Virus record (IMG/VR): IMGVR_UViG_3300005670_000019
DNA: 64,000 nucleotides
Reading direction: 5' to 3' (one strand)
Origin: a virus
Taxonomy: Duplodnaviria; Caudoviricetes
Shown here: piece by piece, positions 1 to 64,000 of the stretch
Numbering within the stretch: the first letter of the stretch is position 1
How the letters are laid out: every line of letters begins with the position of its first letter
Translations under genes and position numbers: made by a program
The notes under the pieces: model-generated
Database searches by the model: none
What the model was told of the DNA's origin: nothing
The model's input: only the letters and a program-made list of their open reading frames with translations

Positions 1-268
1 TTTCTTTCGATTCTTTTTAGCTTCAATAGAAGCTTGGCTTTGAAAGATAACTTTCTGCTTATTGGTTTTAGCCAATACCAACGCTGTTCCGGGTTGTCTT
101 TGTAAAAGGCAACACAGTGCTTTCGCATTGGTTCAGTGAAGTTTTTTTCAATATCAAATGCCATATGTTCGCCTTTTTGAAATCGAAACATAATTTCTTC
201 GGCTTCAATGGCTAAAAGCTTTTCATCGAAAGCCTCATGAAGCTCGTAGATTATGTCTTCAAGGTCAT

Positions 269-487
269 TCATGACTTTTTAGAATCAAACATGCAATACA
301 CGAACATATAGACAAGAACTACAAAGTAGAAAAATGATAGAAAAAATGCTGTTTTTGCAGTGCCAGCAAAAGTAAGCAATCCAAGATCGGTGCCTAGCGA
401 CATGCAAAGAGCCATTGCTGTCATAAAAATGAAAACTTGGAGCATTCTTTGAAAGATTGCAGTCTGCGTTTCAAGATTCTTACTCAT
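269..487 (-). CDS. small membrane protein, hypothetical
   Basis: Two hydrophobic segments; likely start MSKNLE overlapping the stop of the upstream gene. Confidence 0.55.
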   Translation of the reverse strand: MSKNLETQTAIFQRMLQVFIFMTAMALCMSLGTDLGLLTFAGTAKTAFFLSFFYFVVLVYMFVYCMFDSKKS

Positions 488-909
488 TTCTTCTTTCCTT
501 TTCCAGAACAGGTTCGTGCGTTGTGTCCGCTTTCGCCACACTTGCCACACTTTCTTTCTGCCTTTTCTTTCTTCACAACCTTAGAAACTTTTTGAACAGT
601 TCCATCCGCCTGAGTCTCTTCAACTTCTTGAAGGTTCTCTCGTCCAGCCGCCGCGAACGTTGCTGAATTCCAAACAACAGGACCAGCAATCCCCCAAGAT
701 TCCTTGAGTTTTTCTTGCTCTTCCTTAGTCATGCGATCCCACGGATGGTGGGTTTTCATTTCATGAATACGTTTCTGTCTTCGTTCTTCTTCTTTTACAT
801 CACGACACTTTGCTGAACAATAAAGGAAGAAGTTTCCTTTCATTTGCTCTTCAAGCTCGGGAACGACTTCGTTGCAATGATTGCATCTTGTATAGGAAAG
901 CATAATCAA
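484..909 (-). CDS. zinc-finger protein (N-terminal CxxC..YCSxxC, C-terminal CCHC zinc knuckle)
   Basis: CNHC...YCSAKC and CGKCGESGHNARTC motifs. Confidence 0.7.
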   Translation of the reverse strand: MIMLSYTRCNHCNEVVPELEEQMKGNFFLYCSAKCRDVKEEERRQKRIHEMKTHHPWDRMTKEEQEKLKESWGIAGPVVWNSATFAAAGRENLQEVEETQADGTVQKVSKVVKKEKAERKCGKCGESGHNARTCSGKGKKK

Positions 910-1202
910 CCAAAATGAGCTTCGACAATAACTCCGTTATCCATGGAGCCGTCTACAACGATGTACTTATATTCAACACCATTATGAATTCTAGTTTCTT
1001 CCTTGAAGGACAAACTATCTTCACTAAGCTTGACGTTGAGGCGAGTGGGTTGGAAATCCCGAGTCAAGACCATCCTTACCTTTCCTGCCTGATAAACACG
1101 AACCCAAGAAATTTCTTGTTTGACTTGAGCAAGTGTCATTCCGATAAATCGTGAAGTGTCAGGAGGTGTTGGAGATTGAAATGTATCGTTATCGTCAGTC
1201 AT
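906..1202 (-). CDS. hypothetical protein
   Basis: ORF with AAGGAAAG RBS, abutting the next gene. Confidence 0.6.
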   Translation of the reverse strand: MTDDNDTFQSPTPPDTSRFIGMTLAQVKQEISWVRVYQAGKVRMVLTRDFQPTRLNVKLSEDSLSFKEETRIHNGVEYKYIVVDGSMDNGVIVEAHFG

Positions 1203-1570
1203 TTACTTTCCTTTGAATTGGAGCCTTATAACACATAAAAATCGGATTTTAAACTATTTGCTTCATTTTCTGTTAGCTCTAAGAGAAAATATCTATTACC
1301 TTTAGAGCCTAGACTTTTGTATTCATCGCTAATGATGCTAATCACGGCATAATGAATTACAGTATGACCTTCAAGTCTGAACACTTTAATAGCCCTGTCG
1401 TTTTCTTTTAAATTTTCAAACGAAATAGGCTTCATTAAACTAAGCATCGATTCACATTCATCGGCTGACAACATCAACTCTTCTAACATTTTTGCAACAC
1501 TATTATCAATTTTTCTCATTTGAAAAATTCTTTTTGCAAAATTCATTTACTTTCCTTTGAATTGGAGCCT
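1199..1570. repeat. 28-bp perfect direct repeat (1199-1226 and 1543-1570) flanking ORF 1226-1546
   Basis: tcatttactttcctttgaattggagcct occurs twice; on the minus strand it is a tRNA 3' end (AGGCTCCA) + RBS + ATG. Confidence 0.9.
1226..1546 (-). CDS. hypothetical protein
   Basis: 106-aa ORF with RBS inside the direct repeat. Confidence 0.6.
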   Translation of the reverse strand: MNFAKRIFQMRKIDNSVAKMLEELMLSADECESMLSLMKPISFENLKENDRAIKVFRLEGHTVIHYAVISIISDEYKSLGSKGNRYFLLELTENEANSLKSDFYVL

Positions 1571-1605
1571 CCCACGGGATTTGAACCCTTGCAAGGACTA
1601 CGTTT
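1563..1605 (-). pseudogene. 3' half of an interrupted tRNA (Thr-like)
   Basis: AAGGGTTCAAATCCCGT-GGGAGGC-T-CCA; acceptor strand pairs with GCCTCTC at 2217-2211. Confidence 0.85.
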
Positions 1606-1616
1606 TCTGAATCTCT

Positions 1617-1691
1617 TGGAGCCCGCGACTGGAATCGAACCAGCTCTCTCCTTATTACAAGTAAGGTGCATGACCATTGTGCTTCGCGGGC
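1617..1691 (-). tRNA. tRNA-Thr(TGT)
   Basis: Cloverleaf; anticodon arm CCTTA-CTTGTAA-TAAGG; CCA encoded. Confidence 0.92.
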
Positions 1692-2155
1692 GCATCTTCA
1701 AAACCTTTGTTTCCTTTGCGAAATCTCTTAGAGGTTTTCTCCCCTCCTTTTCTTCCCCAATTCCGGAAATTGGGCGTTAGAGCATGGCAATTCGGACAAA
1801 GAACTCTCAGATTTTGACGCTGGTTATTTGTGTGGTCGCCATCTATATGATCGATTTCCAATATCGATCCACCACATGCTCTTGTCTTGCAAAAGCCACA
1901 TTGAGAACACTTGAACTCACTTTCTGCCAAGAGACGCTGACGTCTCTTTTCGCGACTAAGTTGTTCGAATGGAACAGTTTCCCACTTTACATCAGTCCAC
2001 TGATTGGACGCGGCGCCCCTTCTCTTGCGCATTGCTTCATAAAATGCGTCAGACTTAGGAGGTGGCTCTTTTCTATCCGGATTGCTTTTGCAGAAAGTTT
2101 GATGATATCCTATACCCCTCTTGGAGAATTCGTTGTTGCAATATTGACATTTCAT
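1655..2155 (-). CDS. HNH endonuclease
   Basis: CSQCG...LEIDHIDGDHTNNQRQNLRVLCPNCH; stop codon inside the tRNA-Thr anticodon loop. Confidence 0.9.
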   Translation of the reverse strand: MKCQYCNNEFSKRGIGYHQTFCKSNPDRKEPPPKSDAFYEAMRKRRGAASNQWTDVKWETVPFEQLSREKRRQRLLAESEFKCSQCGFCKTRACGGSILEIDHIDGDHTNNQRQNLRVLCPNCHALTPNFRNWGRKGGEKTSKRFRKGNKGFEDAPAKHNGHAPYL

Positions 2156-2187
2156 GACACTAACTATGGCAGAGCAAGGATACTTCT

Positions 2188-2217
2188 ACCGTTGCTCTAC
2201 CGTTGAGCTAGAGAGGC
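2188..2217 (-). pseudogene. 5' half of an interrupted tRNA (Thr-like)
   Basis: GCCTCTC-TA-GCTC-AACGGTA-GAGC-A-ACGGT: acceptor strand, D arm and start of anticodon stem. Confidence 0.85.
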
Positions 2218-2234
2218 ATTTTGTGCTATGATCA

Positions 2235-2263
2235 ACAATAGCAAGAAACCGACGAAATTTCAA
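2235..2263 (-). promoter_or_regulatory. sigma70-like promoter
   Basis: TTGAAA-N17-TATTGT immediately upstream of the tRNA 5' half. Confidence 0.6.
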
Positions 2264-2273
2264 GGAAAATCAT

Positions 2274-2648
2274 TCAGTTCTTTTTTTTGACCCAATCTTG
2301 GAACTTTCCCCAAATGAGTGGGTTATCGAGGTGCAAAGATTTGTAAATCCAAAGTCCAATAAATGGCATTGAATACCAAAAAAGAATATGATAACCCCAC
2401 AAGGAAACACTTCCAACAAGTAGAAGTGACACTGCAAGAGAAATCAAAATCAAAATTGGAATAGCAAAAAAGAAAGTAAACCCCCAAATTGATACATGCG
2501 GATTTTCAAAAAGTTCCTCAACAAGAGCCATCCAAACAAAAAGGATCGTGCGAAATACTCGAAGTGGATCAAACTTCCATTTGATTTCATTTTTTGGTGG
2601 CTTCGATGGCGTACGATATCCGCCATTTTCATTGTTGTTTGTTGTCAT
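2274..2648 (-). CDS. membrane protein, hypothetical
   Basis: Several hydrophobic segments. Confidence 0.6.
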   Translation of the reverse strand: MTTNNNENGGYRTPSKPPKNEIKWKFDPLRVFRTILFVWMALVEELFENPHVSIWGFTFFFAIPILILISLAVSLLLVGSVSLWGYHILFWYSMPFIGLWIYKSLHLDNPLIWGKFQDWVKKKN

Positions 2649-2827
2649 TGGTGTTGACCTTTCAAAACGTCATCAATCCCTTGGTGAGATAAGTTCAAAG
2701 AACCATGTAAAGACGGTTTTGATCGTATTCTTCCAATCTCTTTTTAGGTAAGTCCTAGCAACCCATGCACAGAAAAATCCTGTGATGAAGTAAGTTATCA
2801 GAGCTAAGGCAAAAGCAAAAGTCCAAC

Positions 2828-3202
2828 TCATAATACCTTCACAAACTTTCCGCGATTGAAATCATCTAATGGACAAAAGAATCTTCCAAAGATCATTTCT
2901 TTTGAAAATGGTGCTCTTTTTTTAGTTGAGAACTTTGAGTCTGTAGTCTCCAAAATAAACAAAGAAACAGAACTCCATTCCTCCGCACCCTTTCGAACAT
3001 AAATACGATCGATTTGAAAAATCGAATCTTTTGGAAAAGTCTTGTTGAATGCGTGTTTTTGAAATGTAGGGTTGGTCCATTTTGTTGGAAATGGAACATT
3101 TTCTGCCTCAAAAAGACACATGTTGCGGTGATCAACAATGACTGAAAATGTCCAATCATCAGGATTTTTAATTTTTGTTCCAAGTTCCGGAATGAAAAAC
3201 AT
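2828..3202 (-). CDS. hypothetical phage protein
   Basis: 124-aa ORF with AAAGG RBS; contains IDRIYVRKG. Confidence 0.65.
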   Translation of the reverse strand: MFFIPELGTKIKNPDDWTFSVIVDHRNMCLFEAENVPFPTKWTNPTFQKHAFNKTFPKDSIFQIDRIYVRKGAEEWSSVSLFILETTDSKFSTKKRAPFSKEMIFGRFFCPLDDFNRGKFVKVL

Positions 3203-3230
3203 AATGAACCTTTCTCAGTTGAGAGAAATT

Positions 3231-3304
3231 TGGTACAGGTAGCCGGAATCGAACCGACCTCTCAGCACTGGCAATGCCGCGTAATACCAATATACCATAC
3301 CTGC
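3231..3304 (-). tRNA. tRNA-Gly(GCC)
   Basis: Cloverleaf; CGGCA-TTGCCAG-TGCTG; CCA. Confidence 0.9.
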
Positions 3305-3566
3305 ATAGTTACCAGGGTTTTGAACTCCTTTATGAGTTCGATAAGTTTATCACTTTTCACAAAGGATAGTGCAATAAACTGCGTTTCAATTGTTCTAACT
3401 TTTCCCTGGTGTCTTGAGTGGTAAGCTACAAGAAAGTTAGCGGAGGGGAGACAACAACCTTTTGCACGAAACGCCCACAAAAGGTTCAGTACCCGGGATC
3501 CTCGGGTTTTATTTTGTGTGAACTTTCACTCCCAATGTTGAACACACTTTTCACTAATATTAGTGT

Positions 3567-3642
3567 TGGTCCGACATATGGGAATCGAACCCATCTCTAA
3601 CGGCTTATAAGACCGTCCCCTCAACCAGTTGGGTTATGTCGG
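3567..3642 (-). tRNA. tRNA-Ile(TAT)
   Basis: Cloverleaf; ACGGT-CTTATAA-GCCGT; CCA. Confidence 0.9.
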
Positions 3643-3664
3643 AAATACATGTATACTTATACGT

Positions 3665-4048
3665 ATGTCATTCAAACATTCTCAAGAAAGTTTATTGGAA
3701 TATCTAAAAAAATATTCTAACTCTAGATTGCCTAACACTCATAGAGTAAAATTACATTTACTCCAAACCAAATTTTTAGAAAACAAATGTTCAATTTGCA
3801 ATATGCCACCTTTTTGGTTTGGTAAACCCATTAGTTTCCATCTTGATCACATTGATGGAAACCCAAAAAACAATGAAGTTTCAAACTTCAGAATTCTTTG
3901 TCCAAACTGTCATTCTCAAACAGAAAGTTATTGCGGTAAAAAGAACACTAAAACCCAACACATAAGACAAAAATATTTTTGTCTTGATTGTAAATCAGAA
4001 ATTACATCAAGGGCAAAACGTTGCAAATCCTGTGCTCGACGAGCCTAA
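3665..4048 (+). CDS. HNH endonuclease
   Basis: CSIC...HLDHIDGNPKNNEVSNFRILCPNCHSQT plus C-terminal CxxC..CxxC; divergent from tRNA-Ile. Confidence 0.9.
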   Translation: MSFKHSQESLLEYLKKYSNSRLPNTHRVKLHLLQTKFLENKCSICNMPPFWFGKPISFHLDHIDGNPKNNEVSNFRILCPNCHSQTESYCGKKNTKTQHIRQKYFCLDCKSEITSRAKRCKSCARRA

Positions 4049-4066
4049 CCATTTGCCTACCCTTCC
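4041..4066 (-). pseudogene. 5' fragment of a tRNA (isotype unknown)
   Basis: GGAAGGG-TA-GGC-AAATGGTTAG-GCT just downstream of a promoter; overlaps the HNH stop codon. Confidence 0.6.
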
Positions 4067-4075
4067 ATATTCTTA

Positions 4076-4104
4076 ATTATGCCTCAAATTCGGAGAGATT
4101 TCAA
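4076..4104 (-). promoter_or_regulatory. sigma70-like promoter
   Basis: TTGAAA-N17-CATAAT. Confidence 0.6.
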
Positions 4105-4119
4105 GGCATAATTCAAAAT

Positions 4120-4815
4120 TCAGTATCCATCAAGTCCCACTGTGTTTTCATAAGTATCGATGACAAGCGGTCTATGACCTGGCTCGTAACTTTCGTTACA
4201 GATAGCCGCATTGACCACAGTAGAGCCCCAGGGCATTTTGTAAACCCCGTAAGAGTAATGAATGTGTCCACACACAATCCATTTTGTCTTCGTCTCAGAA
4301 AGGCGTGTGGTGAGTTCTGGACAGCCATAATGAACAAGTCTACTTACGTACTTGTTCTTATAATCCGGACCAACATCACCATACATTGAGGGCGGACCAT
4401 GCGTAATCAAAACATCAGTTTCTTCGGGAAGTTGATCCCAAATGTCACGAGCCTCCGGTCCAGGCTCGTAACCCCATCCCCAACTTCCTGCAATTGGAGA
4501 ATAGCTTTCGCCATAGAAATTCAGACCATCAATGGTCACAAGTTCATTATGAATGAACTGAACATTTCCATCGTACTTTTCAAGATGGTACTTGTAATAC
4601 CTAGTGTTTCCAGAAAACTCTGCTTCATGATTGCCGCAAATTACGAGCTTATGTTCGTGAGGTTGAGCTGCAAACCATTTGGCAAATTGTTCAATTTGTT
4701 CAAGAGTTCCTGTTCGGGAAAAGTCGCCTGCATGAACGAGAACATCACCCATAGGAATTGGATGATAAAGCCTATCATGAAGACAATGAGTGTCACTGAT
4801 GCAGACGATTTTCAT
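4120..4815 (-). CDS. calcineurin-like metallophosphoesterase
   Basis: SDTH, HAGD, GNHE, HGPP and GHIH motifs. Confidence 0.92.
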   Translation of the reverse strand: MKIVCISDTHCLHDRLYHPIPMGDVLVHAGDFSRTGTLEQIEQFAKWFAAQPHEHKLVICGNHEAEFSGNTRYYKYHLEKYDGNVQFIHNELVTIDGLNFYGESYSPIAGSWGWGYEPGPEARDIWDQLPEETDVLITHGPPSMYGDVGPDYKNKYVSRLVHYGCPELTTRLSETKTKWIVCGHIHYSYGVYKMPWGSTVVNAAICNESYEPGHRPLVIDTYENTVGLDGY

Positions 4816-5113
4816 ACTTTATTCTATGATGATTTCGTCAGAATTTCAAACAACATTTCATTCTTCTTCTAGTTTTGTGAAGCGAATGTCCGTCTCGCAC
4901 TCAATAATCGCACCATTCTTACAAAGAGCTGCAACTCTGACAAAGCGTCCTGGAGAAAATGATCCCTTTCCAATGAAAGAAGAAACTTGATCATCCAAAT
5001 CAATAAGAAGAATGAATAGAGTACAATCTATGTACTGGTACTTTTCATTGAAGAAAACTAATGATTGAAACTTTCTTCTTGGAAAAAGAATTGTACCTGT
5101 TTCGAGACACATT

Positions 5114-5566
5114 TTAGAAAGTCTTTGGTTTGTTGGGTGATCGGACAAAAAACTTTTTCAATCTTTCAACGAAAGATTTCCACTTTTCTTGTCGCAACTT
5201 TGACTTCTCTTGTCGAAGTCTTTCTTTTTCTCTTTTTCTCTCAAGCTTCTCGTTGAGAGCCTTCGCTCTTCGGTCAGCTTCACAGTTTCCGCATTCATAA
5301 GCCCAATTAGCATTATGATCTAGAAATGTGTTGAAATACTTTTGCTGGCATTCGTGACAGAGAACTTTTCCACAAACACAACAAACAACGGGTTCTCCAT
5401 GTTCACAAATTGCGTTTCTTTCCCAACCTTTAGGCGGAAAGTCACGGGGTCGATGATATGCATGAAACGCCGCTGCTTTCCTTCGCAACCAATCAAAGTG
5501 ATGATTGTCACGATATTCTAGCTCAGCTTTCAGCCGAGCATTTTCTTTTCGAAGGTCTTCACTCAT
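5114..5566 (-). CDS. hypothetical Cys-rich protein
   Basis: CCVCGKVLCHEC...CGNC; coiled-coil C-terminus. Confidence 0.6.
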   Translation of the reverse strand: MSEDLRKENARLKAELEYRDNHHFDWLRRKAAAFHAYHRPRDFPPKGWERNAICEHGEPVVCCVCGKVLCHECQQKYFNTFLDHNANWAYECGNCEADRRAKALNEKLERKREKERLRQEKSKLRQEKWKSFVERLKKFFVRSPNKPKTF

Positions 5567-5948
5567 TGGAAGTTGCTTGTTTGTTAGGATTAGGAGGCAC
5601 AAGTGTTAGGTTTCCTACATATGTCCAACCATGAAAAAGAACACCTTCTTGATGCCGAAAAACTACTTCAACTCTTGGATTGGTGTCCAACTCTTGTGGA
5701 ATCTTGCTATGATTCGTGTATATCACATGTTCTAATCTAGACCACATTTTCTGGTATGGTCCTTTGTTTTGGAAATACAAAGGACCATCACCAATATACA
5801 TCCCTGTATATTTAGAACGAGTTATGTCCGCCACGAAGTCGTCAAATATCCAGTTTTTTGACGAAAAAAGACGTATTGATGGAAAGCGTAAATAAATTGG
5901 CGTCCCAGCTTCAACGACATGAATTTCTTCTGGATCGTCAAACATCAT
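5559..5948 (-). CDS. hypothetical protein
   Basis: ORF coupled to both neighbours. Confidence 0.55.
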   Translation of the reverse strand: MMFDDPEEIHVVEAGTPIYLRFPSIRLFSSKNWIFDDFVADITRSKYTGMYIGDGPLYFQNKGPYQKMWSRLEHVIYTNHSKIPQELDTNPRVEVVFRHQEGVLFHGWTYVGNLTLVPPNPNKQATSNE

Positions 5949-6390
5949 GTCCGGGCATTGGAGGAGCGCAAACGTCTGTGACGCAGTTGACAGGAGAGGC
6001 GCCCTTGACAACAGTCAAGACACCGCGAATTTTGTTGACACGAAAAACATGTTGCGAGAAGCCGACGGGAATGTCAAAATTCCAGCCGTTTCGTGCAGCT
6101 TCACCAGCCGAAGCGAAAGCTCCTAGGGCACGCAAAAGTTGCGGCATTCGCCACTCGCGGGGAGCAGTCCAAACAATGTCGGTCGGTTGAATGTCGCAGA
6201 CACCTTCCCAAAAGGGCTTGGAAAGTGCCGTTTGGCAATCCGGACCTACGAAAACCGTCCCGAAATCGACGAAGGACTGAACCTTTCCCCCCAGGAAAAC
6301 CTTGCATTTCTGCTCGATATCTCCCGCGAGATTGACCATCGTTTCGTTGTGCCGAGCCATTTCGCTCGCAAGATTTAGCATTTTCGACAT
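5938..6390 (-). CDS. hypothetical protein, possible S4-like RNA-binding segment
   Basis: QLLRALGAFASAGEAARNG resembles the S4 helix pair; directly after a promoter. Confidence 0.5.
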   Translation of the reverse strand: MSKMLNLASEMARHNETMVNLAGDIEQKCKVFLGGKVQSFVDFGTVFVGPDCQTALSKPFWEGVCDIQPTDIVWTAPREWRMPQLLRALGAFASAGEAARNGWNFDIPVGFSQHVFRVNKIRGVLTVVKGASPVNCVTDVCAPPMPGHDV

Positions 6391-6396
6391 GCCTAC

Positions 6397-6425
6397 ACTA
6401 TAGCATATGGGTCGACCATTTTCAA
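6397..6425 (-). promoter_or_regulatory. sigma70-like promoter
   Basis: TTGAAA-N17-TATAGT with extended -10 TG. Confidence 0.7.
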
Positions 6426-6445
6426 GTAATGCTAACCCCTTGAAA

Positions 6446-7021
6446 TCATTGGTAAACTGCTCGGTCTACGCCGTGATTACAATCCTTTAGGGTCGCGTCG
6501 GGCAAGCAGAGCCAGTGTCCGCGTTCGATTTCCTCGAAAAGTTCTCGTTCAATTGAGTACGTTCTAATTTCATTATCGAACGAAAGGTCCACGGTCCAGT
6601 TTTCGGGATGGTGAACGGGAACCTGGCGACAAGATTGCACCTTTCCAACGGTCGTACATTGTGTGTTGTACGTTGTATATGGAGGGTGATATTCCTTCGA
6701 AGAAATAGTTCCGACATATCGGTCGCGACTAACATGATCACTGATTGCGGAACCAGCAAGATAAATCAGGTAACAAACAAAAAGAAATCCAACAACCATC
6801 AAAAGGTAAGGAAACAATCCTTTGAGGTCATCCCAAAGTCCTGCAATCTTCTCACCAATCCAAGAAAGATAGGAAGACTTCTTCTTGAGTTTTGCAAGTT
6901 GCTTGTGAAGATCATGAATTGTTTTGCGGCTTGAGAGAACTTCCTTATTCAAGGAGGAAATCTTTTCCTTACTCTCATTCAGCTCGCGGCGAATTCTGGC
7001 TTCATCATCCGATCTATACAT
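6446..7021 (-). CDS. membrane-anchored hypothetical protein
   Basis: Coiled coil + one TM helix + predicted extracytoplasmic domain. Confidence 0.65.
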   Translation of the reverse strand: MYRSDDEARIRRELNESKEKISSLNKEVLSSRKTIHDLHKQLAKLKKKSSYLSWIGEKIAGLWDDLKGLFPYLLMVVGFLFVCYLIYLAGSAISDHVSRDRYVGTISSKEYHPPYTTYNTQCTTVGKVQSCRQVPVHHPENWTVDLSFDNEIRTYSIERELFEEIERGHWLCLPDATLKDCNHGVDRAVYQ

Positions 7022-7032
7022 GAGTCAAACTT

Positions 7033-7287
7033 TCAAAAGAAAGGGTTCGTTTTTTCAAACTGCGGTTTGTAACTCAACAGAAGTCTTGGCTCTACCAAAG
7101 TAGAGCTTTTATGTCCACCGGGCTCAATGAATTGAATTTCAATAAGTCCATCTTCATCCTCAAGTGAGGAGATTTTAGCTTCATGAACTTCAAGAGATTG
7201 TGGATAAATGCAAGGGAACTTGGGAGAACCATATTCATCAACTTCTGCTGAAAGAAGCCAAACTGTCTGCCCGATTTCAAAGCTCAT
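7033..7287 (-). CDS. hypothetical protein
   Basis: 84-aa ORF with AAGGA RBS. Confidence 0.55.
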   Translation of the reverse strand: MSFEIGQTVWLLSAEVDEYGSPKFPCIYPQSLEVHEAKISSLEDEDGLIEIQFIEPGGHKSSTLVEPRLLLSYKPQFEKTNPFF

Positions 7288-7358
7288 ACCAAACTGTCCT
7301 TACAAAGATAGTTGCCGAAGCAACAAAAGAAAAACTCAAAAGAAAGAGTGTCATAATT

Positions 7359-7432
7359 TGGAGTCGCCCGTCAGTAACGATCTGACCTCAACCAGTTTTG
7401 CAGACTAGTGCCATCACCTGATGGAGAGCGAC
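7359..7432 (-). tRNA. tRNA-Cys(GCA)
   Basis: CTAGT-CTGCAAA-ACTGG; U73; atypical T-loop ATCGTTA. Confidence 0.85.
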
Positions 7433-7440
7433 ATGTAACC

Positions 7441-7469
7441 ACTATAATGCGGTCGGAAGTTATTTTCAA
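7441..7469 (-). promoter_or_regulatory. sigma70-like promoter
   Basis: TTGAAA-N17-TATAGT directly upstream of tRNA-Cys. Confidence 0.7.
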
Positions 7470-7473
7470 CTAA

Positions 7474-7890
7474 TCAGTTAGAATTTGCTTGAGTTTCTGT
7501 TCCATCTAAAGCACGAGTGAAAATCTGCTGCTCGATCGGAAGTAAAGTCTCTGAACATTCACAAAGACTTCCATCCACTTTCTTTACAGAATAAGGCTCG
7601 CAAGCAAACCTACAACTTCTGTCGGAATGAGAAACAGTCTCACTAATTGTTCTCAAAACTTGAACTCTTTCGGGATCTGGGTTTGGGAAAACATCATTTA
7701 CTGCACAAGTTCCAAAAAATGCAACGATTATGAGAGTTGCAAGAAATGCTCCGATGCGGAGCGTTCGTTTCTTTAGTTCAAAAGTCAATTCCTCTTCACT
7801 TTTTGAAGAAGGGCGGCGAGCAATGGCTTCATCCACAATTCTCTTTACAGAAGAGAGAAACTCTTGCTTTTCATCTGGATTTCTATACAT
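7474..7890 (-). CDS. membrane-anchored hypothetical protein
   Basis: One TM helix, Cys-containing C-terminus. Confidence 0.6.
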   Translation of the reverse strand: MYRNPDEKQEFLSSVKRIVDEAIARRPSSKSEEELTFELKKRTLRIGAFLATLIIVAFFGTCAVNDVFPNPDPERVQVLRTISETVSHSDRSCRFACEPYSVKKVDGSLCECSETLLPIEQQIFTRALDGTETQANSN

Positions 7891-8177
7891 CACAAGTCCT
7901 TTACAATTCCGCAAACGTCCCTTGTCCAGCCGTTTACGAAACCTTTGTTGTTACTAATCTGAAAACCCTTAGTTTTGTCAATTGCTGAAATGAGGTGAAG
8001 AAAAATTCTTCCCCTAACCTTACAGAGAACAACGTTTCCAACTTCCAAAATGGAAGTATCATTCAATGGATAAACTGTGACTTCCTGTCCGCTCTTGATT
8101 CTTGGCAACATAGAGTTGCCTTTCGGATTGAAAGTAACTGTTTCGCCGTTCTTTACTTTTTCAAATACGTGTTGCAT
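7890..8177 (-). CDS. peptidase S24/S26-like protein
   Basis: GNSMLPRIKSGQ motif with a downstream His. Confidence 0.7.
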   Translation of the reverse strand: MQHVFEKVKNGETVTFNPKGNSMLPRIKSGQEVTVYPLNDTSILEVGNVVLCKVRGRIFLHLISAIDKTKGFQISNNKGFVNGWTRDVCGIVKDL

Positions 8178-8514
8178 CTAAATCTTTAGAATGTTCATAC
8201 CCTGCTTCAATAGCAGCTTCAAGCAAGTCTGTTTCAGACTTTGAAAGATTCAACATTTTTGAGGCGTCGAGGACATGATTTTTTATTTCACTAATAATGT
8301 TCAAGAACTGAATTGGACGTTCAAAAATCAAAACAACGGACGTTTCATCAATTGATTGGTTTGTTGTGTTTATAAGTCGCCATCCTTCTTTTGCGAAGGA
8401 AGTCAAAACGTTTTGAAGAGATTTAGTAGAAAGTTCGTCTTTGAAATACGTGCCAGTTTCGTCACTTTCAGGAACCGAAAGTGAAACGGTTTCTACATGA
8501 TATTCAAACTTCAT
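8161..8514 (-). CDS. hypothetical protein (DUF4177-like)
   Basis: FEY...L..FAKEGWRL...LIFERP pattern. Confidence 0.55.
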   Translation of the reverse strand: MKFEYHVETVSLSVPESDETGTYFKDELSTKSLQNVLTSFAKEGWRLINTTNQSIDETSVVLIFERPIQFLNIISEIKNHVLDASKMLNLSKSETDLLEAAIEAGYEHSKDLDATRI

Positions 8515-8688
8515 TATCTCCTCTAATCCTTGCCAAAAATTGCTTCTTTTGCAACTCTAATTCTTCTTGATGTTTTATACGTGCAACTTCAAGAACTTTT
8601 TCGTTCTGAATGAACACTTCAAGAGTTTCAAGCAATGTTTTCTTAGGAACGCCATCAAGAACCATCTTTCTAATTTGTTCAAGATAGG

Positions 8689-9066
8689 TCATTTTTCACC
8701 TTTAATTCCAAGCTCTGTTGCAGCTCGCTCCATTTCCGCATGATAGACAGCATCGCACATTTCCCAGGAACATGCAAAGCGAGCAATGCCCGCGTCACGC
8801 AAACGCTCATGAAGAACGTGACCTGGCGTCAAGTTTGCCTTTTCCAACAAATGACCTAATCCAAGTTCTTCGCAAGCAGTCACAGATAATGCAATGCTAC
8901 TACTTCCTTGACTTAGAATAAGTTCCTTCCCTCTCGGATAAAGACCAACATTTCCATCAAGTCTTTTGATCGGAAGTTCAGAACGGATCTTTTTGTCAAG
9001 ACGAACTCTTGTCGCCTTTTTAATTTCGTCCGCTTCAATCTTTGCCCAGGCTTCTTGGTCAGTCAT
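8689..9066 (-). CDS. hypothetical protein
   Basis: Member of a translationally coupled run. Confidence 0.55.
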   Translation of the reverse strand: MTDQEAWAKIEADEIKKATRVRLDKKIRSELPIKRLDGNVGLYPRGKELILSQGSSSIALSVTACEELGLGHLLEKANLTPGHVLHERLRDAGIARFACSWEMCDAVYHAEMERAATELGIKGEK

Positions 9067-9295
9067 TTTCAAACTCCTCTTCAGAAAGGCGACCGCACTC
9101 TGTCGTGATCAAATCACCTGAATGATAGTTGAACTTTACAGCAGTAATTGGTCCACTTTCTTCACTCTCGCGACATTCCATCCAATTCCAATAATCTTGC
9201 TCGCCTTGTCCATCCAACCAAGACTTGAAATGTTTCAAGGCTTTTTTGTTGTCAAAACTAATCACAAGTTCATGAACTTTCTTTTTATCACTCAT
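9059..9295 (-). CDS. hypothetical protein
   Basis: GAGG RBS; coupled to neighbours. Confidence 0.6.
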   Translation of the reverse strand: MSDKKKVHELVISFDNKKALKHFKSWLDGQGEQDYWNWMECRESEESGPITAVKFNYHSGDLITTECGRLSEEEFEND

Positions 9296-9533
9296 TTGGT
9301 TCCTCGCGAAGTTTTGCAGCAGCGATAATCAAAGCTTGCCCAAACTTTTCAAGGTGATCAGGCGTCATCATAGCAAACTCATATGTATGTTGCGAGTATC
9401 CATGATAACCTTCAGAAATCTTCAAAGTGGGTATGTTATCCCCTTCTTTGGAAACTTCCATTATCAAACCACCATTATCAACATGTTGATAATATCTTCC
9501 GTAAACTACTTTATTCATTGTTTCATCTCTCAT
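9288..9533 (-). CDS. hypothetical protein
   Basis: Coupled ORF. Confidence 0.55.
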   Translation of the reverse strand: MRDETMNKVVYGRYYQHVDNGGLIMEVSKEGDNIPTLKISEGYHGYSQHTYEFAMMTPDHLEKFGQALIIAAAKLREEPNE

Positions 9534-9536
9534 TCT

Positions 9537-9803
9537 TCAATCAAGGTCGTCCCAGTTGTCTTCATCTATTCCCCAAAGAGGAGAAGGAGAATAATCCTCA
9601 TTGAAGTATTTCTTTTTGTAATACTTCATTGCATTCGTCCATGACGTAGCTTCAAACTCTTCAAGAATTTCTCCGCCGTTTTCAGCGAGTTCTTTTAGAA
9701 CGTATTCTTCTTGTTCTTTTAGAGTGCAGCAATAACTTCTTCCAACAGTGCCACAACCGGAGCGGTGACCAAGAACAACAAGAGTTTTTGTTTTACTGCT
9801 CAT
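9537..9803 (-). CDS. hypothetical protein
   Basis: GAGG RBS before MSSKTK. Confidence 0.55.
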   Translation of the reverse strand: MSSKTKTLVVLGHRSGCGTVGRSYCCTLKEQEEYVLKELAENGGEILEEFEATSWTNAMKYYKKKYFNEDYSPSPLWGIDEDNWDDLD

Positions 9804-10176
9804 CAGTTTCCTCTTCAAACTCTTCGTTAGGTTCTTCAAGAACTTCTTTGTGAAGGTCAAAGATCAACACAGAATAATCATCACTTATGAAAACTGCGAT
9901 TTTTAGACTGGACTCTGGTTTAGGTTTCAGATAGGAAATTATTCCTTCTTCGGAATAGACAGAATCAAACTGAAACTTTTGAGTTTGTTTCTTATTCTTC
10001 CAGTAGCCCTTATATTCAAGTAGTTCGTGCCTGTCCAAAGAGAAATAAACCTCTCCCTTTTCGGGATCAAGAAACCACCAACGATCGTTCATTACAACAT
10101 AAACTTGAGTCTGTGGTGTTGGAGGGTTTACCTCATCTTTTTGTTCCCAAATAGAATCGCCAATCGCTGTCTTCAT
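9793..10176 (-). CDS. hypothetical protein
   Basis: 127-aa ORF with acidic tail. Confidence 0.55.
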   Translation of the reverse strand: MKTAIGDSIWEQKDEVNPPTPQTQVYVVMNDRWWFLDPEKGEVYFSLDRHELLEYKGYWKNKKQTQKFQFDSVYSEEGIISYLKPKPESSLKIAVFISDDYSVLIFDLHKEVLEEPNEEFEEETDEQ

Positions 10177-10184
10177 AACTTACA

Positions 10185-10586
10185 TTACCACTTCTTGTGG
10201 CGATTTTCAACAAAAATTTGATAGGACTTATCGAATTTGGATTTTAGAAAATCTAAAGGACTTTGAATGAAAGAAAGAAGTTTGTACTTGACAGTTCTAT
10301 TATCCTTGTTCTTTTTTATTTCTAAAAAGTTCTCTCTTCTCAAGATTTCCCATTCATTCTCAAGAACCTTTACAGCAGCTTTACTTTGTGCTGAGGCATG
10401 TTGAGCTCGGAACCATTCAAGTTCCGCCAAGTTTCTTTCAAGTTGAGAAGCTGTTGACGATGAAGCCTTCATGGCAGCTACAAATCTCTTTTGAGCCTTT
10501 GTAACTTGCTCTTTATGCTTTCTTCTAAGCATCCTAGCACTCTTTAGTTGTTGAAGAGTGCTATCATATGGTGAAAAGTATTTCAC
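10185..10586 (-). CDS. hypothetical coiled-coil protein
   Basis: 133-aa ORF. Confidence 0.55.
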   Translation of the reverse strand: MKYFSPYDSTLQQLKSARMLRRKHKEQVTKAQKRFVAAMKASSSTASQLERNLAELEWFRAQHASAQSKAAVKVLENEWEILRRENFLEIKKNKDNRTVKYKLLSFIQSPLDFLKSKFDKSYQIFVENRHKKW

Positions 10587-11608
10587 TTCTTGTTAGAAAC
10601 GGCGGCTCCACCAAGCTTTGCAAGGTTCTCAAAAAGAGGACGAAGCTGCTGGAGACGTGGCTGAATAACGTCACGTGAACTTGCTTCGATTTGCATTTCG
10701 CAAGCCGCAGCGACACCATCGCCATAAGGAACATCAAAGTTCTCTGTCGCAGCGTGAAGCAAAGTTGCCATGACCATCTTTGCGATCTCATTCTTTACAG
10801 GATCTCCCTTATCTGTAAAGTCGTATCCAGTAAGCTCGCGAGCAAAAGTCAAAAGAGTTTCACCAATCTCATCCACGGCGGCAACCTTCGCACCATGTGT
10901 TGCGGCGCGCCTTGCCATTTGAACGGTTCCAGAAACAGTCTTTTCCTTGGTTGTTTTTGCGGTTGTCATTTTCTTTTCTTCTTTCGTTTTTGTAATGGTC
11001 TTTGTTTTGGTGTCTGATTCCGACTTTTCAGTCGGTTGATTTTTTGTTAAATCAACCCTTGATTTGTGAGGAACATAAAAAGCATTGGTTGCAACTCTAC
11101 AAATTTTGGTAATTCCAGTGTAGGCGCGGGAGGTTGAAATACAGTGCGCGTGATACTTGCTTTCAAGAAACTCTGCCTCTCTGTGAGAAATGAGGAAGTA
11201 TCCTTCTTGAATGCTTTCAAAATTTCTCATTCTCTGAGTTCCGTCAGATTTTGTAAATCCTTGAAATTTTAGACGATAGAGTGAAAAATTTTGATATAGA
11301 GTTTCTGTAAATCCTGAGATTTGATAGGCGGCACCATTCAGAATGATTTTAATGCGTTCATGATTCAAAACTTGTTTGAATGATGGGTTTTTATTTTTTC
11401 TAGAACCGATAAGAAGTCTGCAAAGTGTTCCGTCCAGTTCTTCTACAAAGAACGATTTAGGATCTGGTTCTGAATCTAACTTTAGCTTTCTGATCTCATT
11501 ACTGAGCAAAAAGTTTTCTAAGTAAAACTCATTTACAGGACGCGGTTCGGTGTAGTAGTTAGGGTCACTGTTAGTACGAATTGATAAAGCTTCCATTGTT
11601 TCTTTCAA
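10583..11608 (-). CDS. hypothetical protein (possible internal start at MTTAK)
   Basis: 341-aa ORF; T/K-rich linker followed by a GC-richer C-terminal domain. Confidence 0.6.
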   Translation of the reverse strand: MKETMEALSIRTNSDPNYYTEPRPVNEFYLENFLLSNEIRKLKLDSEPDPKSFFVEELDGTLCRLLIGSRKNKNPSFKQVLNHERIKIILNGAAYQISGFTETLYQNFSLYRLKFQGFTKSDGTQRMRNFESIQEGYFLISHREAEFLESKYHAHCISTSRAYTGITKICRVATNAFYVPHKSRVDLTKNQPTEKSESDTKTKTITKTKEEKKMTTAKTTKEKTVSGTVQMARRAATHGAKVAAVDEIGETLLTFARELTGYDFTDKGDPVKNEIAKMVMATLLHAATENFDVPYGDGVAAACEMQIEASSRDVIQPRLQQLRPLFENLAKLGGAAVSNKK

Positions 11609-11937
11609 AGCTTATACGTTTTCCAAAGACTGGAAATAGGATTGAAGACATAGAGATATTGACAACCATAATCTCTTGATTTCGATTTGAGTTCTGTTAG
11701 AGAAGATGTTTTTACAATGTCCAACTCTTCCCCTCGTGAAGTATAAAACTCACACAATGCTACATCTTTTGCAAGAGTTGACATTCCACCTCTTGAAATA
11801 AGATTGTTTACCTTTGGTAAGTCAGTGTAATACTCTCGAAGAGTTGCTCCAACTCCTTCGGGGTATCCATCAAAATGACAGTAAACGCTCAGGTAGAATG
11901 AGCCTTCCTTCATTGCAATCATTGATCTTGTTGCCAT
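11605..11937 (-). CDS. conserved hypothetical phage protein
   Basis: MATRSMI...YCHFDGYPEGVG motif, typical of phage accessory genes. Confidence 0.7.
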   Translation of the reverse strand: MATRSMIAMKEGSFYLSVYCHFDGYPEGVGATLREYYTDLPKVNNLISRGGMSTLAKDVALCEFYTSRGEELDIVKTSSLTELKSKSRDYGCQYLYVFNPISSLWKTYKL

Positions 11938-11988
11938 AGTTTCAATCTATCGGAAAAGGGAATATCATTCAATTCAATGAGAAAAATT

Positions 11989-12080
11989 TGGCGGTAGACA
12001 GAGGAATCGAACCCCATGGGCTTTTACACCACATCAACCGCTTTCCAGGCGGCGCCCTTCACCATCAGGGAATATCTACC
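11989..12080 (-). tRNA. tRNA-Ser(GGA)
   Basis: GCCGC-CTGGAAA-GCGGT; long variable arm; G73; CCA. Confidence 0.92.
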
Positions 12081-12091
12081 ATTCATTGATT

Positions 12092-12331
12092 CTACCTTTG
12101 AGTGGGGAGTATAATTTCTAGCTCGTTTTCATGCCCATAAAAAGGGAAAGACTCAATATCTCCAACTTCAACCCAAGACCAGTTTTCCCCGTTGCTTATT
12201 TTGGTTACCTTGATATGAATAAAGCCATGATTGGAATTGTCATATCCTTCTAGGATATTTGTAATAATTCCTTCCAGCCCTTCTATCAACTTACCTTTAG
12301 AACGAACATAATCACCAATTGATATACTCAT
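12092..12331 (-). CDS. hypothetical protein
   Basis: 79-aa ORF. Confidence 0.5.
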   Translation of the reverse strand: MSISIGDYVRSKGKLIEGLEGIITNILEGYDNSNHGFIHIKVTKISNGENWSWVEVGDIESFPFYGHENELEIILPTQR

Positions 12332-12334
12332 TTT

Positions 12335-12563
12335 TCAAACCTGCTGCTAAAAAGAAGACACTTATCCTTGCAAAGACTGATACCATTTTCTAAACGTATC
12401 CGCCATTTGGAAGGTCATTTCTATTTGTGATGTGGTGAGCATCAAGAATATCTTCTGGAGAGCTTGGAGACGCCTTTTTGCCACAGCAAACGCACTTGTA
12501 TCCGTCTCTCTTGAAGACGGAATCCCGGAAAACTTGACGAACCTTTTTCTTATTTGAACTCAC
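12335..12563 (-). pseudogene. frameshifted HNH endonuclease remnant
   Basis: VFKRDGYKCVCCG...LDAHHI...GGYV*, then ENGISLCKDKC in another frame. Confidence 0.7.
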
Positions 12564-12570
12564 AAGATTT

Positions 12571-12846
12571 TCAAGTATTTGGATATGACATTTTCAGAAT
12601 ATTCATCCAAACATTCATTTCAATATCACCAGCTTCAATGACAGGCTTTGAGAAAGCTCTTTGAATTTCTTCAACTTCTATCTTGAGCTCTTCAGGAGAA
12701 AAGTCCTCAAGAGAAAATGAAGAATAGCCCTCAATGTTCCCATTCCTGTCATAGTAAACTTCATAAATACCATGCAAACCGTCCTTGTTTACAACGCGAT
12801 AGTCCCAACAAGAAAGGTCTTTGTTTTTTTCTTTACGTTCAGTCAT
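12571..12846 (-). CDS. hypothetical phage protein
   Basis: WDYRVV...GIYEVYYD motif. Confidence 0.6.
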   Translation of the reverse strand: MTERKEKNKDLSCWDYRVVNKDGLHGIYEVYYDRNGNIEGYSSFSLEDFSPEELKIEVEEIQRAFSKPVIEAGDIEMNVWMNILKMSYPNT

Positions 12847-13013
12847 GGTCCTCAATAACTTGAGCTTGTTTTAGAATTTCTAAGTCATTACATATGACTT
12901 TATAAAAATCATGATAAGATTGGAAGTTCTTGAAAAGAAAGAAAACGTCTTCCATGGCTTTCTTCAAAGCAAGAACACGTTGAATGTCTTCTCGAACTTT
13001 ATTCTTCACAGCT

Positions 13014-13382
13014 TCAACCCGGAATGTTCATTTTTGCAAATCTCTTTGCAACATCTTCTCTCAAAATCTTTCCATATTCCAAAAGAATTTTTGCTTCTTC
13101 TTTTGTTGGAATGGTTGAAGTTTTTTGAGGAGTTGTGCTGTATCTTATTGTACAATAGTAAGTCATCCAGACAGCACCTTGCCAGAAAACCCTAACAAAA
13201 TTTATTCCGTCTTTCTTGAACTTCTTTGAAACAACTAGAAGAATTTCACCAACAGATGGTTGCAAAAACCTGTCTCCAAGTTTCATTTCCTTGGAAAGGA
13301 AAACAGGAGAATTGATGCCTTTTCCTTTGTTATCAACAACAACAAAGGTTCCTGGCATGATCTGTTCTTTTGGGGTTGACAT
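13014..13382 (-). CDS. hypothetical protein
   Basis: 122-aa ORF. Confidence 0.55.
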   Translation of the reverse strand: MSTPKEQIMPGTFVVVDNKGKGINSPVFLSKEMKLGDRFLQPSVGEILLVVSKKFKKDGINFVRVFWQGAVWMTYYCTIRYSTTPQKTSTIPTKEEAKILLEYGKILREDVAKRFAKMNIPG

Positions 13383-13397
13383 ACGTTTCTCAAAGTT

Positions 13398-13488
13398 TGG
13401 AGGAAAGCACAGGGATCGAACCTGATCCGGTTATTAGCCGAACGTTCAGTTTAGCAAACTGTCCCAAGTCCAACTTGGTTTACTTTCC
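13398..13488 (-). tRNA. tRNA-Ser(GCT)
   Basis: CAGT-TTGCTAA-ACTG; long variable arm; CCA. Confidence 0.9.
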
Positions 13489-13690
13489 ATTAGATGCTAC
13501 TCGAAGCTGAGTTCTGTCTCTTTTATAAAGGCTCTGTTACCGCGTTTTGTTTCAATTCGAAGAATTCTTTCTGCCTTTTCTCGCGAATGAACAAGAAAGC
13601 TAAACCTTAGCTGAGGTACATAGTTGCATTCGGTGTTTAGAAACTCGCCCTTTTCATTGACAATGACAAAAACTTTTATCTTGTTTCCCA

Positions 13691-14062
13691 TTAGATTTTC
13701 TTTAGCTCTTTTGATCTGAATCGTTCGTGGAATCCCTCCAAATTCAAGCTTGAATTGGATTTGGTTATAAGAACTTCTACAATGTCATGAACATCCTGAG
13801 AACTTTGTGGATACAAAATTTTTGTAACAATACCTTCTGATCCTTGTTGATTTGAAACCTTGTCTCCAATTTCAAGAGAAGTCAAAAACAACAAGCGTTT
13901 TTTATGTTCTGTTAGTTCTCGTGCATCAGAATGATAGTTTTCACTCTTTTGCTTTTTTCCATCTTCCCAGGCTTTATCACCCATTTGTCGACAAACAGCA
14001 ATCTGCTCGTCAAGCTTTTCTATGAAAATTTGAAGTTTTTTATTTATTGCTTCGGAAGGCAT
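13691..14062 (-). CDS. hypothetical protein
   Basis: 123-aa ORF; C-terminus loosely resembles ORF 12092-12331 (IGD.V...EGI.T.IL). Confidence 0.55.
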   Translation of the reverse strand: MPSEAINKKLQIFIEKLDEQIAVCRQMGDKAWEDGKKQKSENYHSDARELTEHKKRLLFLTSLEIGDKVSNQQGSEGIVTKILYPQSSQDVHDIVEVLITKSNSSLNLEGFHERFRSKELKKI

Positions 14063-14070
14063 AATCTATT

Positions 14071-14113
14071 TGGTGCTCAGGGCGGGATTCGAACCCGCAA
14101 GCCGTTTATAGGC
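14071..14113 (-). pseudogene. 3' half of an interrupted tRNA-Leu
   Basis: Variable arm GCC-TATAAAC-GGC, T arm GCGGGTTCGAATCCCGC, CCTGAGC-A-CCA; pairs with GCTCAGG at 14680-14674. Confidence 0.88.
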
Positions 14114-14119
14114 ATAAAT

Positions 14120-14206
14120 TGGTACCGAGAACAGGATTTGAACCTGCACCCACGTAAAGTGGACAACGCTCTCAACGTTGCGGGTCTGCCATTCCCCCAC
14201 CTCGGC
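14120..14206 (-). tRNA. tRNA-Leu(GAG)
   Basis: CAACG-TTGAGAG-CGTTG; long variable arm; A73; CCA. Confidence 0.92.
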
Positions 14207-14660
14207 ATTTTTTGTTTTTACGACCTCTCCAACCATCGGTTTGACTATGACAGTTAGGACATAGTAACCTTAGATTTGAAAGATTGTTATTTTTCCTATT
14301 TCCATCGATATGATCTAATTCCAATACTATTTTTTGATTATTCCACAAATCCAAAGAACACATTGCGCATTTATAATGCAACAATTTTTCCTTCAAAAGC
14401 CTCTTTTTTAGATTATCTGATTTGACAAAATGTTTATTTGACAAAATCTCGTCTAGAGAAATTTTATTGTGTGGAGACTTCCCAAGATTTGAACCTTTTC
14501 CCAAGAAATGGGAAATGTCAATATTCCAATTTGATATCCATTTTGTTATGGTGGTATAATTTCCACCAGATTCGTTCATATTCATCTTGAATATGACTTG
14601 TCGGAGTGACGTGGAACTTTTCACACATTCCTCAAGTTTTTCTTTTGAGAATTTCGGCAT
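14172..14660 (-). CDS. HNH endonuclease
   Basis: CAMC...LELDHIDGNRKNNNLSNLRLLCPNCHSQT; stop codon inside the tRNA-Leu anticodon loop. Confidence 0.92.
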   Translation of the reverse strand: MPKFSKEKLEECVKSSTSLRQVIFKMNMNESGGNYTTITKWISNWNIDISHFLGKGSNLGKSPHNKISLDEILSNKHFVKSDNLKKRLLKEKLLHYKCAMCSLDLWNNQKIVLELDHIDGNRKNNNLSNLRLLCPNCHSQTDGWRGRKNKKCRGGGMADPQR

Positions 14661-14680
14661 TCCAGTTCCACCACCTGAGC
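14661..14680 (-). pseudogene. 5' part of an interrupted tRNA-Leu
   Basis: GCTCAGG-TG-GTGGAACTGGA fused directly to the HNH ATG. Confidence 0.85.
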
Positions 14681-14695
14681 GTAACTTCTATTCTC

Positions 14696-14724
14696 ACTAT
14701 AGACGATTTCTCGTCAGATTTCAA
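14696..14724 (-). promoter_or_regulatory. sigma70-like promoter
   Basis: TTGAAA-N17-TATAGT. Confidence 0.7.
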
Positions 14725-14893
14725 GACGAAACAGCTAGTTTTAGCCTCTCATTGAGAGAAAGCGTACCATCATCTAAGAGTTCTTGAGTGGCAATTCGAG
14801 CTTCTCTTTCTTCGTTCCTAAAGGCTTTTTCCATTTGCCTTGGGGAGCGAGGACCATGGTCCCTTATGTAAGCTACGATTTTTTCTCTCATGT

Positions 14894-15208
14894 TCATTCT
14901 ACTACCCGACCCTGCCCCATACCGGGCTGATAAGACACATCCTGTGCTGGTATACGATGTTGAGGATATAGAACTTTTTCTAAGCGATATCCACCACGAC
15001 CGTTGCGTCCTTTCCAACTTTCCCAAACAACGCAAACAAGTTCATTTTCAAATGCACATTTGTCTTTCTTTATATAAAAGACATTTGTTTGAGCGGACGG
15101 AAAGGGCGCCAAAATCTTGTTGTTGACTTTACCAACAGAAATTAGTGTTCCCTTGATCCAGTTGTAATCATGGAGAAAGTAAATTGTTTTATTCAATGCC
15201 ATACTCAC
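14894..15208 (-). CDS. hypothetical protein
   Basis: 104-aa ORF; VVWESWKGRNGRGGYR. Confidence 0.6.
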   Translation of the reverse strand: MSMALNKTIYFLHDYNWIKGTLISVGKVNNKILAPFPSAQTNVFYIKKDKCAFENELVCVVWESWKGRNGRGGYRLEKVLYPQHRIPAQDVSYQPGMGQGRVVE

Positions 15209-15222
15209 AACTCAATGATTTG

Positions 15223-15294
15223 TGGCTCTGGAAGGACTCGAACCTTACGAGGTGTCGCGTATGAAACGAACCTACATATCCAATGTGCAGAGCC
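15223..15294 (-). tRNA. atypical tRNA(CAT), Met or Ile2
   Basis: Acceptor GGCTCTG/CAGAGCC, loop TTCATAC, canonical T arm; aberrant D arm; no CCA. Confidence 0.6.
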
Positions 15295-15583
15295 ATGTTT
15301 TATCATGGAAATCCTAAACAACCCCAAACACACAAGATAAAGATTATCAAGATGCCTAGAAAGTTTATAAGAGAAGGAGAACCGTCGGGTGGTTCATATT
15401 TCATCGAAGGCATTGCTCTATCTTTTCTTGAAAATAGAAAGTGTTTCAATCTCTTCTTCGAGCTTTTTCTTGATTTTTTTGTCTTCGTCAGACAAACCGA
15501 CTTCGATATCCCAAGCATAAGCCCATTTGAGAATGCGTTCTATTTCTTTGGAGGTCAAAATCATATTTATTTTCTAAAAAAGA

Positions 15584-15673
15584 TGGAGGAAGGTAGAGGA
15601 ATCGAACCCCCGCCGCTTATTAGGCGGCGCGACCGCTTTCGAGGCGGCTTGTGCGCCATGCACCGTACCTTCC
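15584..15673 (-). tRNA. tRNA-Ser(CGA)
   Basis: GCCGC-CTCGAAA-GCGGT; long variable arm; CCA. Confidence 0.9.
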
Positions 15674-15701
15674 AAAGAAGAGGAAACACTCCTCTTCAAA
15701 C

Positions 15702-16289
15702 TCATTCAACAACAGAAGCCAGGGACTTTTCAATCTTTCTACGTTCCTTCCAGATCCAAGGATCTACAAGAACTTCGTGATGCGTCAACATTCCAGCAAT
15801 TTCTGCTGGAAGGCTGCCAGATGCAGCAAGGTGCAACAAATATTGTCTTTGTTCACCAGAATAACAAAAGACCTTTCCAAAATGCTCAAGGTCAAAAGGA
15901 ATGATCGAAATCAAAAACTTCTTTTGATCCTCTTGAAACCATCGCATGAAAGGAGAGAGATAGTTGAAAGTCCAACTATCCGTCTCACGAAACTCACAAA
16001 CACGAGCTGAATAAAAAGCAGAAACTTCTGCAAGATATTCTCGCAAAAGCGAGGCACGTTCGAGGTCACGCAGTCCCTTCTCATGAGACGTAGTATTTAC
16101 TCGACGCATTCCTCGGCAATGAAAGAAGTTTTCTGCCTTATGCAACTTGACATACTCAGGCATTTCTTCGAAACGAGAAAGTTCTTCATCCGTTAGATTC
16201 TGGTTCTTTAGAACCAGTTTATCAAACGACCGAATGGTTTCGATCATTTCTTGCTCGGTCGGAATCCACTTTTGCTTCTTCTGTCGCAT
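15702..16289 (-). CDS. hypothetical protein
   Basis: 195-aa ORF downstream of a TTGAAA/TATAGT promoter (16296-16323). Confidence 0.65.
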   Translation of the reverse strand: MRQKKQKWIPTEQEMIETIRSFDKLVLKNQNLTDEELSRFEEMPEYVKLHKAENFFHCRGMRRVNTTSHEKGLRDLERASLLREYLAEVSAFYSARVCEFRETDSWTFNYLSPFMRWFQEDQKKFLISIIPFDLEHFGKVFCYSGEQRQYLLHLAASGSLPAEIAGMLTHHEVLVDPWIWKERRKIEKSLASVVE

Positions 16290-16330
16290 ACCTTCACTAT
16301 ATCAGGTTTTGGGGGATTTTCAAGAAACGT

Positions 16331-16405
16331 TGGAGCCCTCATCCGGACTCGAACCGGAATTACTCCCTTACCAAGGGAGGGTAATAACCTTTATACTATG
16401 AAGGC
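16331..16405 (-). tRNA. tRNA-Thr(GGT)
   Basis: CTCCC-TTGGTAA-GGGAG; CCA. Confidence 0.92.
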
Positions 16406-16412
16406 ACTAAAT

Positions 16413-16529
16413 TGGGCGCGAGCATGGGTTTTCACCATATCTTCCCCTTCAAGCTTGGGGACGTGCTCCACTAATATTCAACAAAGCTCATTCGTCTTTG
16501 ACTTAAATTAGGTTTTACACTAACTCGCA
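16413..16529 (-). ncRNA. tRNA-like RNA with ~50-nt D-loop hairpin (copy B)
   Basis: Acceptor stem + CCA, D stem GTGT/GCAC with insert, TCCCC-AAGCTTGAA-GGGGA, T-loop TGAAAAC. Confidence 0.75.
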
Positions 16530-16533
16530 TAAT

Positions 16534-16653
16534 TGGTGGGGCTGGAGGTTTTTCACCTCATTCATGCTCTATCGCTTAGAGCCGCACTTACATGTTGTTT
16601 CTCTAATCCATTCAGATATGAAAAACAGAAAACCTTCTTTATGCTACAGCCCC
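16534..16653 (-). ncRNA. tRNA-like RNA with ~50-nt D-loop hairpin (copy A)
   Basis: GGGGCTG/CAGCCCC-A-CCA, D stem GCAT/GTGC with insert, GCTCT-AAGCGAT-AGAGC, T-loop TGAAAAA. Confidence 0.75.
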
Positions 16654-16677
16654 CAAGAGGTAAGAAGGTAAAGAAAG

Positions 16678-16755
16678 TGGTCAGGGTGATAGGACTTGAA
16701 CCTACAACCTCTCCGATCCGAACGGAGCCATCTACCAGATTGATATTACACCCTG
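16678..16755 (-). tRNA. tRNA-Pro(CGG)
   Basis: CTCCG-TTCGGAT-CGGAG; C1:G72, A73; CCA. Confidence 0.9.
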
Positions 16756-16860
16756 AAAGTAAGTAATCAGGATCAACAGCGCATCGCACCGACCCCTAAG
16801 ATGTGCGCCAAACTCGCCCACAACAATGACAGGGGTGTTGACTGATTACTTTTCAAACTT

Positions 16861-16935
16861 TAGCGTCTCTGGAAGGATTCGAACCTACGACCGTCAGCTT
16901 AGAAGGCTGCTGCTCTTCCTCTGAGCTACAGAGAC
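16861..16935 (-). tRNA. tRNA-Arg(TCT)
   Basis: CAGC-CTTCTAA-GCTG; 3' end reads CTA instead of CCA. Confidence 0.9.
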
Positions 16936-17179
16936 ATTGAACCCTTGTTCTCAATTAATAAGGTAAGTCTACTAATATGTTTGTAACCCCCAAGGGCTCA
17001 ACAAGTTCCCAAACATATTCCTTTGTAGTGCTCCGCGACAATAATCACTTTCCGTTTAGTGAGTAGCACTCCTCACCTAAACTAAGTCCTTTTTCTCTGT
17101 GAACTCATGAAGTCGCGAACATCACTTACCCACAGAAACTCTGCATTCGTATAGAAGTTTAGGACGAACTTCTGTACTT

Positions 17180-17255
17180 AGGCTGTAGCGGAAGGCTTCG
17201 AACCTTCATATCCTTGATTAACAGTCAAGTCTCTTACCAATTAGAGTACACTACA
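17180..17255 (-). tRNA. tRNA-Asn(GTT)
   Basis: CTTGA-CTGTTAA-TCAAG; G73; 3' end reads CCT. Confidence 0.9.
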
Positions 17256-17527
17256 ATGTTTTGTGCATCAGCCCCCGCGCTCGCAAATTGAGCTCCCACG
17301 CCATGCACTCGACCCGCCTAATATTACTTGAAATAGAAGTTCGGGTCTTACCATCTTTGTTTCCAGTTTTATCTTTCAACAAAGAAAAGAAGTAGTGGCG
17401 GTTGAGGTCGCCGCTATGCTCTTAATTTCCTCAACGTTTGAAGAACGACCAAATTAAGAAAAATCGTTCTTTTAATTTTGCGCCTCTCAGCCTTATTGCT
17501 GGTTTGCGCTGTGTAAACTATGAATTG

Positions 17528-17603
17528 TGGCGTCCACGGACGGATTCGAACCGACATTGTCCTGCTTGAAAGGCAGGTTTCCTAACCGTTAGAAGACATG
17601 GAC
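17528..17603 (-). tRNA. tRNA-Glu(TTC)
   Basis: CCTGC-CTTTCAA-GCAGG; CCA. Confidence 0.92.
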
Positions 17604-17979
17604 ATGGTGACGCCTCTCAACAGTATTGTTGGTTTGCGTCGGTGGATGATTTCCACGGTACATCATCATAATGACAGACTTCGCTGTCATTATCAAGCAA
17701 AGTTTTATGAAAACGAAACTTTGCGAAGTTAGTATTGCTCTTCCGCTACTCTGGCGAAGGAACCTTTTTATAAAAGCATTTTGTAGAAAGTTTTACTCTG
17801 TTGTCGAGTGCCACCTCGACAGCAATTAGTCTCTCATTCTACATGCTTCTTTTGTATGGGTTCGGCAAAGAAATTAATGCTTACGCGCTATAAACATTAG
17901 TCCCTTGCATATCTTTCCGGAGAAAGGACTCCTATCCAATTCTCAATCAAGATACCGAAAGAACTGGTTCAAAAAACAA

Positions 17980-18052
17980 CTACAAACAAAGGGAATCGAA
18001 CCCTCTTCTTCCGGATTGGAGTCCGGATGCACACCATTTGCATAGTTTGCAG
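17980..18052 (-). pseudogene. degenerate tRNA (Gly- or Trp-like), 6-nt anticodon loop
   Basis: CCGGA-CTCCAA-TCCGG; canonical T arm; no CCA. Confidence 0.6.
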
Positions 18053-18057
18053 CTATT

Positions 18058-18133
18058 TGGTTCAGGAGGTAGGATTCGAACCTACAACAACCAGATTCAA
18101 AGTCTGGGACTCTAACCATTGAGCTACTCCTGA
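18058..18133 (-). tRNA. tRNA-Gln(TTG)
   Basis: CCAGA-CTTTGAA-TCTGG; CCA. Confidence 0.92.
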
Positions 18134-18552
18134 ATATTTAGATACCAATTTTGTTCTCTAGCTGTCTTTCTTTTGTGACAGTTTGAACAAAGAATCTGAC
18201 ATTTTTTAATTTCTTTTTCTATTGATTTCCATGAATATCCTTCGATGACCATTCTAGAAATATTTTGAGTTTTTGTCGAAGGATTCACATGATCAAATTC
18301 AAGAACAATCGGATCTTTTTCTCCACAATCAACACATGGATGAGTTTGTAAAAACTCAAACACTAGTTTTCTTATCAAGATTTTTCTGGTTTTATTTCTT
18401 TCCAAGAATTTGTTTCTATTATTTTCATAGAAACATTTCAAATTTTTCTTATTGCACTCTCTACAGTAGGATTGTAGGAGATTTTTCTCTTGGTTTTTCC
18501 AAGAAAAACTATTCAGGTTTTTTTCTTGTTTGCATCTTCCACATTGTTTCAT
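18124..18552 (-). CDS. HNH endonuclease
   Basis: CVDCGEKDPIVLEFDHV...KCQILCSNCH; TAG stop inside the 5' end of tRNA-Gln. Confidence 0.9.
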   Translation of the reverse strand: MKQCGRCKQEKNLNSFSWKNQEKNLLQSYCRECNKKNLKCFYENNRNKFLERNKTRKILIRKLVFEFLQTHPCVDCGEKDPIVLEFDHVNPSTKTQNISRMVIEGYSWKSIEKEIKKCQILCSNCHKRKTAREQNWYLNIQE

Positions 18553-18582
18553 ATGGAAATATAGTTTTGAAAACTATAAAAT

Positions 18583-18620
18583 GTTCAAAGCCTTTTGTCT
18601 TACCATTAGACGAACCCCGA
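18583..18620 (-). pseudogene. 5' half of a truncated tRNA-Gln(TTG)
   Basis: TCGGGGT-TC-GTCT-AATGGTA-AGAC-A-AAAGG-CTTTGAA, then breaks off just before the HNH gene. Confidence 0.85.
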
Positions 18621-18626
18621 AAAAAT

Positions 18627-18730
18627 TGGCAGTGGGGATTGGATTTGCACCAATATCCTTATTACGTCGTCAAAAAATCTCGTTCGTATTTGCCTTCAAC
18701 GCATTGCTCTAACTTATGAGCTACCCCACC
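18627..18730 (-). ncRNA. tRNA-like RNA with expanded anticodon arm
   Basis: Intact acceptor, D and T arms and CCA; ~45 nt replace the anticodon arm. Confidence 0.7.
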
Positions 18731-18751
18731 GATGGAACGAGAATGAATTGT

Positions 18752-18822
18752 TGGCAAGGTTTGGAGTTGCACCAAGAAGGATTTTTCACTTACTCATTAG
18801 CCTTACTAAGAGTTACCTCACC
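18752..18822 (-). ncRNA. tRNA-like RNA with extended D arm and no clear anticodon stem
   Basis: GGTGAGG/CCTTGCC acceptor; T arm TTGG-TGCAACT-CCAA. Confidence 0.55.
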
Positions 18823-18826
18823 GAAA

Positions 18827-18902
18827 TGGTTCGAGAGACAGGACTTGAACCTATAACCACCGAGTTCAGAGCCCGGCGCTCTACCAATTGAGCTACTCTC
18901 GA
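18827..18902 (-). tRNA. tRNA-Gln(CTG)
   Basis: CCGGG-CTCTGAA-CTCGG; CCA. Confidence 0.92.
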
Positions 18903-19055
18903 ATAGTTGAGGTCTTTACCTCACGCCTAGGAAAATTCTTGAGGTTTTCCTAGAACTATTACAGTTCTTAGTGTCTGTATCACTGGTTGACTTTTATCCA
19001 AGTCAACGCGGAGTGGATTTCATTTTAGGACAAAACCCACAAAGAGTCCCAAGTT

Positions 19056-19080
19056 TGGTACGAGCGACAGGATTCGAACC
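19056..19080 (-). pseudogene. 3' fragment of a tRNA (Gly-like acceptor)
   Basis: GGTTCGAATCCTGT-CGCTCGT-A-CCA just downstream of tRNA-Gly(TCC). Confidence 0.7.
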
Positions 19081-19122
19081 AATTGGTAGCAATCCATCAA
19101 AATCGCTTTTGCTACTATTTAT

Positions 19123-19197
19123 TGGAGCGGGCGATGGGACTCGAACCCACAACAACCAACTTGGAAGGCTGGCACTCTACCATTGAGTTACACCCGC
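19123..19197 (-). tRNA. tRNA-Gly(TCC)
   Basis: CCAGC-CTTCCAA-GTTGG; U73; CCA. Confidence 0.93.
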
Positions 19198-19214
19198 AAA
19201 AGGAAACTATAATT

Positions 19215-19617
19215 ATGTCAAGAAAACGAAATCCAAAAAATTGGTGTCTGAAATGTAGTAGCCGATGTAGAAATTCTAGAAGCAATTTATGCAGTATTTG
19301 TCATTCACAACAATTAAGTGTGAATTTTGGACAAACATATCGAATTGCTGATTTCAGCCAACTTCAATCTAGACACAGATTTCAACCTATACGAAATCAT
19401 GCCAAAAGAGTTATGAACTCGTCAAACAAAGAAAAAAATTTGCAATGTTTGTGGTTACAACAAACATGTTGAAGTTGCTCATCTAAAACCGATTCACTCT
19501 TTCCCCAAGGAAACATTATTAGAAACAGTAAACAACATTTCCAATCTGTTATATTTGTGTCCCAATTGTCATTGGGAACATGATAATGGGTTATTAGATG
19601 CAACAACTTCACAATGA
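19215..19617 (+). pseudogene. HNH endonuclease frameshifted at an A7 run (19432-19438)
   Basis: Removing one A joins MSRKRN... to CNVCGYNKHVEVAH...NLLYLCPNCHWEHD. Confidence 0.8.
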
Positions 19618-19797
19618 AACAATGACACATGATGCAGCAAAGCGTTCATCTTTTTTAGAAAGAAAACGTTGAGCTGCTTCATATGTAGCCCAAGTCTTTG
19701 TATCCGGATCAAGAGGGTCCTGCGTATATGGTTTCCGATTTGTTGATCTTTTCGTCACGTAACCATGACAGTCCCAACGAATTACGAACTTGCCCAT
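19609..19797 (-). CDS. hypothetical protein
   Basis: 62-aa ORF with GAGG RBS. Confidence 0.5.
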   Translation of the reverse strand: MGKFVIRWDCHGYVTKRSTNRKPYTQDPLDPDTKTWATYEAAQRFLSKKDERFAASCVIVSL

Positions 19798-19819
19798 ATA
19801 AACCTCAAATCCTTTAATT

Positions 19820-19894
19820 TGGAGCCCACTATCGGATTCGAACCGATATATCCAACTTACGAGGTTGGTGTCCTAGCCATTGAACGAAGCAGGC
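19820..19894 (-). tRNA. tRNA-Thr(CGT)
   Basis: CCAAC-CTCGTAA-GTTGG; CCA. Confidence 0.92.
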
Positions 19895-19918
19895 AAACAA
19901 AACAACTTACCAATTCTT

Positions 19919-20148
19919 CAAGGACGCTACTCCTAGCAAACTCTACAGTTCACTGTTTTTATTCCTCTTTCGAGGAGTCCGCTCGGACTTCTATGGGTTG
20001 GTTTCATTGTTTTTTCACAAACAATCTATCAAAATCGGCAGGGGTCGCTACACCCAACATAGAGTAAACTATATTGAACTCCTTTTCAGGAGGACTCGCT
20101 TGAGCGCGGTTCTTATGGATTTGCTTCGATTGTTTTCAGAAATTGTAC
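19919..20148 (-). ncRNA. two tandem diverged copies of a ~110-nt structured motif
   Basis: Same order of motifs in both: TGAAAA.ACAAT, CAA.CCATA, hairpin, TCCTC..GAAA..GGA, GG.GTAGCG.CC. Confidence 0.55.
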
Positions 20149-20305
20149 TACACTCTGTTCGCCGTGGCAGGCTGTAGCTCACCTCTGTTTATGAAACAAA
20201 CCGACTGCTGATCAGGTTCGCCGAATGTTTCATTGGTACGTCAGAAAAACCATCATGTTTTGCCTTCCCATCATAAAAGAGAAGTTTCGACATGATTCAA
20301 ACTGT

Positions 20306-20390
20306 TGGTGGGGATGGAAGGATTCGAACCTACTATTCAAAAGAAACGGTTTTACAGACCGCCGCAACACTCCAACGTTGCCGCATCCCC
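20306..20390 (-). tRNA. tRNA-Tyr(GTA)
   Basis: GCGGT-CTGTAAA-ACCGT; variable arm; CCA. Confidence 0.92.
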
Positions 20391-20538
20391 ATTTGACTTC
20401 ATAAATTTTGTTATGAAGTCAGCTCTATGTTAAACAAATATACTATATTATTCATCGGTAAGTCAATCAAGTTGACGAACCTAGTCCTATTTGGACTCAT
20501 CTTTTTTTTTCTAGACAACTACTTTCTCTTTCGAGAAA

Positions 20539-20613
20539 TGGCAGGTCGTAAAGGACTTGAACCTCTATCTCCCGGTTCGTAGCCGGGTACTCTATCCATT
20601 GAGCTAACGACCC
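20539..20613 (-). tRNA. tRNA-Arg(ACG)
   Basis: CCCGG-CTACGAA-CCGGG; CCA. Confidence 0.93.
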
Positions 20614-20787
20614 AAAACTAGAGAATGATTTATCACCTTCTCAGACTAAATGTCTCCAGTTCAATAAACCTATACTCGTTCTCCGTCGAGCTTCTACCCG
20701 AAGAAGGGCTCTGTTTTTAGGATGATTAGTCCCTTCTTCATAGGGTAATTTGAGCACAAACCCTACTAGTTGATATCACTCAACACG

Positions 20788-20874
20788 TAGCTGAGGAGGA
20801 AGGAATCGAACCTACATAGCCTCTTTCAAGACACAGGTTAACAGCCTGTCGCATTACCTTTATGCTACTCCCCA
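20788..20874 (-). tRNA. tRNA-Asn(GTT) with a long variable arm
   Basis: ACAGG-CTGTTAA-CCTGT followed by GTCTTGAAAGAGGC hairpin; 3' end reads CTA. Confidence 0.8.
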
Positions 20875-20875
20875 A

Positions 20876-20891
20876 TATTCAGTTTTCAAAC
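20876..20891 (-). promoter_or_regulatory. boxA-like antitermination motif
   Basis: GTTTGAAAACTGAATA. Confidence 0.55.
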
Positions 20892-20912
20892 TTCACAAGG
20901 AAGCTTAGAATT

Positions 20913-20985
20913 TGGATGCGGTCGCCGGAACTGCCCCGGTCCATTTGGTTATGAGCCAAATATGCAACTAGTACACCACCCCGCA
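20913..20985 (-). tRNA. tRNA-Met(CAT), initiator-like
   Basis: TGCGGGG acceptor; TTTGG-CTCATAA-CCAAA; atypical T-loop GGCAGTT; CCA. Confidence 0.75.
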
Positions 20986-21135
20986 ATAGGTTCAGGCTTG
21001 AAATGCATTCTAGAAATGCAAGTTCATTAGATAGTAGTATCACTACACGCTAGCCTGTTAGCGCAACACGGCTCCCACCGCCCGTGATGGGTCGGCTGCC
21101 GTAGATACTTGCAAAAACACCGTGAATAGTTAAGT

Positions 21136-21257
21136 CAACAAATAGAGAGGATTCGAACCTCTTGTTGAGCCGTCGCTCAAAGCACCAGACATTATGACAT
21201 TTCAGTCATAATCACAGGAATCGAACCTGCCATGTACTCGCCAATCGCTATTTGTTG
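21136..21257 (-). ncRNA. multibranch RNA with two T-arm hairpins
   Basis: 10-bp closing stem CAACAAATAG/CTATTTGTTG enclosing CAGGTTCGATTCCTG and GAGGTTCGAATCCTC. Confidence 0.6.
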
Positions 21258-21263
21258 TTCTTT

Positions 21264-21348
21264 TGGTACTCCCACCCGGATTCGAACCGGGACTCCCGAA
21301 GGAACCTGATTTTGAGTCAGGCGCGTCTGCCAGTTCCGCCATAGGAGC
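21264..21348 (-). tRNA. tRNA-Leu(CAA)
   Basis: CCTGA-CTCAAAA-TCAGG; variable arm; CCA. Confidence 0.93.
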
Positions 21349-21355
21349 AAAACAT

Positions 21356-21431
21356 TGGTGGATCAAAACGGACTTGAACCGATAACCCCCTGCGTGCAAA
21401 GCAGGTGCTCTCCCAATTGAGCTATTGACCC
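21356..21431 (-). tRNA. tRNA-Ala(TGC)
   Basis: CCTGC-TTTGCAC-GCAGG; G3:U70; CCA. Confidence 0.93.
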
Positions 21432-21570
21432 GTTGTACCAGTCTTTCCTGATCGTCCGCCCTTGTTTTGGTTCAGAGCTCACCCTAGATTAAATATGTAG
21501 AGAAAAAAGGGAAACCGAGTCCCTAAACAACCACATAAACAAGCAGTCGCGTGTCCAACTCTCTCTACAT

Positions 21571-21650
21571 TTACGCTTTTACGACTCGAACGTACCTGTA
21601 ACCTACTCATGCATTTTCGATTACCGTGCTCACCCTACACTGAAGCGTAA
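21571..21650 (-). ncRNA. tRNA-like RNA with a 15-nt anticodon loop
   Basis: TTACGCTT/AAGCGTAA stem, D arm GTGT/GCAC, GTAATC-N15-GGTTAC, T arm TACG-TTCGAGT-CGTA; no CCA. Confidence 0.6.
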
Positions 21651-21658
21651 GCTAAGTT

Positions 21659-21733
21659 TGGTGGGTCGCCCCGGAATCGAACCGGGCTCGGTCAGATTAA
21701 AAGTCTGGTGCATCACCTTGATGCTAACAACCC
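21659..21733 (-). tRNA. tRNA-Lys(TTT)
   Basis: CAGA-CTTTTAA-TCTG; CCA. Confidence 0.92.
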
Positions 21734-22065
21734 AATTTTAGCAATCCTTCGTGGATTTCAGCATGACAGTTTGCACACACCAAAATACACTTATCAAGTT
21801 CTTTTTGAACTTTTTCCCAAGACATTCCCCAATTTCCAGAAATTTGGAAATCTTTTTCTTTTGGGATCAAATGGTGAAAGTGAAGAGCTTGTTTAGCACG
21901 ACTGTATCCACAAATTGAACAACAGTTTCCTTTGTATTTGTAGATTTCTTCTTCTCGAAGCCTTCTTCGTCGAGCAACAAGACAAGAATTACAAGTTTTG
22001 TTTCTGTGACCTTTTGCCCTATTTGGTGTGTAGGTTCGACCACAGTCTTCGCAAGAAACTTCCAT
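21724..22065 (-). CDS. HNH endonuclease
   Basis: CSICGY...ALHFHH...ELDKCILVCANCHAEIH; TAG stop inside the 5' end of tRNA-Lys; own promoter at 22073-22101. Confidence 0.9.
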   Translation of the reverse strand: MEVSCEDCGRTYTPNRAKGHRNKTCNSCLVARRRRLREEEIYKYKGNCCSICGYSRAKQALHFHHLIPKEKDFQISGNWGMSWEKVQKELDKCILVCANCHAEIHEGLLKLGC

Positions 22066-22108
22066 GTCAACTACTATGACACGAAACTCGGTGACTTTCA
22101 AGGAAAGT

Positions 22109-22184
22109 TGGTGGACGCGAGAAGAATCGAACTTCCCACACAGTGCTTGCAAGGCATCGTCGCCCCCTTGGTACATGCGCGCCC
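22109..22184 (-). tRNA. tRNA-Ala(TGC), divergent
   Basis: Loop CTTGCAA; G3:U70; CCA; weak anticodon and D stems. Confidence 0.75.
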
Positions 22185-22210
22185 ATTTACTTACTCTAAG
22201 TAAGTGAAGT

Positions 22211-22288
22211 TGGTGGATCCCCTGGGGTTCGAACCCAGACCGTATCGGTTAAGAGCCGAGTGTGCTAGCCGTTAAACACCAGAGATCC
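22211..22288 (-). tRNA. tRNA-Lys(CTT)
   Basis: TCGG-CTCTTAA-CCGA; CCA. Confidence 0.9.
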
Positions 22289-22849
22289 ATAAATGCGGTT
22301 CGTCCTAATTTTACTTAGGTACGTTTGTCCGCGTGCCTTGATCTCAAAAGCTTGCTTTGCTTTCAAGATTGACAAGGAAAAATGTAGCCCTAAAGGTTTC
22401 TCGGCTTACAACCCGAGGTTTCCCTTTCTTCTCCTGCCAGAGAAGGCTCAAGTTTTGGCAGAAACTTGAACAAGAGCGCAGTTTGGAGCGGCAATCCATA
22501 GCTTAGTTTGTACGCTGCATGCAAAGATGCAGACCGCCTTTGGATTTTATCTCAACTTAGACCGCGAAAATTTAGGCTTGGTTGTCTTTTCGTAGGACGT
22601 CAGTCTTTGTTAGGCTACAAACCGTAGCTACCTACTACTAAGGGTTGGTCAACCGGGCAACTATGAAAACAAGTTCCTGACGATGTTTTCATTAGTACCT
22701 ATTTTCAGTCCGAGCCTCCAGACAATTTCTGTATAAATCCCTTGTCGCCTGGTCTGCGACGCTGCCCTACAATTGATGGGGTCGGGCGTGCCTCTCTACA
22801 CTAAAGGTATTTACACTTCCGAACAGATGCTTGCATCTGTTGAATAAAG

Positions 22850-22984
22850 CGAAGCAAACTGCGGAATCCGAGTCCACACCTTTCGCCCAAGGCTTATCAC
22901 TACGATACCTGACTTTCCGAAGAAAGCTTCATCTATGATATCCTTGAATAGAGGCGAATGTTCTGCCAGTTGAACTAAGTTCGC
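22850..22984 (-). ncRNA. tRNA-like RNA, CTA in anticodon register, with a ~60-nt hairpin insert
   Basis: GCGAACT/AGTTTGC acceptor, canonical D arm, TTCGC-CT-CTA-[insert]-GCGAA. Confidence 0.65.
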
Positions 22985-23210
22985 TTCAAACTTATTGGAG
23001 TTTTACTCCTTGAAATGAGGACAAACTCTGTTTAGCACTTAAACACACTAATTCTAGCTATCGTTGCATACGTCATCGCACTATTGCAGCTCGCGATGCT
23101 TCTCTGATAAATCACGCGAGTTATGTTTGTCCTCATTTCGAGGAGATAGATGCATTCTGCTACTGCCAGCAAAGGCATTCCACAGAGGATCTATTCTCCA
23201 GAACTTTCTC

Positions 23211-23226
23211 GTATTTAGTTTTCAAC
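23211..23226 (-). promoter_or_regulatory. boxA-like antitermination motif
   Basis: GTTGAAAACTAAATAC. Confidence 0.55.
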
Positions 23227-23503
23227 GCCCGAAGGGCAGTATAACCTGCTCACGCCGGGGCGGCTATTGCAGGTTGAAATTTGGTGCCCCGTTTCGCCGG
23301 GGCGACGCGCTGTTTCTTGTTTGGGGTAAGTCGACCTTGCCCATTCAAGCGGCGGCTCCATGTAGCCGGAGATATGTGTGAGTTAGGCTTACGTTTCCGT
23401 CAGCCGCTCACTCGATATCCCTTCATTCTTTTACTCTAGCAGGTCCGAAGACCATTTTCAACCAATGTCGGTCGATTTTTTTGAGTGCTTTTTAGCACGA
23501 AAT

Positions 23504-23577
23504 TGGTGGGCGACCATGGACTTGCACCACGACCTTCCCCATTTACGCGGGGGACGCACTGTTTATACTAGACGCCC
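23504..23577 (-). ncRNA. tRNA-like RNA with a 9-nt anticodon loop
   Basis: TCCCC-CGCGTAAAT-GGGGA; short D-loop lacking GG; T-loop TGCAAGT; CCA. Confidence 0.7.
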
Positions 23578-23885
23578 GAAATATGAGGAATTTGCTCCCA
23601 ATTACATCACGTATTTAGCGCGGTTCTGCAAAAGGCTAAATTACGCTTGGATTCGAACCAAGACTTTCCCCAAAAAAACTTTTTTTCAACCGGGAGGCTT
23701 CCTTGCCGTCCTCGATGATTTCAATATAACAGACCCCGAGAGGATTTTCAAGGAATGGTCAAAACTTTCTCTAAGTCCTTGATTTCCTTGAGAAATCCCA
23801 AATTTCGAACTGTCCTAATTTGGGGACAAGTGGTATCGTTCATGATACCACTCCAGTAGGACTATATTCCAGTCCTGTTGTAATT

Positions 23886-23962
23886 TGGTCAGAACGAAAG
23901 GATTTCAACCTTTATCCTCAGCCCATCCGGGCTGTGCTCTGGCGAATTGGAGCTACATTCTG
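23886..23962 (-). ncRNA. tRNA-like RNA (Pro-type acceptor) with a collapsed anticodon loop
   Basis: CAGCCC-GGAT-GGGCTG; intact acceptor, D and T stems; CCA. Confidence 0.7.
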
Positions 23963-23989
23963 CTAGAATCTATTTCTTTAGGTTCGAAA

Positions 23990-24065
23990 TGGTGTGCCAG
24001 GCGGGTTACGATCCCGTCTTACCTCGGGTCACAGCCGAGTATCTCTCCATTTGATTTCAGGCACC
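23990..24065 (-). tRNA. tRNA-His(GTG)
   Basis: CTCGG-CTGTGAC-CCGAG; encoded G-1; A73; CCA. Confidence 0.85.
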
Positions 24066-24092
24066 ATAGCATGTTCAAAGACATGCAAAAAT

Positions 24093-24172
24093 TGGTCAGG
24101 GTAGCAGGGTTCGAACCTGCACGATATTCTCCGCTCCAAACGGAGTCGCCTTCCAAAATGGCGCTTACCCTG
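24093..24172 (-). tRNA. tRNA-Pro(TGG)
   Basis: CTCCG-TTTGGAG-CGGAG; CCA. Confidence 0.88.
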
Positions 24173-24228
24173 ATAAAGTAATCATGTCATCACAGCCTGC
24201 TCGGAGTGTTGCTTTGATTACTTTTGAT

Positions 24229-24306
24229 TGGTGTTACTGGAGGGATTCGAACCTTCAACCTACCGCGTATCAGACGGTTGCTCCAACCAGATTGAGCTAC
24301 AGTAAC
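24229..24306 (-). tRNA. tRNA-Ile(GAT)
   Basis: ACCGT-CTGATAC-GCGGT; CCA. Confidence 0.92.
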
Positions 24307-24679
24307 ATATTTTATTGTGCTTATGCGCATGGTCATTGTCATCGAGCGAGAACCCTGTGAGTTCATCAACCTGTCATTTCAGGTACCTTGCACAATATTC
24401 ATTTTTTCCTGTTGTGTAAGTCGAGGCATCACCGGACCTCGGGAAATTAATCCACCCTGTGATTTCAGGGAATGCTTCTACACAACTTAACTTGTTTGGT
24501 TTTTTTCGCTTGCCTTCAAATGGCTCGTCCCAAAAACTCCCACAAATTTTAATTTGGTGGCTGTTCTAACAGATCAAAACAGAAGAAAGGTGCTTTTGCA
24601 GTTCTTCACGTCAGGTTGCTACTCTCCAGCCATGTCAAGCCTACTTTACTTTCGACCGTGGGCTTTCACGAAATCTTAT

Positions 24680-24910
24680 TCACGCAATCATTCCGATTGG
24701 GAATCCACTTTTCGCGATTCCCAACATTCGGTCCTTACAAAGGGCATGAAATGTCTTCATAGCTTGAGGCGTCTCGGACTGTCCGATTGAAAGCTTTCCG
24801 ATTGTTTGCATGTAAACTTTTGCAAACTCATTATCTGGCAGTTGCAGAATTTGCTTTGCAAATTCTTCTACCGACTTTTCCGTGGAATCACAATCAATTT
24901 CGATGTTCAT
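24680..24910 (-). CDS. hypothetical protein
   Basis: 76-aa ORF with AAGGA RBS. Confidence 0.55.
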   Translation of the reverse strand: MNIEIDCDSTEKSVEEFAKQILQLPDNEFAKVYMQTIGKLSIGQSETPQAMKTFHALCKDRMLGIAKSGFPIGMIA

Positions 24911-24938
24911 TATCTAATCCTTTTTAGAGGGTTTTTAG

Positions 24939-25013
24939 TGGTCGGAGAGACAGGGATCGAACCTGCGACTTCCTGCTCCCAAAGCAGGCGCACTACCGCT
25001 GTGCTACTCTCCG
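24939..25013 (-). tRNA. tRNA-Pro(TGG)
   Basis: CCTGC-TTTGGGA-GCAGG; CCA. Confidence 0.93.
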
Positions 25014-25121
25014 ATTGTTTGTGTTGGAATTTGACCGTGCAACACCTCGGTTACTCCGATATTATTTCACCGCCAGAGCTTGCAGAAATAGTAGGCTTAC
25101 GACCACCCTACTGTTAGGAGT

Positions 25122-25197
25122 TGGTCCTTGCGACTGGTAACGATCCAGTTCCTCTTGCTCTTCAGGCAAGCGTGCTGACCATCAACACTACACAAGG
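25122..25197 (-). tRNA. tRNA-Phe(GAA)
   Basis: CTTGC-CTGAAGA-GCAAG; T-loop ATCGTTA; CCA. Confidence 0.88.
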
Positions 25198-25202
25198 ATA
25201 TT

Positions 25203-25442
25203 TTATGCTATCTTTTCGAACAATCCCCATTTCAGGAGATCAAAGAAGTTTTCTTTGTGGTAAGTCACCACTTCATATAGCTTGAAGATTGAATCATCTG
25301 ATTGAAGAACCCGAAACTTCAAAGCGTTTGAAAGAACTTGCTCCAAAACAAGAACGTTGTTTGAATTATGCGCTACAAAAACTCTTCGAAACAAGGTTCC
25401 TTCTTCAAGATTCTCCATCATAGAGTTTAATTCTTCCATCAT
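25203..25442 (-). CDS. hypothetical protein
   Basis: 79-aa ORF. Confidence 0.5.
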   Translation of the reverse strand: MMEELNSMMENLEEGTLFRRVFVAHNSNNVLVLEQVLSNALKFRVLQSDDSIFKLYEVVTYHKENFFDLLKWGLFEKIA

Positions 25443-25500
25443 TTAAATCCAGTATGAAGTTTCGAGAAGAATAAGTGAAAAGTTTGCCGAACGGATATTT

Positions 25501-25576
25501 TGGCGTCTCCATTAGGATTTGAACCTAAAACTTCAACTTAGGAGGCTGAGGTGATATCCAGTTTCACCATGAAGAC
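25501..25576 (-). tRNA. tRNA-Arg(CCT)
   Basis: TCAGC-CTCCTAA-GTTGA; CCA. Confidence 0.92.
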
Positions 25577-25578
25577 AT

Positions 25579-25803
25579 TTATTTGGTACCCGGTGAGGAT
25601 TTCGAAACCCCGACCTTCACCTTGTAAGGGTGTTGCTCTGCCTCTGAGCTAACCGGGCATGACTTGACAATTTCTTTGATTGTTGGTAAACAACCTCCGC
25701 AAACTGTTCCTGCTTCTGTTTGTTTGCACACTTCGACAACCTTACAAGGTAAGGTTTCTTTGATTTGGGCACAGTTGATTGCTTTGCATAAACACACAAT
25801 CAT
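25579..25803 (-). CDS. Bfd-like [2Fe-2S] ferredoxin
   Basis: MIVCLC...AGTVCGGC motif; the frame reads through the whole of tRNA-Val. Confidence 0.75.
   Translation of the reverse strand: MIVCLCKAINCAQIKETLPCKVVEVCKQTEAGTVCGGCLPTIKEIVKSCPVSSEAEQHPYKVKVGVSKSSPGTK
25584..25658 (-). tRNA. tRNA-Val(TAC)
   Basis: CACC-CTTACAA-GGTG; CCA. Confidence 0.92.
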
Positions 25804-25817
25804 ATTGAACCTAAATA

Positions 25818-25891
25818 TGGCACGTCGAGCTGGACTTGAACCAACATCTAACGGGTTTGGAATCCGTTGTTTTTCCTTAAACTACCGACGT
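25818..25891 (-). tRNA. tRNA-Trp(CCA)
   Basis: ACGGA-TTCCAAA-CCCGT; G73; CCA. Confidence 0.88.
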
Positions 25892-25896
25892 ATACT

Positions 25897-26091
25897 TTAC
25901 CACCTAACAACTGCAATCTGTCTCTCTTCAAATTGAAGAGTTGAAGTTTCAATTCCACAGCTCCTTAGATAGGACTTTGCTTGTTCGACTTGCCCAGGTT
26001 CAATCAAAAGCTTGAGCCCATGTGCATTTCTTCCAATACCATGAAACCATGATTGGTTTTGACAGAAATTGACAATTGCTTGTTTGGTCAT
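25897..26091 (-). CDS. hypothetical protein
   Basis: 64-aa ORF between tRNAs. Confidence 0.5.
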   Translation of the reverse strand: MTKQAIVNFCQNQSWFHGIGRNAHGLKLLIEPGQVEQAKSYLRSCGIETSTLQFEERQIAVVRW

Positions 26092-26128
26092 TTATTTCTC
26101 TAACTAACGACTCTATATGAGTCAAAAA

Positions 26129-26202
26129 TGGCGACGCTAAACGGACTTGAACCGATATCCAACTCCTAGACAGGGAGGTGCATTACATTATGCTATAACG
26201 CC
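26129..26202 (-). tRNA. tRNA-Asp(GTC)
   Basis: CTCC-CTGTCTA-GGAG; G73; CCA. Confidence 0.9.
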
Positions 26203-26262
26203 AATCTCTTACCTTCACAGTATCACAGTGAAACGGAAGTTTCAAGCGATGCTTGAAGATTT

Positions 26263-26339
26263 TGGTGAACGAGGTGAGAGTTGAACCCACATCCCATAGC
26301 TTCTGAGGCTATGCGCTCTTCCTGTTGGCGTACTCGTCC
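26263..26339 (-). tRNA. tRNA with CAG (Leu) anticodon on a short-variable-loop body
   Basis: ATAGC-CTCAGAA-GCTAT; no variable arm; CCA. Confidence 0.75.
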
Positions 26340-26408
26340 ATCAACAATCTAACCACATTCAAAATTGCATCTAAAGATGGGTCATTTGACTTTGATCAGA
26401 TTTATAGT

Positions 26409-26484
26409 TGGCATTCCCGAACGGACTCGAACCGATACCTTCACCTTGAGAGGGTGACCACCTAACCATTAGTAAGACGGGAAC
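26409..26484 (-). tRNA. tRNA-Glu(CTC)
   Basis: TCACC-CTCTCAA-GGTGA; CCA; first tRNA after the attenuator. Confidence 0.92.
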
Positions 26485-26494
26485 AAAAAGAAAC

Positions 26495-26511
26495 GTATTC
26501 AGTTGTCAAAG
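26495..26511 (-). promoter_or_regulatory. boxA-like antitermination motif
   Basis: CTTTGACAACTGAATAC between the terminator and the first tRNA. Confidence 0.6.
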
Positions 26512-26514
26512 TAG

Positions 26515-26549
26515 AAACGAAAAACCCTCCGAGCTTTTGCTGGAGGGTT
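26515..26549 (-). terminator. intrinsic terminator of the attenuator
   Basis: AACCCTCC-AGC-AAAA-GCT-C-GGAGGG followed by TTTTTCGTTT. Confidence 0.85.
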
Positions 26550-26587
26550 GCTACACTTCTATACACACACTAATATAAGCAACCCTC
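26543..26587 (-). promoter_or_regulatory. antiterminator hairpin, mutually exclusive with the terminator
   Basis: GAGGGTTGCT pairs perfectly with AGCAACCCTC, which includes the terminator 5' arm. Confidence 0.8.
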
Positions 26588-26675
26588 AAATGTCATCAAT
26601 AAACGCAGGCAAGTATCCCTCGACGAGGCTTACTTCGCGTTTTGTTGACCAATCATTTTGATGTATGTTACTCAT
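26586..26675 (-). CDS. leader peptide MSNIHQNDWSTKREVSLVEGYLPAFIDDI
   Basis: 29 codons, 19 amino acids, 27 distinct codons; stop codon overlaps the antiterminator arm. Confidence 0.75.
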   Translation of the reverse strand: MSNIHQNDWSTKREVSLVEGYLPAFIDDI

Positions 26676-26693
26676 ACTAATTCTTGTACTTAC

Positions 26694-26701
26694 TAAATAG
26701 T
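26694..26701 (-). promoter_or_regulatory. putative phage late promoter motif ACTATTTA
   Basis: Same motif just upstream of minus-strand genes at 30633-30640 and 42850-42857, with a variant at 52163-52170. Confidence 0.5.
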
Positions 26702-26760
26702 AAGTTGTATAGTTTTTCCCACCAGCGGGAGTCGTTTTTTCTATCTACAACCACTATACC

Positions 26761-28098
26761 CTATTGGCTCCAGAATTTCAAGGGTTGTAGCTGTGGTTGT
26801 AGTTGGGTCATGTGAGCTTCCTCACTTGCAGTCACAGGTCCCAATTTTGAAACGAAATTCTTTATCCAGCGTTGATAGATTGATGACTTATCATCATTCT
26901 TCTTCAATTCTTGACGTCTTGCTTGAACAATTGAAACAAAATTCTCAATTGAATAACGCAGTATTGTTGGGTCTGATGAAATCATGCAAAGACCTGCTAA
27001 TGCTTGGTCGTCGTCTCCCGTAGCGATTGCATAATCAATCAAAAAATAAAGAAGAATGTGTTCAAGTCTAGAGTTTAATTGAGAACCATCATAGGAGTTT
27101 TTTGAATGTTCAAACTCTTTCTTAATTTTATCTGTTGTCATATTCTTGACAACAAATTCATAAATTTGATTTTTATCCTTTTCCGGCAAGGTCATGTGGC
27201 GGTCGACATGCTTGGAAAACCTTTTCGCAAATGCTTGCGGATGATTTCCGGAAATTCTCGTAAAGACCATTTCCCTTTTTTCAATGACTTCGGAGAAATC
27301 CTTATGATAAAGGATTTTATCCTTGGTGAAACCAATCATTGAAGATTTCAAATCAAACATTGATAAAATTTCTTCAAACGAAGCTTCGTTATGTACCCCG
27401 GTGATAAACTGCAAAATAACAGGCTTTTGTTTGAATGTGTTGGTCATTATCTGAATTGTAATTGCGGTGCTTGTAACCCTTACAACTTCAAGACCAAACC
27501 TTATTGTTCCGTCATGACTCCCCAAGCTCGGTGGAATGTCCTTTCCACTTACACTAACAGGAAAGATTGGAGCATTCCAATACTTGATTTCCAATTGATT
27601 TAATTGATGAATCAAACTGTACAAGGTTTTCATTCCCTTGATAATCTCTTCATCTTCATAAAAGAAGAGATCATAATCAGTATCTTCTATAGAAGTTTTG
27701 CTTGAAATCCTGCTCAAACTTCCACCTGCCCACATGGCATTTGAGTTTTGCAAAACTTGCATCAAAATAGGGAAAATATTCAAACTGTTTGGAATACGTT
27801 CTTTTCCAAAGAGAAGAATTTTCAATTGTTCATGACTCATCAACCTAAAGTTGAATGGATTTGGATTTTCAAATCCATACATTGGGTGAACAAAAAATTT
27901 CGTTGAAATGAAATGTCGTAGTCGCGAAATGGCAACATCCTCTGTTTCAGAGGAATGATCCAGAGATAAAATCTCGTTTTCATTTACAGGATTGATTTCA
28001 ATGAAATCCTTTTCCAGGGAAAGTTGGTTTTTAGCCTCTTCTAGAAGTTTGAAGTTTTTCTTTGCTTCTAGAAGATGTAGATTGTCAACGTTACTCAT
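26761..28098 (-). CDS. putative nucleotidyltransferase (Pol beta superfamily)
   Basis: AGGSLS...DYDLFF...FDL motifs resembling a CCA-adding/poly(A) polymerase head domain. Confidence 0.6.
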   Translation of the reverse strand: MSNVDNLHLLEAKKNFKLLEEAKNQLSLEKDFIEINPVNENEILSLDHSSETEDVAISRLRHFISTKFFVHPMYGFENPNPFNFRLMSHEQLKILLFGKERIPNSLNIFPILMQVLQNSNAMWAGGSLSRISSKTSIEDTDYDLFFYEDEEIIKGMKTLYSLIHQLNQLEIKYWNAPIFPVSVSGKDIPPSLGSHDGTIRFGLEVVRVTSTAITIQIMTNTFKQKPVILQFITGVHNEASFEEILSMFDLKSSMIGFTKDKILYHKDFSEVIEKREMVFTRISGNHPQAFAKRFSKHVDRHMTLPEKDKNQIYEFVVKNMTTDKIKKEFEHSKNSYDGSQLNSRLEHILLYFLIDYAIATGDDDQALAGLCMISSDPTILRYSIENFVSIVQARRQELKKNDDKSSIYQRWIKNFVSKLGPVTASEEAHMTQLQPQLQPLKFWSQ

Positions 28099-28502
28099 AG
28101 ACTAAGAACTCCAAACTCATTATCACTAATGCTGTAGTATGCTCGCTTAATTCCGTAGCTCTTCAAAACCTCTTCGCAAATTGGACAAGGGCGAGCCAAT
28201 CCAAGCTCACCAAGAGGAGAGTTAGAAGAACGAAGTCGAACAACAAAAATCTTTGAACCTCGAAGGTCAGTCTTAGAACGAACCTTCAAAATAGCATCTT
28301 GTTCTGCGTGAGTAGTTTCACAATACTCATGCTTTGCGATCTTTTGATAATGCCTTACAAAGGCATTCGTTCCAGACTTGTTATATCCGACAGAAAGCAC
28401 ACGTCCACCCTTGACAATAATAGCACAAACATGGTGCTCCAAATATTCATCAAAGGTATGTTGGTCACCAAAACTCTTGGCGAGAAGTAGGTACTTGTGC
28501 AT
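28095..28502 (-). CDS. zinc-dependent cytidine/dCMP deaminase family protein
   Basis: HAE...PCPIC motifs. Confidence 0.88.
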   Translation of the reverse strand: MHKYLLLAKSFGDQHTFDEYLEHHVCAIIVKGGRVLSVGYNKSGTNAFVRHYQKIAKHEYCETTHAEQDAILKVRSKTDLRGSKIFVVRLRSSNSPLGELGLARPCPICEEVLKSYGIKRAYYSISDNEFGVLSL

Positions 28503-28555
28503 GATAGATCAATTATGCACCGAATTTTGGAATATTTCAAGGATAATTTCAAAAG

Positions 28556-30217
28556 TCAGTCATCTAACCATCCCCATGGATTTTGCCAATGAGGTGTTCG
28601 GGTAGAATTCATAACTCTACTATCTGTTGAAGACCCACCAAAATGCCCAGCATTTGAAGGATTTGTTGAATGCGCAGCTCCCCATCCTGATGTTGACTTT
28701 TGGGTTTCAAAAGTTTTGACTGTTGTTTGGTTTACGGACATGGCAGCAATCATAGCTCTAGCAAGTTCTGCGCTGCTATCAAAGTTTTGGTCACCTTGTG
28801 GGTCGAAAAACAAGAGAGTAATTGCAAGGGACATGACAAGGTCGTCGTTGTAACCTTTCATAGCTTGCGCCTTATTGTTATGCCAAATGAATGTTTTCAA
28901 CTCTTCAACAAAGCGTCCGGAATATATCTTTAGCGTTTTCGTTCTGAGTGCTTGTTCAAGTTTTACAAGTCCTTCATTTCTGGATTTTACACTCATCATC
29001 AAACCTGGGGTGTATGGTTCGACATCAATATCACTAAGCCATTTGGTTCCCATCAAAACTTCTTTTGAGAACTTCTCATAAAATACTTTTGGGTACTTCA
29101 ATCTTTTCAGTTCAAGATTTGTTGCGATTCCACCACCTTGTTGTTCAGCAATGATGACAGCGTTATTGTATTTTCCACCAATGTCAGCAAGAAGTCTTCC
29201 GAAATCATCAGCAGGAAGTTGTCCCTTGAATTCACAAACAACTTCACTTTCATCCATATCAATAACATAAAAAGAAGAGAAGTCCTCACCATCACCACGA
29301 GCGACGTCTGCTCCAATGATGTATTTGTGATTTGGAACTTGATATCTCCAGATCCACACGTTTTGATTTGGACCATATGTTGCGAGTGGTGGTCGAATAC
29401 TTTTCTCTAACCAAGAAACTTGTTCTTCATCAACAAATCCATTTCCAGAACCCTCAAACTTACAAAGAAGCTCTGAGTTGATACCTCTTTGAGAACCGAT
29501 AGCTCTTGATTGTTCTTCGAACCATTTCTCATTATGTTCTGGATGAACAAACCAAGGAAGTTCAATGGGATAGAAATCATTCGTCTTGTCTTGAGCTCCG
29601 ACCCAAATCTTATGGAAACGCGTTCCTACACCAGAAGGTGATGAAATCAAAATAACATCTCCTCCGGTAGATAACGTTGGTTGAAGACCGATCCAAAGGT
29701 CTTCAAAATCTGCAATCCAGCCCGCCTCATCAATAATCAAAAGAGATACGGCTTCGCCTCGACCTGCATCAGGAGAAGTTGGAATAGCGTGAATCTTTGA
29801 ACCATTGTCGAACTCAAGTGATTTGTTTGTTTCACTCGTGATGTTTGGAACAACCAACCATGATGGAAGAGACTTGAACATTCCCTTTACTTTTCTAACG
29901 AAAAGCTGTGCTGTTGAAAGTTTGGTAGCGATAACAAGAACGTTCTTTTCTCGTTGAAAAATAGCCATCCAAAGTGAGTAAGCAGCAGCAAGAGTAGAAA
30001 GTCCAAGCTGACGACTTTTGTTTGTGATAACGTGATTGTTGTTCAAGAAAGCTTGCAAACAATCGATCTGATATGGAAACAATTCAAAAGGAATTGAGCC
30101 TTTTGTTGGGTGAGAAATTTTTACGTATTTCTCAATGAAATATACAGGATCAGAACCACATCGAATGATTTCATTCAAATGTTCTTTTCTTGTTTGATTG
30201 ATTTTCGGTCGCTTCAC
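28556..30217 (-). CDS. terminase large subunit
   Basis: KSRQLGLS Walker A, IIDEA Walker B, GADVARG RNase H-like motif, NDDLVMS. Confidence 0.95.
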   Translation of the reverse strand: MKRPKINQTRKEHLNEIIRCGSDPVYFIEKYVKISHPTKGSIPFELFPYQIDCLQAFLNNNHVITNKSRQLGLSTLAAAYSLWMAIFQREKNVLVIATKLSTAQLFVRKVKGMFKSLPSWLVVPNITSETNKSLEFDNGSKIHAIPTSPDAGRGEAVSLLIIDEAGWIADFEDLWIGLQPTLSTGGDVILISSPSGVGTRFHKIWVGAQDKTNDFYPIELPWFVHPEHNEKWFEEQSRAIGSQRGINSELLCKFEGSGNGFVDEEQVSWLEKSIRPPLATYGPNQNVWIWRYQVPNHKYIIGADVARGDGEDFSSFYVIDMDESEVVCEFKGQLPADDFGRLLADIGGKYNNAVIIAEQQGGGIATNLELKRLKYPKVFYEKFSKEVLMGTKWLSDIDVEPYTPGLMMSVKSRNEGLVKLEQALRTKTLKIYSGRFVEELKTFIWHNNKAQAMKGYNDDLVMSLAITLLFFDPQGDQNFDSSAELARAMIAAMSVNQTTVKTFETQKSTSGWGAAHSTNPSNAGHFGGSSTDSRVMNSTRTPHWQNPWGWLDD

Positions 30218-30612
30218 TTTACCTCTACCATAAAGTTTACACGGAAGTAAGCTCTTCGGGCAGCTACATATTGAGCAGTTGAAAGGACTTCGTAACTATC
30301 ATCGAGAGAACTTTCAATAAGTTCTAATGATATCTTACCACCATCAGAAAGCTCTTTGTATCTTTCTTCTAGTTCTTTCAAATATGCTTTTATCACATTT
30401 GTAGCGTTTTCAAGATTGTACTTCTTCATATAAGAAGCCATGTGACTTGAACTAAAAGTTATAATGGTTATGTAAGTGCCTGAGATCAAGGTTTCATCAA
30501 CCTGTTTCCAGATGACACTGTCTGTGGTTGCATTTCCTCTTACATTGGAAGAACCCCAAGAACGATCCATGGCTCTTGCTAACAAGTTGTATTTCTTTAA
30601 GTCTTTGATCAT
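30214..30612 (-). CDS. hypothetical protein
   Basis: Coupled to terminase; preceded by the late-promoter-like motif. Confidence 0.65.
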   Translation of the reverse strand: MIKDLKKYNLLARAMDRSWGSSNVRGNATTDSVIWKQVDETLISGTYITIITFSSSHMASYMKKYNLENATNVIKAYLKELEERYKELSDGGKISLELIESSLDDSYEVLSTAQYVAARRAYFRVNFMVEVK

Positions 30613-30640
30613 TATTCAAACCTAGCAGTTGATAAATAGT

Positions 30641-30973
30641 TCACTTCAATATAATTGTTCGTTTTGAACGGAAACGCCTAGTTTTGAGATAATCATTCCA
30701 CTTAGGTGAAGCCTGAATTTTGAAAACTACAGTCTGTGGAAGTTGGGAGTGATCTTGTTCTAATTGGTTATGTTCCACTAAACGGTCTTGAAGTATTTGT
30801 GATCTATACTCTAGATCACAGAAGTAACAACATCCTAACTCTTTGAAAGATAAACTATCATCTTGTGTCTGCATAGGGAACTTGCAAAGAGGACAAAACA
30901 ATGGAACCGTGGATGCGTTGCTAGGCATTATCAGAAACACTGTACCATTTTCCATTTCCTTGAAACTATTCAT
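30641..30973 (-). CDS. zinc-finger hypothetical protein
   Basis: CPLC...CCYFC; AGGAG RBS. Confidence 0.65.
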   Translation of the reverse strand: MNSFKEMENGTVFLIMPSNASTVPLFCPLCKFPMQTQDDSLSFKELGCCYFCDLEYRSQILQDRLVEHNQLEQDHSQLPQTVVFKIQASPKWNDYLKTRRFRSKRTIILK

Positions 30974-31058
30974 TGGACCTAACTCCTATTTATTTTTGAC
31001 AGTGCCCTCAGACGGCTTTTGGTTGAATGTTGACACCTAACGAGGTATAGTATAGCAT

Positions 31059-31595
31059 ATGAATATATTCTTTGTAGATCCAAATCCAAAAGAAGCTGCT
31101 TGTGCTTTATCTGATCAACACGTCATCAAAATGACATTGGAAACAGCACAAATTCTATCAACAGCTTGTCATGAATTAGGTTTAGACAAGTTTGTAAACG
31201 GTAAGCTTTATAAGTCAACTCACAAAAATCATCCTTCATGTGTTTGGGCACGTAAAAGCTTTTCTCATTTCTATTGGTTGTTGAACCATGGAATTGCTCT
31301 CTCGACTGAATATTCAAGGCGTTATAACAAAGTTCACGCTTCTCAACAAGTGTTCTTTGATATTTTGCACGCCTTAAAAACAATTAAATCAAGCAACAAG
31401 TTTCCTAATCAAGGTTGGGAAGACCCGCCGCTTGCAATCAATGAAGCAATTAAACCAGTTGTTCTATCTGTAAAAGATGGTAAAGTTGATGTTGTTGAAA
31501 CATATCGAAACTATTATCGTACGTGCAAAATGAAGTTTGGCACTGTTCGTATTCGTGATGCTACTTGGAAAACAGAAAAGCCTTCATGGCTTTGA
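31059..31595 (+). CDS. pyrimidine dimer DNA glycosylase / endonuclease V family protein
   Basis: MNIFFVD...HVIKMTLETAQILS...THKNHP...YRNYY. Confidence 0.85.
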   Translation: MNIFFVDPNPKEAACALSDQHVIKMTLETAQILSTACHELGLDKFVNGKLYKSTHKNHPSCVWARKSFSHFYWLLNHGIALSTEYSRRYNKVHASQQVFFDILHALKTIKSSNKFPNQGWEDPPLAINEAIKPVVLSVKDGKVDVVETYRNYYRTCKMKFGTVRIRDATWKTEKPSWL

Positions 31596-31611
31596 AACAA
31601 AATTTGAATTA

Positions 31612-31640
31612 GAAAAAGCCGGGTCAAGCCCGGCTTTTTC
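31612..31640. terminator. bidirectional intrinsic terminator
   Basis: GAAAAAGCCGGG-TCAAG-CCCGGCTTTTTC between convergent genes. Confidence 0.85.
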
Positions 31641-31950
31641 ATTTGTCTTTTTTTTGACTCAACTACGAGAACAATCAAGAGACTGCACGAAGTTTTCTAG
31701 TTTTGAATATGCAGTTGGATCCGTGTAAGTATCCCTCCACAACTCACCAACTTTTTTAGAGGTTTCTAAATCAAGAAACCCACTCAACTTCTTATAGAAG
31801 TAAGCAGCATCCTCGGGAGTTTCACCAACATATCCTAACATAGCAACTACCAAGAATTGTTTCTTGGTTCTGCTGAACTCAACGCCATACGGGATTTTGT
31901 TTAGTTTCTTATCGTTCTTTTCCATAATATCTTTCAGATCAAAGGGGTTT

Positions 31951-34900
31951 TCAGTTTTGCACTTTTGATTTATGTCCATCTCTAACAATTTCCACCAACT
32001 GATCGGTGACTTCTTTCAGTGGTGATACGTGTGTGATTATGATGACAGACTTGAAGTAAGCTTTCAAGACATCAAGGAACTCCATGCATTTTTGCAAATT
32101 GTCATCATCCAATGAACCAAATCCTTCGTCGATTATGAGAATGTCTGGTTTTGGAAGCGAGGACAAATTGAGTAATGCTACACGGAGAGCCAAAGATGTA
32201 ATCATCTTCTCTGCACCAGAAGCAAGTTCGATTTCTCTTTTGCCTGATGCGTCTTCTATAAAAACATCCATAGAGTTTGATGAAAGGTCAAGATCCAAAC
32301 TTACATTGAATTCCTGAATAGACATTAGAAGTTTTTGAAGTTCGTTGTTGATTGCTGGAAGCTGCGTCTTCAAAATCAAGGAAGGAACACCTGTTTTTGA
32401 TAGAGCGTCAGTCAAAGCTTTTTGAAGTTTCAGTTCATTGATTGTGTCGTTGATGGACTGAACTTGTTCGGAAAGCATTTGTTTCTGAGCTTGCAATCCT
32501 CCACGCTGGACAAGCATCTCTTCTTTCTTTGAGAGAAGATTTGCCATCTTGTTCTTATGTTGAAGAGATAAAGATTTCAATGAAGAAATTTTATCAACAT
32601 CAAATGTTTCAATCGTTGTTTTCTCTTTTTGAACTTCCAATTCGAGGGACTTTATCTTTTCATCCAACGATGACAAACGAAGCAAAGCGTTTTCATTCTT
32701 TTGCTCAAGATTCAATCTCTTTTGTCTGTTGCTTTCCAAAGTTTTTGTGATTTTCTCAAACTTAGAAATTTCTTTCTCAACTTCTGTTCTTGAATTTTTC
32801 TTCAAGAAAAGTTGAAGGTCACTTACTTCTTCCAACAATGAATTGAACTTGTCTCTATCAATTTGAATTGATTTGGCATCTTCATGCGAATCCTTGATAA
32901 AGCGACAGGAAGGAAACTGATCCCCACAAGGAACAGTTTCCAGTTTCTTGACGGACTTTTCTTTGTTTTCAAGTGAGGCTTGCTTTATCTTCTGTTCATT
33001 GACACGATCAAGCAAAACTTTTTCTTTCTCTTTGATAATGTCAAATTTTTCATTCAACTCACCAAAATCAAAGAGCTTTACTTGAATTTCATAAGCTGAG
33101 ATATCCGCACTTATTGCTTCATGTGCGTCAGCCAAAGAAACAAGCTCATTTTCTATTGTCAACTTTTCTTTCTTGAAATTTTCTAACTTATCAATCTTTT
33201 GTTGATGAAGTCCCAAATCTGGAAGTTCAAGAGTGTTTATTTCACTCAATTCCTTTTCAGTTTCTTCTTGAAGTTTTGCAAGAGTTTCAATCTGAGTAAT
33301 AAGGGTTGCCATCTCTTCTGTAAAAGAAGCTTCACTCTTTTCTACTTGTTCAAGTTTGGATTTGGTAATGTCTTGATTTTTGCAACGATCCATAAGAACC
33401 GTCAAATCATCTTTGGCATAACCATGCAACTTATCGAAGATATCCAAATCAAGAAACCTTGAAAGAATTTTCTTTCTTTGAGTTGGACCTTCTTCAATAA
33501 AGGTATTGATCTTGCCTTGACTTGAGAAAGCCGTAAGAAGAAAATCTTCTGCGGTTCCAATCAACCTTCTTATTTCTTTGTCTGTATCTTCTCTATTGAT
33601 GGAAGTCAAAGACAAAGGTTTTACAGTTCCATCCTCGGTCAAAACCATTTTGTAAAGCTCAAGAGAAGTGTTTGATTTTTCTCTGTCCTTATCAGTAAGG
33701 TCTTCATCCTGCTTTCTTTTTGGAACCATTCTTTCTGTTTTTCTCTCAATGACATATTCAACGCCATTGATATCAATGGTGACTTTTGCACCACCTTCGT
33801 TCTCACTTCTATTGAGTATTTTTGCATTCTTGATTGGACCTCGGTCGGAACCGTTATAAAGTCCATACATCAAACTTCCAACAATAGAACTTTTTCCTGC
33901 TCTGTTTGGACCAAAAACTCCAACCAAACCAGAAAGCTTTGTGAAATCAAGAACATTGTCTTTTCCATAACGGAAAAGATTGTCAAACTCAAGTTTCTTC
34001 AATGACCAAGAAACATCTCTTGTTGCTTCTGGTTCCGAGGCATACAACTTTGCAAGATACTTCTGTATAACCTTGATTGAACCTTCTTCAAGTTGTTCTT
34101 GCGTCAACTGATACTTGTCTTTGTTTGACAAGATGAACTCTTTGAAAAGTTCATGAATTACTTTTGGGTTGTTTCGCAAAGATGATTTCTGAATCTGCAC
34201 GTTGTTTGTCGAGATTGCAGAAAGGTCTTTTTCAACATTCAGTTGTTGAAAAGAAATTTGAAGTGGTTTGTAACTTTGTTTCAATTCATTTGAAAGAACC
34301 TGTGTTTCAAGACTCGAAATCTTGCTTTGATGACGAATTCTCATACGAGAACCCGGACCAAGATTTGGATGCTTTTTCTTTAGCGTATGAATTGTCTCTT
34401 CCACTGAACCATTCCAATCAACCGTAATATACGGTGTTGGATTTTCCACAGGGCAGAACTGAACACTCCAATCATCCTTGTCCTCAATATCCCAAACAAG
34501 AAAACCCTTTTCTTCATTCTCACCGAAGTTCTGTTGAATTAGAGAACCAGCATAAGCTGCCCATGGCAAACTCTTCTTGTTCTTATTTTCTCTCCATCCA
34601 AGAAATTGTGAAAGATGAATGTCTCCAAGAAGAAGATAATCAAATCCAGAAAACTCTGCCATGGTCTTCTCGCCATGTTGAAAGTAGAAGTTTCCATCTG
34701 TCTTACTTCCAGCAATCGAGCCATGAAACAAAGCAATGTTGGTTTTATTTGGATCGGGCTTTAGTTTTGACCAACCTTCTTTGTCAAAAGGAGAGAATGC
34801 ATAAAACTCAAAAGGAAAACCTTTGGCTTGAAACTGAACACTGTCCTTCAACAGGAAGTGGTTTTCCAAATTCATTGCTTTATGAATTGGAGAAATAACG

Positions 34901-35175
34901 TCTTGTCTTGAAGCATTAGCAAGATTTCCATCATGGTTTCCGAGAAGTGTATATGTCGGCGCAATCGAAACCATTTCTCTTATCATCCAAGCAAGTTTGT
35001 CAATTACTTCTGGACTGATATTTTGTGTCTTGGTGTGGAAAGTATCACCAGTGTTTATGATGATATCAGGTTCAAGAGCACGCATGAGTTCAAAAGTTTT
35101 TTCAAAAACTTCCGTATATTCTGCGTGTCGTTGAAAACCTCTCCAATGAATGTCTGAAACGTGGCAAATTCTCAT
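31951..35175 (-). CDS. fused SbcD(Mre11)-SbcC(Rad50) nuclease-ATPase
   Basis: SDIH, GD, GNHD and GDIH phosphoesterase motifs; GPNRAGKSS Walker A; coiled coil with Cys hook; ASGAE; IIDEGFGSLD. Confidence 0.93.
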   Translation of the reverse strand: MRICHVSDIHWRGFQRHAEYTEVFEKTFELMRALEPDIIINTGDTFHTKTQNISPEVIDKLAWMIREMVSIAPTYTLLGNHDGNLANASRQDVISPIHKAMNLENHFLLKDSVQFQAKGFPFEFYAFSPFDKEGWSKLKPDPNKTNIALFHGSIAGSKTDGNFYFQHGEKTMAEFSGFDYLLLGDIHLSQFLGWRENKNKKSLPWAAYAGSLIQQNFGENEEKGFLVWDIEDKDDWSVQFCPVENPTPYITVDWNGSVEETIHTLKKKHPNLGPGSRMRIRHQSKISSLETQVLSNELKQSYKPLQISFQQLNVEKDLSAISTNNVQIQKSSLRNNPKVIHELFKEFILSNKDKYQLTQEQLEEGSIKVIQKYLAKLYASEPEATRDVSWSLKKLEFDNLFRYGKDNVLDFTKLSGLVGVFGPNRAGKSSIVGSLMYGLYNGSDRGPIKNAKILNRSENEGGAKVTIDINGVEYVIERKTERMVPKRKQDEDLTDKDREKSNTSLELYKMVLTEDGTVKPLSLTSINREDTDKEIRRLIGTAEDFLLTAFSSQGKINTFIEEGPTQRKKILSRFLDLDIFDKLHGYAKDDLTVLMDRCKNQDITKSKLEQVEKSEASFTEEMATLITQIETLAKLQEETEKELSEINTLELPDLGLHQQKIDKLENFKKEKLTIENELVSLADAHEAISADISAYEIQVKLFDFGELNEKFDIIKEKEKVLLDRVNEQKIKQASLENKEKSVKKLETVPCGDQFPSCRFIKDSHEDAKSIQIDRDKFNSLLEEVSDLQLFLKKNSRTEVEKEISKFEKITKTLESNRQKRLNLEQKNENALLRLSSLDEKIKSLELEVQKEKTTIETFDVDKISSLKSLSLQHKNKMANLLSKKEEMLVQRGGLQAQKQMLSEQVQSINDTINELKLQKALTDALSKTGVPSLILKTQLPAINNELQKLLMSIQEFNVSLDLDLSSNSMDVFIEDASGKREIELASGAEKMITSLALRVALLNLSSLPKPDILIIDEGFGSLDDDNLQKCMEFLDVLKAYFKSVIIITHVSPLKEVTDQLVEIVRDGHKSKVQN

Positions 35176-35186
35176 TATTATTTCCT

Positions 35187-36167
35187 CTAGACAATACTGC
35201 TTATTTTGTCTTTGAGAGTTTCTATCCTAGAATACAGTTTAGCAGAAGCGATCAAATCATTAAACCTACCCAACGGAAGTTCTCCAATATCTTCATATTG
35301 TTCTGGTATTTTCAATATCTTTACTTTTATGTTGTATTGAGATAATAGCTTTGCTATTTTTAGTTCTTTTGTTTTTGCATCAAGGTCTAGCGACAAAATG
35401 ACTTCTGTTTTATTTTCACAAATCCTCTGGAATAGAAGATAGTTCTCATTTAGTTCACTTCCAAGAAGACAGGTTGCATTTGGAATTACTTTCAACAAAT
35501 CAAATGGACCCTCAACAAGAACAAGTGGCTTATTCCAATTTATGTTCATCTCATTGAAAATGATTGACTTACGGTCTACTTCGGGATTTTTGTATTTGAC
35601 TCCTCTACCTTTATCCAGAATTTTTCTTGCTGTATAGTAATTCAAATCACCCTCAGAGTCAAATGAAGGAATGATGACCCTGTTCTTGAAATCTGGATGA
35701 TCAGAAACCATTATCTTCCAATAATAGAGCTCTCTTTCTGTCAATCCTCTTCTCTTGAGAAGATAATCAGTGTGATATCGATATTCTTTTTGGTGAATGG
35801 CTAGGAGTTTGCTATTTGGAGGAAGAGTTATTGGTTGGTCTACTTCATCCAATATTTCCTGTGACGACAGAAGAGTGTTTGCGGTCAGCGTGGACTGCCC
35901 AAAAGTGAGAAGGAACTCTTCTTTTGAGTTAGAAAAATACTTTGACAAAACAGGAAAAATGTTTGGAGACTTCAAACCACAAACCCAACAATGACATTTG
36001 AAATCATCTGTCTTGATTACGAGTTTCTTTTTTGAATATCCAAAAGGTTTCCTAGATTTACAACGAGGACAAAGAACTGAAATGTTCAGTCCAGAATTAG
36101 AAATTATGCCTTGTCCAAAGGTTCGTTCAATAAAATCAATTGCTTGACCTTGTGTAAAAACTGGCAT
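35187..36167 (-). CDS. DNA primase
   Basis: CPRC..CHCWVC zinc finger; RVIIP; VEGPFD and LDLD Toprim motifs. Confidence 0.88.
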   Translation of the reverse strand: MPVFTQGQAIDFIERTFGQGIISNSGLNISVLCPRCKSRKPFGYSKKKLVIKTDDFKCHCWVCGLKSPNIFPVLSKYFSNSKEEFLLTFGQSTLTANTLLSSQEILDEVDQPITLPPNSKLLAIHQKEYRYHTDYLLKRRGLTERELYYWKIMVSDHPDFKNRVIIPSFDSEGDLNYYTARKILDKGRGVKYKNPEVDRKSIIFNEMNINWNKPLVLVEGPFDLLKVIPNATCLLGSELNENYLLFQRICENKTEVILSLDLDAKTKELKIAKLLSQYNIKVKILKIPEQYEDIGELPLGRFNDLIASAKLYSRIETLKDKISSIV

Positions 36168-36198
36168 ACTACCAAATTTACACGAGAACGATTATCAT

Positions 36199-36930
36199 TC
36201 AATTGGAAGGTGTGGTTAGTTGTCCGCCGCGACAAATTACCCACGCGTCACAGCGATCGTAGTTTTCTTTATCAAAAACTACTTTTCCTTTATGTTTTCC
36301 ATTTTTTGCTGTGTGTGTAAGCCAGGGAAAATTAGGGTATGCTGCTCTAACAGCATCAAAGACCTGTTCCTTAGTCGATCGTGTCTTATCGCTTCGATTA
36401 ACTTTGATCCCTGCTGCCTTGCGCGCAGAATTAACGTTGATATCGTGAATGGTTGTTCCAGAAAATACTCTTCTTGCAATATATGAGACAATGCCATTGA
36501 ACTTGGCAAGCGTAAATAAGGTATCAGCAGAAGAAAATCCAGGAGAAAAACCTTTAGCACTTGCCTCAACAAAAACTCTCTTTACTTGATATTTTTTCTC
36601 AAGCTCCAACAGTCTTTTTTCAATTTCGTCTGCCTTCAACCAAAGACTATCTTGTTTGGCAGAAAACTTGACATGTTCCATGAACTCAAACTGTCCTTCC
36701 TTTGTCAAACCAACAATACCAACAACCGCAGTAGAAATATCTAAACCTATTTCGATTTCTTTTTTGAGGCTGGTTTCGTTGATGCTAGTTTCGTTGACAC
36801 AGTCTTCTTGCGTTTTCTCTTTGTCTTCAACTCTTTCACTTCGTTGAGTTTTTCTTTGTAGACTTTGAGTAATGGAAAAATCATGTCCTCTGTCCAGAAC
36901 TGATATTTTGCTTTGTTTTGACTTGCCCAT
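36199..36930 (-). CDS. RuvC-like Holliday junction resolvase (start uncertain)
   Basis: GLDISTAVVG, VFVE, KEQV and DRCDA motifs. Confidence 0.75.
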   Translation of the reverse strand: MGKSKQSKISVLDRGHDFSITQSLQRKTQRSERVEDKEKTQEDCVNETSINETSLKKEIEIGLDISTAVVGIVGLTKEGQFEFMEHVKFSAKQDSLWLKADEIEKRLLELEKKYQVKRVFVEASAKGFSPGFSSADTLFTLAKFNGIVSYIARRVFSGTTIHDINVNSARKAAGIKVNRSDKTRSTKEQVFDAVRAAYPNFPWLTHTAKNGKHKGKVVFDKENYDRCDAWVICRGGQLTTPSN

Positions 36931-37232
36931 ACTTCTCCGGCTGCTTTCTTTCTCAAAACGGTTATTTGTTGAACTTTGGCTTTTGGTTTTACTTCAACCA
37001 TCAAGCAAGAACCGTCTTTGTACCAGACTACGAAATCTGGAATGTAAAATCTAACTCGTTGAGTTCTGTTGCTGTATCTGTAAGCAAGCTTCAAAGTTTC
37101 ATATTCATATTTTTGAACTTGTGGATCATCATCTAAGTGAAGACAAACAGCCTTTTCCCACAATGATCTGTATTTGATTTTAGAACTGCATTTTGGTGAA
37201 ATGTGTTCGCCTGAATGATATCTCTTTGACAT
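36747..37232 (-). CDS. TnsA-like / head-completion PD-(D/E)xK endonuclease
   Basis: YRSLWE...YIPDF...VEVKP. Confidence 0.8.
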   Translation of the reverse strand: MSKRYHSGEHISPKCSSKIKYRSLWEKAVCLHLDDDPQVQKYEYETLKLAYRYSNRTQRVRFYIPDFVVWYKDGSCLMVEVKPKAKVQQITVLRKKAAGEVWASQNKAKYQFWTEDMIFPLLKVYKEKLNEVKELKTKRKRKKTVSTKLASTKPASKKKSK

Positions 37233-37264
37233 TACATATTTAAGTATGTGAGGTAACAAATCAT

Positions 37265-37900
37265 TTGAAAAAGGCTCTGTTCCGCTTATTTTTCCTTATG
37301 ATACTGACCGGCAGTTGCATGGTCAGAACCAGAGAGCCTCACACTGAATACCTTCTAAATGCACAAAGACAGCCCCTTTGGTGGTCAAATCTTCCAATCA
37401 ATGTCTACTTTGATCTTCACACAATGACGGAAGACCAAGTTGTTTTGTCACAAACAGCATTTCATCTTTGGAATGGTGCAATTGGTCATAAAGTCTTTGA
37501 AGTCTTCCCTCAAACAATGGAAGCAGATCCAACTTTGATGACTTCATTGGATAATTCTATTTTTGTTACAGTTGACCATCTTAGAAGAGTTGGAGGAATT
37601 CAAAGACTAGGTCTTTGCCAATATGACTTCACAGAAGATCGTTTTGGTCAAGAAAACGGAATTCGTTCCGTGACAATTCTTCTTCATGACGAACTAGAAT
37701 GGCATGAAACCATGTTTATCATGCTTCATGAAGCTGGTCATGCTCTAGGACTGAGACATGATTTGAATCAAAGGTCAATCATGTACAAGGCTCCGATGGG
37801 AAGTAACATGGAGTTTGAAGAAAAAGACCTTGAGTTTATCAGAACGCAGATCACAGTGTTAGAACTAAGGCAACGTGGCTTTCGTGAAGCCTATCAATAG
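37265..37900 (+). CDS. matrixin-like zinc metallopeptidase, probably exported
   Basis: HEAGHALGLRH plus SIM Met-turn; hydrophobic N-terminus ending in Cys. Confidence 0.85.
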   Translation: MKKALFRLFFLMILTGSCMVRTREPHTEYLLNAQRQPLWWSNLPINVYFDLHTMTEDQVVLSQTAFHLWNGAIGHKVFEVFPQTMEADPTLMTSLDNSIFVTVDHLRRVGGIQRLGLCQYDFTEDRFGQENGIRSVTILLHDELEWHETMFIMLHEAGHALGLRHDLNQRSIMYKAPMGSNMEFEEKDLEFIRTQITVLELRQRGFREAYQ

Positions 37901-38559
37901 CTATACATCTTTTCAAAATATAGACTTCCAAAAGCACTAATCGTATTTTCCACTTCTTTTGCAGGTTCATTGATACTAGACACAAAAGAATTGTGTTTCT
38001 TCATCAAATTCTCAACTGGAACGGGGATTTGGATTTTGTACTTATAATTTAGTGGGTTATTTTTGCGATTGCTTTTGTTTCCTTTGCGGGGAAGAGTTTC
38101 TCTATAGTCTTCTGGTAAGAACTCACGATCCCAGTCATTTCTTTTTGTGAAGATGTAGGTCCAAATCTTTTTTGCAGCGTTTGTGATTCCAACAGTATCT
38201 CGAACAATCCATCCTCCCAAAGAGGAAAGAAGATCATACATAAAAGGACCATATGAATGTTCGGCAGCTACAGTATCGACTTCATATGCGTCGATTGGGC
38301 TTTCATAGTTGGCAGTAAAAACTCCAAAAACAACGCCTCGGCGTATATCTTGTATAGCCTTTCTTCGGCTTTCATGGTCTGTAAAAACAGGATATGTGTC
38401 AAACACTTTCTTTACTTGTTCCGGGGAATATAAAACAGCTTTCATTCTTGTTGAACCTTTGTAAACAAACAAAGCCAGATTTTGCTGCTCTATTTCTTGA
38501 ACTGACTTTGCTACTTCTTCAAGATCACCTTCAAAAATAAGTTGTTTGATTCCAATCAT
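37894..38559 (-). CDS. hypothetical protein
   Basis: 221-aa ORF. Confidence 0.65.
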   Translation of the reverse strand: MIGIKQLIFEGDLEEVAKSVQEIEQQNLALFVYKGSTRMKAVLYSPEQVKKVFDTYPVFTDHESRRKAIQDIRRGVVFGVFTANYESPIDAYEVDTVAAEHSYGPFMYDLLSSLGGWIVRDTVGITNAAKKIWTYIFTKRNDWDREFLPEDYRETLPRKGNKSNRKNNPLNYKYKIQIPVPVENLMKKHNSFVSSINEPAKEVENTISAFGSLYFEKMYSY

Positions 38560-40907
38560 TAGAAATCCATTCCAATCTTGAACATGATTTTATCTCCAGT
38601 CTTTTTCACAATTGGTTGAGCCATTTGTGTTTTCATGATGATGTTCATGTTGTCATCATGAATATAGACGTTTGTAACATACACAAATTTTTGATCAATC
38701 TCGTTTACATTTGAAGAAGCTGACAGAGACATGTATGATGGATTACTTGAAGAGGTGTACATCAATGGATAAGCTTGCAAAGAATATTTTGCGACATGAA
38801 TATCGTTACTTCCCTGAAACCCTATCTCAAACTGTTGCTCGCCAAGAAAATACAATTGGGGAGCTTTGATAAGCACAATTCCTTCATTGTAGAAAATGTT
38901 TCCAACTGATGCCCATGAAGCATGATGACTTTCCGTATCAGCTCTATACAAATTTCCAAATCCATCATCTTTGATTAGAACAGACATACCAGCCGAAGAA
39001 CTTAGCGATGTGTCTTTCAATAAGAAAGTTCCTGGTTTGATTTGTTGACCATAAAACATGTTTGAGATATCAAACAAAACAACTTGATTTGAAGAGGTAT
39101 CTCTTGTTCTGTGAAGGATGGCATAGCTGTTTGGATTTGCTCCCGCAATATTCTCTGGAGAGGCTCCTATCATTTCATCAACGATTGAACTAGAAAGTGC
39201 GATTAATCCTTGAGAAGTGTAAAATTCTCCGATTTGGTTATTCAATGAAATCCAACCGGGATTATAAACACCAAGGTCATTCAACGAAGAAGATGGCGAC
39301 AAGGAATTGATCAAATCAAAATTTGGAACGAACTTACCATTGTCACATGGGTAAGCAAGGTATTGACGATATCTGTTTGAGCCCGTCGTATACAAGAATG
39401 CATTTGCTGTAAGTTCAGTTGTTGTCGTTGTGGAAATAATACTTGCAGACAATGCCCACAATCTTGGATAGTAACCTCTTACAAACTCTCTTGTAAAATT
39501 CTCAAGGTTCATGTATTGACCACCAACCGAATATGCGATAAATGGATTAAATGGAGTTGTGGTTGTTCCATCTCTTTCTTGAAATGGCGTTGTAAGAACT
39601 CCACCAAAGCCATTCAACGATTGTCTTGTTGGTGCTTCTCTCGTAAAAAAAGGAGGAACATAAAACTTCAAACTTCCAGAAGTTGTCGAAGCTCCACCTG
39701 AAACATACATAGAAATTTCATGATCCAACAAATATTTGTCAAATAGTTTCAAATCATGTATTTCAGCACTTAGTGGATTTGAAAATGCAAATACTGTAGG
39801 AGCAAACACTCCATCAGTTGTATCAAGTTCCAACAAACCTTCTCTTGTTGCTGTATCAGCAGCAAAAAATCTACTCAGAGCACTTGTTCCAGTGTTTGGA
39901 CCGTTGTAATAATTTCCTATACACAATACAGAGGGTTCTCCATATCGATAGGAGCCCATATCAACACTTCCGGTACTTCCAATGGAGGAAGTTGGCAAGA
40001 CAAATGTTCCAGCCTCCAGACCGTTTACAACAAATGAACCAGAGCCAAGATTGTATCTATCTCCCCATCTAACAGTAACATGGTTCCACTTATTTCTTTC
40101 AAGAACGTTATCATCTGAAAAAATTGTATAAGTCCCAGCGGTAGCTAGTGAAGGAGAAACGTTAGCACTGGAAGAAAGTTGTAACAGTAATCTGTATTTG
40201 TCTGGATATCCGTTTATGTCTCTATGGGAGCCTGTGATCAAAGATAGAGCATATGCGCCCGTAAGATGCATAATTGTTCCGGCTCTATATTCATTGCCAG
40301 GATTGTCTGTTGTTTGCACCGGCTTGATCCAGAAATCAAATGAGAATGCTCCTGTTACACCATAAACTGATGCACTTGGATCATTTCCAACTGAGGCAGT
40401 TGGATTTGGGTATAGAAGTACAGCGTTACTTGGAAACATTGAACTTGTTCTAAAGTTCAAGCAATGATAGTTTGAAAATCCATAATGTGCTGTTGGATAG
40501 TTTGCACGATAAAATGGCATCAACACCTTTGAAGTTACAACTTTAGACTGATAAAGTTTGTTCAAAGTAAAAGGAGGGTTATATCGATAGATTTGAAGTT
40601 GTTGTCCAAGTCTAGCGGAAGTAGTTTGAGAATTAACTTCACCAAGATAAGTTTGAAGTTCACTTTGAATATTAGAAGAACCAGTATTTCTAGTTATTTC
40701 CAACCGTAGTGTTTCCAAATTCTTATCATTGAAGATTGAACCTGTGAACATCGAAAGAGGAAAGACTTCTTTTTCAGAAGCCGATCGTCTTGAAAACAAA
40801 TTGACAGCACCCGAAACTCCAAGCGATGATGAAATAAAGCTTCGAGAAGGATGCGTTTCAATTGTAAAGACTTCAAAATTATCAGGTGTTATTTTGTGCA
40901 AAGACAT
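38559..40907 (-). CDS. virion structural protein with LamG/ConA-like domain
   Basis: FSFDFWIKP...WNHVTV; C-terminus similar to that of 40926-42095. Confidence 0.7.
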   Translation of the reverse strand: MSLHKITPDNFEVFTIETHPSRSFISSSLGVSGAVNLFSRRSASEKEVFPLSMFTGSIFNDKNLETLRLEITRNTGSSNIQSELQTYLGEVNSQTTSARLGQQLQIYRYNPPFTLNKLYQSKVVTSKVLMPFYRANYPTAHYGFSNYHCLNFRTSSMFPSNAVLLYPNPTASVGNDPSASVYGVTGAFSFDFWIKPVQTTDNPGNEYRAGTIMHLTGAYALSLITGSHRDINGYPDKYRLLLQLSSSANVSPSLATAGTYTIFSDDNVLERNKWNHVTVRWGDRYNLGSGSFVVNGLEAGTFVLPTSSIGSTGSVDMGSYRYGEPSVLCIGNYYNGPNTGTSALSRFFAADTATREGLLELDTTDGVFAPTVFAFSNPLSAEIHDLKLFDKYLLDHEISMYVSGGASTTSGSLKFYVPPFFTREAPTRQSLNGFGGVLTTPFQERDGTTTTPFNPFIAYSVGGQYMNLENFTREFVRGYYPRLWALSASIISTTTTTELTANAFLYTTGSNRYRQYLAYPCDNGKFVPNFDLINSLSPSSSLNDLGVYNPGWISLNNQIGEFYTSQGLIALSSSIVDEMIGASPENIAGANPNSYAILHRTRDTSSNQVVLFDISNMFYGQQIKPGTFLLKDTSLSSSAGMSVLIKDDGFGNLYRADTESHHASWASVGNIFYNEGIVLIKAPQLYFLGEQQFEIGFQGSNDIHVAKYSLQAYPLMYTSSSNPSYMSLSASSNVNEIDQKFVYVTNVYIHDDNMNIIMKTQMAQPIVKKTGDKIMFKIGMDF

Positions 40908-40925
40908 AACCCAACTCCCTCGATT

Positions 40926-42095
40926 TCAATAATCGAGGCGAAGTTTTAGAGTTACATCACGCTCATTGTCTTTCAAGATTGGTCGAGAGGTTTTGCCAAC
41001 AGCAAGCAAGTTGTTGTTTGCATCATAAAGACCAACAGTTGTGAAAAACACAAATGATTGTTGAGTTTCTTCTTGACCTTCGTCGATTACAACAATTCGA
41101 TTATTTTCATCCGTATATGTTGGGTTTGATGAATAGTTGAACTCATCGGCACCGAGGCGAACAAAGACATTTGTTGTGTTGATTTCAGTAACATTCTGGA
41201 ATGTCATTGCTGTTTGTGCAGTGGATCCAGAAGCAAATCTTGTAAATGCAAAGTGGTCGACAATATCATCGATACTTGCAGAAGCCAAGAAGTAGATCAT
41301 TGATGAAGAGAAGTTTGGAACAACGCCAGCAACATTCACTGCATCAATTGAACCAGAGATACTTTGCTGCATATCAAATGAACGAGAGACGTCAAATACG
41401 GCAATGCCTTGATCCAAGAAAAGAAGTCCAACCATCTGTGATGTGTCAGCAGAATCAACGATTGTTGAGACTTGCCCACCAAACTCATATTCTTTGTTCT
41501 GGCTCGAACCAATATCACTGTAAATCTTCGTCGGACTTCCTCCAGAAACAGGAGAAAGCATATTTGCTCCGGCAAGTTTTGAAGCTGTTGGAAACACTCG
41601 CATTGCAAACGTTTCTCTTTTCATTCCATCACGAGCAAAAAGTCGTTTGAAACAAACAAACATTGCTTCATGAATTTCAAAAGTTGAAGAACCGGATCTC
41701 ATTGTGAAGATTTGATCTTCACTTCCGAGAAGTTTTTGAGCAAACGTTCGATAGAGATCAAGTTTTTCTCTCATCATCAAAGATGATTGAGGAAAAAGAT
41801 ACTTTCCATTCGAATCGATTGAAGCATTTGTAATGCTCATGATTTGACTTCCTGTAGATACTCCAACTGTCAAATCTAAAATTGGGTTTGCTGTTTGAAG
41901 AGTAAAGTCTTGGTCAAAGACCGTTTGCCACAAAGAAGATGTTACTCCGGGACCAACACCTCCAGTAACAAAAACTTGATACTTCTTTCTAGTTGTGCTC
42001 TCAGAGATATCTTGATCAACAACATCAACAAGTTGGTTCAAAAATGAACGAGAACGTTTGATATCCTCATTTGATAATGATTTGAAAATAGCCAT
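40926..42095 (-). CDS. virion structural (tail/baseplate) protein
   Basis: EFNYSSNPTY...TVGLYD..NNLLAVGK C-terminus; structural gene context. Confidence 0.7.
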   Translation of the reverse strand: MAIFKSLSNEDIKRSRSFLNQLVDVVDQDISESTTRKKYQVFVTGGVGPGVTSSLWQTVFDQDFTLQTANPILDLTVGVSTGSQIMSITNASIDSNGKYLFPQSSLMMREKLDLYRTFAQKLLGSEDQIFTMRSGSSTFEIHEAMFVCFKRLFARDGMKRETFAMRVFPTASKLAGANMLSPVSGGSPTKIYSDIGSSQNKEYEFGGQVSTIVDSADTSQMVGLLFLDQGIAVFDVSRSFDMQQSISGSIDAVNVAGVVPNFSSSMIYFLASASIDDIVDHFAFTRFASGSTAQTAMTFQNVTEINTTNVFVRLGADEFNYSSNPTYTDENNRIVVIDEGQEETQQSFVFFTTVGLYDANNNLLAVGKTSRPILKDNERDVTLKLRLDY

Positions 42096-42108
42096 TCTTT
42101 ATTTACCT

Positions 42109-42822
42109 TCAGGAAGATTTACTGATTTGAACCTCAAACTCTTTTACAGCACCAGATTGGATTCCAGAAACTTTTACGAAAGTTGAAATTAGATTTTTAT
42201 TGTAAGAAGCTCCGAAGATTGTGAATTGTGATTCAGAGATTGCTTTTGTAGAAACCGTGAAAGAAACTCTTGAGCCACCCAAAGATGTTTCTCCAGCGTC
42301 ACGTGGAATGATATACTTTGCTCTTTGTTGTGAGTCAACATCGTCCGCTGCTCTTCCAGAGATTTGCAAGAAACGATTATCAAGTTCAATGACAAATGAC
42401 TGATCTCGAAGTTCAATGTCGATCGAACTTTCATTCGTAATCGTTTGACTTAGGCTAATGTTTCTACTTCTAACCGTGGTGTTTCCAATGGATAAAACTG
42501 TAGAGGTGCTATCAACACCTTCTCCCGTAAGAGCCAAACTTGGAAGACGTAGTAGATTTGGGTTTGAAACAGAGACACATCGATACTTCTGTGCAAGAGA
42601 TTGATTTGTTAGAGCTTCAAAAACCGGAGTATTTTTTTCGATTTTTTCTTTACCAACAGTTCTTCCATATTTCTGAATGATTGAATAGTCGACCTCTTCA
42701 TCACTGATTGCAAACTTGACGATTGAAAAAGAATTGTCGCTACGAGCGATCAGTTCTCTTCCTTTATTAGTTAGAACTGCATCAAGAATGATGTTATTTG
42801 TGTCGTTTTGAAGTATTCCCAC
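42109..42822 (-). CDS. virion structural protein
   Basis: ILDAVLTNKGRELIA...FA..DEEVDY; N-terminus similar to 51185-52156. Confidence 0.7.
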   Translation of the reverse strand: MGILQNDTNNIILDAVLTNKGRELIARSDNSFSIVKFAISDEEVDYSIIQKYGRTVGKEKIEKNTPVFEALTNQSLAQKYRCVSVSNPNLLRLPSLALTGEGVDSTSTVLSIGNTTVRSRNISLSQTITNESSIDIELRDQSFVIELDNRFLQISGRAADDVDSQQRAKYIIPRDAGETSLGGSRVSFTVSTKAISESQFTIFGASYNKNLISTFVKVSGIQSGAVKEFEVQISKSS

Positions 42823-42861
42823 TATGAACTCCGATTATTTGTCATCTACTAAATAGTTCAT

Positions 42862-44676
42862 TTATGAACTTCTACGGTCTTCAACTTTCATTTCGATTGT
42901 TTGTTCTTGTTGAAGATCGATGTTTATCATTTGAAGTTTGTATCTTGTGTTTGGACCTGTCTTGATAAGACGCAAATCATTTCCGTTTGCATCATAAACT
43001 TTCAGATACTCTGGATCGAATACAATGTCAATTTTTGAATGACCCTCGTCTTTGATTGTATCAACAAAAGTATCTTGTAATAAGAACATATTTGGATATG
43101 GTTTTGGAGCACCTTCAGGAGAAATCATTCTCCTTACCAACTTGTTCTTCACAACATCAAATGAAACCTCAAACTGAACCGAATATGGAGAACTAAACTG
43201 ATGAGCATCTATCGCACAAAGAGCATAGATGAATTTGCTTCGTCTGGTAAACTCTGGATCAACAAAGTATCCAAGTGGATTTTTCATTTTTTCTACAAGT
43301 TGTGGATCAGGAGTTTCAAATCTGAACGGGCTTGGAACAAGGCTGTCATCAAAGTCGTACATCTTGATCAATTCAAATGGTTCATTGATTGTTCTTCGTC
43401 TAAAGACTTGGAAATATTTGATGTCTCTTTGAGTGTTTACAGGGAAAGACCAGTTCAAATACAATCTTTCATTTCCGTAATCCCAGTTCAATTCAAAATC
43501 AACAGGAGCAGGTGGTCCGACCTTTTCTTCTGTCGTTACAACCTTCCAAGAAGAGTAAAGAGAACCTAACAAGAAATCAATAGCAACCACTTCATTACTG
43601 TCTGTATCTTGTGCTCGAAGACGAACATAAACTATTGTTCTAATTCGATATCTGTAAGAAGTTCCATATTTGATTTGACGATCAATCGTAGAAGATGCAA
43701 AAGGATTTTCAACAACGATTGAGTTTTTTCTCACAGGACCATTCGAAGTAAGTTCTTCTTTTTCAATGACATAACCGATTGGCTGAACAATTGTTTTGAA
43801 ATCTGTTTCATCAATTGGTAAAACACTCAAATACTCAAGAACCTCAAAATCATAATTTTGAGCATTCATCAAGTTGCTTGGATTTGCTAGAATTGCTGCT
43901 TTCTGGTCTGTTTCTGCCAATCTTTGAGCTGACAGTAGATCATCAGTTAGAAAGCGTAATGTATTTTGAGTATTTCCTTTGAGAACATCAGCTAGAACAT
44001 TTCTTGAAATTTGAGTTTTTACACTAACATCCTTGATTGAATTGAGTATTGAATTCAAAAAAACTTGTTTGTTGTCATTATTCACAAACAAATATTGACT
44101 ATCAATTTCTTGTAAGTTTGCAAGTGTTGTAGCAAGAAAGTTTGCAGAAATTTCTTCATCAGTTCTTTCATTTAGAAACTTGGCAACATCTAAAGGAGAT
44201 TTTTCTGGCTTGAAAGGATTCGGCTTTGTTGCTGTTCCTGGCACTGTATTTTGTTGCCTTTGAACATCCTCCAAGAGACGTTTCACGTAAAACTTAGCTC
44301 TTTCATCATAGAAACTATCTTGGACTTTCACGGTACTGAATTCATCATTTGAAAATTGATCTTCGCCTTGGATTTTATCAAGGTTGTTTCTGATGCTTGC
44401 ATCAACTGATTGAACATTGCTTGTGTATTTGACGACTGGCGTCCATGAAAATCTTGTAAAGCGAGGAGTAAATCTACGGAAATTGATTGAATCAATCTGA
44501 TCGGAAGAAAACTGTTCTGGATTGAGGCGTTCGATTGCCAAATCTCCAGGAATATCTCCACTGTCATTCAATCTTTCATCCGTGGTAAAAAAGATGTAAT
44601 TGAAGTCTGCCTCAAAATTTTTAACTTCAGGAGTATCAACAACAGCAAATTTTTTGGAAGGTAATGAAATAGCCAT
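42862..44676 (-). CDS. putative structural protein (Fn3-like beta domains)
   Basis: 604 aa; YRYRI and LNWSFP beta-sandwich patterns. Confidence 0.6.
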   Translation of the reverse strand: MAISLPSKKFAVVDTPEVKNFEADFNYIFFTTDERLNDSGDIPGDLAIERLNPEQFSSDQIDSINFRRFTPRFTRFSWTPVVKYTSNVQSVDASIRNNLDKIQGEDQFSNDEFSTVKVQDSFYDERAKFYVKRLLEDVQRQQNTVPGTATKPNPFKPEKSPLDVAKFLNERTDEEISANFLATTLANLQEIDSQYLFVNNDNKQVFLNSILNSIKDVSVKTQISRNVLADVLKGNTQNTLRFLTDDLLSAQRLAETDQKAAILANPSNLMNAQNYDFEVLEYLSVLPIDETDFKTIVQPIGYVIEKEELTSNGPVRKNSIVVENPFASSTIDRQIKYGTSYRYRIRTIVYVRLRAQDTDSNEVVAIDFLLGSLYSSWKVVTTEEKVGPPAPVDFELNWDYGNERLYLNWSFPVNTQRDIKYFQVFRRRTINEPFELIKMYDFDDSLVPSPFRFETPDPQLVEKMKNPLGYFVDPEFTRRSKFIYALCAIDAHQFSSPYSVQFEVSFDVVKNKLVRRMISPEGAPKPYPNMFLLQDTFVDTIKDEGHSKIDIVFDPEYLKVYDANGNDLRLIKTGPNTRYKLQMINIDLQQEQTIEMKVEDRRSS

Positions 44677-47600
44677 TATGCACCCCTAAGTGTTTCTACA
44701 GTAAGAAAGAAATCATCAAAACGTAAGTCATCTTGTTTTTTCAATTTCATTATTCCTTGAGTTTCAAATAGTGCTTCATCAATCAATGAAAGAAATTCTC
44801 TCTTTTCAAGGAGGCGTCGTCCACTTTCTGTCAAACGAGTTGCCTCAACATCTATTTCAAAATCATCAACATTCAAAAGAAATGTAAATGTTCTATCAAA
44901 CTTCTTCGGACTAATCACAAGCTCTTGAACGTATTCTGGTTTGGACAAAATGTTTCCAAATGAAATCAGTTGCAACATGTCTCGAATTTCAACAGGTACA
45001 CTTTCGTTTGTTAGAAGTTCGTTGACATTTGTTGAAGGAAGATTGTATCTCATATCATTTCGAATGTAATCCAAAACAAGATTTGACAAATCAGGATTGA
45101 ATTCTGCTTCTGCTTCATAAAGCGGATTGTAAGTAAAGTTTCTCTCAGTCAGGTCTATTCCAGTTACTATATTCATATATTCATTCAAAAGGTTTGATTG
45201 AACATGATTAGAAACCATCTGTCTTATTTCGAATGGTTGAAGGAAATTGTAAGAAGTTGAGTTTTGCAAATCTCTCAAGTTTACTTTTTGTCCGTCTGTT
45301 TTTGACAAGTCTCTAAGAGTAATTGTTTCAAGAAGTCTTTCAAAGTCATAAAATCTTCCATTTCTTTCCAAGACAAAAGATGGATCTTGATAAAGGCTCA
45401 AGTCAAATAACAATTTTTTAGGCTTGAAGACAAGTTCTTCTCTTCTCAAATCACGTTTGTAAACATTGATTGAAACAACGTCAAATTCTTTGTCAACAAA
45501 ACTTGTTCTGGTGATCGCGTCTCCATTAATTCTATCACTAATTTGATTGGTCATATTTTGAGGAAGTCCAATTGAGACTACTTTCAATTTTGACCTTTCA
45601 TTACCAATGTCTTGAAGTTCCTTTTGAGAAAGAAAAGACAGCAGCGCATTATAAATGTTGTTTTGAAAACCATCAAAGATAACAAAATTGCTGTTTTGAA
45701 TTTGCCTTCCTCTTGTTACTTTTCTTGGATTTCTGTCTGTCATAGACAGAAAATCTTGATAGATGTTCTCCATTGTATCAACTTGGGTTCTTGATTTCAA
45801 CAAACTCAAGTCCTCTTCTTGATTTCCCAATGCAAGGAACTGTTGAATGAGATTGGTTGTAAGATTCGAAGAAACTTTTGCTTTTCCATCCATTAGCATT
45901 GCTTCGATCTTTTCAAAGATATGCAAGAAGTTTTCAACAATCAAATTCTCCGTTGCCAATTTATTTCTAATTGAACGGAGGGAAATGAAGTATTCAAAAC
46001 CACGGAAAATATCCGGACGTAGAGCAATATCTCTAAAGAAACGATCATTGGCTCCAATGTTCTTGAATGTGTTGAGCATATTTGTGAAATCCGCCAGAGA
46101 TTTCACATTTGTTCCTGCTAATGGACTACGTAGTGCATCCACCAAAAGATTTGAAGGCAGCACAGATTTATTCAAAACGTTTGAGACAGAAGAAGCACCA
46201 CTGGTCCCCTCGCCAGAAGAACGGAATAATAAGTTGCTATTCGACAAAAGAGTATTTGGGATAATCTTTGGGATGGTTGTGCCTGCTAATTGCCCTGCAA
46301 AAGTGCCTAGTGGAACATAACCAATTAGAGATACTTTCGGGGTGGCAGCGAGCTTTTGTTGAATAATATTCTCCAATGATCCTATAATCAGACCATGCAT
46401 ATCGGTGGCGTGTTCAATTTTGAATCCTGATGATGCAGAATTCTTTGAAAAGGATTGGAAAGAGTATTTCTCAAGAAAAGAAGCAAATGTTTCAAAAATC
46501 AAAAGAAAGATTGTTGTTGATGACAAGAAATTAAATCTTGTTCTGTGGCTAAGATCATTCAGTAAGTGAACTGGGTTTGCAATGTCAGAAGCCAGTCGAT
46601 ATGTACTTGTGTACATATCAATGATTGCTTTTATCGTGTTGTTTGATGAAACTCCAGATGCTTCAACACTTTCAACAAGAGTTGAAGTTATTGCACCATC
46701 AGCAAGACTTAGAATGTTTCCATTTCCAAAGGAGCCAAGCAAGGAAGAAGGAATGTTTAGTTGCAGATTTGATAGTTGATTTCTCAACGTTCCATTTAGA
46801 ACATTGATTTCCAAAGTGTTTGTTCTTCTAGAGGAAGATCGTGTTGTTGTAACAAGAGTCTTTACTCTTGCTTCGATATCACTTGCAAGTCGACGCAACA
46901 ATTCACTAAACTCAACAGTTCGGTCTGAAACAAATGGATCTTCCCCTGGTTCCAAACGAACAAAATTTAGACTTGAAAAAGTTCTCTTTAGGTCACTGAT
47001 GAAATGTTGGATTGAACCACGTTGTTCTTCTTCTTTGGAAGAATCCAGTGCTGCAAGAATACAAAACTGGAACAACATGTTTTTCAAAACAAGGTCTGTG
47101 TTTGAAAGTTTGAATACAGCGTTTATGATTAGTTGATCAGTGTTCAATGAATTCTTGTCGACAGTTCCCTCAATACTTGCGCGAAACATTGAACTGAACA
47201 TATCAAACAAGTTATCTGGAACGAGTCCTGATGAAATCTGTTGATCAAGTTGAAGAAGTTTTGTTATTGAGTTTCTTACAGAAGAACTGACTTTTACATA
47301 TCTAGAAACAAAATCAGTGTACGGTTGAATGTTGAAGCCTTGAGCAGGAGTAACTGACTGAACAATAGTTTCAGCCAAATATTCACTACCCGGTACATAT
47401 GTTTTTTTCACACTTTCAAAGTCAATGTATTTGTTTTCAAATGGTAAAACTGCAACATCTTCATTGATATCAATTCGGAAAATTGAAGCAAGAGAACCTT
47501 CTCCAAGAGGCGCATCAAAAATGGTTGTATTTACCGTTCCAAGAATATTATCGAAAGGATTACCTTCTGTTCCCTGTCCGAAATCTCTTTGAATGTCATT

Positions 47601-48725
47601 TTGAATTTGAGTAGTTCCCAAACCTTTTGAAACTCTCAGTTCTTTTGATAGTAGGTTGATTAAAAGTTTGATCTTATCATCAGGATTTACTGGAAGACTT
47701 GAAACAAATTGAGAAAAAAATGATGTTTCTGATGCGTTTAGTGGTTCAATTGGAGAACGAATTGAATTTACATTGAACGTAAAGCCATCGGTCAAATCAT
47801 ATGTTGTGTCTAGTGTTACTGGTGAAAAATTACTTGGTCGATCGGTATCAACAATATCAAATAAGTTGTAGGAGTAATTCTCCAAGATTTTTCTCAAATC
47901 AAAAGTCATCTGAAGGAGGATTTTGCTTTCAGCAAACTGGTTCCAGTTGTCTTCAGTGAATTGAAGATGACTTGTAAAAAAATCCTTCAAAGTTTTGAAT
48001 TTCTTTGTGTCATATACAGAACTTGGATATTTTTTGATATCCAAGGCTTTGTTTACAACTTGGACATTTGAAAGAATCTGATTGTAAATCTTTAGACTTT
48101 CTCCAATGTTTCTTATTCTTTGATCATAATCAGAACGAAGTCGAGACAAGTTTGCTCTTCCATTTCTGGAATTCTCCAACTGTTCAAAGATGTAGACAAG
48201 TGTCTCAAACCTGATTTTTGATGCTTGATATTGGAAATCAATTAAGTTTCCAACTCCAGTCAGTTGTCCATTATTGAAGGCTGAAAGAAAGTCTGTAACG
48301 GTTAGAATCTCTGGACGGTACGATGAGATTCCATCTTTTTCAACTGGAACAAAAGAACCGTTCAAGATAGTGTTTCTAGAAACATCAAGCGTGTCTGTTG
48401 ATAACTCTCTAAAGTCACGGATTCTGGAAACAACATCAACTCCAGTTCGACGTCTCAATCCTTCCAAAACTTCAACAACACCATTTCCTGTAATTCTTCG
48501 ATTGACTTGATCTTGCAATGGAGCAGAAGAAATATCTCCAATTTGCCCAGCAACATCGTCTCTCAATCTAGAACCAGTAAATCCAGAAGATGATGGACTT
48601 TCTGCCGGTGTACTTGATGGTGTGCTCGATGGTCTTGGTAGGTTTGGAATAGGAGTTCCAGTGACTTGAATTCCTCCAAGACTTGCTCCACGTCCCCTAA
48701 CTCCTAATCCGAAATATCTGGTCAT
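44676..48725 (-). CDS. large hypothetical (putative virion) protein
   Basis: 1349-aa ORF in the structural module. Confidence 0.65.
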   Translation of the reverse strand: MTRYFGLGVRGRGASLGGIQVTGTPIPNLPRPSSTPSSTPAESPSSSGFTGSRLRDDVAGQIGDISSAPLQDQVNRRITGNGVVEVLEGLRRRTGVDVVSRIRDFRELSTDTLDVSRNTILNGSFVPVEKDGISSYRPEILTVTDFLSAFNNGQLTGVGNLIDFQYQASKIRFETLVYIFEQLENSRNGRANLSRLRSDYDQRIRNIGESLKIYNQILSNVQVVNKALDIKKYPSSVYDTKKFKTLKDFFTSHLQFTEDNWNQFAESKILLQMTFDLRKILENYSYNLFDIVDTDRPSNFSPVTLDTTYDLTDGFTFNVNSIRSPIEPLNASETSFFSQFVSSLPVNPDDKIKLLINLLSKELRVSKGLGTTQIQNDIQRDFGQGTEGNPFDNILGTVNTTIFDAPLGEGSLASIFRIDINEDVAVLPFENKYIDFESVKKTYVPGSEYLAETIVQSVTPAQGFNIQPYTDFVSRYVKVSSSVRNSITKLLQLDQQISSGLVPDNLFDMFSSMFRASIEGTVDKNSLNTDQLIINAVFKLSNTDLVLKNMLFQFCILAALDSSKEEEQRGSIQHFISDLKRTFSSLNFVRLEPGEDPFVSDRTVEFSELLRRLASDIEARVKTLVTTTRSSSRRTNTLEINVLNGTLRNQLSNLQLNIPSSLLGSFGNGNILSLADGAITSTLVESVEASGVSSNNTIKAIIDMYTSTYRLASDIANPVHLLNDLSHRTRFNFLSSTTIFLLIFETFASFLEKYSFQSFSKNSASSGFKIEHATDMHGLIIGSLENIIQQKLAATPKVSLIGYVPLGTFAGQLAGTTIPKIIPNTLLSNSNLLFRSSGEGTSGASSVSNVLNKSVLPSNLLVDALRSPLAGTNVKSLADFTNMLNTFKNIGANDRFFRDIALRPDIFRGFEYFISLRSIRNKLATENLIVENFLHIFEKIEAMLMDGKAKVSSNLTTNLIQQFLALGNQEEDLSLLKSRTQVDTMENIYQDFLSMTDRNPRKVTRGRQIQNSNFVIFDGFQNNIYNALLSFLSQKELQDIGNERSKLKVVSIGLPQNMTNQISDRINGDAITRTSFVDKEFDVVSINVYKRDLRREELVFKPKKLLFDLSLYQDPSFVLERNGRFYDFERLLETITLRDLSKTDGQKVNLRDLQNSTSYNFLQPFEIRQMVSNHVQSNLLNEYMNIVTGIDLTERNFTYNPLYEAEAEFNPDLSNLVLDYIRNDMRYNLPSTNVNELLTNESVPVEIRDMLQLISFGNILSKPEYVQELVISPKKFDRTFTFLLNVDDFEIDVEATRLTESGRRLLEKREFLSLIDEALFETQGIMKLKKQDDLRFDDFFLTVETLRGA

Positions 48726-48735
48726 TCTTTCACCG

Positions 48736-51174
48736 TTATTCTACCACAACCGTATTTGTTTTTACTTCAGCGCCTCGTCCCTGATCTTGATAAACTGGAA
48801 TTATGATGTATGTCAATCCACCCTTTTCATTGTTTGTCAAGTTGTCCAAAAATCTGAAATGGTTTGTGTTTCCGAGAGCATGAGATTTTCCAACGACTGT
48901 TCTAATCCCAAGAACCTCAAGAATAACTATGAAGTGGTCTATTTTCTTTAGAGTTCCTTTTACATTCCAAGAAATTAGAACCTTTGAGTTTGAAATTTTT
49001 GAAGCAACAGCCTGTTCAACAATTGGAATGTTGTCAGCCAAGGAAACTGTTGTGGTTGTAATGTCAACTACGTCACCGAAAGTAAAATCACTTTCCGCAA
49101 AGTTTCTCTTTCTACTTTCAGGAGTTGAAAGAGTTCCTTGGTTGAGTGCCAACGGATGTTTCCATTTGAATGGTTGATAAGTGTATCCTCTAGAACCAGA
49201 AACAGTTGTTCTAATTGATGACAACAAACTGTCCGTTGCTCTTAGGTAAGTTGTCACTTTGTATTGATAGCGAGCTCCGGCTTCAATTGGTTTTACTGAT
49301 GAGTTTTTTTGATATTTCAAGTCTGAAAATGATGGTTCTCTTATCACACCAAAATCCTCAAGTTCACCAGTTACCATATTGAACCTCTCAACCTTGTATG
49401 AAAACAATTTTTGAAGTTGAGATCGGTCTGCCTGAATAGCGTCTGCGTACTCTGTGAGCCCCTGTGAGGCGAGTGCATTTTTCACAAGGTCAATCTGCCC
49501 AGGAATTATCTCAGAGGTTATAGAGAATGTTGTATCGTATTCGTTGCCCACTGTAATGACAGTTGGAGATAGTATTTTTGTGTTGACAATGTTGGAAGAG
49601 ATTGGTTTGAAACCAATTGTTGAAGTTGATGTCGAATCAACTTCAAAACCGTCTTTATAAATCATCCTGATTTTGTAGTCATAAATTTTATCAAGATTGA
49701 CTGTTGTATCTTCAAAAATAAGAGGAGCGGAACTTTCATCGGTGATTTGAAAAATGTTTGAAATTGTAGAATACTTGGTTTCTTTGTTGCTTAGATTTTT
49801 TCTCAAAACGCACCAAGAAATTGGACCTGCTGGCATCGAGCGAACTTCAACTTTTACACCGTTTGAAAAATTTTCTGTGTTGATAGAAACAGAAGATGGT
49901 CTTTGTTGTCTCTTCTTGTTTGACAAAGAGAATGAATTTTCAACATCTACAAAAGCAGAAGAAAATTCGGCACCCATTACACCGTTTGTTCCAACCGGAA
50001 CAGCTCGATAAATCGTTGGTGACAATCCGGGCAAAACATCCAGAACTCTAACATATTCCGCTCCTTGAACAGAATACCTTCCAACCTCAACAAAGCTTTC
50101 TTCGGAAGAAGGTGCGTCTTTCTTGATTTGTTTTCTATAGAGAAAAATTTGTGTTGCAGTTGGATCAACTTGCTTTAGGGCAATATCAACAAAGTTGTTG
50201 TTTACTCTTGGAAGAACCTCAATCATCGGAGCTTTTGTTGGAATGTTTAGATTTTCAACATTCTTCAAATGTGGAACATAGAAATTATAGATACCTTGAA
50301 CAACATTCTGTTTTGTTTTGTGAAGTAAGGTAAAATAAAAATTGTCTGTATTCAAATCTCCAACTGGAATAAGAATATCAAATGTTGCTGTTAGAAAATA
50401 TGTTTCTTCTTCAACAGGCATCATCAGGATTGCATCAGGCGGAAGACTGCGAAGAGCATCCGCAGTTCTATCATTCAGCAATGATCCAATGATTGAGTTC
50501 TTTTCTCTATCATTCAATCCTTGACTGATTGTCATCAACTTCTTTGGAGTTTTAGGTATTGTTCCATTGAAAGAAGAATTTGCAGTTCCAACAGTAAATG
50601 TTGGAGAACTGAAATCGGCTGGATCACGTTTTGTATCAAACAAAACCTTGTTCATGTCACTTTTCAAAACTGCATTATTTGCTGTTCTTGTTGAGGTGAC
50701 GATATTGCGTGAAAGGTTGTTTTCCAAAATAGGTGCAGAAACATTTTTTGACTGTAGGTCACCAACAGCCACGGGTTTCAATGTTCTTTTTTTCAATACA
50801 GCACTTTTATCAAAAGCATTTTGTATTTTTCCAATAGCGGTTTTTGGGAAAAAGGCAGTAAGATCAAGTTCCTTTGAAAAGAATGCCTCAATTTTAGTAG
50901 ACCTTGCCAAATCAATAGCAGAAGGTCTTTGAGTTTGAAGTTCCTTTACGATCAAATCAGGATTGAAGTTTGGGAAAATTTTTGGCTCAACTTTTTCATA
51001 AGCCTTTTCTCTACCGAGAAGAGTAACGGCAAATGACTTCTCTGCAAGAATTTTGTTGAAGTTGAAGTTCAATCTCATTTTATAATGAAAATATCCATCC
51101 TTGATTGTTTCCAACGTGATGCCATCTTTGGCAACATTCAACAACTCATTCTGTTTTTTTAGTTTGACTTTCAT
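48736..51174 (-). CDS. putative structural protein (Fn3/Ig-like repeats)
   Basis: 812 aa; repeated D....YxYxV patterns. Confidence 0.6.
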   Translation of the reverse strand: MKVKLKKQNELLNVAKDGITLETIKDGYFHYKMRLNFNFNKILAEKSFAVTLLGREKAYEKVEPKIFPNFNPDLIVKELQTQRPSAIDLARSTKIEAFFSKELDLTAFFPKTAIGKIQNAFDKSAVLKKRTLKPVAVGDLQSKNVSAPILENNLSRNIVTSTRTANNAVLKSDMNKVLFDTKRDPADFSSPTFTVGTANSSFNGTIPKTPKKLMTISQGLNDREKNSIIGSLLNDRTADALRSLPPDAILMMPVEEETYFLTATFDILIPVGDLNTDNFYFTLLHKTKQNVVQGIYNFYVPHLKNVENLNIPTKAPMIEVLPRVNNNFVDIALKQVDPTATQIFLYRKQIKKDAPSSEESFVEVGRYSVQGAEYVRVLDVLPGLSPTIYRAVPVGTNGVMGAEFSSAFVDVENSFSLSNKKRQQRPSSVSINTENFSNGVKVEVRSMPAGPISWCVLRKNLSNKETKYSTISNIFQITDESSAPLIFEDTTVNLDKIYDYKIRMIYKDGFEVDSTSTSTIGFKPISSNIVNTKILSPTVITVGNEYDTTFSITSEIIPGQIDLVKNALASQGLTEYADAIQADRSQLQKLFSYKVERFNMVTGELEDFGVIREPSFSDLKYQKNSSVKPIEAGARYQYKVTTYLRATDSLLSSIRTTVSGSRGYTYQPFKWKHPLALNQGTLSTPESRKRNFAESDFTFGDVVDITTTTVSLADNIPIVEQAVASKISNSKVLISWNVKGTLKKIDHFIVILEVLGIRTVVGKSHALGNTNHFRFLDNLTNNEKGGLTYIIIPVYQDQGRGAEVKTNTVVVE

Positions 51175-51184
51175 GGTAAATTCT

Positions 51185-52156
51185 TTAGCTGAGAATGATG
51201 GTGAACATGTTCACAAATGTGTCAACACCGTAGTTGTCTGTGAAGACTTTACCTGCGAAGAGCACTCTTTTCGCCACCGAGTTTTTTCCGGGAAAAGAAC
51301 CAAAATCAATAACATCAAGCTTTCGAGTTTCACCATCTTCGCCAACCTCAAAAAACTGAGCGAAGAAACGATTTTTCTTTGAAGTCTCAGTGAAATAGAT
51401 TGTTCTACCGTAACCGCTGTTTATTCTAGGTGCCAAATCATTTTCAAGTTCGTCTATAGTAAGGATCGGTGCCTGATTTATTCTTTCGTAGTTTCCTAGT
51501 GGTTCATTAGTTGAAGAACCAAGACGTCCCTTGTTGACAGGCGGCAAGAATTGAAAGTTTGGAATATGAGACAACCTTTTATCTTGGAAGAAACCCTCGA
51601 CTTGGTTGATATCAACTTCTTGAAGATCCACTTCTTCAATTGGATTATTGTCAGTGATAATGAATGGTTCTGGAGAAAGTGGTCCAACGATAAACTCATC
51701 ACGATTTTCATCAATCAATTCTGGTGAACCAAGAATACGACAACGCTTGTAGTTTTGAAGAGAACTTCCAAGCAGAGTATCCATTTGAGAAAGGTAAGCT
51801 TGACCAGTAAGTGTCTCTTGTGTGCCAGACACAGTAATCATGATTTGTCCAGGAGCTACAGAAAGAGTTGAGGATGTAATCCCGAACAACGAGTTTGCAA
51901 GAGTTTTGGAAATCAGTCTACCGCTATCATCAGCTTCAAAGGTTATCGTATCCTGTGGAAGAGAACAAATTTCCAGTTGAGGTCTGTCAATAGCTTCGAG
52001 ACTTCCTGAAACAATCGTATCCTCATTGTAAACTGCTGTTGCATCAGAAAAAGAATAGAACTCTGCACGCAAACGACCCTCCGCCAACTGCCTTTTTCCT
52101 TCGGCGGTTAGAATGGTATCGAGAAACCTTGTTTTTGGGTCGAGAAAACCTGACAT
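51185..52156 (-). CDS. virion structural protein
   Basis: LDTILTAEGKRQLA N-terminus. Confidence 0.65.
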   Translation of the reverse strand: MSGFLDPKTRFLDTILTAEGKRQLAEGRLRAEFYSFSDATAVYNEDTIVSGSLEAIDRPQLEICSLPQDTITFEADDSGRLISKTLANSLFGITSSTLSVAPGQIMITVSGTQETLTGQAYLSQMDTLLGSSLQNYKRCRILGSPELIDENRDEFIVGPLSPEPFIITDNNPIEEVDLQEVDINQVEGFFQDKRLSHIPNFQFLPPVNKGRLGSSTNEPLGNYERINQAPILTIDELENDLAPRINSGYGRTIYFTETSKKNRFFAQFFEVGEDGETRKLDVIDFGSFPGKNSVAKRVLFAGKVFTDNYGVDTFVNMFTIILS

Positions 52157-52268
52157 ACCTTCTAAATATTATGGTTTCAGCTTTCATGGTTTTCTTTCTT
52201 CTTTTCATTTGAATGCATTTTTTGAAAAAGGCGTCGGTCTGTGCTACGCCTAAACCAAGGAGAATATT

Positions 52269-52532
52269 ATGTCCGTAGAAAATCTCGAATATGCCCTCGC
52301 GACCCTTGAGGATGCCCTAAACGATCCTTACGCTTTGGAGATCGACCGCCAGGTTTTGAAGGATTGTGCCGATCAGGTGAACATTGCCCTGTGGCTTTTG
52401 TTCGTGGAAGGAATGAGTTTCTTCTATTGGGACCAGCTCGATCAGCTCAAATTGCTCGGGGTTTCTGCGAAAGAGTTGGATCTTTTGAAAACCATGATCG
52501 AGCTGCTTCAAAAGCATCCTTCATCGCAATGA
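52269..52532 (+). CDS. hypothetical protein
   Basis: AAGGAG RBS; first gene of the plus-strand island. Confidence 0.6.
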   Translation: MSVENLEYALATLEDALNDPYALEIDRQVLKDCADQVNIALWLLFVEGMSFFYWDQLDQLKLLGVSAKELDLLKTMIELLQKHPSSQ

Positions 52533-52614
52533 TTACAGTGAAGACGGAATTACAGTTACACTGTATTTGATCCCATTTCTTGAAAAACGACCAGACCTCT
52601 GTTATGGTGTGAGA

Positions 52615-53058
52615 ATGTATTTCGTTTTCACATGCAGGCACCGACAGTCCGTCGATTCCCGAACGGATGACGGATCGGGTTGGCTCGAAGAGGAGCGTTC
52701 ACACGAATACAGCGATTTCGCTGTGTCCGTTGTTGAGGACACTCAATATGACGCTTCCTCTCTTGGAAGCGGCTATTTCGAGAGCTTTTTCTCGAAGCCT
52801 ATCGCGAACGAAGCGTTGAATTCCGCTGTTTACGTGGTCGTAAAGTACGTCACCATGCGTGATACGTTCAATGTCGACCACGACCTTCTCGAAGTTGCCT
52901 ATTTCGGGCAAGACTTCGAAATTGCTCAAAAAATCCTCGAAGATATCGAGGACGAAAAGAACCTTGCGTCAAGCGGCTACTTCGCGGACGAGATCACCGG
53001 GAGTGACCTCATGACGTTCAAGGCACCCTTCGCAGTCCTGCCACAGCGCAAAAAGTAA
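52615..53058 (+). CDS. acidic hypothetical protein
   Basis: Continuous ORF in the island; start uncertain. Confidence 0.55.
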   Translation: MYFVFTCRHRQSVDSRTDDGSGWLEEERSHEYSDFAVSVVEDTQYDASSLGSGYFESFFSKPIANEALNSAVYVVVKYVTMRDTFNVDHDLLEVAYFGQDFEIAQKILEDIEDEKNLASSGYFADEITGSDLMTFKAPFAVLPQRKK

Positions 53059-53200
53059 TAGTGTCCTTATTTGGGGACACCCTTTTCGAAAGCTTCCCTT
53101 GTAATTTCAAGGGTTTAGGAGCCTGAAAAAAAGTTCTCCTATTTCTTGAAAATCGCTCTTGGGTATGCTAACTTAGAAGCATAAGGAAAAGGAAAACAAC

Positions 53201-53848
53201 ATGTCGATCACCTCCAAGGATGGCAAGTCGTTTCACGTTGGCATGGTCGTGGCTACGGTCACGAAGCACGACGTGCGAATCATGAGTGACGTGTGGGCGA
53301 ACGTCACGTACGCCGTGGTCTATCAGCCGACCGGCGAGGAGAACATCGAGGATAGCTTCCGCTATCACACGACCCCTTGGAAGGAGTTTTACAAGCTCGA
53401 CCAGGGCATGTTCACTTTCGTTCGCCTTTCGTGCAGCGAGTTTGGAATGAACTCGAACGTCCAGGGCTACAACATCGATGCTTCTCCTGAAATTCAGGAG
53501 ATTTACCAGGCTTGGTTGCGTGGTAAGGACTTCGCGAGCAAGCTCCACGTCTACGACTCGGACGAGTGGCGGATTCAGGAAGGACGTCGCCGCATCGAGA
53601 CTGGTCGTTTCGCTCGCGTCGTGAAGGGTCGAAAGGTTCCAAAGGGAACCGTGGGCAAGATTTTTTGGGTCGGCGACAAGGGTTACGGTCCTTGTGTCGG
53701 ACTCGCTCTTCCTTCCGATGACGGTGTCATTCGTGGGAAGGAAATCACCACGAAGTACGGAAAGAAGATCACGAGCTACGAGAAGACGGTTTTCGTTGCA
53801 AGCTCGTATGTTGCGGTGACGGACGGTCTGGACGGTCGCGTCCTCTGA
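53201..53848 (+). CDS. hypothetical protein
   Basis: AAGGA RBS; promoter at ~53146; VVKGRKVPKGTVGKIFW segment. Confidence 0.7.
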   Translation: MSITSKDGKSFHVGMVVATVTKHDVRIMSDVWANVTYAVVYQPTGEENIEDSFRYHTTPWKEFYKLDQGMFTFVRLSCSEFGMNSNVQGYNIDASPEIQEIYQAWLRGKDFASKLHVYDSDEWRIQEGRRRIETGRFARVVKGRKVPKGTVGKIFWVGDKGYGPCVGLALPSDDGVIRGKEITTKYGKKITSYEKTVFVASSYVAVTDGLDGRVL

Positions 53849-54007
53849 TCCAAAACAAAAACGATAGCTTAGATGCGGCAGGCTGGGATTCGGGATGTTC
53901 CTGTGTTCCAGCCTTGCTGTAATTGGTGGGGTCTGTAAACCCCAACCTCCTGTTCAACATCACTGTAATTGCAGCGTAACTAAAACAAAAAATTCGACAA
54001 GCATTAG

Positions 54008-54036
54008 TTGAAAATCAACCTCCAGCCTGTTATATT
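54008..54036 (+). promoter_or_regulatory. sigma70-like promoter
   Basis: TTGAAA-N17-TATATT with extended -10 TG; similar element at 56082-56110. Confidence 0.65.
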
Positions 54037-54042
54037 GTAATC

Positions 54043-54243
54043 ATGGGAAAGACGGTTAGCAAGGCACAGCGGTTCTCGAAGCGTGATAGCCGGGACCACG
54101 AAGACATGAAGGGCTTCCTCCGCTCGAAGCAGAAGGGACCGCAAAAGATGCGTCCCCGAGACTATCGCGAGCTGACGAGTGAAGATTGGCAAAGCCTCTT
54201 GCTCGAAGAGCTTGCCGAATCATCTTCGGATCCGGGTGAGTGA
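54043..54243 (+). CDS. small hypothetical protein (probably leaderless)
   Basis: ATG 7 nt after the -10 element. Confidence 0.55.
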   Translation: MGKTVSKAQRFSKRDSRDHEDMKGFLRSKQKGPQKMRPRDYRELTSEDWQSLLLEELAESSSDPGE

Positions 54244-54274
54244 ACGTTCTAACGATTCCATTCGAAAGAAAACC

Positions 54275-54727
54275 ATGCGAAACAGTCGACAGCTAAAGAA
54301 GGCAGTACAGGCGAGCCTCGAAGTGGCAGAGGCACTTGCTCTCGTCAGTGACGAACGATTCCAGAGTCGAGCGCGTGCTCTGATCAAGTCGCAACAGCAA
54401 ATCGACGAGCGCCTTTTGGAGCTTTTCGCGGACGTGCGTAAGGCAGAAGGTGTGCGCGAAGAGCACGTTCGTCCACCGGACGAACCTTACGACGTGGGAA
54501 CATGGGTTCACGTTCGTGTGAAGGTGATGGACGGTGGTGGAGCGAAGTTTGCTGCCGATGACATTCGTCGCTTGGAGCATCCTCTCGTTCGATGCCTGAT
54601 CGTTCAGAACCATCTTTCGCCAGGTTGGAAGCTTCCAAAGGGCGGCTACTTTCTGGAGACGGAAGAGGGTGAGCAGAAGCTTTCGTTCCTTTTCTTCGAG
54701 GAAGATTTCGAAAAGGTTGGGTGGTGA
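54275..54727 (+). CDS. hypothetical protein
   Basis: Continuous ORF in the island. Confidence 0.6.
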   Translation: MRNSRQLKKAVQASLEVAEALALVSDERFQSRARALIKSQQQIDERLLELFADVRKAEGVREEHVRPPDEPYDVGTWVHVRVKVMDGGGAKFAADDIRRLEHPLVRCLIVQNHLSPGWKLPKGGYFLETEEGEQKLSFLFFEEDFEKVGW

Positions 54728-54728
54728 C

Positions 54729-54983
54729 ATGAATCCGAACGCAACCGAAACTGAGAAGATGCTCCGCCTCGACGAGTTGAAGGACAAGATTGAATGCGCT
54801 CAACGAGCCCGTAATCATCTATCGAACGCGTACGGGGACGGGATTGTTGCTGAGCTTTTCGAGGCTGGCGATAGGGACCGGCTTCTCCGACTTGAGGAGA
54901 GTGCAAAGAGGATCATTTACGACCTTTGCACGGAATATGACGAACTTCACCGCGAGATTTATGGGGTGCGGGAGTCGGATTGA
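54729..54983 (+). CDS. hypothetical coiled-coil protein
   Basis: Coupled ORF. Confidence 0.55.
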   Translation: MNPNATETEKMLRLDELKDKIECAQRARNHLSNAYGDGIVAELFEAGDRDRLLRLEESAKRIIYDLCTEYDELHREIYGVRESD

Positions 54984-55007
54984 CCAAAACTTGGTGAGAC
55001 AATAAAC

Positions 55008-55367
55008 ATGAGACTTCTTTGGAAACTTTTTTTGGATGACGAACGTGACCTTGCCTATATCGGCGAGGAAGGTCATCTTGAGTGGCGCGTGGCTCGCTCT
55101 GTTGAAGAGGCAAAAAAGCTTGTCGAAAAGCTTGGAATGCCTGTTGAAATGTCTCTCGATCACGACCTTGGTGTTGTGAATGGAGAATGCTCGACGACGA
55201 TGGAGTTTCTCAAGTGGCTCCAAGAATGGTGGGACGCAAACAAGCGTCCGCGTGTCCCGGATTTCCAAGCTCACAGCGCCAATCCCGTAGGTGTGCAGAA
55301 CATTCGAAGTTTCATGCGGAGCTGGCTTCGTTTCGAAGAAATGGAGAACAATGTTCCTAACAGTTGA
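55008..55367 (+). CDS. cyclic-phosphate-processing receiver-like domain protein
   Basis: LFLDDER...SLDHDLG...HSANPVG motifs. Confidence 0.75.
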   Translation: MRLLWKLFLDDERDLAYIGEEGHLEWRVARSVEEAKKLVEKLGMPVEMSLDHDLGVVNGECSTTMEFLKWLQEWWDANKRPRVPDFQAHSANPVGVQNIRSFMRSWLRFEEMENNVPNS

Positions 55368-55460
55368 GGAGCTGGAAAAGCTTCCGGCGTGGAATAAGTT
55401 TCGAAACAGTCATGATGTTTCGGCAGTATCTAAAGGTTCCAATAAACCGAAGGCAACTGA

Positions 55461-55706
55461 ATGAAAATCATTATTCGATCCCCTCTGCATAAACAGGCAA
55501 GAGCAGAGCTTTCTGAGGTGTATAAAAAGATTTGCACGTTGCTCAAAAAGCGCAATTTCATACCTCTTCAAGTGTTTACACCTGTATATGAAGGAAACAC
55601 ACTCACTCTTGAGTTTAGGCAGACCGAGCATGTCATTCTGGTTCTAAATGAGCTTAGATGGCTTTTGGCACAGAAAGCCACATGGAATTATGAGGTCCTG
55701 CGGTGA
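55461..55706 (+). CDS. hypothetical protein
   Basis: 81-aa ORF. Confidence 0.5.
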   Translation: MKIIIRSPLHKQARAELSEVYKKICTLLKKRNFIPLQVFTPVYEGNTLTLEFRQTEHVILVLNELRWLLAQKATWNYEVLR

Positions 55707-55792
55707 ATTCTATAGCAAATTTGAACGACACCCTCGTTGGCAGCAGGTTTTTGAGCAAACTGAAGAGTCAGTTCTAGTTGATTGGAGTCAAT

Positions 55793-56008
55793 ATGACCAA
55801 AGAAGAGTGTGAAAAGTTTGTCACGGCGACCTGCAAGGCGAAGGGAGAAAAGACCCTTAATTACTTGCGTATCAACTCGTGCTACATCCTCCCTGACCAT
55901 ATTGTTTCGATCGAAATTTTCCGGACGTTGACATGGTCATTCCGGTGGAAGTGGGGCTTGAGGGTTGAGCTAAGCACGGGTCGAACTCTGCGCGTCACCG
56001 ACATTTGA
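55793..56008 (+). CDS. hypothetical protein
   Basis: GGAG RBS before MTKEEC. Confidence 0.5.
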   Translation: MTKEECEKFVTATCKAKGEKTLNYLRINSCYILPDHIVSIEIFRTLTWSFRWKWGLRVELSTGRTLRVTDI

Positions 56009-56160
56009 GGTTGAATATGACTGCTGAACAAACATCAAATTTTGCCGGGAAAAGTGAGTTTAGAAAATCGGCTGGCATTAATTGAAAATCCAAGCCCGAT
56101 TTGTTATATTGGAAGCATCAGATAAGGGCTTGGAAAAAGAGCCCGAAACCAAAGGAAAAA

Positions 56161-56724
56161 ATGATGCGTTTCGATTCGATTTTCATGGTGTTTTCGGTGG
56201 TGTTTGCGCTGGGAGCTTGTTCAGCAAGCGTTCTTCCCGTCGAACCCGACTGTCTTTCGCTCTGCGAGCAGGGAGCACTTTGTTCGGTGGCGGACGGGGT
56301 TTCATGCGAGGTCACGTGCCAGCGTTGGGAAGAGGCAACGGACCGCTATTCTTGCGAGCCGCAGTATCAAGCAGTTCTGGATTGCGCAGAAGCAAACCTT
56401 GAGTGCGGACCCTGTCTTGAGGTCCAGCAGGCTTGGGCTTCGTGCGTGGTTGACGGAATGATGACGAGTGCATCTTCGTATTGCAATACGTGGACATGCA
56501 TGTCTTATCCCGCACGCCCTTCGGATCATACTGAATGCGTTGGTTGGGTTCAGGAATGGATTTTCCTTGCGGATGTTGAGCCTGCGATTTCATGGATCGA
56601 GCGTGGAAATGAAATCGATGAGTGTGCTCGATGCACCGAGGAAAACTTTGGCGTTCAGAACTTCGACGAGTGTAATCTTGGCGAGGCTCTTTGGAAGACG
56701 ACCTGCCCTGTCTGTAGGGATTGA
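56161..56724 (+). CDS. Cys-rich lipoprotein
   Basis: Signal peptide with lipobox LGAC; many regularly spaced Cys. Confidence 0.7.
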   Translation: MMRFDSIFMVFSVVFALGACSASVLPVEPDCLSLCEQGALCSVADGVSCEVTCQRWEEATDRYSCEPQYQAVLDCAEANLECGPCLEVQQAWASCVVDGMMTSASSYCNTWTCMSYPARPSDHTECVGWVQEWIFLADVEPAISWIERGNEIDECARCTEENFGVQNFDECNLGEALWKTTCPVCRD

Positions 56725-56737
56725 ACCGGAGGATTTG

Positions 56738-56995
56738 ATGGAACAGAAAGTGTTTGGTAAGCTGATTCATGAGGACATTCTCGAAGCGGCGCGAGGATGG
56801 TTGTCTCGTGGAGCATTCCTTCGTTCGCTAACTGTGAATGAGCGTACCGGAGAAATTCAATACATTATCTGGTCAACTGACCACACCGAAAATAGAGTCA
56901 TCGGAAAAACGTTCATCGACAGTGATGGAAACGCAGTTGGTCACGGAGAGGGCGTTCGTGTTTTGGAGACTCTCGTTGAGAGTCAAGATTCCTGA
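56738..56995 (+). CDS. hypothetical protein
   Basis: GGAGG RBS before MEQKVF. Confidence 0.55.
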   Translation: MEQKVFGKLIHEDILEAARGWLSRGAFLRSLTVNERTGEIQYIIWSTDHTENRVIGKTFIDSDGNAVGHGEGVRVLETLVESQDS

Positions 56996-56999
56996 TCGT

Positions 57000-58235
57000 T
57001 CAATCAAAGAACGGTTGTCCTGAGCGGTACAGATAGTCATAAATTCCACTATCACGTGGATTGAAATCGGTGGCAGTTGAAGAGGTAGCATACCAGACAG
57101 CACGTTGATAACTGGTCGAACCCGAAACAAAAGTGATGGATACCGGAGCATAAATACTTGCTCCGGTATTTTTGTTTATGGTCGCACAACCTTGGCGTTG
57201 CTCTAACATGTCGCGCAAGTAACCAAAATGGGTTCTTGAGAAGCGAGCACCGACTGGCTTGGCAATGGAGCTTTCAAGCCCATACTTGAAGCCGCGGATG
57301 ATTGGAACGGAAACGTACGAAGAGTTTGCAAGTGCTGACGACCCAGGTTTGTACTGAAAACCGAAGGTTGGTTGATATCGTCCAATGTCAATAACGGTCG
57401 TTGCTTGAGCGCCTTCATTGACGCCGTTTCTGTTGCTAAGTTTGCCACCATCGCCGATTCCATAGAAAGTCTTAGAAAGGTCTTGCCAAGATGGAGAACC
57501 AAGTTCTTTTTCTTTCCAAACCAAGGATGATGTTGCAGATGTAATCATTGAACAGAGGAATACAGGAATCGAGTTAACAACTGTGTTGCTCTCGGCATAG
57601 ATTATGAGTCGCGCAAGAAAATTTGAGCCTGATGCTGGGGACACAGGAGTTCCTGAACTATCAACTGCAAGTCTTTGTTCGACTGCGAGAGAAGCATCTT
57701 GACGAAGTGTCTTTTGAAGAAGACGATATTTCGTTTGAAACGGAAATTCATCTCTCCAGTTACAGTCAACCCCGTCAAAAGTCGGGTCAGATGAGTCGTC
57801 TATTGGGTTTGTGCTATAAGCAATTTCAAACCCCTGTCTTCCAAGTCCTTGAACACCCCAACGCTCTCCACCATAAGGAGTTGTTGAAGAAGTAGTAAAA
57901 AGAGCCGGAACGGCAGCATTCACTCTCAGAATAGAAACAGGATGTGGGATAAATGTATCAGCAATGTATTCATCACCGTCAAAAAATGAAGTATTTCTGG
58001 TGAAACTTCCAATAAACGATCCTGTTTCGTAAGCAGATCGTAACCAGTATGGAACATAATAGTCTTGAAAAACGCTAAGATTTAGTCCGTCTATTTTTCC
58101 ACCGACATCATATCGAGGATCACCACTTATACTTGGAGTTTGATTGAATAGAAAATCACCAAAGAGAACTCTATCAACAGATGAGCTTTGGAAACTGTTT
58201 TTACTTTCAATATCAAACTGGTCGAATACAGGCAT
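57000..58235 (-). CDS. putative virion structural protein
   Basis: 411 aa, S/T/G-rich; coupled to the upstream structural genes. Confidence 0.6.
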   Translation of the reverse strand: MPVFDQFDIESKNSFQSSSVDRVLFGDFLFNQTPSISGDPRYDVGGKIDGLNLSVFQDYYVPYWLRSAYETGSFIGSFTRNTSFFDGDEYIADTFIPHPVSILRVNAAVPALFTTSSTTPYGGERWGVQGLGRQGFEIAYSTNPIDDSSDPTFDGVDCNWRDEFPFQTKYRLLQKTLRQDASLAVEQRLAVDSSGTPVSPASGSNFLARLIIYAESNTVVNSIPVFLCSMITSATSSLVWKEKELGSPSWQDLSKTFYGIGDGGKLSNRNGVNEGAQATTVIDIGRYQPTFGFQYKPGSSALANSSYVSVPIIRGFKYGLESSIAKPVGARFSRTHFGYLRDMLEQRQGCATINKNTGASIYAPVSITFVSGSTSYQRAVWYATSSTATDFNPRDSGIYDYLYRSGQPFFD

Positions 58236-60928
58236 TATTCAATTACCTTTCGAATGGTATTAGAAGTAAGTATTTGATCAAGTGTTTCGTGATATTCTTT
58301 TCCTTCTACAACGTAAGAACCATACAATCTTACCTTGAACTTACCCGGAAGGATAGAAAGTGTAGGACCACGGTTTACAGATGAAGAAGTGAATGGAAAT
58401 GCGTCTGTATATTCACTCTTACCAATGTAAGCACCCTGGAATCCAAAGATCAAGTTATCTGTTGGTTGCAAAACGTAAGGTGTCGCTTGTTGGAGTTTCG
58501 GATAAACCTTTTCAGTTCCGGTAAGAACATCGGTGGTGTTGTATCGTTCAATACCAACAACATTTCGTAAAAGGTTTCTACTGTCAGCAGAGCCATACTG
58601 CCCAACACCTGATCGACCACCATAGCTTCCTGGGTTTTGAATTTCATTATGAGCGCCTGCGATAACAGGACCAGGCAAAGTCATTTTGATGCTATCGCCA
58701 GGAGCGATAGTTTGAATGGTTCTTTGAATATCTTGAGTTGGATAACATAGGTTTGCAGATCCGGAAATAACAATGGAACCAGTGTAATCAAACCTAATTC
58801 TTTCCCAATCATTATCTTGTCCACATAAGAAATATGGAATATTTCTTGAATTCAAAGCTGATTTTGCAGCAATCCAAGCACTATCCGTATCAATGGAAGC
58901 TGTTGGAGCTGCCAAGAAAGCAAACTGATTGAATGAAACCAAATCCAATGATGAAGTTGTGGCAGCAAACGAAACAAGATATTCCGTTTTTACGGAAGTT
59001 CCCGAGGCAAGATCAATTGTTGGAGCAATCGTTCCAGAAAAATAGTTTTTCATTTTTCTTTGATTCAGAATGAAAAACGTATTGATTGCTTCACCATGAG
59101 AACCACCTGTTCCTTGTGCCCAATAATCTCTGGAGAAATGAGAGCAACTGAACTCAACAACGACTTTTTCAAGAACGAAAGGTTGTTTGATTTTGTCTGT
59201 CAAGGGAATAAGAATAGAAGAAGATCCGGGTGCGTAATTGGATCCAAAGGAATTGTATGGAATATGATATTTGTCATCAAATGGAAATCCGAATTCACTG
59301 ATCGGTGCTTGACTGAAGTATGTTGCATATTGCGAGTTGGCGACGTTCGGAACAAATGGCAAGAATCCAACAGCCTTATCAGACAAATAGGCTTGGGCGG
59401 TGACTTGAGAAGCTTCACTGTCACCTAGAAATCCGACAAAAGTATCATAAATATCTTGGTAGTAATTCCAACTTCTATTGCTTCCGACTCCCCAAAATGC
59501 TTGAGCATCCGGGTTCCAATACATCATCGCATAATCGTTTCCTTCACTATTTCCATTTGAAGCGGAACGATATCCTACAGAACTTGTATGAAGAACTTCA
59601 TAATCAAACTCAAGAACAGTCTTTGACCAAAGGGGTTCTTGGAACCCTTCACCAGCATCAATGACGGATGATCCTGTAGCGAAAAAATCCAATCCATTTG
59701 ATTTGCCGTCAGAGGCATATTGATTACCATCAGAAAATGGCAATGTTTCTTTCTCTTCAAAAAATGAAACAAAACCATCTGCTACATTTACGGTTGCGCG
59801 AGCATTTGGAACAATCATTGAAGAAGTGAATTCTGTGCTATTGATCCACTGATTTTGTGTATTCAAACCAATAGGGTAAACAACACCACCTTGTTCATCC
59901 AAAACCAAGGAAGAGCGACAGTTGTATATCTTCCTAACTTCTTCGGCTGAAAGAGCCTTACCAAAAATTGCAACTTCGTTCAGATAACCACCCCAGCGAT
60001 TTGTCTCGGAGTCCGGATTTCTTCCAAACCAAATTGGTTCTGTGATGTTTGCAATCTCAACAAAAGTTCCAAAAGAAAGATTTTGTGTTGCAAAATCTGT
60101 TTCTCCATTTATATAAAGATCCAAAGACGGAGAAGATCCGGAATGATAAACGGCTGCAATATGCATCCAGTCATTTTGATTTGAAGAAAATCTTGGAAGA
60201 TTTTTGATTATAGAAATAGAGCCGCCGGAATTAGAATCGACAACAACGAAAGCAACATAAGGTGATGCTCCTCCCGCTTCTACACCTCCCATTTGAATGT
60301 TGAATTCGTCGGTGCGATAAATAATATATCCTTCTCCATCACCGAAGGCTTCTTCAGGTTTTACCCAAACAGTGAAACTCAAATCAGATCTGGATAGATC
60401 GATTTGATCTTCTGTGTTTATGAATTGAATATTGAAATTGTCATTATCTTCATGATTATTCCAAAAAAAACGAGGGGTACGATCAAGTTTTCCAAAAGAA
60501 TTGAAGTTCAATCCTAAATCGTCTTTTGTGTATGCGTAATCCGGATATTGATTTCTTTGAATACTTGTTGTTATTTGTGTAAACTGCTGATACAGGAAAA
60601 CACTTCCGGAAACCAAAGCTTCTTCAGCTTGCACACTCAAACACCTCGGCAAGAAACTTGGAGAAAAATATTCAACTTTGAAGTTTTGTTCAAAAGATTT
60701 TGTTCCGGGATTTCCAATTCTTTCCGAAAGGGAATTATCACTATTCATTTTGAAGTAAAGCCACAAATCATCTTTCCAAGTATTTGAACTTGAAGGATAA
60801 GTCGCAAAAGTAATGGCACTTCGATCGTCCCAAAATGTGTTTGTTGAAGATCCGGCATTCTCTCTGTTTTGAAGTTGTAGACGCGGAGGCAAACCCTTTG
60901 CTCTACTTCGTTTGTTTGAACGTGGCAT
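58235..60928 (-). CDS. virion structural protein with LamG domain
   Basis: SFTVWVKP...WMHIAAVY...LYING...GYLNEVAIFGKALSAEEV. Confidence 0.8.
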   Translation of the reverse strand: MPRSNKRSRAKGLPPRLQLQNRENAGSSTNTFWDDRSAITFATYPSSSNTWKDDLWLYFKMNSDNSLSERIGNPGTKSFEQNFKVEYFSPSFLPRCLSVQAEEALVSGSVFLYQQFTQITTSIQRNQYPDYAYTKDDLGLNFNSFGKLDRTPRFFWNNHEDNDNFNIQFINTEDQIDLSRSDLSFTVWVKPEEAFGDGEGYIIYRTDEFNIQMGGVEAGGASPYVAFVVVDSNSGGSISIIKNLPRFSSNQNDWMHIAAVYHSGSSPSLDLYINGETDFATQNLSFGTFVEIANITEPIWFGRNPDSETNRWGGYLNEVAIFGKALSAEEVRKIYNCRSSLVLDEQGGVVYPIGLNTQNQWINSTEFTSSMIVPNARATVNVADGFVSFFEEKETLPFSDGNQYASDGKSNGLDFFATGSSVIDAGEGFQEPLWSKTVLEFDYEVLHTSSVGYRSASNGNSEGNDYAMMYWNPDAQAFWGVGSNRSWNYYQDIYDTFVGFLGDSEASQVTAQAYLSDKAVGFLPFVPNVANSQYATYFSQAPISEFGFPFDDKYHIPYNSFGSNYAPGSSSILIPLTDKIKQPFVLEKVVVEFSCSHFSRDYWAQGTGGSHGEAINTFFILNQRKMKNYFSGTIAPTIDLASGTSVKTEYLVSFAATTSSLDLVSFNQFAFLAAPTASIDTDSAWIAAKSALNSRNIPYFLCGQDNDWERIRFDYTGSIVISGSANLCYPTQDIQRTIQTIAPGDSIKMTLPGPVIAGAHNEIQNPGSYGGRSGVGQYGSADSRNLLRNVVGIERYNTTDVLTGTEKVYPKLQQATPYVLQPTDNLIFGFQGAYIGKSEYTDAFPFTSSSVNRGPTLSILPGKFKVRLYGSYVVEGKEYHETLDQILTSNTIRKVIE

Positions 60929-60931
60929 TCT

Positions 60932-61789
60932 TCACCCTCTCAAAAGACCGGCATATGCGATCGAATCGGTACCATATCTTGCATTACCAGCATCGATAAT
61001 GGTTCCTGCTGTAGTTGATTTTACTGTAAATTTCTGTCGAATGTCTTCGCTCAAATCAAAATCCAGGCGATTCAGCACAGAAATGAAATCTGAATTTGTG
61101 GTATTGATCTGTTTTACAATTTCTTCATCCTTAGTTTCGTCCCAAGGACGAATCAACGTTTCTTGATAAGCAACATAACCATGAATGGTTATGCCTCCCA
61201 TAGTCTCTTGACCTTCATCAAGAAAATATCTTACTTGAAGAGGATCTTGGTAGTCTATAAACTGTTCAATTCTATTTGAGCGTCTATCAAGAGTTTCAAA
61301 GTTGTTTCCATCTTCCAGTGTTCCATGAATTTGTCTTGGAAAGAATGGACCTGAATGGTCTTTCCTGTAAGGAATCGTCAACGGTTCAATGATTGCCTCC
61401 TCCTCAGATTGTGGTCCATCATTGAAATAAATTGGTGTTGGGTAACTGTCTCCAGAGCTCAAATAAGCAACAGGGTTGAATTCGGGAAGTTCTTCCCAAA
61501 TTAGTGAGTTTTCATATTCAACCCATGATCTTGCTTGACCAATTGGATTTGTTCTTGTGTAATGACGAATGTTTCCAGACCAAAGTTTTGGTTGAGAGCT
61601 TCCGTAAAGTTCACGATATCCTCTAAGTTCCACACCTTGACGATAGGCATCAATTTGTCTTGTGTTGACTCCTTCACGAGTTGATTCAAACTTCAACACT
61701 GCTCGTGCAACAAGAATGGAATCAGTCGCATCATTGAACGGAGTAAATTCCGTTGCAAACTCCCATTCATTATCAGAAAAAACACTCAT
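60932..61789 (-). CDS. putative virion structural protein
   Basis: 285 aa in the structural module. Confidence 0.6.
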   Translation of the reverse strand: MSVFSDNEWEFATEFTPFNDATDSILVARAVLKFESTREGVNTRQIDAYRQGVELRGYRELYGSSQPKLWSGNIRHYTRTNPIGQARSWVEYENSLIWEELPEFNPVAYLSSGDSYPTPIYFNDGPQSEEEAIIEPLTIPYRKDHSGPFFPRQIHGTLEDGNNFETLDRRSNRIEQFIDYQDPLQVRYFLDEGQETMGGITIHGYVAYQETLIRPWDETKDEEIVKQINTTNSDFISVLNRLDFDLSEDIRQKFTVKSTTAGTIIDAGNARYGTDSIAYAGLLRG

Positions 61790-61790
61790 A

Positions 61791-63977
61791 TCAATACCTA
61801 TTCACCTCTCCAACAATTAGGCGGAGAAGGATGGTTGGTTTCAATCCATCTCTATTTGTGTCACCAAGATAAGCATCTTCATATTTGTATTGAACTTTTG
61901 GTCTTTCCAACATGTGACTTTCAACAACAAAGTTTGTTCCATTATATCTTGTTCTACGAGGAATGAGTTGCTCAATAAACATTCCAATGTTAGTATCAAA
62001 CCATTTGTAAAACTCAAAGAAAGATTTCAAATTCATTCGACCTGTAAGTCGATTGAAATAGATTGATCGAAGGTTGTCCAAGCCTGGATAATCAGGGGAA
62101 AATTGCAGTTCTGGATTTCCAATCACGTTGTCAAGTTCATTTAGTGTTGCAAAGATTTTTACAATATCCTGATTGAGTGCATCAACAATAGAAAAATCTA
62201 TAGAAAATTTATTGTTGTCGGTCGGTATTTCTGATCTCGGCAAGGAATAAACAGGTGCCGTTTGTGCTATTGAAGAAGATGCAACATTTTGAAAATCTTG
62301 GAATGAACGAACGCGAATTTTTTCAACAGAAACTCCTTCATCAAACTTTGGAGAAATGTAGCTGTAATAGTACATCTCTGGAACGATGACACTTGAAGTC
62401 AAAGGAAAAGCCGAACCAGACCAACCAAAATCACCCTGAGAAAAATCAAAGAGATCCAGTTCTCCGGTAACGTTTGATTGAGTAACGGCTTGATCTGTCG
62501 AAACATCCATTCTCAATTTTTGCCAAGAACCACTTACATTTGTAACGAAACCAAATTGACTTGATGGATTTTCAACACCAAGTGAGGAAGGATTTCGTAC
62601 ATGTTCAAGCCACTCGTGGTCAGTCAAATATTTCGACCAAAAACGTAGATAGGAAACCTTTCCAGCAAAGTTGGTTGTAAGAGAAGTCTGATCTCCATCT
62701 GCTCCCAAATAGGCTGTTTGATCAATTGAAGAACTTCCAATTGCCAAGAAAGCTCCAGATACATTTGAAGTAGAATCGATCTGCATGTATGGTGGAGGTG
62801 ATCCAACAGTTGCAGTTAGGAAAGAAGAAGTTTGAAAAACTTGTTCAACTTCGCCAAAGTTCTGCTTGGCGGCACGAATAAAGAAAGATGAAGAAATTGT
62901 GGAATTCAATCCATCATCATTTCTTCGTCTTCCAAAAGAAATGTACCATTTGTCTCCATCAAAAATATCTGCTCCGGAAAGAAAAAGTGAATCATTCGAA
63001 ACAACATCATCACTTTGATAAAGGTACAAACCCTGTCCATTTACAGCAACAAGATTCATCAATGTTTGTCCAACTCCTTGAGGAGCTGACGAGCCAGTTG
63101 TTAGAAATCTAATCAAACTTTGTGATGGGAAGAGTTGAACAGAAAGTGGAGAGAATTTGTATGTTCCTTCTATTGTCCAAGAACCCGATGTAAGAAGCGC
63201 ATCGTTTCCTGCATCACCGGAAATGTATGGGTATCCTGGCTCTGTTCTTGGTGCGGTCAAATATGAACTTTGAACGAAACCTCCGGAAAGGAAGTTCAAC
63301 ATCATCGCACTTTCCGATCTTGTTTCTCTAGAAAATGTTAGTGGGCTTCTATTTGGTCCACCGTATTCTCTAATACGGAAGTTATTGTCAGGATCAATTC
63401 CAACTGTTCTCAAAAACGCTTTGATCGAGTGCAAAGTTCCCTTTGACCTCATAATACTATTGAGATTTACGAGAATACGGCGCCAAATTTGGTTTTGAAC
63501 AAATTGTAAGGAACTTTCAGCAGAGGAATATTCCGTATCTAAATCATCTCCATCAATGAATTGTGAGATTGAAGAATTGGTGAATAATGGAGGAAGTACA
63601 ATTCCTTCTCTTCTTGCAAAATCTTGTAGAAGTGCATTGGGAACTGTATCGATTGAATTGTAATCAATTGCAACAACATTTGAAAATGCTTGCAAATAGA
63701 GCTTCATTTCATCAAAGAATTTTGCCCAAAGATACAACATTGAAAGCATTGCTGTTGTATCTCCCATTTGAGTTGTTCCAGGATTCGATCCAGAAATTAA
63801 TGGATCAATGATATTTCCATCTTCATTTTCATATCCATAACTCTCTTGAGCTTCCAACAAATAATGTTGAGGAATGAGGCGTGTAATAAGGTTTGGATTG
63901 TTCTGATCAAAAAAACTTGCAGAGGTGAGAAGGGTTGTTTCAAACTCAACCAATGGAGTGTATTTTGGAAAAAGCAC
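61791..63977 (-). CDS. baseplate/tail structural protein (probably starts beyond the window edge)
   Basis: IWRRILVNL..IMRSKGT..SIK..LR..G...IREYGG motif; LamG-like middle region. Confidence 0.75.
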   Translation of the reverse strand: MLFPKYTPLVEFETTLLTSASFFDQNNPNLITRLIPQHYLLEAQESYGYENEDGNIIDPLISGSNPGTTQMGDTTAMLSMLYLWAKFFDEMKLYLQAFSNVVAIDYNSIDTVPNALLQDFARREGIVLPPLFTNSSISQFIDGDDLDTEYSSAESSLQFVQNQIWRRILVNLNSIMRSKGTLHSIKAFLRTVGIDPDNNFRIREYGGPNRSPLTFSRETRSESAMMLNFLSGGFVQSSYLTAPRTEPGYPYISGDAGNDALLTSGSWTIEGTYKFSPLSVQLFPSQSLIRFLTTGSSAPQGVGQTLMNLVAVNGQGLYLYQSDDVVSNDSLFLSGADIFDGDKWYISFGRRRNDDGLNSTISSSFFIRAAKQNFGEVEQVFQTSSFLTATVGSPPPYMQIDSTSNVSGAFLAIGSSSIDQTAYLGADGDQTSLTTNFAGKVSYLRFWSKYLTDHEWLEHVRNPSSLGVENPSSQFGFVTNVSGSWQKLRMDVSTDQAVTQSNVTGELDLFDFSQGDFGWSGSAFPLTSSVIVPEMYYYSYISPKFDEGVSVEKIRVRSFQDFQNVASSSIAQTAPVYSLPRSEIPTDNNKFSIDFSIVDALNQDIVKIFATLNELDNVIGNPELQFSPDYPGLDNLRSIYFNRLTGRMNLKSFFEFYKWFDTNIGMFIEQLIPRRTRYNGTNFVVESHMLERPKVQYKYEDAYLGDTNRDGLKPTILLRLIVGEVNRY

Positions 63978-64000
63978 AGGGCTGTACAGAGGCTTCTCTA

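Follow-up and report, generated by a model that had tools for sequence, protein, structure and literature searches.

HNH endonuclease genes joined to complete tRNAs within or in place of resident tRNA genes of a wastewater phage: probable replacement cassettes

Six HNH genes within a tRNA array

The DNA analysed here, a 64 kb stretch (the window) of a wastewater phage genome of ~300 kb, contains a tRNA array into which HNH genes have been placed repeatedly. A six-frame motif scan of the 64 kb detected six HNH-type zinc-finger/catalytic motifs, and all six lie within the array (Table 1). Pfam matches to HNH or HNH_3 are weak to moderate for five of the genes, while the sixth, at the Gly locus, is split by a frameshift. 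In 6/6 cases the HNH gene borders an intact tRNA on its 5' side, with overlaps of up to 37 nt and gaps of up to 22 nt. The reading frames of Thr, Leu, Gln and Lys run in the same direction as the tRNA and terminate within it, with overlaps of 37, 35, 10 and 10 nt, respectively, and the starts of the antisense HNH-Ile and HNH-Gly lie 22 and 17 nt, respectively, away from the 5' end of the tRNA. With ~37 tRNA 5' ends in ~25 kb, a gene end has, by our own arithmetic, a probability of ~0.06 of lying no more than 20 nt away from one, and the adjacency in all six cases is therefore far beyond chance. An earlier note on this DNA had described six HNH genes each adjoining an intact tRNA, an anatomy borne out by motif scan, ARAGORN and Rfam.

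Table 1. Features of the six units; the tRNA joined to an HNH gene is termed carried, and the broken or displaced one resident
Feature	Position	Strand	Evidence or remark
Resident tRNA-Thr 3' remnant (T arm, acceptor, CCA)	1563..1588	-	alignment, strain joints, reconstruction
Carried tRNA-Thr(TGT)	1617..1691	-	ARAGORN; Rfam 55.8 bits
HNH-Thr gene, 166 aa	1655..2155	-	Pfam HNH_3/HNH; stop codon in anticodon loop of carried tRNA
Donor-type tRNA extension, 6 nt, brought in with Thr cassette	2193-2188	-	follows 5' remnant
Resident tRNA-Thr(TGT) 5' remnant, positions 1-24	2194..2217	-	29/30 (including extension) to L044 intact tRNA-Thr; joint 2194 in four runs
Carried tRNA-Ile(TAT)	3567..3642	-	ARAGORN, Rfam; unlike relatives' Ile-TAT (0.60)
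HNH-Ile gene, 127 aa, antisense to tRNAs	3665..4048	+	translation, motif; Pfam HNH_3 E=0.002
Resident tRNA-Ile(TAT) 5' remnant	4048..4066	-	18/19 to L044 and 24/27 to L035 intact Ile-TAT
Resident tRNA-Leu(AAG) 3' remnant (variable arm, T arm, acceptor, CCA)	14071..14116	-	joint 14116->14659 in X6, X12; ARAGORN on reconstruction
Carried tRNA-Leu(GAG)	14120..14206	-	ARAGORN, Rfam; 0.68 identity to resident allele
HNH-Leu gene, 162 aa	14172..14660	-	Pfam HNH_3 25.2 bits, HNH 21.9 bits, both above cut-offs
Resident tRNA-Leu(AAG) 5' remnant	14659..14680	-	relatives' alignment, strain joint, reconstruction
tRNA-Gln(TTG) joined to HNH-Gln, carried or resident unsettled	18058..18133	-	0.79 to relatives' Gln-TTG, within orthologue range
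HNH-Gln gene, 142 aa	18124..18552	-	Pfam HNH 25.3 bits; stop codon = U8-A9-G10 of tRNA
tRNA-Gln 5' fragment, positions 1 to ~41, TTG anticodon loop	18578..18618	-	type absent from relatives
Resident tRNA-Gly(TCC) 3' remnant	19056..19080	-	23/25 to 3' end of L035/L044 intact Gly-TCC; same downstream flank
Carried tRNA-Gly(TCC)	19123..19197	-	ARAGORN, Rfam; 0.65 identity to relatives' Gly-TCC
HNH-Gly gene, antisense	19215..19617	+	three-frame translation; frameshift between 19420 and 19472
62-aa ORF, no known family	19609..19797	-	present or absent jointly with HNH-Gly
Carried tRNA-Lys(TTT)	21659..21733	-	0.67 identity to same-position, HNH-free L035 Lys-TTT
HNH-Lys gene, 113 aa	21724..22065	-	Pfam, motif, translation; stop codon = U8-A9-G10 of tRNA

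Remnants were located by local alignment to intact tRNAs of relatives and by the joints seen in strains. As had been claimed, fragments flank five units: both halves for Thr and Leu, a 5' part for Ile and Gln and a 3' part for Gly. The Lys locus holds no broken-tRNA remnant; a tRNA-like piece upstream of HNH-Lys (22196-22118) was considered as a broken tRNA and rejected, being a separate conserved gene. The Thr and Leu units read 5' remnant, HNH, whole tRNA, 3' remnant, and the acceptor halves of their two remnants are mutually complementary; HNH-Leu starts at the junction with the 5' remnant and has its stop codon in the anticodon loop of the carried tRNA. The units are small, ~0.45-0.6 kb (477-605 nt), with an HNH reading frame and a tRNA as their only content. 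Carried and resident tRNAs are 0.60-0.68 identical, compared with 0.73-0.99 for orthologous tRNAs of the two phages; judged by sequence, they differ as much as unrelated tRNAs do. The isotype agrees in every readable case, the Leu pair sharing a codon box (AAG vs GAG) and the others the anticodon. Non-orthologous tRNAs without an HNH gene, such as Ala-TGC, exist too.

Similar arrangements occur in other phages. Among viral loci with homologues of the four HNH families, a tRNA lies at the ORF end in 58 of 162, frequently with an overlap of exactly 10 nt that makes U8-A9-G10 of the tRNA the stop codon; HNH-Gln homologues adjoin tRNAs in many phages. Nesting with the same anticodon is found on two unrelated viral contigs, L047 (Arg-ACG) and L055 (Val-TAC). 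Nesting also occurs in L095 and L098 (Thr), where the anticodon of the broken tRNA is unreadable, and L061 holds a Pro-TGG 5' remnant. Fragments of random isotype, which would have spoken against the earlier interpretation, were not encountered, as all readable anticodons in the window and in L047, L055 and L061 match the carried tRNA.

Empty alleles in relatives and near-identical strains

The intact alleles that the earlier note had proposed to look for were found both in the syntenic relatives L035 and L044 and in near-identical strains. For each of the Thr, Leu, Ile, Gly, Lys and Gln positions, synteny comparison with L035/L044 gave an intact tRNA that has no HNH gene. In L044, Thr-TGT and Leu-AAG are intact and the ends of each match both window remnants, and in both relatives Ile-TAT and Gly-TCC are intact and match the single remnants of the window; L035 itself bears Thr and Leu cassettes. 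Contigs from four independent studies, 95-99% like the window, supplied the strain data. The Thr cassette is missing in 4/4 of them, the Leu cassette in X6 and X12, and the Ile cassette in X5, X6 and X12; X9 has both the Leu and the Ile cassette. Wherever one of these three is lacking, the HNH gene and the joined tRNA are both gone and the resident tRNA is whole. The resident sequence missing from the window amounts to 25 nt (Thr), 20 nt (Leu) and 54 nt (Ile, between the joint 3570->4048 in X5, X6 and X12), and when the 25 or 20 nt are restored from the strains to the window remnants, ARAGORN calls tRNA-Thr(TGT) and tRNA-Leu(AAG).

The Thr unit provides the most detailed history. Segment 1563-2217, which spans both HNH-Thr and tRNA-Thr, is 91.9% identical to L035, against 63-75% for coding genes. 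No block of this kind within 27 kb is longer, and the boundaries of this one fall exactly at the tRNA ends. The carried tRNA-Thr is 0.97 identical to the carried copy of L035 and only 0.64 to the resident allele, and the closest HNH-Thr homologues are all on Thr-TGT. HNH-Thr and its L035 copy share 94.6% amino-acid identity with a pN/pS of 0.08, indicating purifying selection. Positions 25-30 following the 5' remnant are of the L035/L044 type, unlike the window strain's own allele, and a co-conversion tract runs inside tRNA-Thr. The identity block, the foreign positions and the low pN/pS all support horizontal movement of this cassette. The two Leu cassettes, of the window and L035, are not explained by one simple common history, their HNH DNA being only ~60% identical and their tRNAs 98% identical; the Leu remnants show compensatory acceptor differences between the two phages.

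The remaining units are less complete. HNH-Gly is a frameshifted remnant, and the segment carrying it and the 62-aa ORF (19210-19814) is missing in X6 and X12, which keep the new Gly tRNA and the old remnant; another possible reading is that an HNH gene inserted here later, in an event of its own. At Lys the resident tRNA is fully replaced, with nothing of it remaining. No empty allele for Gln was seen among the near-identical strains, and the unit stays unresolved, as the relatives have no tRNA of the type to which its 5' fragment belongs. Since it is the joined tRNA (0.79), and not the fragment, that Gln-TTG of the relatives resembles, HNH-Gln and an old fragment may have landed together upstream of a resident tRNA.

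A replacement cassette and its alternatives

Because near-identical strains keep unbroken tRNA genes, the HNH and tRNA units are regarded as small, selfish, mobile cassettes that substitute for the genes they ruin. We consider it probable that each consists of a free-standing HNH homing-endonuclease gene and a joined complete tRNA, placed inside or replacing a resident tRNA gene of the same anticodon or codon box. The minimal selfish elements envisaged in the earlier note are in this respect supported by the empty alleles and the matching isotypes, with the reservations that Gln is unresolved and that HNH-Gly is frameshifted. Cleavage of the resident gene by each HNH is inferred in the absence of cleavage data, as are the resistance and function of the carried tRNA, for which there are no resistance, tRNA-function or RNA data.

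It has to be considered that only the HNH gene is mobile and settles in spacers upstream of resident tRNAs, the broken tRNAs resulting from unrelated recombination or decay in a fast-changing array. In the phages JimJam (Streptomyces) and PumpkinSpice, an HNH gene, in JimJam a homologue of HNH-Gln, lies between two tRNA-Pro genes that both exist in HNH-free relatives, 21 nt apart; the JimJam HNH moves alone, so the mobile unit need not include the tRNA in every case. The resemblance of the window's Gln-TTG to that of relatives, the coming and going of HNH-Gly and the 62-aa ORF while the new Gly tRNA persists, and the non-orthology of certain HNH-free tRNAs agree with such a process. However, spacer insertion cannot yield the order 5' remnant, HNH, tRNA, 3' remnant, the 92% block shared with L035 includes both HNH and tRNA, and strains without the Thr, Leu or Ile cassette lack both together, with the resident whole. 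We find this explanation unlikely.

That the interrupted tRNAs still work, either by intron-like removal of the insert or by joining of halves as in split archaeal tRNAs, so that no true replacement takes place, is very doubtful. The Thr and Leu breaks do fall at or close to the anticodon arm, the location of introns in bacterial tRNAs, and the acceptor halves can still pair, the Leu halves of window and L035 showing compensatory differences. Nevertheless, the anticodon loop and parts of the stem are deleted from the window (the 25 and 20 nt above), Ile, Gly and Gln retain one side only, and the T stems of the Thr remnants contain mismatches, the Thr 3' remnants being far more divergent between phages than the cassette. 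The compensatory differences reflect separate invasions of already diverged alleles, because intact alleles carry them. No Rfam intron family, group I and group II included, matched anywhere in 1-27000 at E up to 10.

An assembly artefact, in which cassettes of co-occurring phages were joined via shared tRNA words, is scarcely credible. The window's Thr cassette is known from its own assembly only, 4/4 other runs lacking it, but the nesting of Thr and Leu recurs in four independently assembled samples of the relative, contigs of independent runs extend unbroken across the junctions (X9 for Ile and Leu, X6 for Gln), and the shared tRNA stretches of 24-26 nt are shorter than usual assembly words. 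Finally, integrating elements classically target tRNA genes and are flanked by partial copies of them, but insertion by an integrase with duplication of one target end, as in integrative islands and prophages, can practically be dismissed, as units of this size contain no integrase, the remnants do not duplicate the adjoining whole tRNA (0.60-0.68 identity) and resident sequence is deleted rather than duplicated.

The replacement cassette would spread as follows. In a mixed infection, the nuclease is inferred to break the resident tRNA gene of a cassette-free genome, and repair would be copied from the cassette-bearing genome with the conserved tRNA-gene ends as short homology arms, a step shown at Thr by the co-conversion tract and the coincidence of block boundaries with tRNA ends. 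The middle of the resident gene would thereby be lost, a loss observed at Thr, Leu and Ile. The sequence-divergent joined tRNA, reading the same codons and presumed to be uncut, would then take over decoding. The nuclease gene may subsequently degenerate and be removed by deletion, after which the swapped tRNA allele remains; the Gly site, with its HNH frameshifted in the window and gone in two strains, fits this step. The outcome would be turnover of tRNA alleles that requires neither intron nor intein.

Comparison with known systems

No published description of this nested HNH and replacement-tRNA design was found in the literature. A related layout is seen in phages with HNH-Gln homologues of 37-43% identity, arranged tRNA-Met, HNH, tRNA-Met in Jada and tRNA-Pro, HNH, tRNA-Pro in JimJam, the latter with the same 10-nt overlap as in the window; in JimJam, by contrast, the HNH alone is mobile and no gene is broken. 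The papers cited for such HNH genes offer no mechanism in the portions accessible. Nuclease ORFs also lie within another phage tRNA cluster, where tRNA processing of the transcript has been suggested to control their expression, and the accessible part of that source reports neither nesting nor a linked replacement tRNA.

The T4 genes SegF and SegG reportedly home without introns, with break repair and co-conversion of flanks, and mobE is said to be a homing-endonuclease gene splitting the nrd genes of Aeromonas phage Aeh1. In fractured genes with split inteins, a nuclease gene lies within an essential gene whose function is rescued (PMC2677866). These systems share with the window a free-standing nuclease spread by break repair, and a site in an essential gene that is tolerable if function is rescued. 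There the rescue is an intergenic site, a two-piece protein or a split intein, whereas here it is a second complete gene copy in the same cassette. Group I introns with homing endonucleases occur in bacterial and phage tRNA genes (PMC3984707) and likewise occupy a site in or near the anticodon arm, with the flanking tRNA halves as homology arms for homing; unlike them, the window cassettes have no ribozyme, and splicing could not restore the host tRNA because its anticodon loop is deleted.

SegB, encoded among the clustered tRNA genes of T4, is a free-standing GIY-YIG homing endonuclease, which cuts inside tRNA genes of SegB-free relatives, with a preferred site in T2L tRNA-Asn and a recognition that includes a T-loop motif, and is inherited preferentially along with neighbouring tRNA genes (PMC2330249; PMC13096335). 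In both cases a nuclease gene sits among phage tRNA genes and needs neither intron nor intein. SegB differs in its nuclease family, in its intergenic position as opposed to nesting in a broken tRNA gene, and in that no nuclease-joined substitute tRNA of the same isotype has been described for it. Moreover, SegB homing alters the tRNA gene set, whereas the window cassettes swap like for like.

Nuclease genes and their joined tRNAs in the array

To our knowledge, homing endonuclease genes (HEGs) are thought to persist in important genes only within self-splicing introns or inteins, or else to lie between genes. In the phage DNA analysed here, an element breaks a tRNA gene yet brings, in the same small cassette, a substitute whose function is inferred. 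The window is part of a phage genome (source contig ~300 kb) with a large terminase of the T4 type, and the sequencing runs that contain its DNA are from sludge, wastewater and aquatic metagenomes. Its tRNA array extends over 1.6–26.5 kb with every tRNA gene on the minus strand; 33 tRNAs are recognized by ARAGORN, to which Rfam adds Tyr, His and two odd ones. A collection of named phages contains no close relative of the window, the matches being single tRNAs only. Among viral contigs, a neighbouring metallophosphatase retrieved no relative, and the terminase retrieved 32 loci at 34–51% identity, none of which has tRNAs near the terminase, so that these could not be used for synteny.

A six-frame scan for the HNH metal finger and the catalytic His revealed six HNH genes in the whole 64 kb, all within the tRNA array and all with both motifs. 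In Pfam (HNH/HNH_3), the genes at the Leu and Gln sites score above the curated cut-off and those at the Thr, Ile and Lys sites below it, while HNH-Gly can be read only by bridging a frameshift located between 19420 and 19472. The six nucleases represent at least three sequence types: HNH-Thr, HNH-Leu and HNH-Ile are alike around the active site, and HNH-Gln, HNH-Lys and HNH-Gly each differ in type. Solved structures searched by sequence with HNH-Thr and HNH-Gln gave nothing significant.

The observation of the earlier note that each HNH gene abuts an intact tRNA is borne out by the scan and the ARAGORN positions, as all six adjoin the 5' end of one. The resulting units measure 477–605 nt and contain the HNH ORF and the tRNA only. 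Four of the six ORFs (Thr, Leu, Gln and Lys) are co-oriented with the tRNA and terminate inside it, the stop codon falling in the anticodon loop for HNH-Thr and HNH-Leu and being the U8-A9-G10 triplet for HNH-Gln and HNH-Lys; HNH-Ile and HNH-Gly are antisense, with starts 22 and 17 nt from the tRNA. Because the ORF ends overlap the tRNA, 5' processing of the tRNA would cleave the nuclease mRNA upstream of the stop codon, and it may be speculated that nuclease levels are kept low in this way. Low expression through tRNA processing has been discussed for SegB and the T5 enzymes (PMC2330249).

Other tRNA-like features of the window are listed in the table. One of them, the 101-nt sequence immediately upstream of the Gln unit, may be a scar left by the excision of a cassette, or may hold a small insert. 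A tRNA-like piece upstream of HNH-Lys was considered as a broken Ala tRNA and rejected, since it is conserved with compensatory changes in L035, a locus of a syntenic relative.

Broken resident genes and their intact alleles

All the tRNA fragments named in the earlier note were found, namely both halves at Thr and Leu, a 5' part at Ile and Gln, and a 3' part at Gly. The acceptor strands of the Thr and Leu halves are complementary, and the Lys unit has no flanking remnant. Syntenic relatives were anchored on a mid-array protein (10583–11608), whose homologues are 78% identical and lie on contigs of ~300 kb and 66 kb. The relatives' loci, L035–L040 and L044, have the same tRNA and gene order as the window; an extra 121-aa gene in L039 has no HNH domain. 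In L035, the Thr and Leu units are present with both remnants, and Lys-TTT, Gly-TCC, Gln-TTG and Ile-TAT are HNH-free; L044 is HNH-free at the Thr and Leu sites too.

These relatives supply intact forms of the resident genes, that is, the phage's own tRNA genes at the sites. The tRNA-Thr(TGT) of L044 agrees with both Thr remnants of the window, over positions 1–30 on the 5' side and through the T arm and acceptor on the 3' side, and the tRNA-Leu(AAG) of L044 likewise matches both Leu remnants. The Ile 5' and Gly 3' remnants match the ends of intact Ile-TAT and Gly-TCC in both L035 and L044, and the Gly match continues into the downstream flank. Identity between HNH-joined tRNAs and residents is 0.60–0.68, as low as between unrelated tRNAs, whereas for orthologous tRNA pairs from the two phages it is 0.73–0.99. 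As far as sequence identity can tell, this shows that the joined tRNAs are not orthologues of the residents, with the exception of Gln, which is unresolved.

Empty alleles with an intact ancestral tRNA, on which the earlier note had staked its proposal, do exist within the same phage species. Contigs near-identical to the window, from four sequencing runs of four studies (X5, X6, X9 and X12), were compared over 1500–21499, where they are mostly 95–99% like the window; the comparison leaves out the Lys site, which is beyond this 20-kb stretch, and parts without contig cover in single runs. When the window remnants are combined with the letters found between them in the cassette-free strains, genes of 75 and 88 nt result, which ARAGORN calls tRNA-Thr(TGT) and tRNA-Leu(AAG). 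At Thr, Leu and Ile, the HNH gene and the joined tRNA are observed to be present or absent together, and the cassette-bearing form has lost 20–54 nt of the resident, including the anticodon loop. As strains with and without cassettes were found, the cassettes are polymorphic in nature. No cassette-free allele of the Gln unit was seen among the close strains. Small genes of the array region are also gained or lost between near-identical strains.

Cassette joints in cassette-free strains, and other features of the window and of related loci. Positions are those of the window unless a locus is named; for joints, the two positions are those brought together in the strains lacking the insert.
Feature	Position (strand)	Observation	Absent in	Present in
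Thr cassette	joint 1588 to 2194	25 other letters between	X5, X6, X9, X12	0/4
Leu cassette	joint 14116 to 14659 (X12: 14113 to 14659)	20 letters between (X12: 23)	X6, X12	X9 (contig crosses both junctions), X5 (contig extends into HNH)
Ile cassette	joint 3570 to 4048	54 letters between	X5, X6, X12	X9 (contig crosses)
Gly site, HNH and 62-aa ORF only	joint 19209 to 19815	5-nt repeat at joint	X6, X12	X5 (contig extends into HNH)
Other strain differences	4896-5585, 8183-8315, 9302-9529, 12087-12350, 13075-13295	presence/absence or replacement, coding parts
tRNA-like gene	22118-22196 (-)	conserved; anticodon loop TGC (Ala), G3:U70 pair, abnormal D arm; missed by ARAGORN and Rfam; L035 copy with compensatory acceptor/anticodon-stem changes
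tRNA-like sequence	18630-18730 (-)	101 nt; Rfam tRNA 38.8 bits; anticodon loop ~32 nt; acceptor, D and T arms normal; just upstream of Gln unit; no counterpart in relatives
tRNA, isotype undetermined	17980-18051 (-)	ARAGORN; abnormal anticodon loop; directly after Gln-TTG; no counterpart there in L035/L044
tRNA-Tyr(GTA)	20309-20390 (-)	Rfam; missed by ARAGORN
tRNA-His(GTG)	23993-24064 (-)	Rfam; missed by ARAGORN
Met-like match	20917-20984 (-)	weak (20.4 bits); odd T arm
tRNA-Asn(GTT)	20790-20874 (-)	85 nt, unusually long for Asn; no close counterpart in L035
Compositional block	~52000-58000	GC 0.47-0.50 and positive GC skew, against 0.34-0.40 in both flanks; plus-strand ORFs amid an otherwise minus-strand region
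Streptomyces phage JimJam	L094 1381-1996	tRNA-Pro(TGG), HNH, tRNA-Pro(TGG); 10-nt ORF/tRNA overlap
Chimeric tRNA	L095 1415-2170	downstream of carried Thr-TGT; Lys-TTT-like body; 3' acceptor strand pairs with upstream Thr-type 5' remnant

Histories of the Thr, Leu, Gly and Gln sites

The Thr cassette has a horizontal history. Window 1563–2217 and L035 share 91.9% identity, against 63–75% for the neighbouring coding genes, and no block of this kind in 27 kb is longer. The block stops at the outer end of each tRNA remnant, and beyond these points the flanking sequences do not align. Positions 25–30 of the 5' remnant have the L035/L044 version rather than the one found in cassette-free strains of the same lineage as the window, whose Thr allele has an entirely different anticodon stem, while positions 1–24 and the 3' remnant are the lineage's own. 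Positions 25–30 are a co-conversion tract; the donor already had the cassette inside a Thr gene, and the exchange points lie within ~24 and 26 nt of tRNA sequence common to donor and recipient. Between the window and L035, HNH-Thr has 94.6% protein identity, a pS of 0.25 and a pN/pS of 0.08, so the nuclease has been maintained by selection. Since two Thr alleles with unrelated anticodon stems are both occupied by the cassette, cleavage, if it was behind both events, should depend on a recognition site within what the alleles share, either the D arm/acceptor or the T arm.

At the Leu site, compensatory changes distinguish the window's remnants from those of L035. Such changes might signify a working split tRNA, an idea that was rejected because the intact allele of each lineage already carries the same differences; they point instead to alleles that were invaded separately, after their divergence. 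Between the window and L035, the carried Leu tRNA is 98% identical but the nuclease gene only ~60% at the DNA level, a mismatch that is without full explanation and remains unresolved.

At the Gly site, strains X6 and X12 lack the frameshifted HNH gene and the 62-aa ORF and keep both the new Gly tRNA and the old remnant. This is what a decayed HEG lost after replacement would look like, and a separate, later insertion of the HNH gene is not excluded.

The Gln site is unresolved. Its 5' fragment extends through the TTG anticodon arm and belongs to a tRNA-Gln type not found in the relatives, and the joined Gln-TTG is 0.79 identical to the Gln-TTG of the relatives. It is possible that the HNH gene simply landed upstream of a resident tRNA. 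Cassettes homologous to the Gln unit elsewhere have the same arrangement, a 5' remnant through the anticodon arm followed by the HNH gene and the joined tRNA, and the interpretation leans towards the same mechanism as at the other sites, with an older or foreign remnant.

Recurrence, meaning and known systems

The design recurs in other phages. Of 162 viral contigs that encode homologues of four HNHs, 58 contain a tRNA that begins between -50 and +60 nt relative to the ORF stop, and ORF and tRNA often overlap by exactly 10 nt, as they do in the window. The closest homologues of HNH-Thr (59–64% identity) are all on tRNA-Thr(TGT), and remoter ones are on other isotypes. In two of the loci, L095 and L098, the upstream remnant is broken after the same position as that of the window. 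Fully nested cassettes whose remnant and joined tRNA share an anticodon occur on unrelated contigs (L047, Arg-ACG; L055, Val-TAC), and L061 has a Pro-TGG 5' remnant beside a joined Pro-TGG. In every readable case, in the window and on other contigs, the isotype of the remnant is that of the joined tRNA, in agreement with the earlier note. The chimeric tRNA of L095 suggests that one site was overwritten repeatedly. Among named phages, Jada has the order tRNA-Met, HNH, tRNA-Met. At least 13 close relatives of JimJam keep both tRNA-Pro genes, ~21 nt apart, without the HNH gene, and for this reason the nuclease gene alone is the mobile part there.

A mechanism can be inferred from these arrangements, for which there are no cleavage data: the nucleases would cut resident tRNA genes, the joined tRNAs would escape cutting and be functional, and the cassettes would spread through break repair in mixed infections. 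The broadest interpretation is that nuclease and substitute-tRNA cassettes form a general, unnamed class of mobile elements, a third route for HEGs into an indispensable gene besides introns/inteins and intergenic placement, as well as a main driver of tRNA allele turnover where phages have large tRNA arrays, and maybe an escape from host tRNA-attacking nucleases through repeatedly swapped-in tRNAs with new stems and loops. Taken as a whole, it is put forward tentatively, as less likely than not. Selfish cassettes may also benefit the phage, provided that the exchanged tRNAs are not all equally sensitive to host anticodon nucleases.

The documentation is unusually good, as one genome presents six units at different stages, including recent invasions (Thr, Leu and Ile), a decaying nuclease (Gly) and a complete replacement (Lys), together with natural strains with and without cassettes. 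Because such strains exist, the part of the tRNA gene that is recognized, the minimal length of the homology arms and the speed of tRNA-allele turnover are directly testable. Moreover, cassettes explain why phage tRNA arrays contain stray tRNA halves and duplicate isoacceptors, and annotators should be warned that such fragments are scars of mobile elements.

Known systems match the window elements to different degrees. Archaeal-type split or permuted tRNAs require halves that jointly encode a complete tRNA and are joined as RNA; those of the window lack the anticodon loop, and no RNA runs containing this DNA were found. Integrase-borne islands require a recombinase and att duplication, whereas the units hold an HNH ORF and a tRNA only and the remnants do not duplicate the tRNA next to them. 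A group I intron in a tRNA gene requires a ribozyme core and exons that rebuild the tRNA; here 20–54 nt of the resident are missing, and no Rfam intron family was matched in 1–27000 at E up to 10. Within a limited coverage of the literature, no paper was found on a tRNA gene that harbours both a nuclease gene and a same-isotype substitute. The closest characterized system is T4 SegB, a free-standing nuclease encoded among clustered tRNA genes; it cuts the tRNA genes of relatives and carries neighbouring tRNA genes along (PMC2330249; PMC13096335), and it recognizes the T-loop motif (PMC2330249). Nuclease ORFs of the phage T5 tRNA region are a second case (cited in PMC2330249; PMC13096335). Seg enzymes require a GIY-YIG domain, and the window ORFs have only HNH-type domains in Pfam, so that they are not SegB-like in this sense. 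The elements are filed as free-standing homing endonuclease genes: the nuclease belongs to a homing-endonuclease family (HNH, with the Gly copy frameshifted), it lies outside any intron or intein (the latter inapplicable to an RNA gene), co-conversion of donor flank is seen for Thr only, and same-site polymorphism is seen in the Thr, Leu, Ile and Gly-HNH joints together with the empty sites of L035 and L044.

Follow-up and report, generated by a model that had tools for sequence, protein, structure and literature searches.

A phage tRNA-Thr(CGU) gene split by a putative HNH homing-endonuclease gene that brings its own tRNA

Within a 64,000-nt stretch of viral DNA (Caudoviricetes; IMG/VR record IMGVR_UViG_3300005670_000019), hereafter the window, a 605-nt insert on the minus strand is bordered by two pieces of tRNA sequence: 24 nt from a 5' end (2217-2194) and 26 nt from a 3' end that includes CCA (1588-1563). 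We consider it highly probable that a mobile cassette has destroyed a phage tRNA-Thr(CGU) gene here, and that in this cassette a free-standing HNH homing-endonuclease gene is fused to its own tRNA-Thr(UGU). The nuclease activity of the HNH protein is predicted, and transfer would run from filled to empty alleles. An initial annotation, made from the window's sequence, had placed a promoter, a 5' half, an HNH open reading frame (ORF), a complete tRNA-Thr(TGT) and a 3' half on this strand, and each of them is found where it was placed. Its reading of one Thr-type tRNA gene split by an insertion at the anticodon arm is upheld by cassette-free (empty) alleles in contigs L165, L166 and L167. The features of the locus, in minus-strand order, are as follows.

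2235-2263, minus strand: putative promoter-like site of the resident tRNA gene, TTGAAA-17-TATTGT, 100% identical in the empty allele L165
2194-2217, minus strand: outer 5' remnant (resident tRNA-Thr(CGU), positions 1-24), comprising the D arm and the acceptor strand GCCTCTC
2168-2201, minus strand: strong predicted hairpin between the 3' part of the resident D arm and the cassette leader (TTGCTCTGCC), -23.8 kcal/mol, z=-4.4
1589-2193, minus strand: 605-nt insert, replacing 25 nt of the resident gene and absent from L165, L166 and L167
2188-2193, minus strand: AACGGT, the first 6 nt of the insert, donor-type tRNA-Thr(UGU) exon sequence brought along
1655-2155, minus strand: HNH endonuclease ORF, 166 aa, with its last 12 codons and stop TAA inside the inner tRNA gene
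1617-1691, minus strand: complete inner tRNA-Thr(UGU) that belongs to the cassette and has its CCA encoded (ARAGORN, Thr(tgt); Rfam tRNA, 55.8 bits)
1589-1616, minus strand: spacer at the 3' end of the insert, with the second TCCTTGC (1597-1591) and a terminal donor-type AA
1563-1588, minus strand: outer 3' remnant (resident tRNA-Thr(CGU), positions 50-75)

The resident tRNA-Thr(CGU) gene and its insert

The three empty alleles come from three sequencing runs, and their flanks are 94-96% identical to the window. Each carries an intact 75-nt tRNA-Thr(CGU) at the site, positions 1-24 and 50-75 of which are the two halves seen in the window. In L165, positions 3050-3134 are 100% identical to window 2278-2194, with 3111-3134 forming the start of the intact tRNA-Thr(cgt), and positions 3160-3205 are 100% identical to window 1588-1543. 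By sequence comparison, these alignments decisively identify the halves as the two ends of one intact tRNA gene. They also supply the comparison with an empty allele that the initial annotation had proposed; in these relatives both halves come from one gene, not from different tRNA genes. Since the intact allele matches the window at 100% on both sides, the insert replaced tRNA positions 25-49, that is, the anticodon arm with its anticodon, the variable loop and the first 2 nt of the T stem.

The outer acceptor strands pair at 7/7 positions with one G:U, as first annotated, and the third pair is C:G. The 3' fragment retains 3 nt of T stem, the T loop, the other T-stem strand, GGGAGGC, U73 and CCA. 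However, the anticodon arm present in L165 is missing, so that no complete cloverleaf can be drawn, and ARAGORN called no outer tRNA whether or not introns were allowed. The insertion also turned the outer T stem from ACGGG to AAGGG, which is weaker. Since near-identical phages still carry the unbroken gene, the outer halves are, to judge from these sequences, dead leftovers that take no part in a functional RNA. The promoter-like hexamers keep their positions in two further contigs, L035 and L169.

In a metagenome scan with the 5' half, intact Thr(UGU), Lys(CUU) and Lys(UUU) tRNAs were found to share a 25-30-nt 5' block, so this block alone does not identify the tRNA. A Lys reading of the outer gene was dropped after the empty allele proved to be tRNA-Thr(CGU).

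The initial annotation had extended the 5' half through ACGGT. Its acceptor strand and D arm are indeed resident, but the resident part stops at position 24 (GAGC) and AACGGT belongs to the insert. The same succession, GAGC then AACGGT, occurs in L169, where the gene is intact, and in L035, where it is filled, while L165 has another sequence at that point; the T stem of L169 begins AAGGG. Thus, L169-type exon sequence (AACGGT and AA) lies at both ends of the window's insert and is absent from its own empty allele, a pattern of co-conversion that lends modest support since the tract is short. Pairing analogous to the leader hairpin is also found in L040 and L035.

The HNH ORF and the tRNA were first described as lying one after the other. 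Both are present, but they overlap by 37 nt, and the stop codon TAA falls in the inner anticodon loop. The conserved part of the HNH protein ends near RKGNKGF, and the tail is read-through into the tRNA. The inner tRNA scores 55.8 bits against an Rfam gathering score of 29, consistent with a complete cloverleaf. It is 65% identical to the resident tRNA, 97% identical to the inner tRNA of L035 and 87% identical to a tRNA that adjoins a 64%-identical HNH gene in L041. Outside the ORF and the inner tRNA, the insert holds only 38 + 28 nt (66 nt). Relative to L035, conservation is lowest in the spacer ahead of the T stem (61% identity, compared with 92-97% elsewhere in the unit). The sequence TCCTTGC does occur near both junctions, as had been noticed, at 2180-2174 and 1597-1591. 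We rejected it as a target-site duplication, since both copies lie within the insert and are absent from the empty allele.

Recurrence and spread of the cassette

A more distant phage, L035, carries the cassette within an orthologous tRNA-Thr(UGU) gene. Its insert (397-992) replaces 19 nt of the intact tRNA-Thr(tgt) found in the empty allele L169, and only 3 T-stem pairs are left in its outer gene. The inserts of the window and L035 are 92% identical and their flanks about 68%. Identity is 91.8% over the unit, whose limits coincide exactly with the two ends of the split tRNA (2217-1563), while the neighboring gene is 68.6% identical in nucleotides and 66% in amino acids. A unit that is more conserved than its flanks between diverged genomes bears the signature of mobility and points to horizontal spread.

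A second, paralogous cassette, HNH + tRNA-Leu(GAG), lies 12 kb from the first site and splits a tRNA-Leu(AAG) gene (14680-14071). Its parts are listed below.

14659-14680, minus strand: 5' remnant of the resident tRNA-Leu(AAG), 22 nt
14172-14660, minus strand: paralogous HNH ORF, 162 aa, 32% identical to the first (phrog_10822, E=4e-46)
14120-14206, minus strand: inner complete tRNA-Leu(GAG), 68% identical to the resident tRNA-Leu(AAG)
14071-14115, minus strand: 3' remnant of the resident tRNA-Leu(AAG), 45 nt, matching L180 from 2447 onward

The 5' fragment is identical to the start of an intact 88-nt tRNA-Leu(aag) in L180 and L181 (2405-2492), and the 3' fragment comprises the variable arm, a perfect T arm, the acceptor strand, A73 and CCA. 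Between them, 21-23 nt of the intact gene, covering the 3' strand of the D stem and the anticodon arm, are missing from the window, and an ATGCC microhomology is present. The second ORF is embedded much like the first: its ATG takes the last 2 nt of the tRNA fragment, and translation ends at a TGA within the anticodon loop of the inner tRNA. The filled allele is found on many contigs (L170-L179) and the empty one in L180 and L181, so that presence/absence polymorphism is seen three times: in the window versus L165/L166/L167, in L035 versus L169, and, for the second cassette, in the window and L170-L179 versus L180/L181.

The first HNH ORF matches a PHROG HNH endonuclease family (E=1e-18) and, weakly, Pfam HNH_3/HNH. 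It has >340 homologs, with an invariant CxxC...H...N...CxxCH motif. The catalytic motif is intact, H103, N115, H124 and the two CxxC pairs being invariant across 31 homologs. Such genes are found within the tRNA arrays of phages, in the same orientation as the tRNAs, and abut or overlap a downstream tRNA. Close homologs always adjoin tRNA-Thr(tgt), and often (L037, L040, L043 and L044) a Thr-like 5' fragment precedes them. A strict screen of 100 HNH-family loci returned 4 matched half pairs against 0.12 expected, and a loose screen returned 13 against 2.9; matched halves at HNH loci exceed chance. More distant family members (L062, L066, L106, L107 and L109) sit within tRNA-Leu(UAA) genes that are interrupted at the anticodon loop. 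For L109, Rfam gives a group I match below threshold (37 bits), and such distant relatives appear to be intron-borne.

Exact-pattern scans of IMG/VR for each tRNA half found no match, nor did megablast against GenBank phages. Terminase relatives (L001-L032) were of no use for finding empty alleles, since they are at most 51% identical and have no tRNA arrays nearby.

Alternative readings and a proposed mechanism

Could the cassette be a passive passenger, nested by illegitimate or tRNA-microhomology recombination, with the HNH protein serving another role (e.g. packaging or defence) and presence/absence reflecting ordinary mosaic exchange? The window does differ from L165 by further ORF-sized indels without nucleases (2672-2279, 1542-1227 and 5569-5138), the flanking ORFs 2274-2648 and 1226-1546 being insertions specific to the window in this comparison, with no relatives in IMG/VR. 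The deletion of 19-25 nt in the founding events and the microhomology at the second site would also fit. However, one genome has this architecture twice, built on two paralogous HNH genes, and unrelated contigs show it with homologs, a tRNA of the same family being present in every case. Between lineages the cassette is far better conserved than the DNA around it, neither HNH ORF is disrupted, and there is precedent in SegB, which cuts tRNA genes (PMC2330249). We therefore regard a passive origin as improbable.

Less probable still is that the outer halves function as RNA, which the initial annotation had raised as a tmRNA-like, tRNA-capped transcript. Paired across about 600 nt, they would form an acceptor/T-arm minihelix that caps the HNH transcript, for example as an RNase P/CCA processing signal or as a stabilizing or chargeable end. 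The 7-bp acceptor pairing is intact at both window sites and in L035, L037 and L044; the minimum free energy fold of the 655-nt RNA pairs its two ends; the T arm of the second site shows no mismatch; and the putative resident promoter would still drive the unit. Nevertheless, the acceptor stem is a simple inheritance from a gene that was split not long ago and is still whole in relatives at 95% identity, the fold of the whole RNA is not much better than that of shuffled sequences (z=-1.7), and the weakened T stem at the first site, its three remaining pairs in L035 and the poorly conserved spacer all speak against such a cap. The third acceptor pair is C:G, not the G3:U70 of a tmRNA, and neither a tag frame nor pseudoknots are present. 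In tmRNA searches, ARAGORN reported 0 genes and the sole Rfam match was a 13-nt T-loop (9.4 bits, E=0.29).

That the insert is an intron, group I or other, whose splicing restores the outer tRNA is barely credible, since the joined halves would make about 50 nt without positions 25-49 and the 66 nt outside the ORF and inner tRNA are too few for a ribozyme, even though the break lies at the anticodon arm, the site of tRNA introns, and distant family members such as L109 occupy split tRNA-Leu(UAA) genes. Group I introns join their exons, and here 25 nt (first site) and 21-23 nt (second site) are missing, anticodon included. Rfam Intron_gpI had no match at E<=10 in 1300-2600, nor at E<=1 in 1-28000, and we rejected group I, group II and other introns given the lack of Rfam matches and of any outer tRNA called by ARAGORN with introns allowed. 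ARAGORN, run on 2805 artificial joins of the halves, produced nothing but a poor Leu(cag)-like fold whose stems contain mismatches, as the missing 25 nt explain.

For the cassette as a mobile element, we propose the following mechanism. During co-infection, the HNH enzyme would attack tRNA genes that belong to the same amino-acid family but lack the cassette, cutting them within the anticodon arm or close to it, and the break would be resected and then repaired from the genome that bears the cassette. The retained tRNA ends would act as homology arms, the left being the 24-nt acceptor/D-arm block and the right running from the GGGTTC T-arm block to CCA, so that a few donor-exon bases (AACGGT, AA) came along. 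The carrier genome would be immune, since the target site is deleted and the cassette tRNA, at 65% identity to the resident, may differ at the putative cleavage site. Decoding capacity would not be lost: UGU should read ACG besides ACA, and GAG should read CUU and CUC. Since the HNH stop codon lies inside the inner tRNA, maturation of that tRNA by RNase P would leave a stop-less HNH message, which may hold nuclease expression low.

Several observations bear on this scheme. Presence/absence alone would also fit an intact allele replacing a filled one by recombination, and the left homology arm is short (24 nt). Since the original insertion deleted 19-25 nt and was not clean, at least the founding event was not simple homologous homing. 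The two target tRNAs differ in anticodon (CGU and UGU), so the enzyme's recognition would have to lie outside the anticodon or be relaxed. The homing model gives no account of the 7-nt TCCTTGC repeat inside both insert ends, nor of the leader hairpin.

The usual view is that homing endonucleases survive either inside self-splicing introns or inteins or in the space between genes. The cassettes described here suggest a third route, with before and after alleles in hand, in which the nuclease gene resides inside an essential-type RNA gene and the damage is paid for with a spare copy. They would account for the pseudo-tRNAs and orphan halves of tRNAs that crowd the tRNA arrays of phages and mislead annotation, and would provide a concrete mechanism for turnover of phage tRNA repertoires, anticodons included. 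They also offer a source of natural nucleases that probably recognize tRNA-gene sequences, and the filled/empty pairs render the cleavage site and the drive directly testable. More tentatively, as a generalization that we would not yet favor, HNH-plus-tRNA cassettes may act as a general "cut-and-replace" gene drive on RNA genes, with a divergent spare copy of the target in place of the splicing on which introns and inteins rely. The anticodon set would thereby be rewritten (CGU to UGU, AAG to GAG), unusual tRNAs might escape host tRNA-cutting defences, and the nuclease would be throttled as maturation of its cargo tRNA removes its stop codon.

Relation to known systems

We found no published description of an HNH + spare-tRNA cassette splitting a tRNA gene. 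Among known systems, T4 SegB and the T5 F-Tfl enzymes come closest, and phage homing endonucleases that cut tRNA genes have precedent (PMC2330249, PMC13096335). SegB of T4/T6 is a free-standing GIY-YIG homing endonuclease in a tRNA gene cluster; it cuts the tRNA genes of SegB-less phages at a conserved T-loop motif and drives inheritance of itself and the adjoining tRNA genes (PMC2330249; PMC13096335). Recombination at tRNA-related microhomology has been documented in that system, and processing of tRNA precursors has been proposed to limit nuclease expression (PMC2330249; PMC13096335). Both systems place a free-standing nuclease gene within a phage tRNA array. However, the enzyme here is HNH rather than GIY-YIG, and SegB lies between tRNA genes; location inside a split tRNA gene or fusion to a replacement tRNA is not reported for SegB, whereas here the target is destroyed and the cargo compensates. 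The T5 F-Tfl enzymes are likewise HNH-type site-specific endonucleases encoded in a phage tRNA cluster, and the text that cites them describes no nested or split tRNA with a spare copy (PMC2330249).

A free-standing homing endonuclease gene inside an essential gene is also known from mobE in the nrd genes of Aeh1, which is mentioned in PMC2790892 and PMC2988022. The halves of that split gene stay functional as subunits. Here, in contrast, the halves appear non-functional and a spare gene compensates. With group I introns that carry homing-endonuclease ORFs, including bacterial introns in tRNA anticodon loops (PMC3984707), the cassettes share the anticodon-region site, the endonuclease, the exon homology and the co-conversion of donor exon. 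Unlike those introns, they have no ribozyme or splicing, the exon is partly deleted, and a second gene copy would spare the host harm.

Integrative elements of one kind use an integrase and att sites to enter a tRNA gene, which a duplicated 3' segment makes whole again. The cassettes resemble them in having a tRNA target, a function preserved by carried sequence and a partial tRNA copy at the border. However, integrative elements regenerate the same tRNA, whereas the complete tRNA supplied by the putatively nuclease-driven cassette is a divergent one (65% identity), and both ends of the old gene are left dead.

Split tRNA-Thr gene and its empty alleles

The window is part of a large tailed phage with exact protein matches on contigs of about 297-300 kb, and its large terminase (28556-30217, minus strand) shows at most 42-51% identity to known or IMG/VR phages. 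On the minus strand, more than 33 tRNA genes form a 25-kb array (26.5 kb to 1.6 kb), whose final unit is a split tRNA-Thr gene with the following parts:

2263-2235, minus: promoter-like site TTGAAA-17-TATTGT
from 2217, minus: 5' part of the outer tRNA, with acceptor strand GCCTCTC and a regular D arm
between the outer 5' part and the ORF, minus: 38-nt leader
2155-1655, minus: HNH ORF, 166 aa
1691-1617, minus: inner complete tRNA-Thr(tgt) (ARAGORN; Rfam, 55.8 bits)
3' of the inner tRNA-Thr(tgt), minus: 28-nt spacer
ending at 1563, minus: 3' part of the outer tRNA, with T loop, T-stem 3' strand, GGGAGGC, T and CCA

The outer acceptor strands are complementary as the initial annotation had claimed, with 7/7 pairs including one G:U. 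The ORF encodes an HNH endonuclease (phrog_10822, E=1e-18; Pfam HNH_3/HNH matches weak), and 31 homologs all retain its histidine, asparagine and CxxC positions. Its end overlaps the inner tRNA by 37 nt, with the stop TAA falling in the inner anticodon loop. Since the conserved protein stops earlier, the C-terminal tail is read-through into the inner tRNA.

It had also been suggested that the outer halves cap a tmRNA-like transcript, but ARAGORN found no tmRNA. No intron family matched the first site, even at E<=10, and ARAGORN called no outer tRNA with introns allowed. The two halves as a splice-joined tRNA were likewise rejected, as an exhaustive scan of artificial joins gave only a poor fold.

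A 98%-identical copy of the downstream gene (484-909) was found on Logan contigs from three runs. The decisive evidence comes from the empty alleles of three near-identical phages (L165, a 297-kb contig, L166 and L167), whose flanks are 94-96% identical to the window and which carry an unbroken 75-nt tRNA-Thr(cgt) here, bearing out the proposed insertion at the anticodon arm of one Thr gene. In L165 the intact gene occupies 3111-3185; window 2278-2194 is 100% identical to L165 3050-3134 (promoter and tRNA positions 1-24), and window 1588-1543 is 100% identical to L165 3160-3205 (tRNA positions 50-75 and downstream sequence). Both window halves thus match the ends of the L165 tRNA, and therefore 605 nt (2193-1589) replaced 25 nt of the resident gene, a stretch running from base 25 through the anticodon arm and variable loop to the second base of the T stem. 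Because the insert terminates in AA, the T stem reads AAGGG in the window versus ACGGG/CCCGT in the intact gene. A second Thr(cgt) gene is still present in the window (19894-19820).

The TCCTTGC repeat noted near both junctions does occur there (2174-2180 and 1591-1597; TCCTT in L035, the locus of a more distant phage with the same cassette), but both copies lie inside the insert, and since it is missing from the empty allele a target-site duplication is ruled out.

A strong leader hairpin (2168-2201, minus; -23.8 kcal/mol, z=-4.4) joins the 3' part of the resident D arm to the cassette leader (TTGCTCTRCC), so the cassette contains the D-arm sequence of its target in inverted form. The D arm also forms a hairpin with the cassette leader at about 1805-1840 of L040, a locus with a relative of the HNH gene. 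This hairpin may serve in attenuation or RNA stability, or may be a scar left by insertion.

Other segments also distinguish the window from these phages. ORF 1226-1546 (106 aa, no family), missing from L165, lies between copies of a 28-nt direct repeat, which runs from the tRNA's last 7 nt (GGCTCCA) to the next gene's ATG (copies at about 1570-1543 and 1226-1199). The ORF-sized segments 2279-2672 (including ORF 2274-2648) and 5138-5569, the latter bounded by a 19-nt overlap of BLAST alignments, are missing from both L165 and L166.

The same cassette in a more distant phage

L035 has the same nested layout, with an HNH gene product 95% identical to that of the first site. BLASTN aligned L035 367-1018 to window 2217-1563 at 91.8% identity, and the limits of the alignment are exactly the first and last base of the split tRNA, while the gene adjoining the cassette is only 68.6% identical in nucleotides and 66% in amino acids. 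By segment, the ORF and inner tRNA are 93-97% identical and the 3' spacer 61%. In L169, an intact relative of L035, an unbroken tRNA-Thr(tgt) lies at the same place, and L035 397-992 replaces 19 nt of that gene. The insert's start (AACGGT) and end (AA) in the window match the L169-type exon, and the window's own empty allele lacks both. We read these terminal bases as the mark of co-conversion, which would make a Thr(UGU) gene the donor and a Thr(CGU) gene the recipient. The cassette would have been copied from the one into its orthologous counterpart, with crossovers within the shared 24-nt 5' block and within the GGGTTC T-arm block.

Further split units and relatives of the HNH gene

Further cases were sought in the window as T arms without an ARAGORN tRNA assignment. 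In a second unit (14680-14071, minus), a paralogous HNH gene and a complete tRNA-Leu(GAG) interrupt a tRNA-Leu(AAG) gene, and a third (18058-18618, minus) combines a Gln-type 5' fragment, an HNH gene and a complete tRNA-Gln(ttg):

from 14680, minus: second unit, 22-nt tRNA 5' fragment
14660-14172, minus: second unit, HNH ORF of the same PHROG family as the first HNH (32% identity)
14206-14120, minus: second unit, complete tRNA-Leu(gag)
ending at 14071, minus: second unit, 4-nt spacer, then 45-nt 3' fragment with CCA
18618-18584, minus: third unit, Gln-type 5' fragment through the anticodon loop
18552-18124, minus: third unit, HNH of another PHROG family
18133-18058, minus: third unit, complete tRNA-Gln(ttg)

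In the second unit, the HNH ATG takes the fragment's last two bases, the stop TGA falls in the inner anticodon loop, and ATGCC occurs at both junctions. Two empty alleles (L180 and L181, flanks 93% identical) have an unbroken 88-nt tRNA-Leu(aag), from which the window lacks 21-23 nt, anticodon arm included; the filled site occurs on many other contigs (L170-L179). For the third unit, no 3' fragment matching the Gln-type 5' fragment was found.

A third paralog of the first-site HNH (3629-4048) lies on the opposite, plus strand and abuts tRNA-Ile(tat); because 3991-3646 is missing from L165, it is another recent insertion. In three minus-strand stretches (19040-19110, 21130-21260 and 23630-23680), orphan T-arm/acceptor/CCA-like remnants occur just 3' of tRNA-Gly(tcc) and tRNA-Leu(caa) and at 23658, and a 116-nt element (21254-21139) has complementary ends and contains two T-arm hairpins; all are probably scars of further recombination. 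Odd tRNA-like genes lie on the minus strand at 17980-18051, 20309-20390, 22113-22184, 15220-15294, 13400-13488, 18627-18730 and 22851-22985. They include a gene whose anticodon loop has 6 nt (ARAGORN anticodon 'cc'), a Tyr(GTA)-like tRNA detected by Rfam only, two candidates containing 24-nt and 60-nt insertions, and compact elements whose acceptor ends pair and whose T arms are good but which lack a normal D arm, one such element overlapping the annotated start of HNH 21724-22176.

The first-site HNH has more than 340 homologs. At the 100 loci examined, the HNH genes belong to phage tRNA arrays and share the strand of the tRNAs. In most, the stop codon is inside the next tRNA gene or within a few bases of it, and is often the TAG of tRNA positions 8-10; a cultured Karamvirus has this arrangement too. 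Close homologs are always followed 3' by tRNA-Thr(tgt). A Thr-like 5' fragment in L040 is perfectly complementary to the 3' acceptor strand of the complete downstream tRNA, those in L037 and L044 are perfectly complementary to the end of a chimeric partial tRNA past the inner tRNA, and in L043 the fragment is fused to the HNH ATG. Matched halves numbered 4 versus 0.12 expected by chance in a strict screen and 13 versus 2.9 in a loose one.

More distant relatives (L062, L066, L106, L107 and L109) interrupt tRNA-Leu(UAA) genes at the anticodon loop, with halves 700-850 nt apart, and one stretch of L109 (1147-1303) matches the Rfam group I intron model below threshold (37 bits). Such relatives are probably homing endonucleases borne by introns in phage tRNA genes, suggesting that the HNH family also takes the intron route.

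Some tRNA-Thr(tgt) genes beside HNH homologs, 84-88 nt long (L037 3472-3555, L044 2224-2310 and L105 1889-1976), combine a class II body (Ser/Leu-like D arm, long variable arm) with a Thr anticodon and U73. A ROOL RNA (L066 1854-2445, 263 bits) and a tmRNA (L043 910-1268, 88 bits) adjoin HNH genes in viral tRNA arrays.

Proposed mechanism and known systems

We show that the cassette replaces part of a tRNA gene, is polymorphic for presence and absence, is conserved across lineages and recurs. We hypothesize that the HNH enzyme cuts same-family tRNA genes that lack the cassette and that repair copies it in, with the retained tRNA ends serving as homology arms. Immunity would follow from the loss of the anticodon arm combined with the low identity (65%) of cargo and resident tRNAs, and the cargo tRNA would cover the lost decoding. 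In long ORFs, ACA is counted 263 times versus 57 for ACG, and CUU 292 times versus 55 for CUC. RNase P, by cleaving at the inner tRNA, would deprive the HNH message of its stop codon; for SegB and the T5 enzymes, processing of the tRNA precursor has similarly been proposed to limit nuclease expression (PMC2330249).

A full-text literature search, incomplete in coverage, found no description of a nuclease and spare-tRNA cassette inside a split tRNA gene. Surveys note HNH genes within tRNA clusters (PMC6409571). T4 SegB cleaves tRNA genes at the T-loop motif, and it drives the tRNA region's inheritance (PMC2330249); a 2026 paper shows SegB-dependent amplification via microhomology between a tRNA gene and segB (PMC13096335).

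Follow-up and report, generated by a model that had tools for sequence, protein, structure and literature searches.

The cassette analyzed here lies in a 64,000-nucleotide stretch of DNA (the window) that comes from an uncultured giant phage, in which a promoter, a 29-codon mini-gene and a switchable terminator are placed directly ahead of tRNA genes (Table 1). The first block of these tRNA genes encodes, in order, Glu(CUC), Leu(CAG), Asp, Trp, Val, Arg(CCU), Phe, Pro, Ile(GAU) and Pro, and the next promoter is at 23461. On its upstream side the leader is adjoined by a Gad2-like gene, the last codons of which overlap the cassette promoter. No second cassette consisting of a leader ORF and a terminator was found elsewhere in the window.

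Table 1. Positions of the cassette features in the window
Feature	Position	Strand	Sequence and remarks
Promoter	26753..26781	(-)	TTGAAA, 17 nt, TATAGT; predicted start about 26746
5' leader hairpin P0	26731-26716	(-)	MFE fold
5' leader hairpin P1	26705-26688	(-)	ACTTACTA-TT-TAGTAAGT; MFE fold; ends 12 nt before ATG
Region 1, protector 5' arm	26667..26681	(-)	AUUAGUAUGAGUAAC; start codon and codons 2-3
Leader ORF	26586..26675	(-)	MSNIHQNDWSTKREVSLVEGYLPAFIDDI; ATG 26675, TGA 26588-26586; 29 codons plus TGA
Region 2, antiterminator 5' arm	26587-26578	(-)	GAGGGTTGCT; overlaps GA of the TGA stop
Region 2, protector 3' arm	26583-26569	(-)	GUUGCUUAUAUUAGU, also given as GTTGCTTATATTAGT; pairs with region 1
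Protector helix	26681-26667 with 26583-26569	(-)	15 bp; closes a long hairpin across the ORF (MFE folds)
Region 3, antiterminator 3' arm	26543..26552	(-)	AGCAACCCTC; 7 nt common to the terminator 5' arm
Intrinsic terminator	26514..26549	(-)	AACCCTCCAGC-AAAA-GCT(C)GGAGGGTT then TTTTTCGTTTC; hairpin -17.4 kcal/mol plus U-tract
Terminator arms	26549-26539 with 26534-26523	(-)	AACCCTCCAGC pairs with GCTCGGAGGGTT, then TTTTTCGTTTC
boxA-like motif	26496..26509	(-)	TTGACAACTGAATA; between terminator and tRNA
tRNA-Glu(CUC)	26409..26484	(-)	first gene behind the switch

Relatives, promoters and the boxA-like motif

Cultured phages contained no close relative of this region: blastn matches to 26400-28100 were confined to a tRNA in Cronobacter phages, and the upstream gene had no tblastn match there. 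In IMG/VR, no relative of the upstream gene was found, and the TerL relatives were at most 51% identical and without tRNAs within 8 kb. A pattern scan for the post-terminator motif followed by the tRNA start gave 0 matches in viral contigs, and a profile search of a word-indexed protein database with three Gad2-like proteins added nothing. The pattern of the 5' half of tRNA-Glu found nothing in genome contigs; its sole match in metagenome contigs (L057) was rejected as an unrelated mid-array tRNA.

The comparison below covers three independent lineages: lineage A (the window, L036 and L034), lineage B (L050/L060) and lineage C (L056/L061). Their TerL identity to the window is 80% for lineage B and 68% for lineage C, and the adjacent Gad2-like gene has only 19-23% protein identity over the distance from A to B or C. 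The contigs of two extra lineages of the upstream gene, L058 and L059, end before the ORF, and both are thus outside the ORF comparison.

The promoter pattern TTGAAA-N16-18-TA[GT]AGT has 6 matches in the window, compared to 0.13 expected, all of them on the minus strand and in the tRNA region. Promoters are also found at the same position in relatives, with the sequences TTGAAA-N17-TAGAGT in L056, TTGACA-N17-TAGGGT in L050 and TTGAGA-N17-TATGGT in L059. A T4-type late promoter (TATAAATA) was rejected as the promoter class because it was not enriched. Besides the cassette promoter, which points into the leader, the array itself contains five others of this family, one of them directly before tRNA-Cys. 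An earlier reading made from the sequence alone (hereafter the sequence-only reading) had warned of such promoters and had proposed that the switch induces the tRNA set; because these five promoters bypass the switch, control of the whole array by it is impossible. Between the terminator and tRNA-Glu, no promoter-like site was found.

We noticed that the sequence between the terminator and tRNA-Glu contains a motif that resembles the published B. subtilis boxA consensus AUGAUCUUUGAAA. The pattern TTGA[AC]AACT[GA]AATA has three exact copies, at 26509, 23225 and 20889, each of which lies within the array on the minus strand, and the motif is conserved in L050 and L056. Its extended form, [CT]TTGA[AC]AACTGAATA, is found in the 16S leader or the 16S-23S spacer of three of the eight bacterial genomes sampled. 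The boxA-like motif directly follows the terminator, which suggests that the transcripts that pass the terminator are meant to continue.

Structure of the leader RNA and its conservation

In the absence of a ribosome, the predicted ensemble of the leader RNA is dominated by two helices: region 2 is paired with the start region with a probability of 0.89, and the terminator, which ends about 30-35 nt before tRNA-Glu, forms with a probability of 0.93. The leader folds are strongly structured (z = -5.4 for the whole leader of the window, and -5.1 and -2.7 for those of the other lineages). L050 (GTACTAC-TTAC-GTAGTAC) and L056 likewise have a hairpin immediately 5' of the ATG, which in L056 differs in sequence. 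The antiterminator GAGGGTTGCT/AGCAACCCTC, which excludes the terminator by the overlap of their arms, consists of 10 perfect bp with a free energy of -18.1 kcal/mol; shuffles of the upstream 46 nt gave a mean of -6.6 (sd 2.2), and 0 of 2000 were as good. The sequence-only reading had described all three elements, i.e., a protector helix between the start and stop regions, a perfect 10-bp antiterminator whose 5' arm overlaps the TGA, and a terminator hairpin with a U-tract, and each was recovered in our analyses.

The cassette is kept in lineages B and C. In all three lineages it consists of a promoter, a 29-31-codon ORF that starts with ATG AGT, a stop codon that falls within the 5' arm of the antiterminator, and a terminator whose 5' arm overlaps the antiterminator 3' arm, by 5-7 nt across the lineages, and it lies directly before tRNA-Glu(CUC), which is the first tRNA also in L050, L060, L056 and L061. 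In lineages A and B, the first two bases of this antiterminator arm belong to the TGA; in lineage C, the arm encloses a TAA stop. Region 2 is identical in L050/L060, where the terminator is kept with a different loop. In L056, AGGGGCTA takes the place of region 2 and includes the TAA stop; this sequence pairs with TAGCCCCT to form an antiterminator of 8 bp (-15.6 kcal/mol, with 0 of 2000 shuffles as good), and the terminator is CCCCTGAC-CCGAAAA-GTCAGGGG-TTTTGTTTT. The switch sequence of lineage C has thus been rewritten with both pairings kept, and about four pairs of the antiterminator have changed in a compensatory way, which is the covariation that the sequence-only reading had suggested looking for in relatives. 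Antiterminator complementarity is significant against shuffles in each lineage (P <= 0.001; 10 bp in A and B and 8 bp in C). When the switch is aligned with MAFFT, the lineage C arms are placed incorrectly; the helices were therefore compared lineage by lineage, without formal pair counts.

A strong terminator as the default fold (P = 0.93) is also what an ordinary boundary element would have. The terminator would then end either the upstream operon or a short promoter-proximal transcript of roughly 230 nt (an sRNA or the mRNA of a small protein), and the tRNAs would be expressed by leaky read-through and from the internal promoters, of which the array has five of the same family; the antiterminator would be non-regulatory. 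In other systems, liberated attenuator RNAs can serve as sRNAs (PMC6614838). This explanation leaves unaccounted for the perfect 8-10 bp antiterminator in every lineage (P <= 0.001 each) and its compensatory rewriting in lineage C, and the conserved boxA-like element after the terminator and the lack of a promoter-like site between the terminator and tRNA-Glu also argue against it, as does a peptide that is too poorly conserved for a functional micro-protein. We therefore regard a boundary element as decidedly unlikely. In our judgment, the cassette is, with somewhat better than even probability, a ribosome-mediated (leader-peptide) transcription attenuator that gates the first tRNA block and is followed by a putative rrn-like boxA.

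The leader ORF and its amino-acid diversity

The window ORF, which begins about 70 nt downstream of the predicted transcription start, has 27 distinct codons among 29, of which the first 26 are all different, and encodes 19 amino acids with only Cys absent, just as the sequence-only reading had described it. In the real genes of the window, the chance of at least 27 distinct codons is 7e-4 and that of at least 19 amino acids is 8e-4. The diversity is also exceptional in comparison with random windows, since both values are reached by only 2 loci among 41,411 stop-free six-frame windows and, among the 124 ATG ORFs of 25-33 codons, by the leader ORF alone. Under a null that preserves the hairpin pairs and the composition, the probability of at least 19 amino acids is 0.006 for the window ORF.

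Between the lineages, the DNA identity of the ORF bodies is only about 55%, and the peptides are nearly unrelated, with little in common beyond MS.I..H..W[ST]. The frame is open in all seven variants, and both of the other frames carry stops; the ORF lengths of 87, 93 and 87 nt differ by multiples of three. The ORFs at the corresponding position in the relatives encode 18 amino acids in 31 codons (L050/L060), 19 in 29 codons (L056) and 18 in 29 codons (L061, in which His has been lost), so that the representatives of the three lineages have 19, 18 and 19 amino-acid types. When the two replication lineages are taken jointly, the diversity has p = 4.5e-5 under a partial-inheritance null, p = 1.2e-3 if His and Trp are also counted as inherited and p = 2.7e-4 under a structure-preserving null.

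What is conserved is amino-acid diversity (18-19 types in the relatives) and not a strict pan-codon composition. The sequence-only reading had emphasized codons that are all different, which is true of the window to the extent given above and not of its nearest lineage-A variants, which have 26 (L036) and 25 (L034) distinct codons. It had likewise linked the ATA codon to a tRNA-Ile(TAT) of the array. ATA is present in the window ORF and is replaced by GTA in both L036 and the more divergent L034, and therefore is probably a recent change in the window. Further analyses revealed no enrichment of leader codons for those read by the phage tRNAs, the match being no better than that of ordinary phage genes, and none of leader codons or residues for the first-block tRNAs: the residues that match amino acids of the block number 16/28, 12/30 and 21/28 for expected fractions of 0.50, 0.45 and 0.74 (P = 0.27, 0.77 and 0.53). 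Runs of regulatory codons are absent, with 18-19 amino-acid types in 29-31 residues across the lineages.

It should be noted that no Shine-Dalgarno sequence precedes the ATG in any lineage. The anti-SD duplex of the window ORF is -0.9 kcal/mol, compared to -6 to -8 kcal/mol for about half of the phage's long genes, which bears out the reservation of the sequence-only reading on this point. The start codon sits within the protector helix. The micro-variation of the ORF within lineages comprises 5 nonsynonymous and 2 synonymous changes; no purifying selection on the peptide is visible in it, and the sites are too few to show coding constraint.

These properties raise the question of whether the switch senses a signal other than translation, such as an RNA-binding antiterminator protein of the phage or the host, or a small ligand or RNA that acts on the 5' hairpins or the long ORF hairpin, with the ORF being incidental. 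The missing Shine-Dalgarno sequences, the sequestered start codon, the predominance of nonsynonymous changes, the strongly structured leaders and the conserved hairpin just 5' of the ATG would all be consistent with such a sensor, and in lineages A and B the fold does not switch when a ribosome is masked mid-ORF (see below). Against such a sensor, the frame, the ATG position, the stop within the arm and lengths in multiples of three are kept over about 45% DNA divergence with the other frames closed. The amino-acid diversity is also replicated (p about 1e-3 to 1e-5, even when structure is preserved in the null), for which there is no reason in an untranslated RNA. No Rfam family, T-box included, was matched at E <= 10; the scan of 26000-27200 at this threshold returned only tRNAs and chance-level matches. 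We consider a non-translation sensor rather unlikely and infer that the ORF is translated.

Proposed attenuation and comparison with known systems

In the attenuator that we propose, the host-type promoter would start an RNA of about 230 nt that bears the two small hairpins, the 29-codon ORF and four pairing regions. Region 1 is located around the start codon and region 2 around the stop codon, and the terminator is made of regions 3 and 4. An untranslated RNA would fold into 1:2 plus 3:4 and terminate before tRNA-Glu. A ribosome at the stop codon would cover region 2, so that 3:4 forms and transcription stops. A ribosome that is delayed while it prevents 1:2 would make region 2 available to region 3 at the expense of the terminator, and RNA polymerase, once past the boxA-like element, would transcribe the first block of tRNAs (Glu, Leu, Asp, Trp, Val, Arg, Phe, Pro and Ile). 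Given that this layout recurs in three diverged lineages, it is probable that the phage expresses these tRNAs only during slow decoding by ribosomes.

Equilibrium folding with a ribosome masked at successive codons agrees with part of this scheme. With the last codons masked, the fold returns to the terminator (0.92-0.99), as it also does with the stop masked, in line with the claim of the sequence-only reading that a ribosome at the stop blocks the antiterminator. That reading had further held that stalling at almost any codon allows read-through. The equilibrium folds agree with this in lineage C alone, in which the antiterminator forms for codons 2-23 of L056; in the window it forms only for A-site codons 2-7, and in L050 it is partial and limited to codons 2-8 and 25-27. 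In the window lineage, these folds allow the 15-bp start/stop helix to form again about a ribosome that has stalled mid-ORF.

The switch might also work with the opposite polarity, in which translation would melt the protector, 2:3 would pair after ribosome release, and the tRNAs would be made only while translation works. Termination of the untranslated RNA is compatible with such translation-activated read-through, and the local 2:3 pairing, with its 25-nt loop, would probably outpace the folding of 1:2 after release. The stop codon lies, however, inside the antiterminator arm in all lineages, a geometry that blocks 2:3 during the stay of the ribosome at the stop; moreover, positive feedback on tRNA supply is less sensible, and the amino-acid diversity would be left unexplained. 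We consider this polarity very improbable.

If slow decoding is what opens the proposed attenuator, the transit time of the ORF would report general decoding capacity, not the supply of one amino acid, because nearly every amino acid is used once or twice. We tentatively suggest, while regarding it as somewhat less than an even prospect, that the cassette is a "tRNA sufficiency meter," in which every codon would count and the transit across about 27 different codons and 19 amino acids would decide both the read-through into the tRNA block and the loading of rrn-like antitermination. The phage tRNAs would then be switched on whenever any host tRNA becomes limiting, for example by decay or by anticodon-nuclease cleavage, which would make the cassette a general-purpose, pan-amino-acid attenuator of non-coding genes.

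These findings bear on why large phages carry dozens of tRNA genes and on how the expression of these genes is timed. If the translated sensor is real, phages measure decoding capacity and respond with tRNA supply, and the carriage of tRNA genes would be linked to host tRNA depletion and to defenses that target tRNAs. Attenuation would be extended to non-coding targets and to leaders of maximal diversity instead of runs of one residue. The element, which is about 260 nt long and portable, could serve as a generic translation-stress sensor. We found no published account of such attenuator control for tRNA genes.

Among the closest counterparts are the multivalent leader-peptide attenuators of enterobacterial amino-acid operons, such as ilvL of ilvGMEDA, thrL and leuL, with trpL as the prototype. 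Like the ilvL/leuL/trpL type, the phage cassette has a promoter-proximal short ORF, whose 29-31 codons make it comparable in length to ilvL and leuL, an RNA with four regions and mutually exclusive pairings (1:2, 2:3 and 3:4), an intrinsic terminator, a stop codon placed such that a terminating ribosome would mask region 2, and an untranslated RNA that is predicted to terminate. Unlike those attenuators, it has no runs of regulatory codons, as nearly every amino acid occurs once or twice; its region 1 is the start-codon region, not the regulatory codons; and it lacks a Shine-Dalgarno sequence, is encoded by a phage and targets tRNAs instead of biosynthetic enzymes. The theory of attenuation has been presented previously (PMC1183508).

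Leader ORFs that respond to general translation stress include bmrB of B. subtilis bmrB-bmrCD (PMC4191407), vmlR (PMC9226507) and the mycobacterial whiB7 uORF (PMC10274678). In these systems, as in the one proposed here, the slowing of ribosomes in a short upstream ORF flips a terminator to an antiterminator, and the signal would be the general state of translation. In contrast to the phage cassette, they answer mainly ribosome-targeting drugs or particular residues and control protein-coding resistance genes; none of the three has been reported with a near-complete set of amino acids or in control of tRNA genes.

The rrn-type processive antitermination depends on boxA with NusB/S10 (PMC13753749, PMC10250234). 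The similarity of the phage cassette to it, which is one of sequence resemblance only, lies in the boxA-like motif that follows the switch and recurs twice in the array; unlike in rrn antitermination, this motif comes after a conditional terminator and precedes tRNAs. T-box riboswitches resemble the proposed attenuator in that a switch between terminator and antiterminator reports tRNA status. A T-box itself was rejected, as there was no Rfam T-box match and neither a specifier loop nor a T-box sequence was seen. Unlike in T-box riboswitches, sensing in the phage cassette would run through a translated ORF.

Organization of the leader cassette

The source of the window is an uncultured giant phage with related contigs of up to 297-301 kb, and the leader cassette is located between a 445-aa Gad2-like gene and tRNA-Glu(CUC), the first tRNA of the array. 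All the elements listed in a sequence-only reading, which had proposed a pan-codon leader-peptide attenuator (i.e., the ORF, the start/stop helix, the antiterminator and the terminator), were found in the window sequence. No codon is repeated among the first 26 of the ORF. The protector helix, in which the start-codon arm (region 1) pairs with the stop-codon arm (region 2), is the closing stem of a long hairpin spanning the ORF, and the antiterminator of regions 2 and 3 (GAGGGTTGCT/AGCAACCCTC) is a perfect 10-bp stem, the 5' arm of which takes the last two bases (GA) of the TGA stop codon as its first two. The terminator is formed by regions 3 and 4. The leader fold had a z of -5.4 against shuffled sequences, the leader matched no Rfam family, and no second leader-ORF/terminator cassette was found elsewhere in the window.

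Features of the leader, the tRNA array and the neighboring genes (window coordinates unless a contig is named)
Feature	Position	Strand	Remark
Large terminase (TerL), T4-type	28556-30217	-	
Gad2-like gene, 445 aa	26761-28098	-	Pfam PF26128 match
Gad2-like gene, L050	10125-11504		
Gad2-like gene, L056	3820-5163		
Gad2-like gene, L060	4001-5392		
Promoter-family copies	6397-6425, 7441-7469, 14696-14724, 16296-16323, 23433-23461, 26753-26781	-	
Leader ORF, 29 codons	26675-26586	-	27 distinct codons, 19 amino acids, without Cys
Protector helix, 15 bp	26681-26667 with 26583-26569	-	start-codon region to stop-codon region
Terminator	26549-26523 plus U-tract	-	5' arm has 7 nt in common with antiterminator 3' arm
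tRNA-Glu(CUC), first tRNA	26484-26409	-	
33 tRNA genes	between 1617 and 26484	-	
boxA-like copies within array	23212-23225, 20876-20889	-	TTGAAAACT[AG]AATA

Conservation and predicted folding of the switch

Searching a word-indexed protein database with the upstream gene recovered near-identical relatives only, and the leader was 97-100% identical in their contigs. More distant lineages were found via a TerL search, and a profile search that used the upstream gene yielded L060 and L061. They comprise lineage B (L050-L054 and L060; TerL identity of 80%) and lineage C (L056, TerL identity of 68%, and its variant L061); the window and its near variants L036 and L034 are referred to as lineage A. 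The predicted cassette of a short ORF plus switch was present in both B and C, where the gene order is TerL, dCMP deaminase, Gad2-like gene, leader and tRNA-Glu(CUC), and where the promoter position and a hairpin just 5' of the ATG are also kept. The ORF begins with ATG AGT in B (31 codons) and C (29 codons), and as in the window its stop codon falls within the antiterminator 5' arm and the antiterminator 3' arm is partly shared with the terminator. Lineage B has the window's switch sequence unchanged. That of lineage C is rewritten (antiterminator, AGGGGCTA/TAGCCCCT; terminator, CCCCTGAC/GTCAGGGG), and both pairings and their mutual exclusivity are retained despite the rewriting. The antiterminator complementarity amounts to -18.1, -18.1, and -15.6 kcal/mol in lineages A, B and C, respectively (P <= 0.001 versus shuffles in each lineage).

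The ribosome-free ensemble consisted of the protector plus the terminator, with a terminator probability of 0.93 in lineages A and B. A ribosome was simulated by masking 30 nt around each A-site codon, followed by equilibrium folding. With the mask at the last codons or the stop, the terminator formed at 0.92-0.99 in all lineages, a result that in these models agrees with a stop codon kept inside region 2 across the lineages. With the mask at early codons, the antiterminator formed at 0.80-0.99 for codons 2-7 of the window and at 0.20-0.35 for codons 2-8 of L050; in L056 it formed at each masked codon from 2 to 23. Thus, trp-like attenuation logic is predicted to hold. At equilibrium, the proposal that a stall at almost any codon would allow read-through is borne out by the folding of lineage C only; in the window, only codons 2-7 responded, and the 15-bp start/stop helix can re-form around a ribosome stalled in mid-ORF. 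Any-codon sensing in the window would require steric exclusion by the ribosome, queued ribosomes or a kinetic race. In MFE folds, the predicted transcript start AGAAAAAACG (26746-26735) also pairs with CGTTTCTTTTT (26497-26485) just 5' of tRNA-Glu, both on the minus strand, and a comparable pairing of transcript 5' and 3' portions can be drawn for L050; this pairing may close the leader as a helix or mark a site of processing.

The neighboring genes vary. PF26128 is Gad2, an anti-Gabija family (Pfam), and the Gad2-like proteins are just 19-23% identical across lineages, compared with 68-80% for TerL. The leaders of L050 and L060 are almost the same, yet their Gad2-like proteins are separate hits in a 50%-identity representative library. 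Judged from these identities, the gene beside the conserved regulatory cassette has the look of a counter-defence gene that evolves fast or has been swapped. TerL has 553 residues in the window and ~1000 in the near-identical relatives L042, L043, L044, and L046 (positions 1-2543), where it gave intein (PF14890) and LAGLIDADG (PF14528) hits; the length difference is a polymorphic intein insertion.

Possible translation and amino-acid content of the leader ORF

The ATG frame is open in 7/7 variants, while the other two frames have 1-4 stops each. The ORFs are 87, 93, and 87 nt long in lineages A, B and C; their bodies have ~55% DNA identity between lineages, and the peptides share little but MS.I..H..W[ST]. 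Micro-variation comprised 5 nonsynonymous and 2 synonymous changes, a sample too small to prove coding; the nonsynonymous excess indicates a peptide sequence without visible constraint, as expected for a leader peptide without function of its own. The caveat that no clear Shine-Dalgarno sequence precedes the ATG holds for all lineages, whereas about half of the long genes of this phage have one. The ATG also sits within the protector helix, so that initiation would have to precede transcription of region 2. The missing Shine-Dalgarno sequence and the buried ATG count against efficient translation.

Codon diversity was exceptional against other 29-codon windows: in real genes of the phage, at least 27 distinct codons or at least 19 amino acids were each reached at a frequency of ~7-8e-4, and both values were reached at only 2 loci among 41,411 stop-free six-frame windows, one being the leader ORF. 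The second locus, 14065-14154 (+), is antisense to tRNA-Leu(GAG) and a neighboring tRNA-like repeat, and most probably owes its diversity to tRNA sequence without being a gene. Under a null preserving hairpin base pairs and composition, the probability of at least 19 amino acids was 0.006. Because the diversity could be a single extreme value if the window is taken alone, relatives were needed as a test, and lineages B and C, which were not selected for diversity, served as the replication set. Amino-acid types per residues were 19/29 in the window, L036, L034 and L056, 18/31 in L050 and L060, and 18/29 in L061. The joint p for B and C was 4.5e-5 with about one third of residues taken as inherited, 1.2e-3 with His and Trp counted as inherited too, 1.5e-3 with uniform amino-acid frequencies and 2.7e-4 under the structure-preserving null. 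There is thus good, if not overwhelming, evidence that the leader frame is read and broad amino-acid content favored.

This diversity is not strict. His is gone in L061, and Cys is the sole amino acid missing from every leader peptide. Codon repeats occur in the other lineage-A variants, whose distinct codons number 26 and 25, contrary to the idea of strictly all-different codons. The suggested link of an ATA codon to tRNA-Ile(TAT) is not supported either: codon 4 is GTA in both L036 and the more divergent L034, which makes a recent change to ATA in the window probable (L034 additionally has an AGC-to-AAC and two synonymous changes). The leader uses codons slightly rarer than the average (4.6th percentile). 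Neither codons read by phage tRNAs through Watson-Crick pairing (13/29 versus 50% in phage genes) nor first-block amino acids were enriched among them. Overall, a putative translated leader of unusually broad amino-acid content, with a terminator/antiterminator switch heading the tRNA region, is supported by the three-lineage conservation and compensatory change.

Reach of the switch and comparison with known systems

The promoter motif TTGAAA-N17-TA[TG]AGT has 6 copies in the window where 0.13 would be expected, and each of them is in the tRNA region on the minus strand. The copy at 26781-26753, partly within the end of the upstream gene, is directed into the leader, and no promoter-like sites were found between the terminator and tRNA-Glu. 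The other five (23461, 16323, 14724, 7469, and 6425) are internal to the array, bearing out the caveat that such promoters may bypass the switch. They contradict control of the whole array, as the reach of the switch is limited to the first block (Glu, Leu, Asp, Trp, Val, Arg, Phe, Pro, Ile and Pro). The promoter at 7469-7441 is immediately 5' of tRNA-Cys and ends ~9 nt before it, so tRNA-Cys may be a near-leaderless primary transcript. ARAGORN also called a tRNA whose anticodon has two bases ("cc") at 17980-18051 (-), adjoining tRNA-Gln(UUG); the called tRNA is one among several irregular tRNA-like bodies of the array.

The terminator is followed by a conserved motif, TTGA[AC]AACTGAATA[CT]GTTT. 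The sequence TTGA[AC]AACT[GA]AATA, which is similar to the boxA consensus of B. subtilis, AUGAUCUUUGAAA (PMC13753749), has exactly 3 copies in the window, all on the tRNA strand (26509, 23225, and 20889). The copy at 20889 lies 2 nt before tRNA-Asn (20874), and that at 23225 comes after ~230 nt of GC-rich, structured sequence that lies downstream of the promoter at 23461 and includes a GCCCCG-GCGAAA-CGGGGC-ACCA mini-helix. In species-representative genomes, the extended motif was in an rRNA operon at 3 of the 8 loci sampled among the matches listed (within the spacer between 16S and 23S in a Peptostreptococcus and in a Vicinamibacterales genome, and ~190 nt upstream of 16S in a Mesorhizobium). 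On sequence grounds, the motif fits an rrn-like antitermination site that would be loaded after polymerase passes the attenuator.

Our literature search turned up no description of phage tRNA genes under the control of a leader peptide. The architecture is the same as that of classical leader-peptide attenuators, which, however, have runs of regulatory codons in region 1; such runs were tested here and are not present, and the leader precedes tRNA genes as its targets. In function, it is nearer to leader ORFs sensing general translation stress, such as those of bmrB (PMC4191407), vmlR (PMC9226507), and whiB7 (PMC10274678), than to the classical attenuators.
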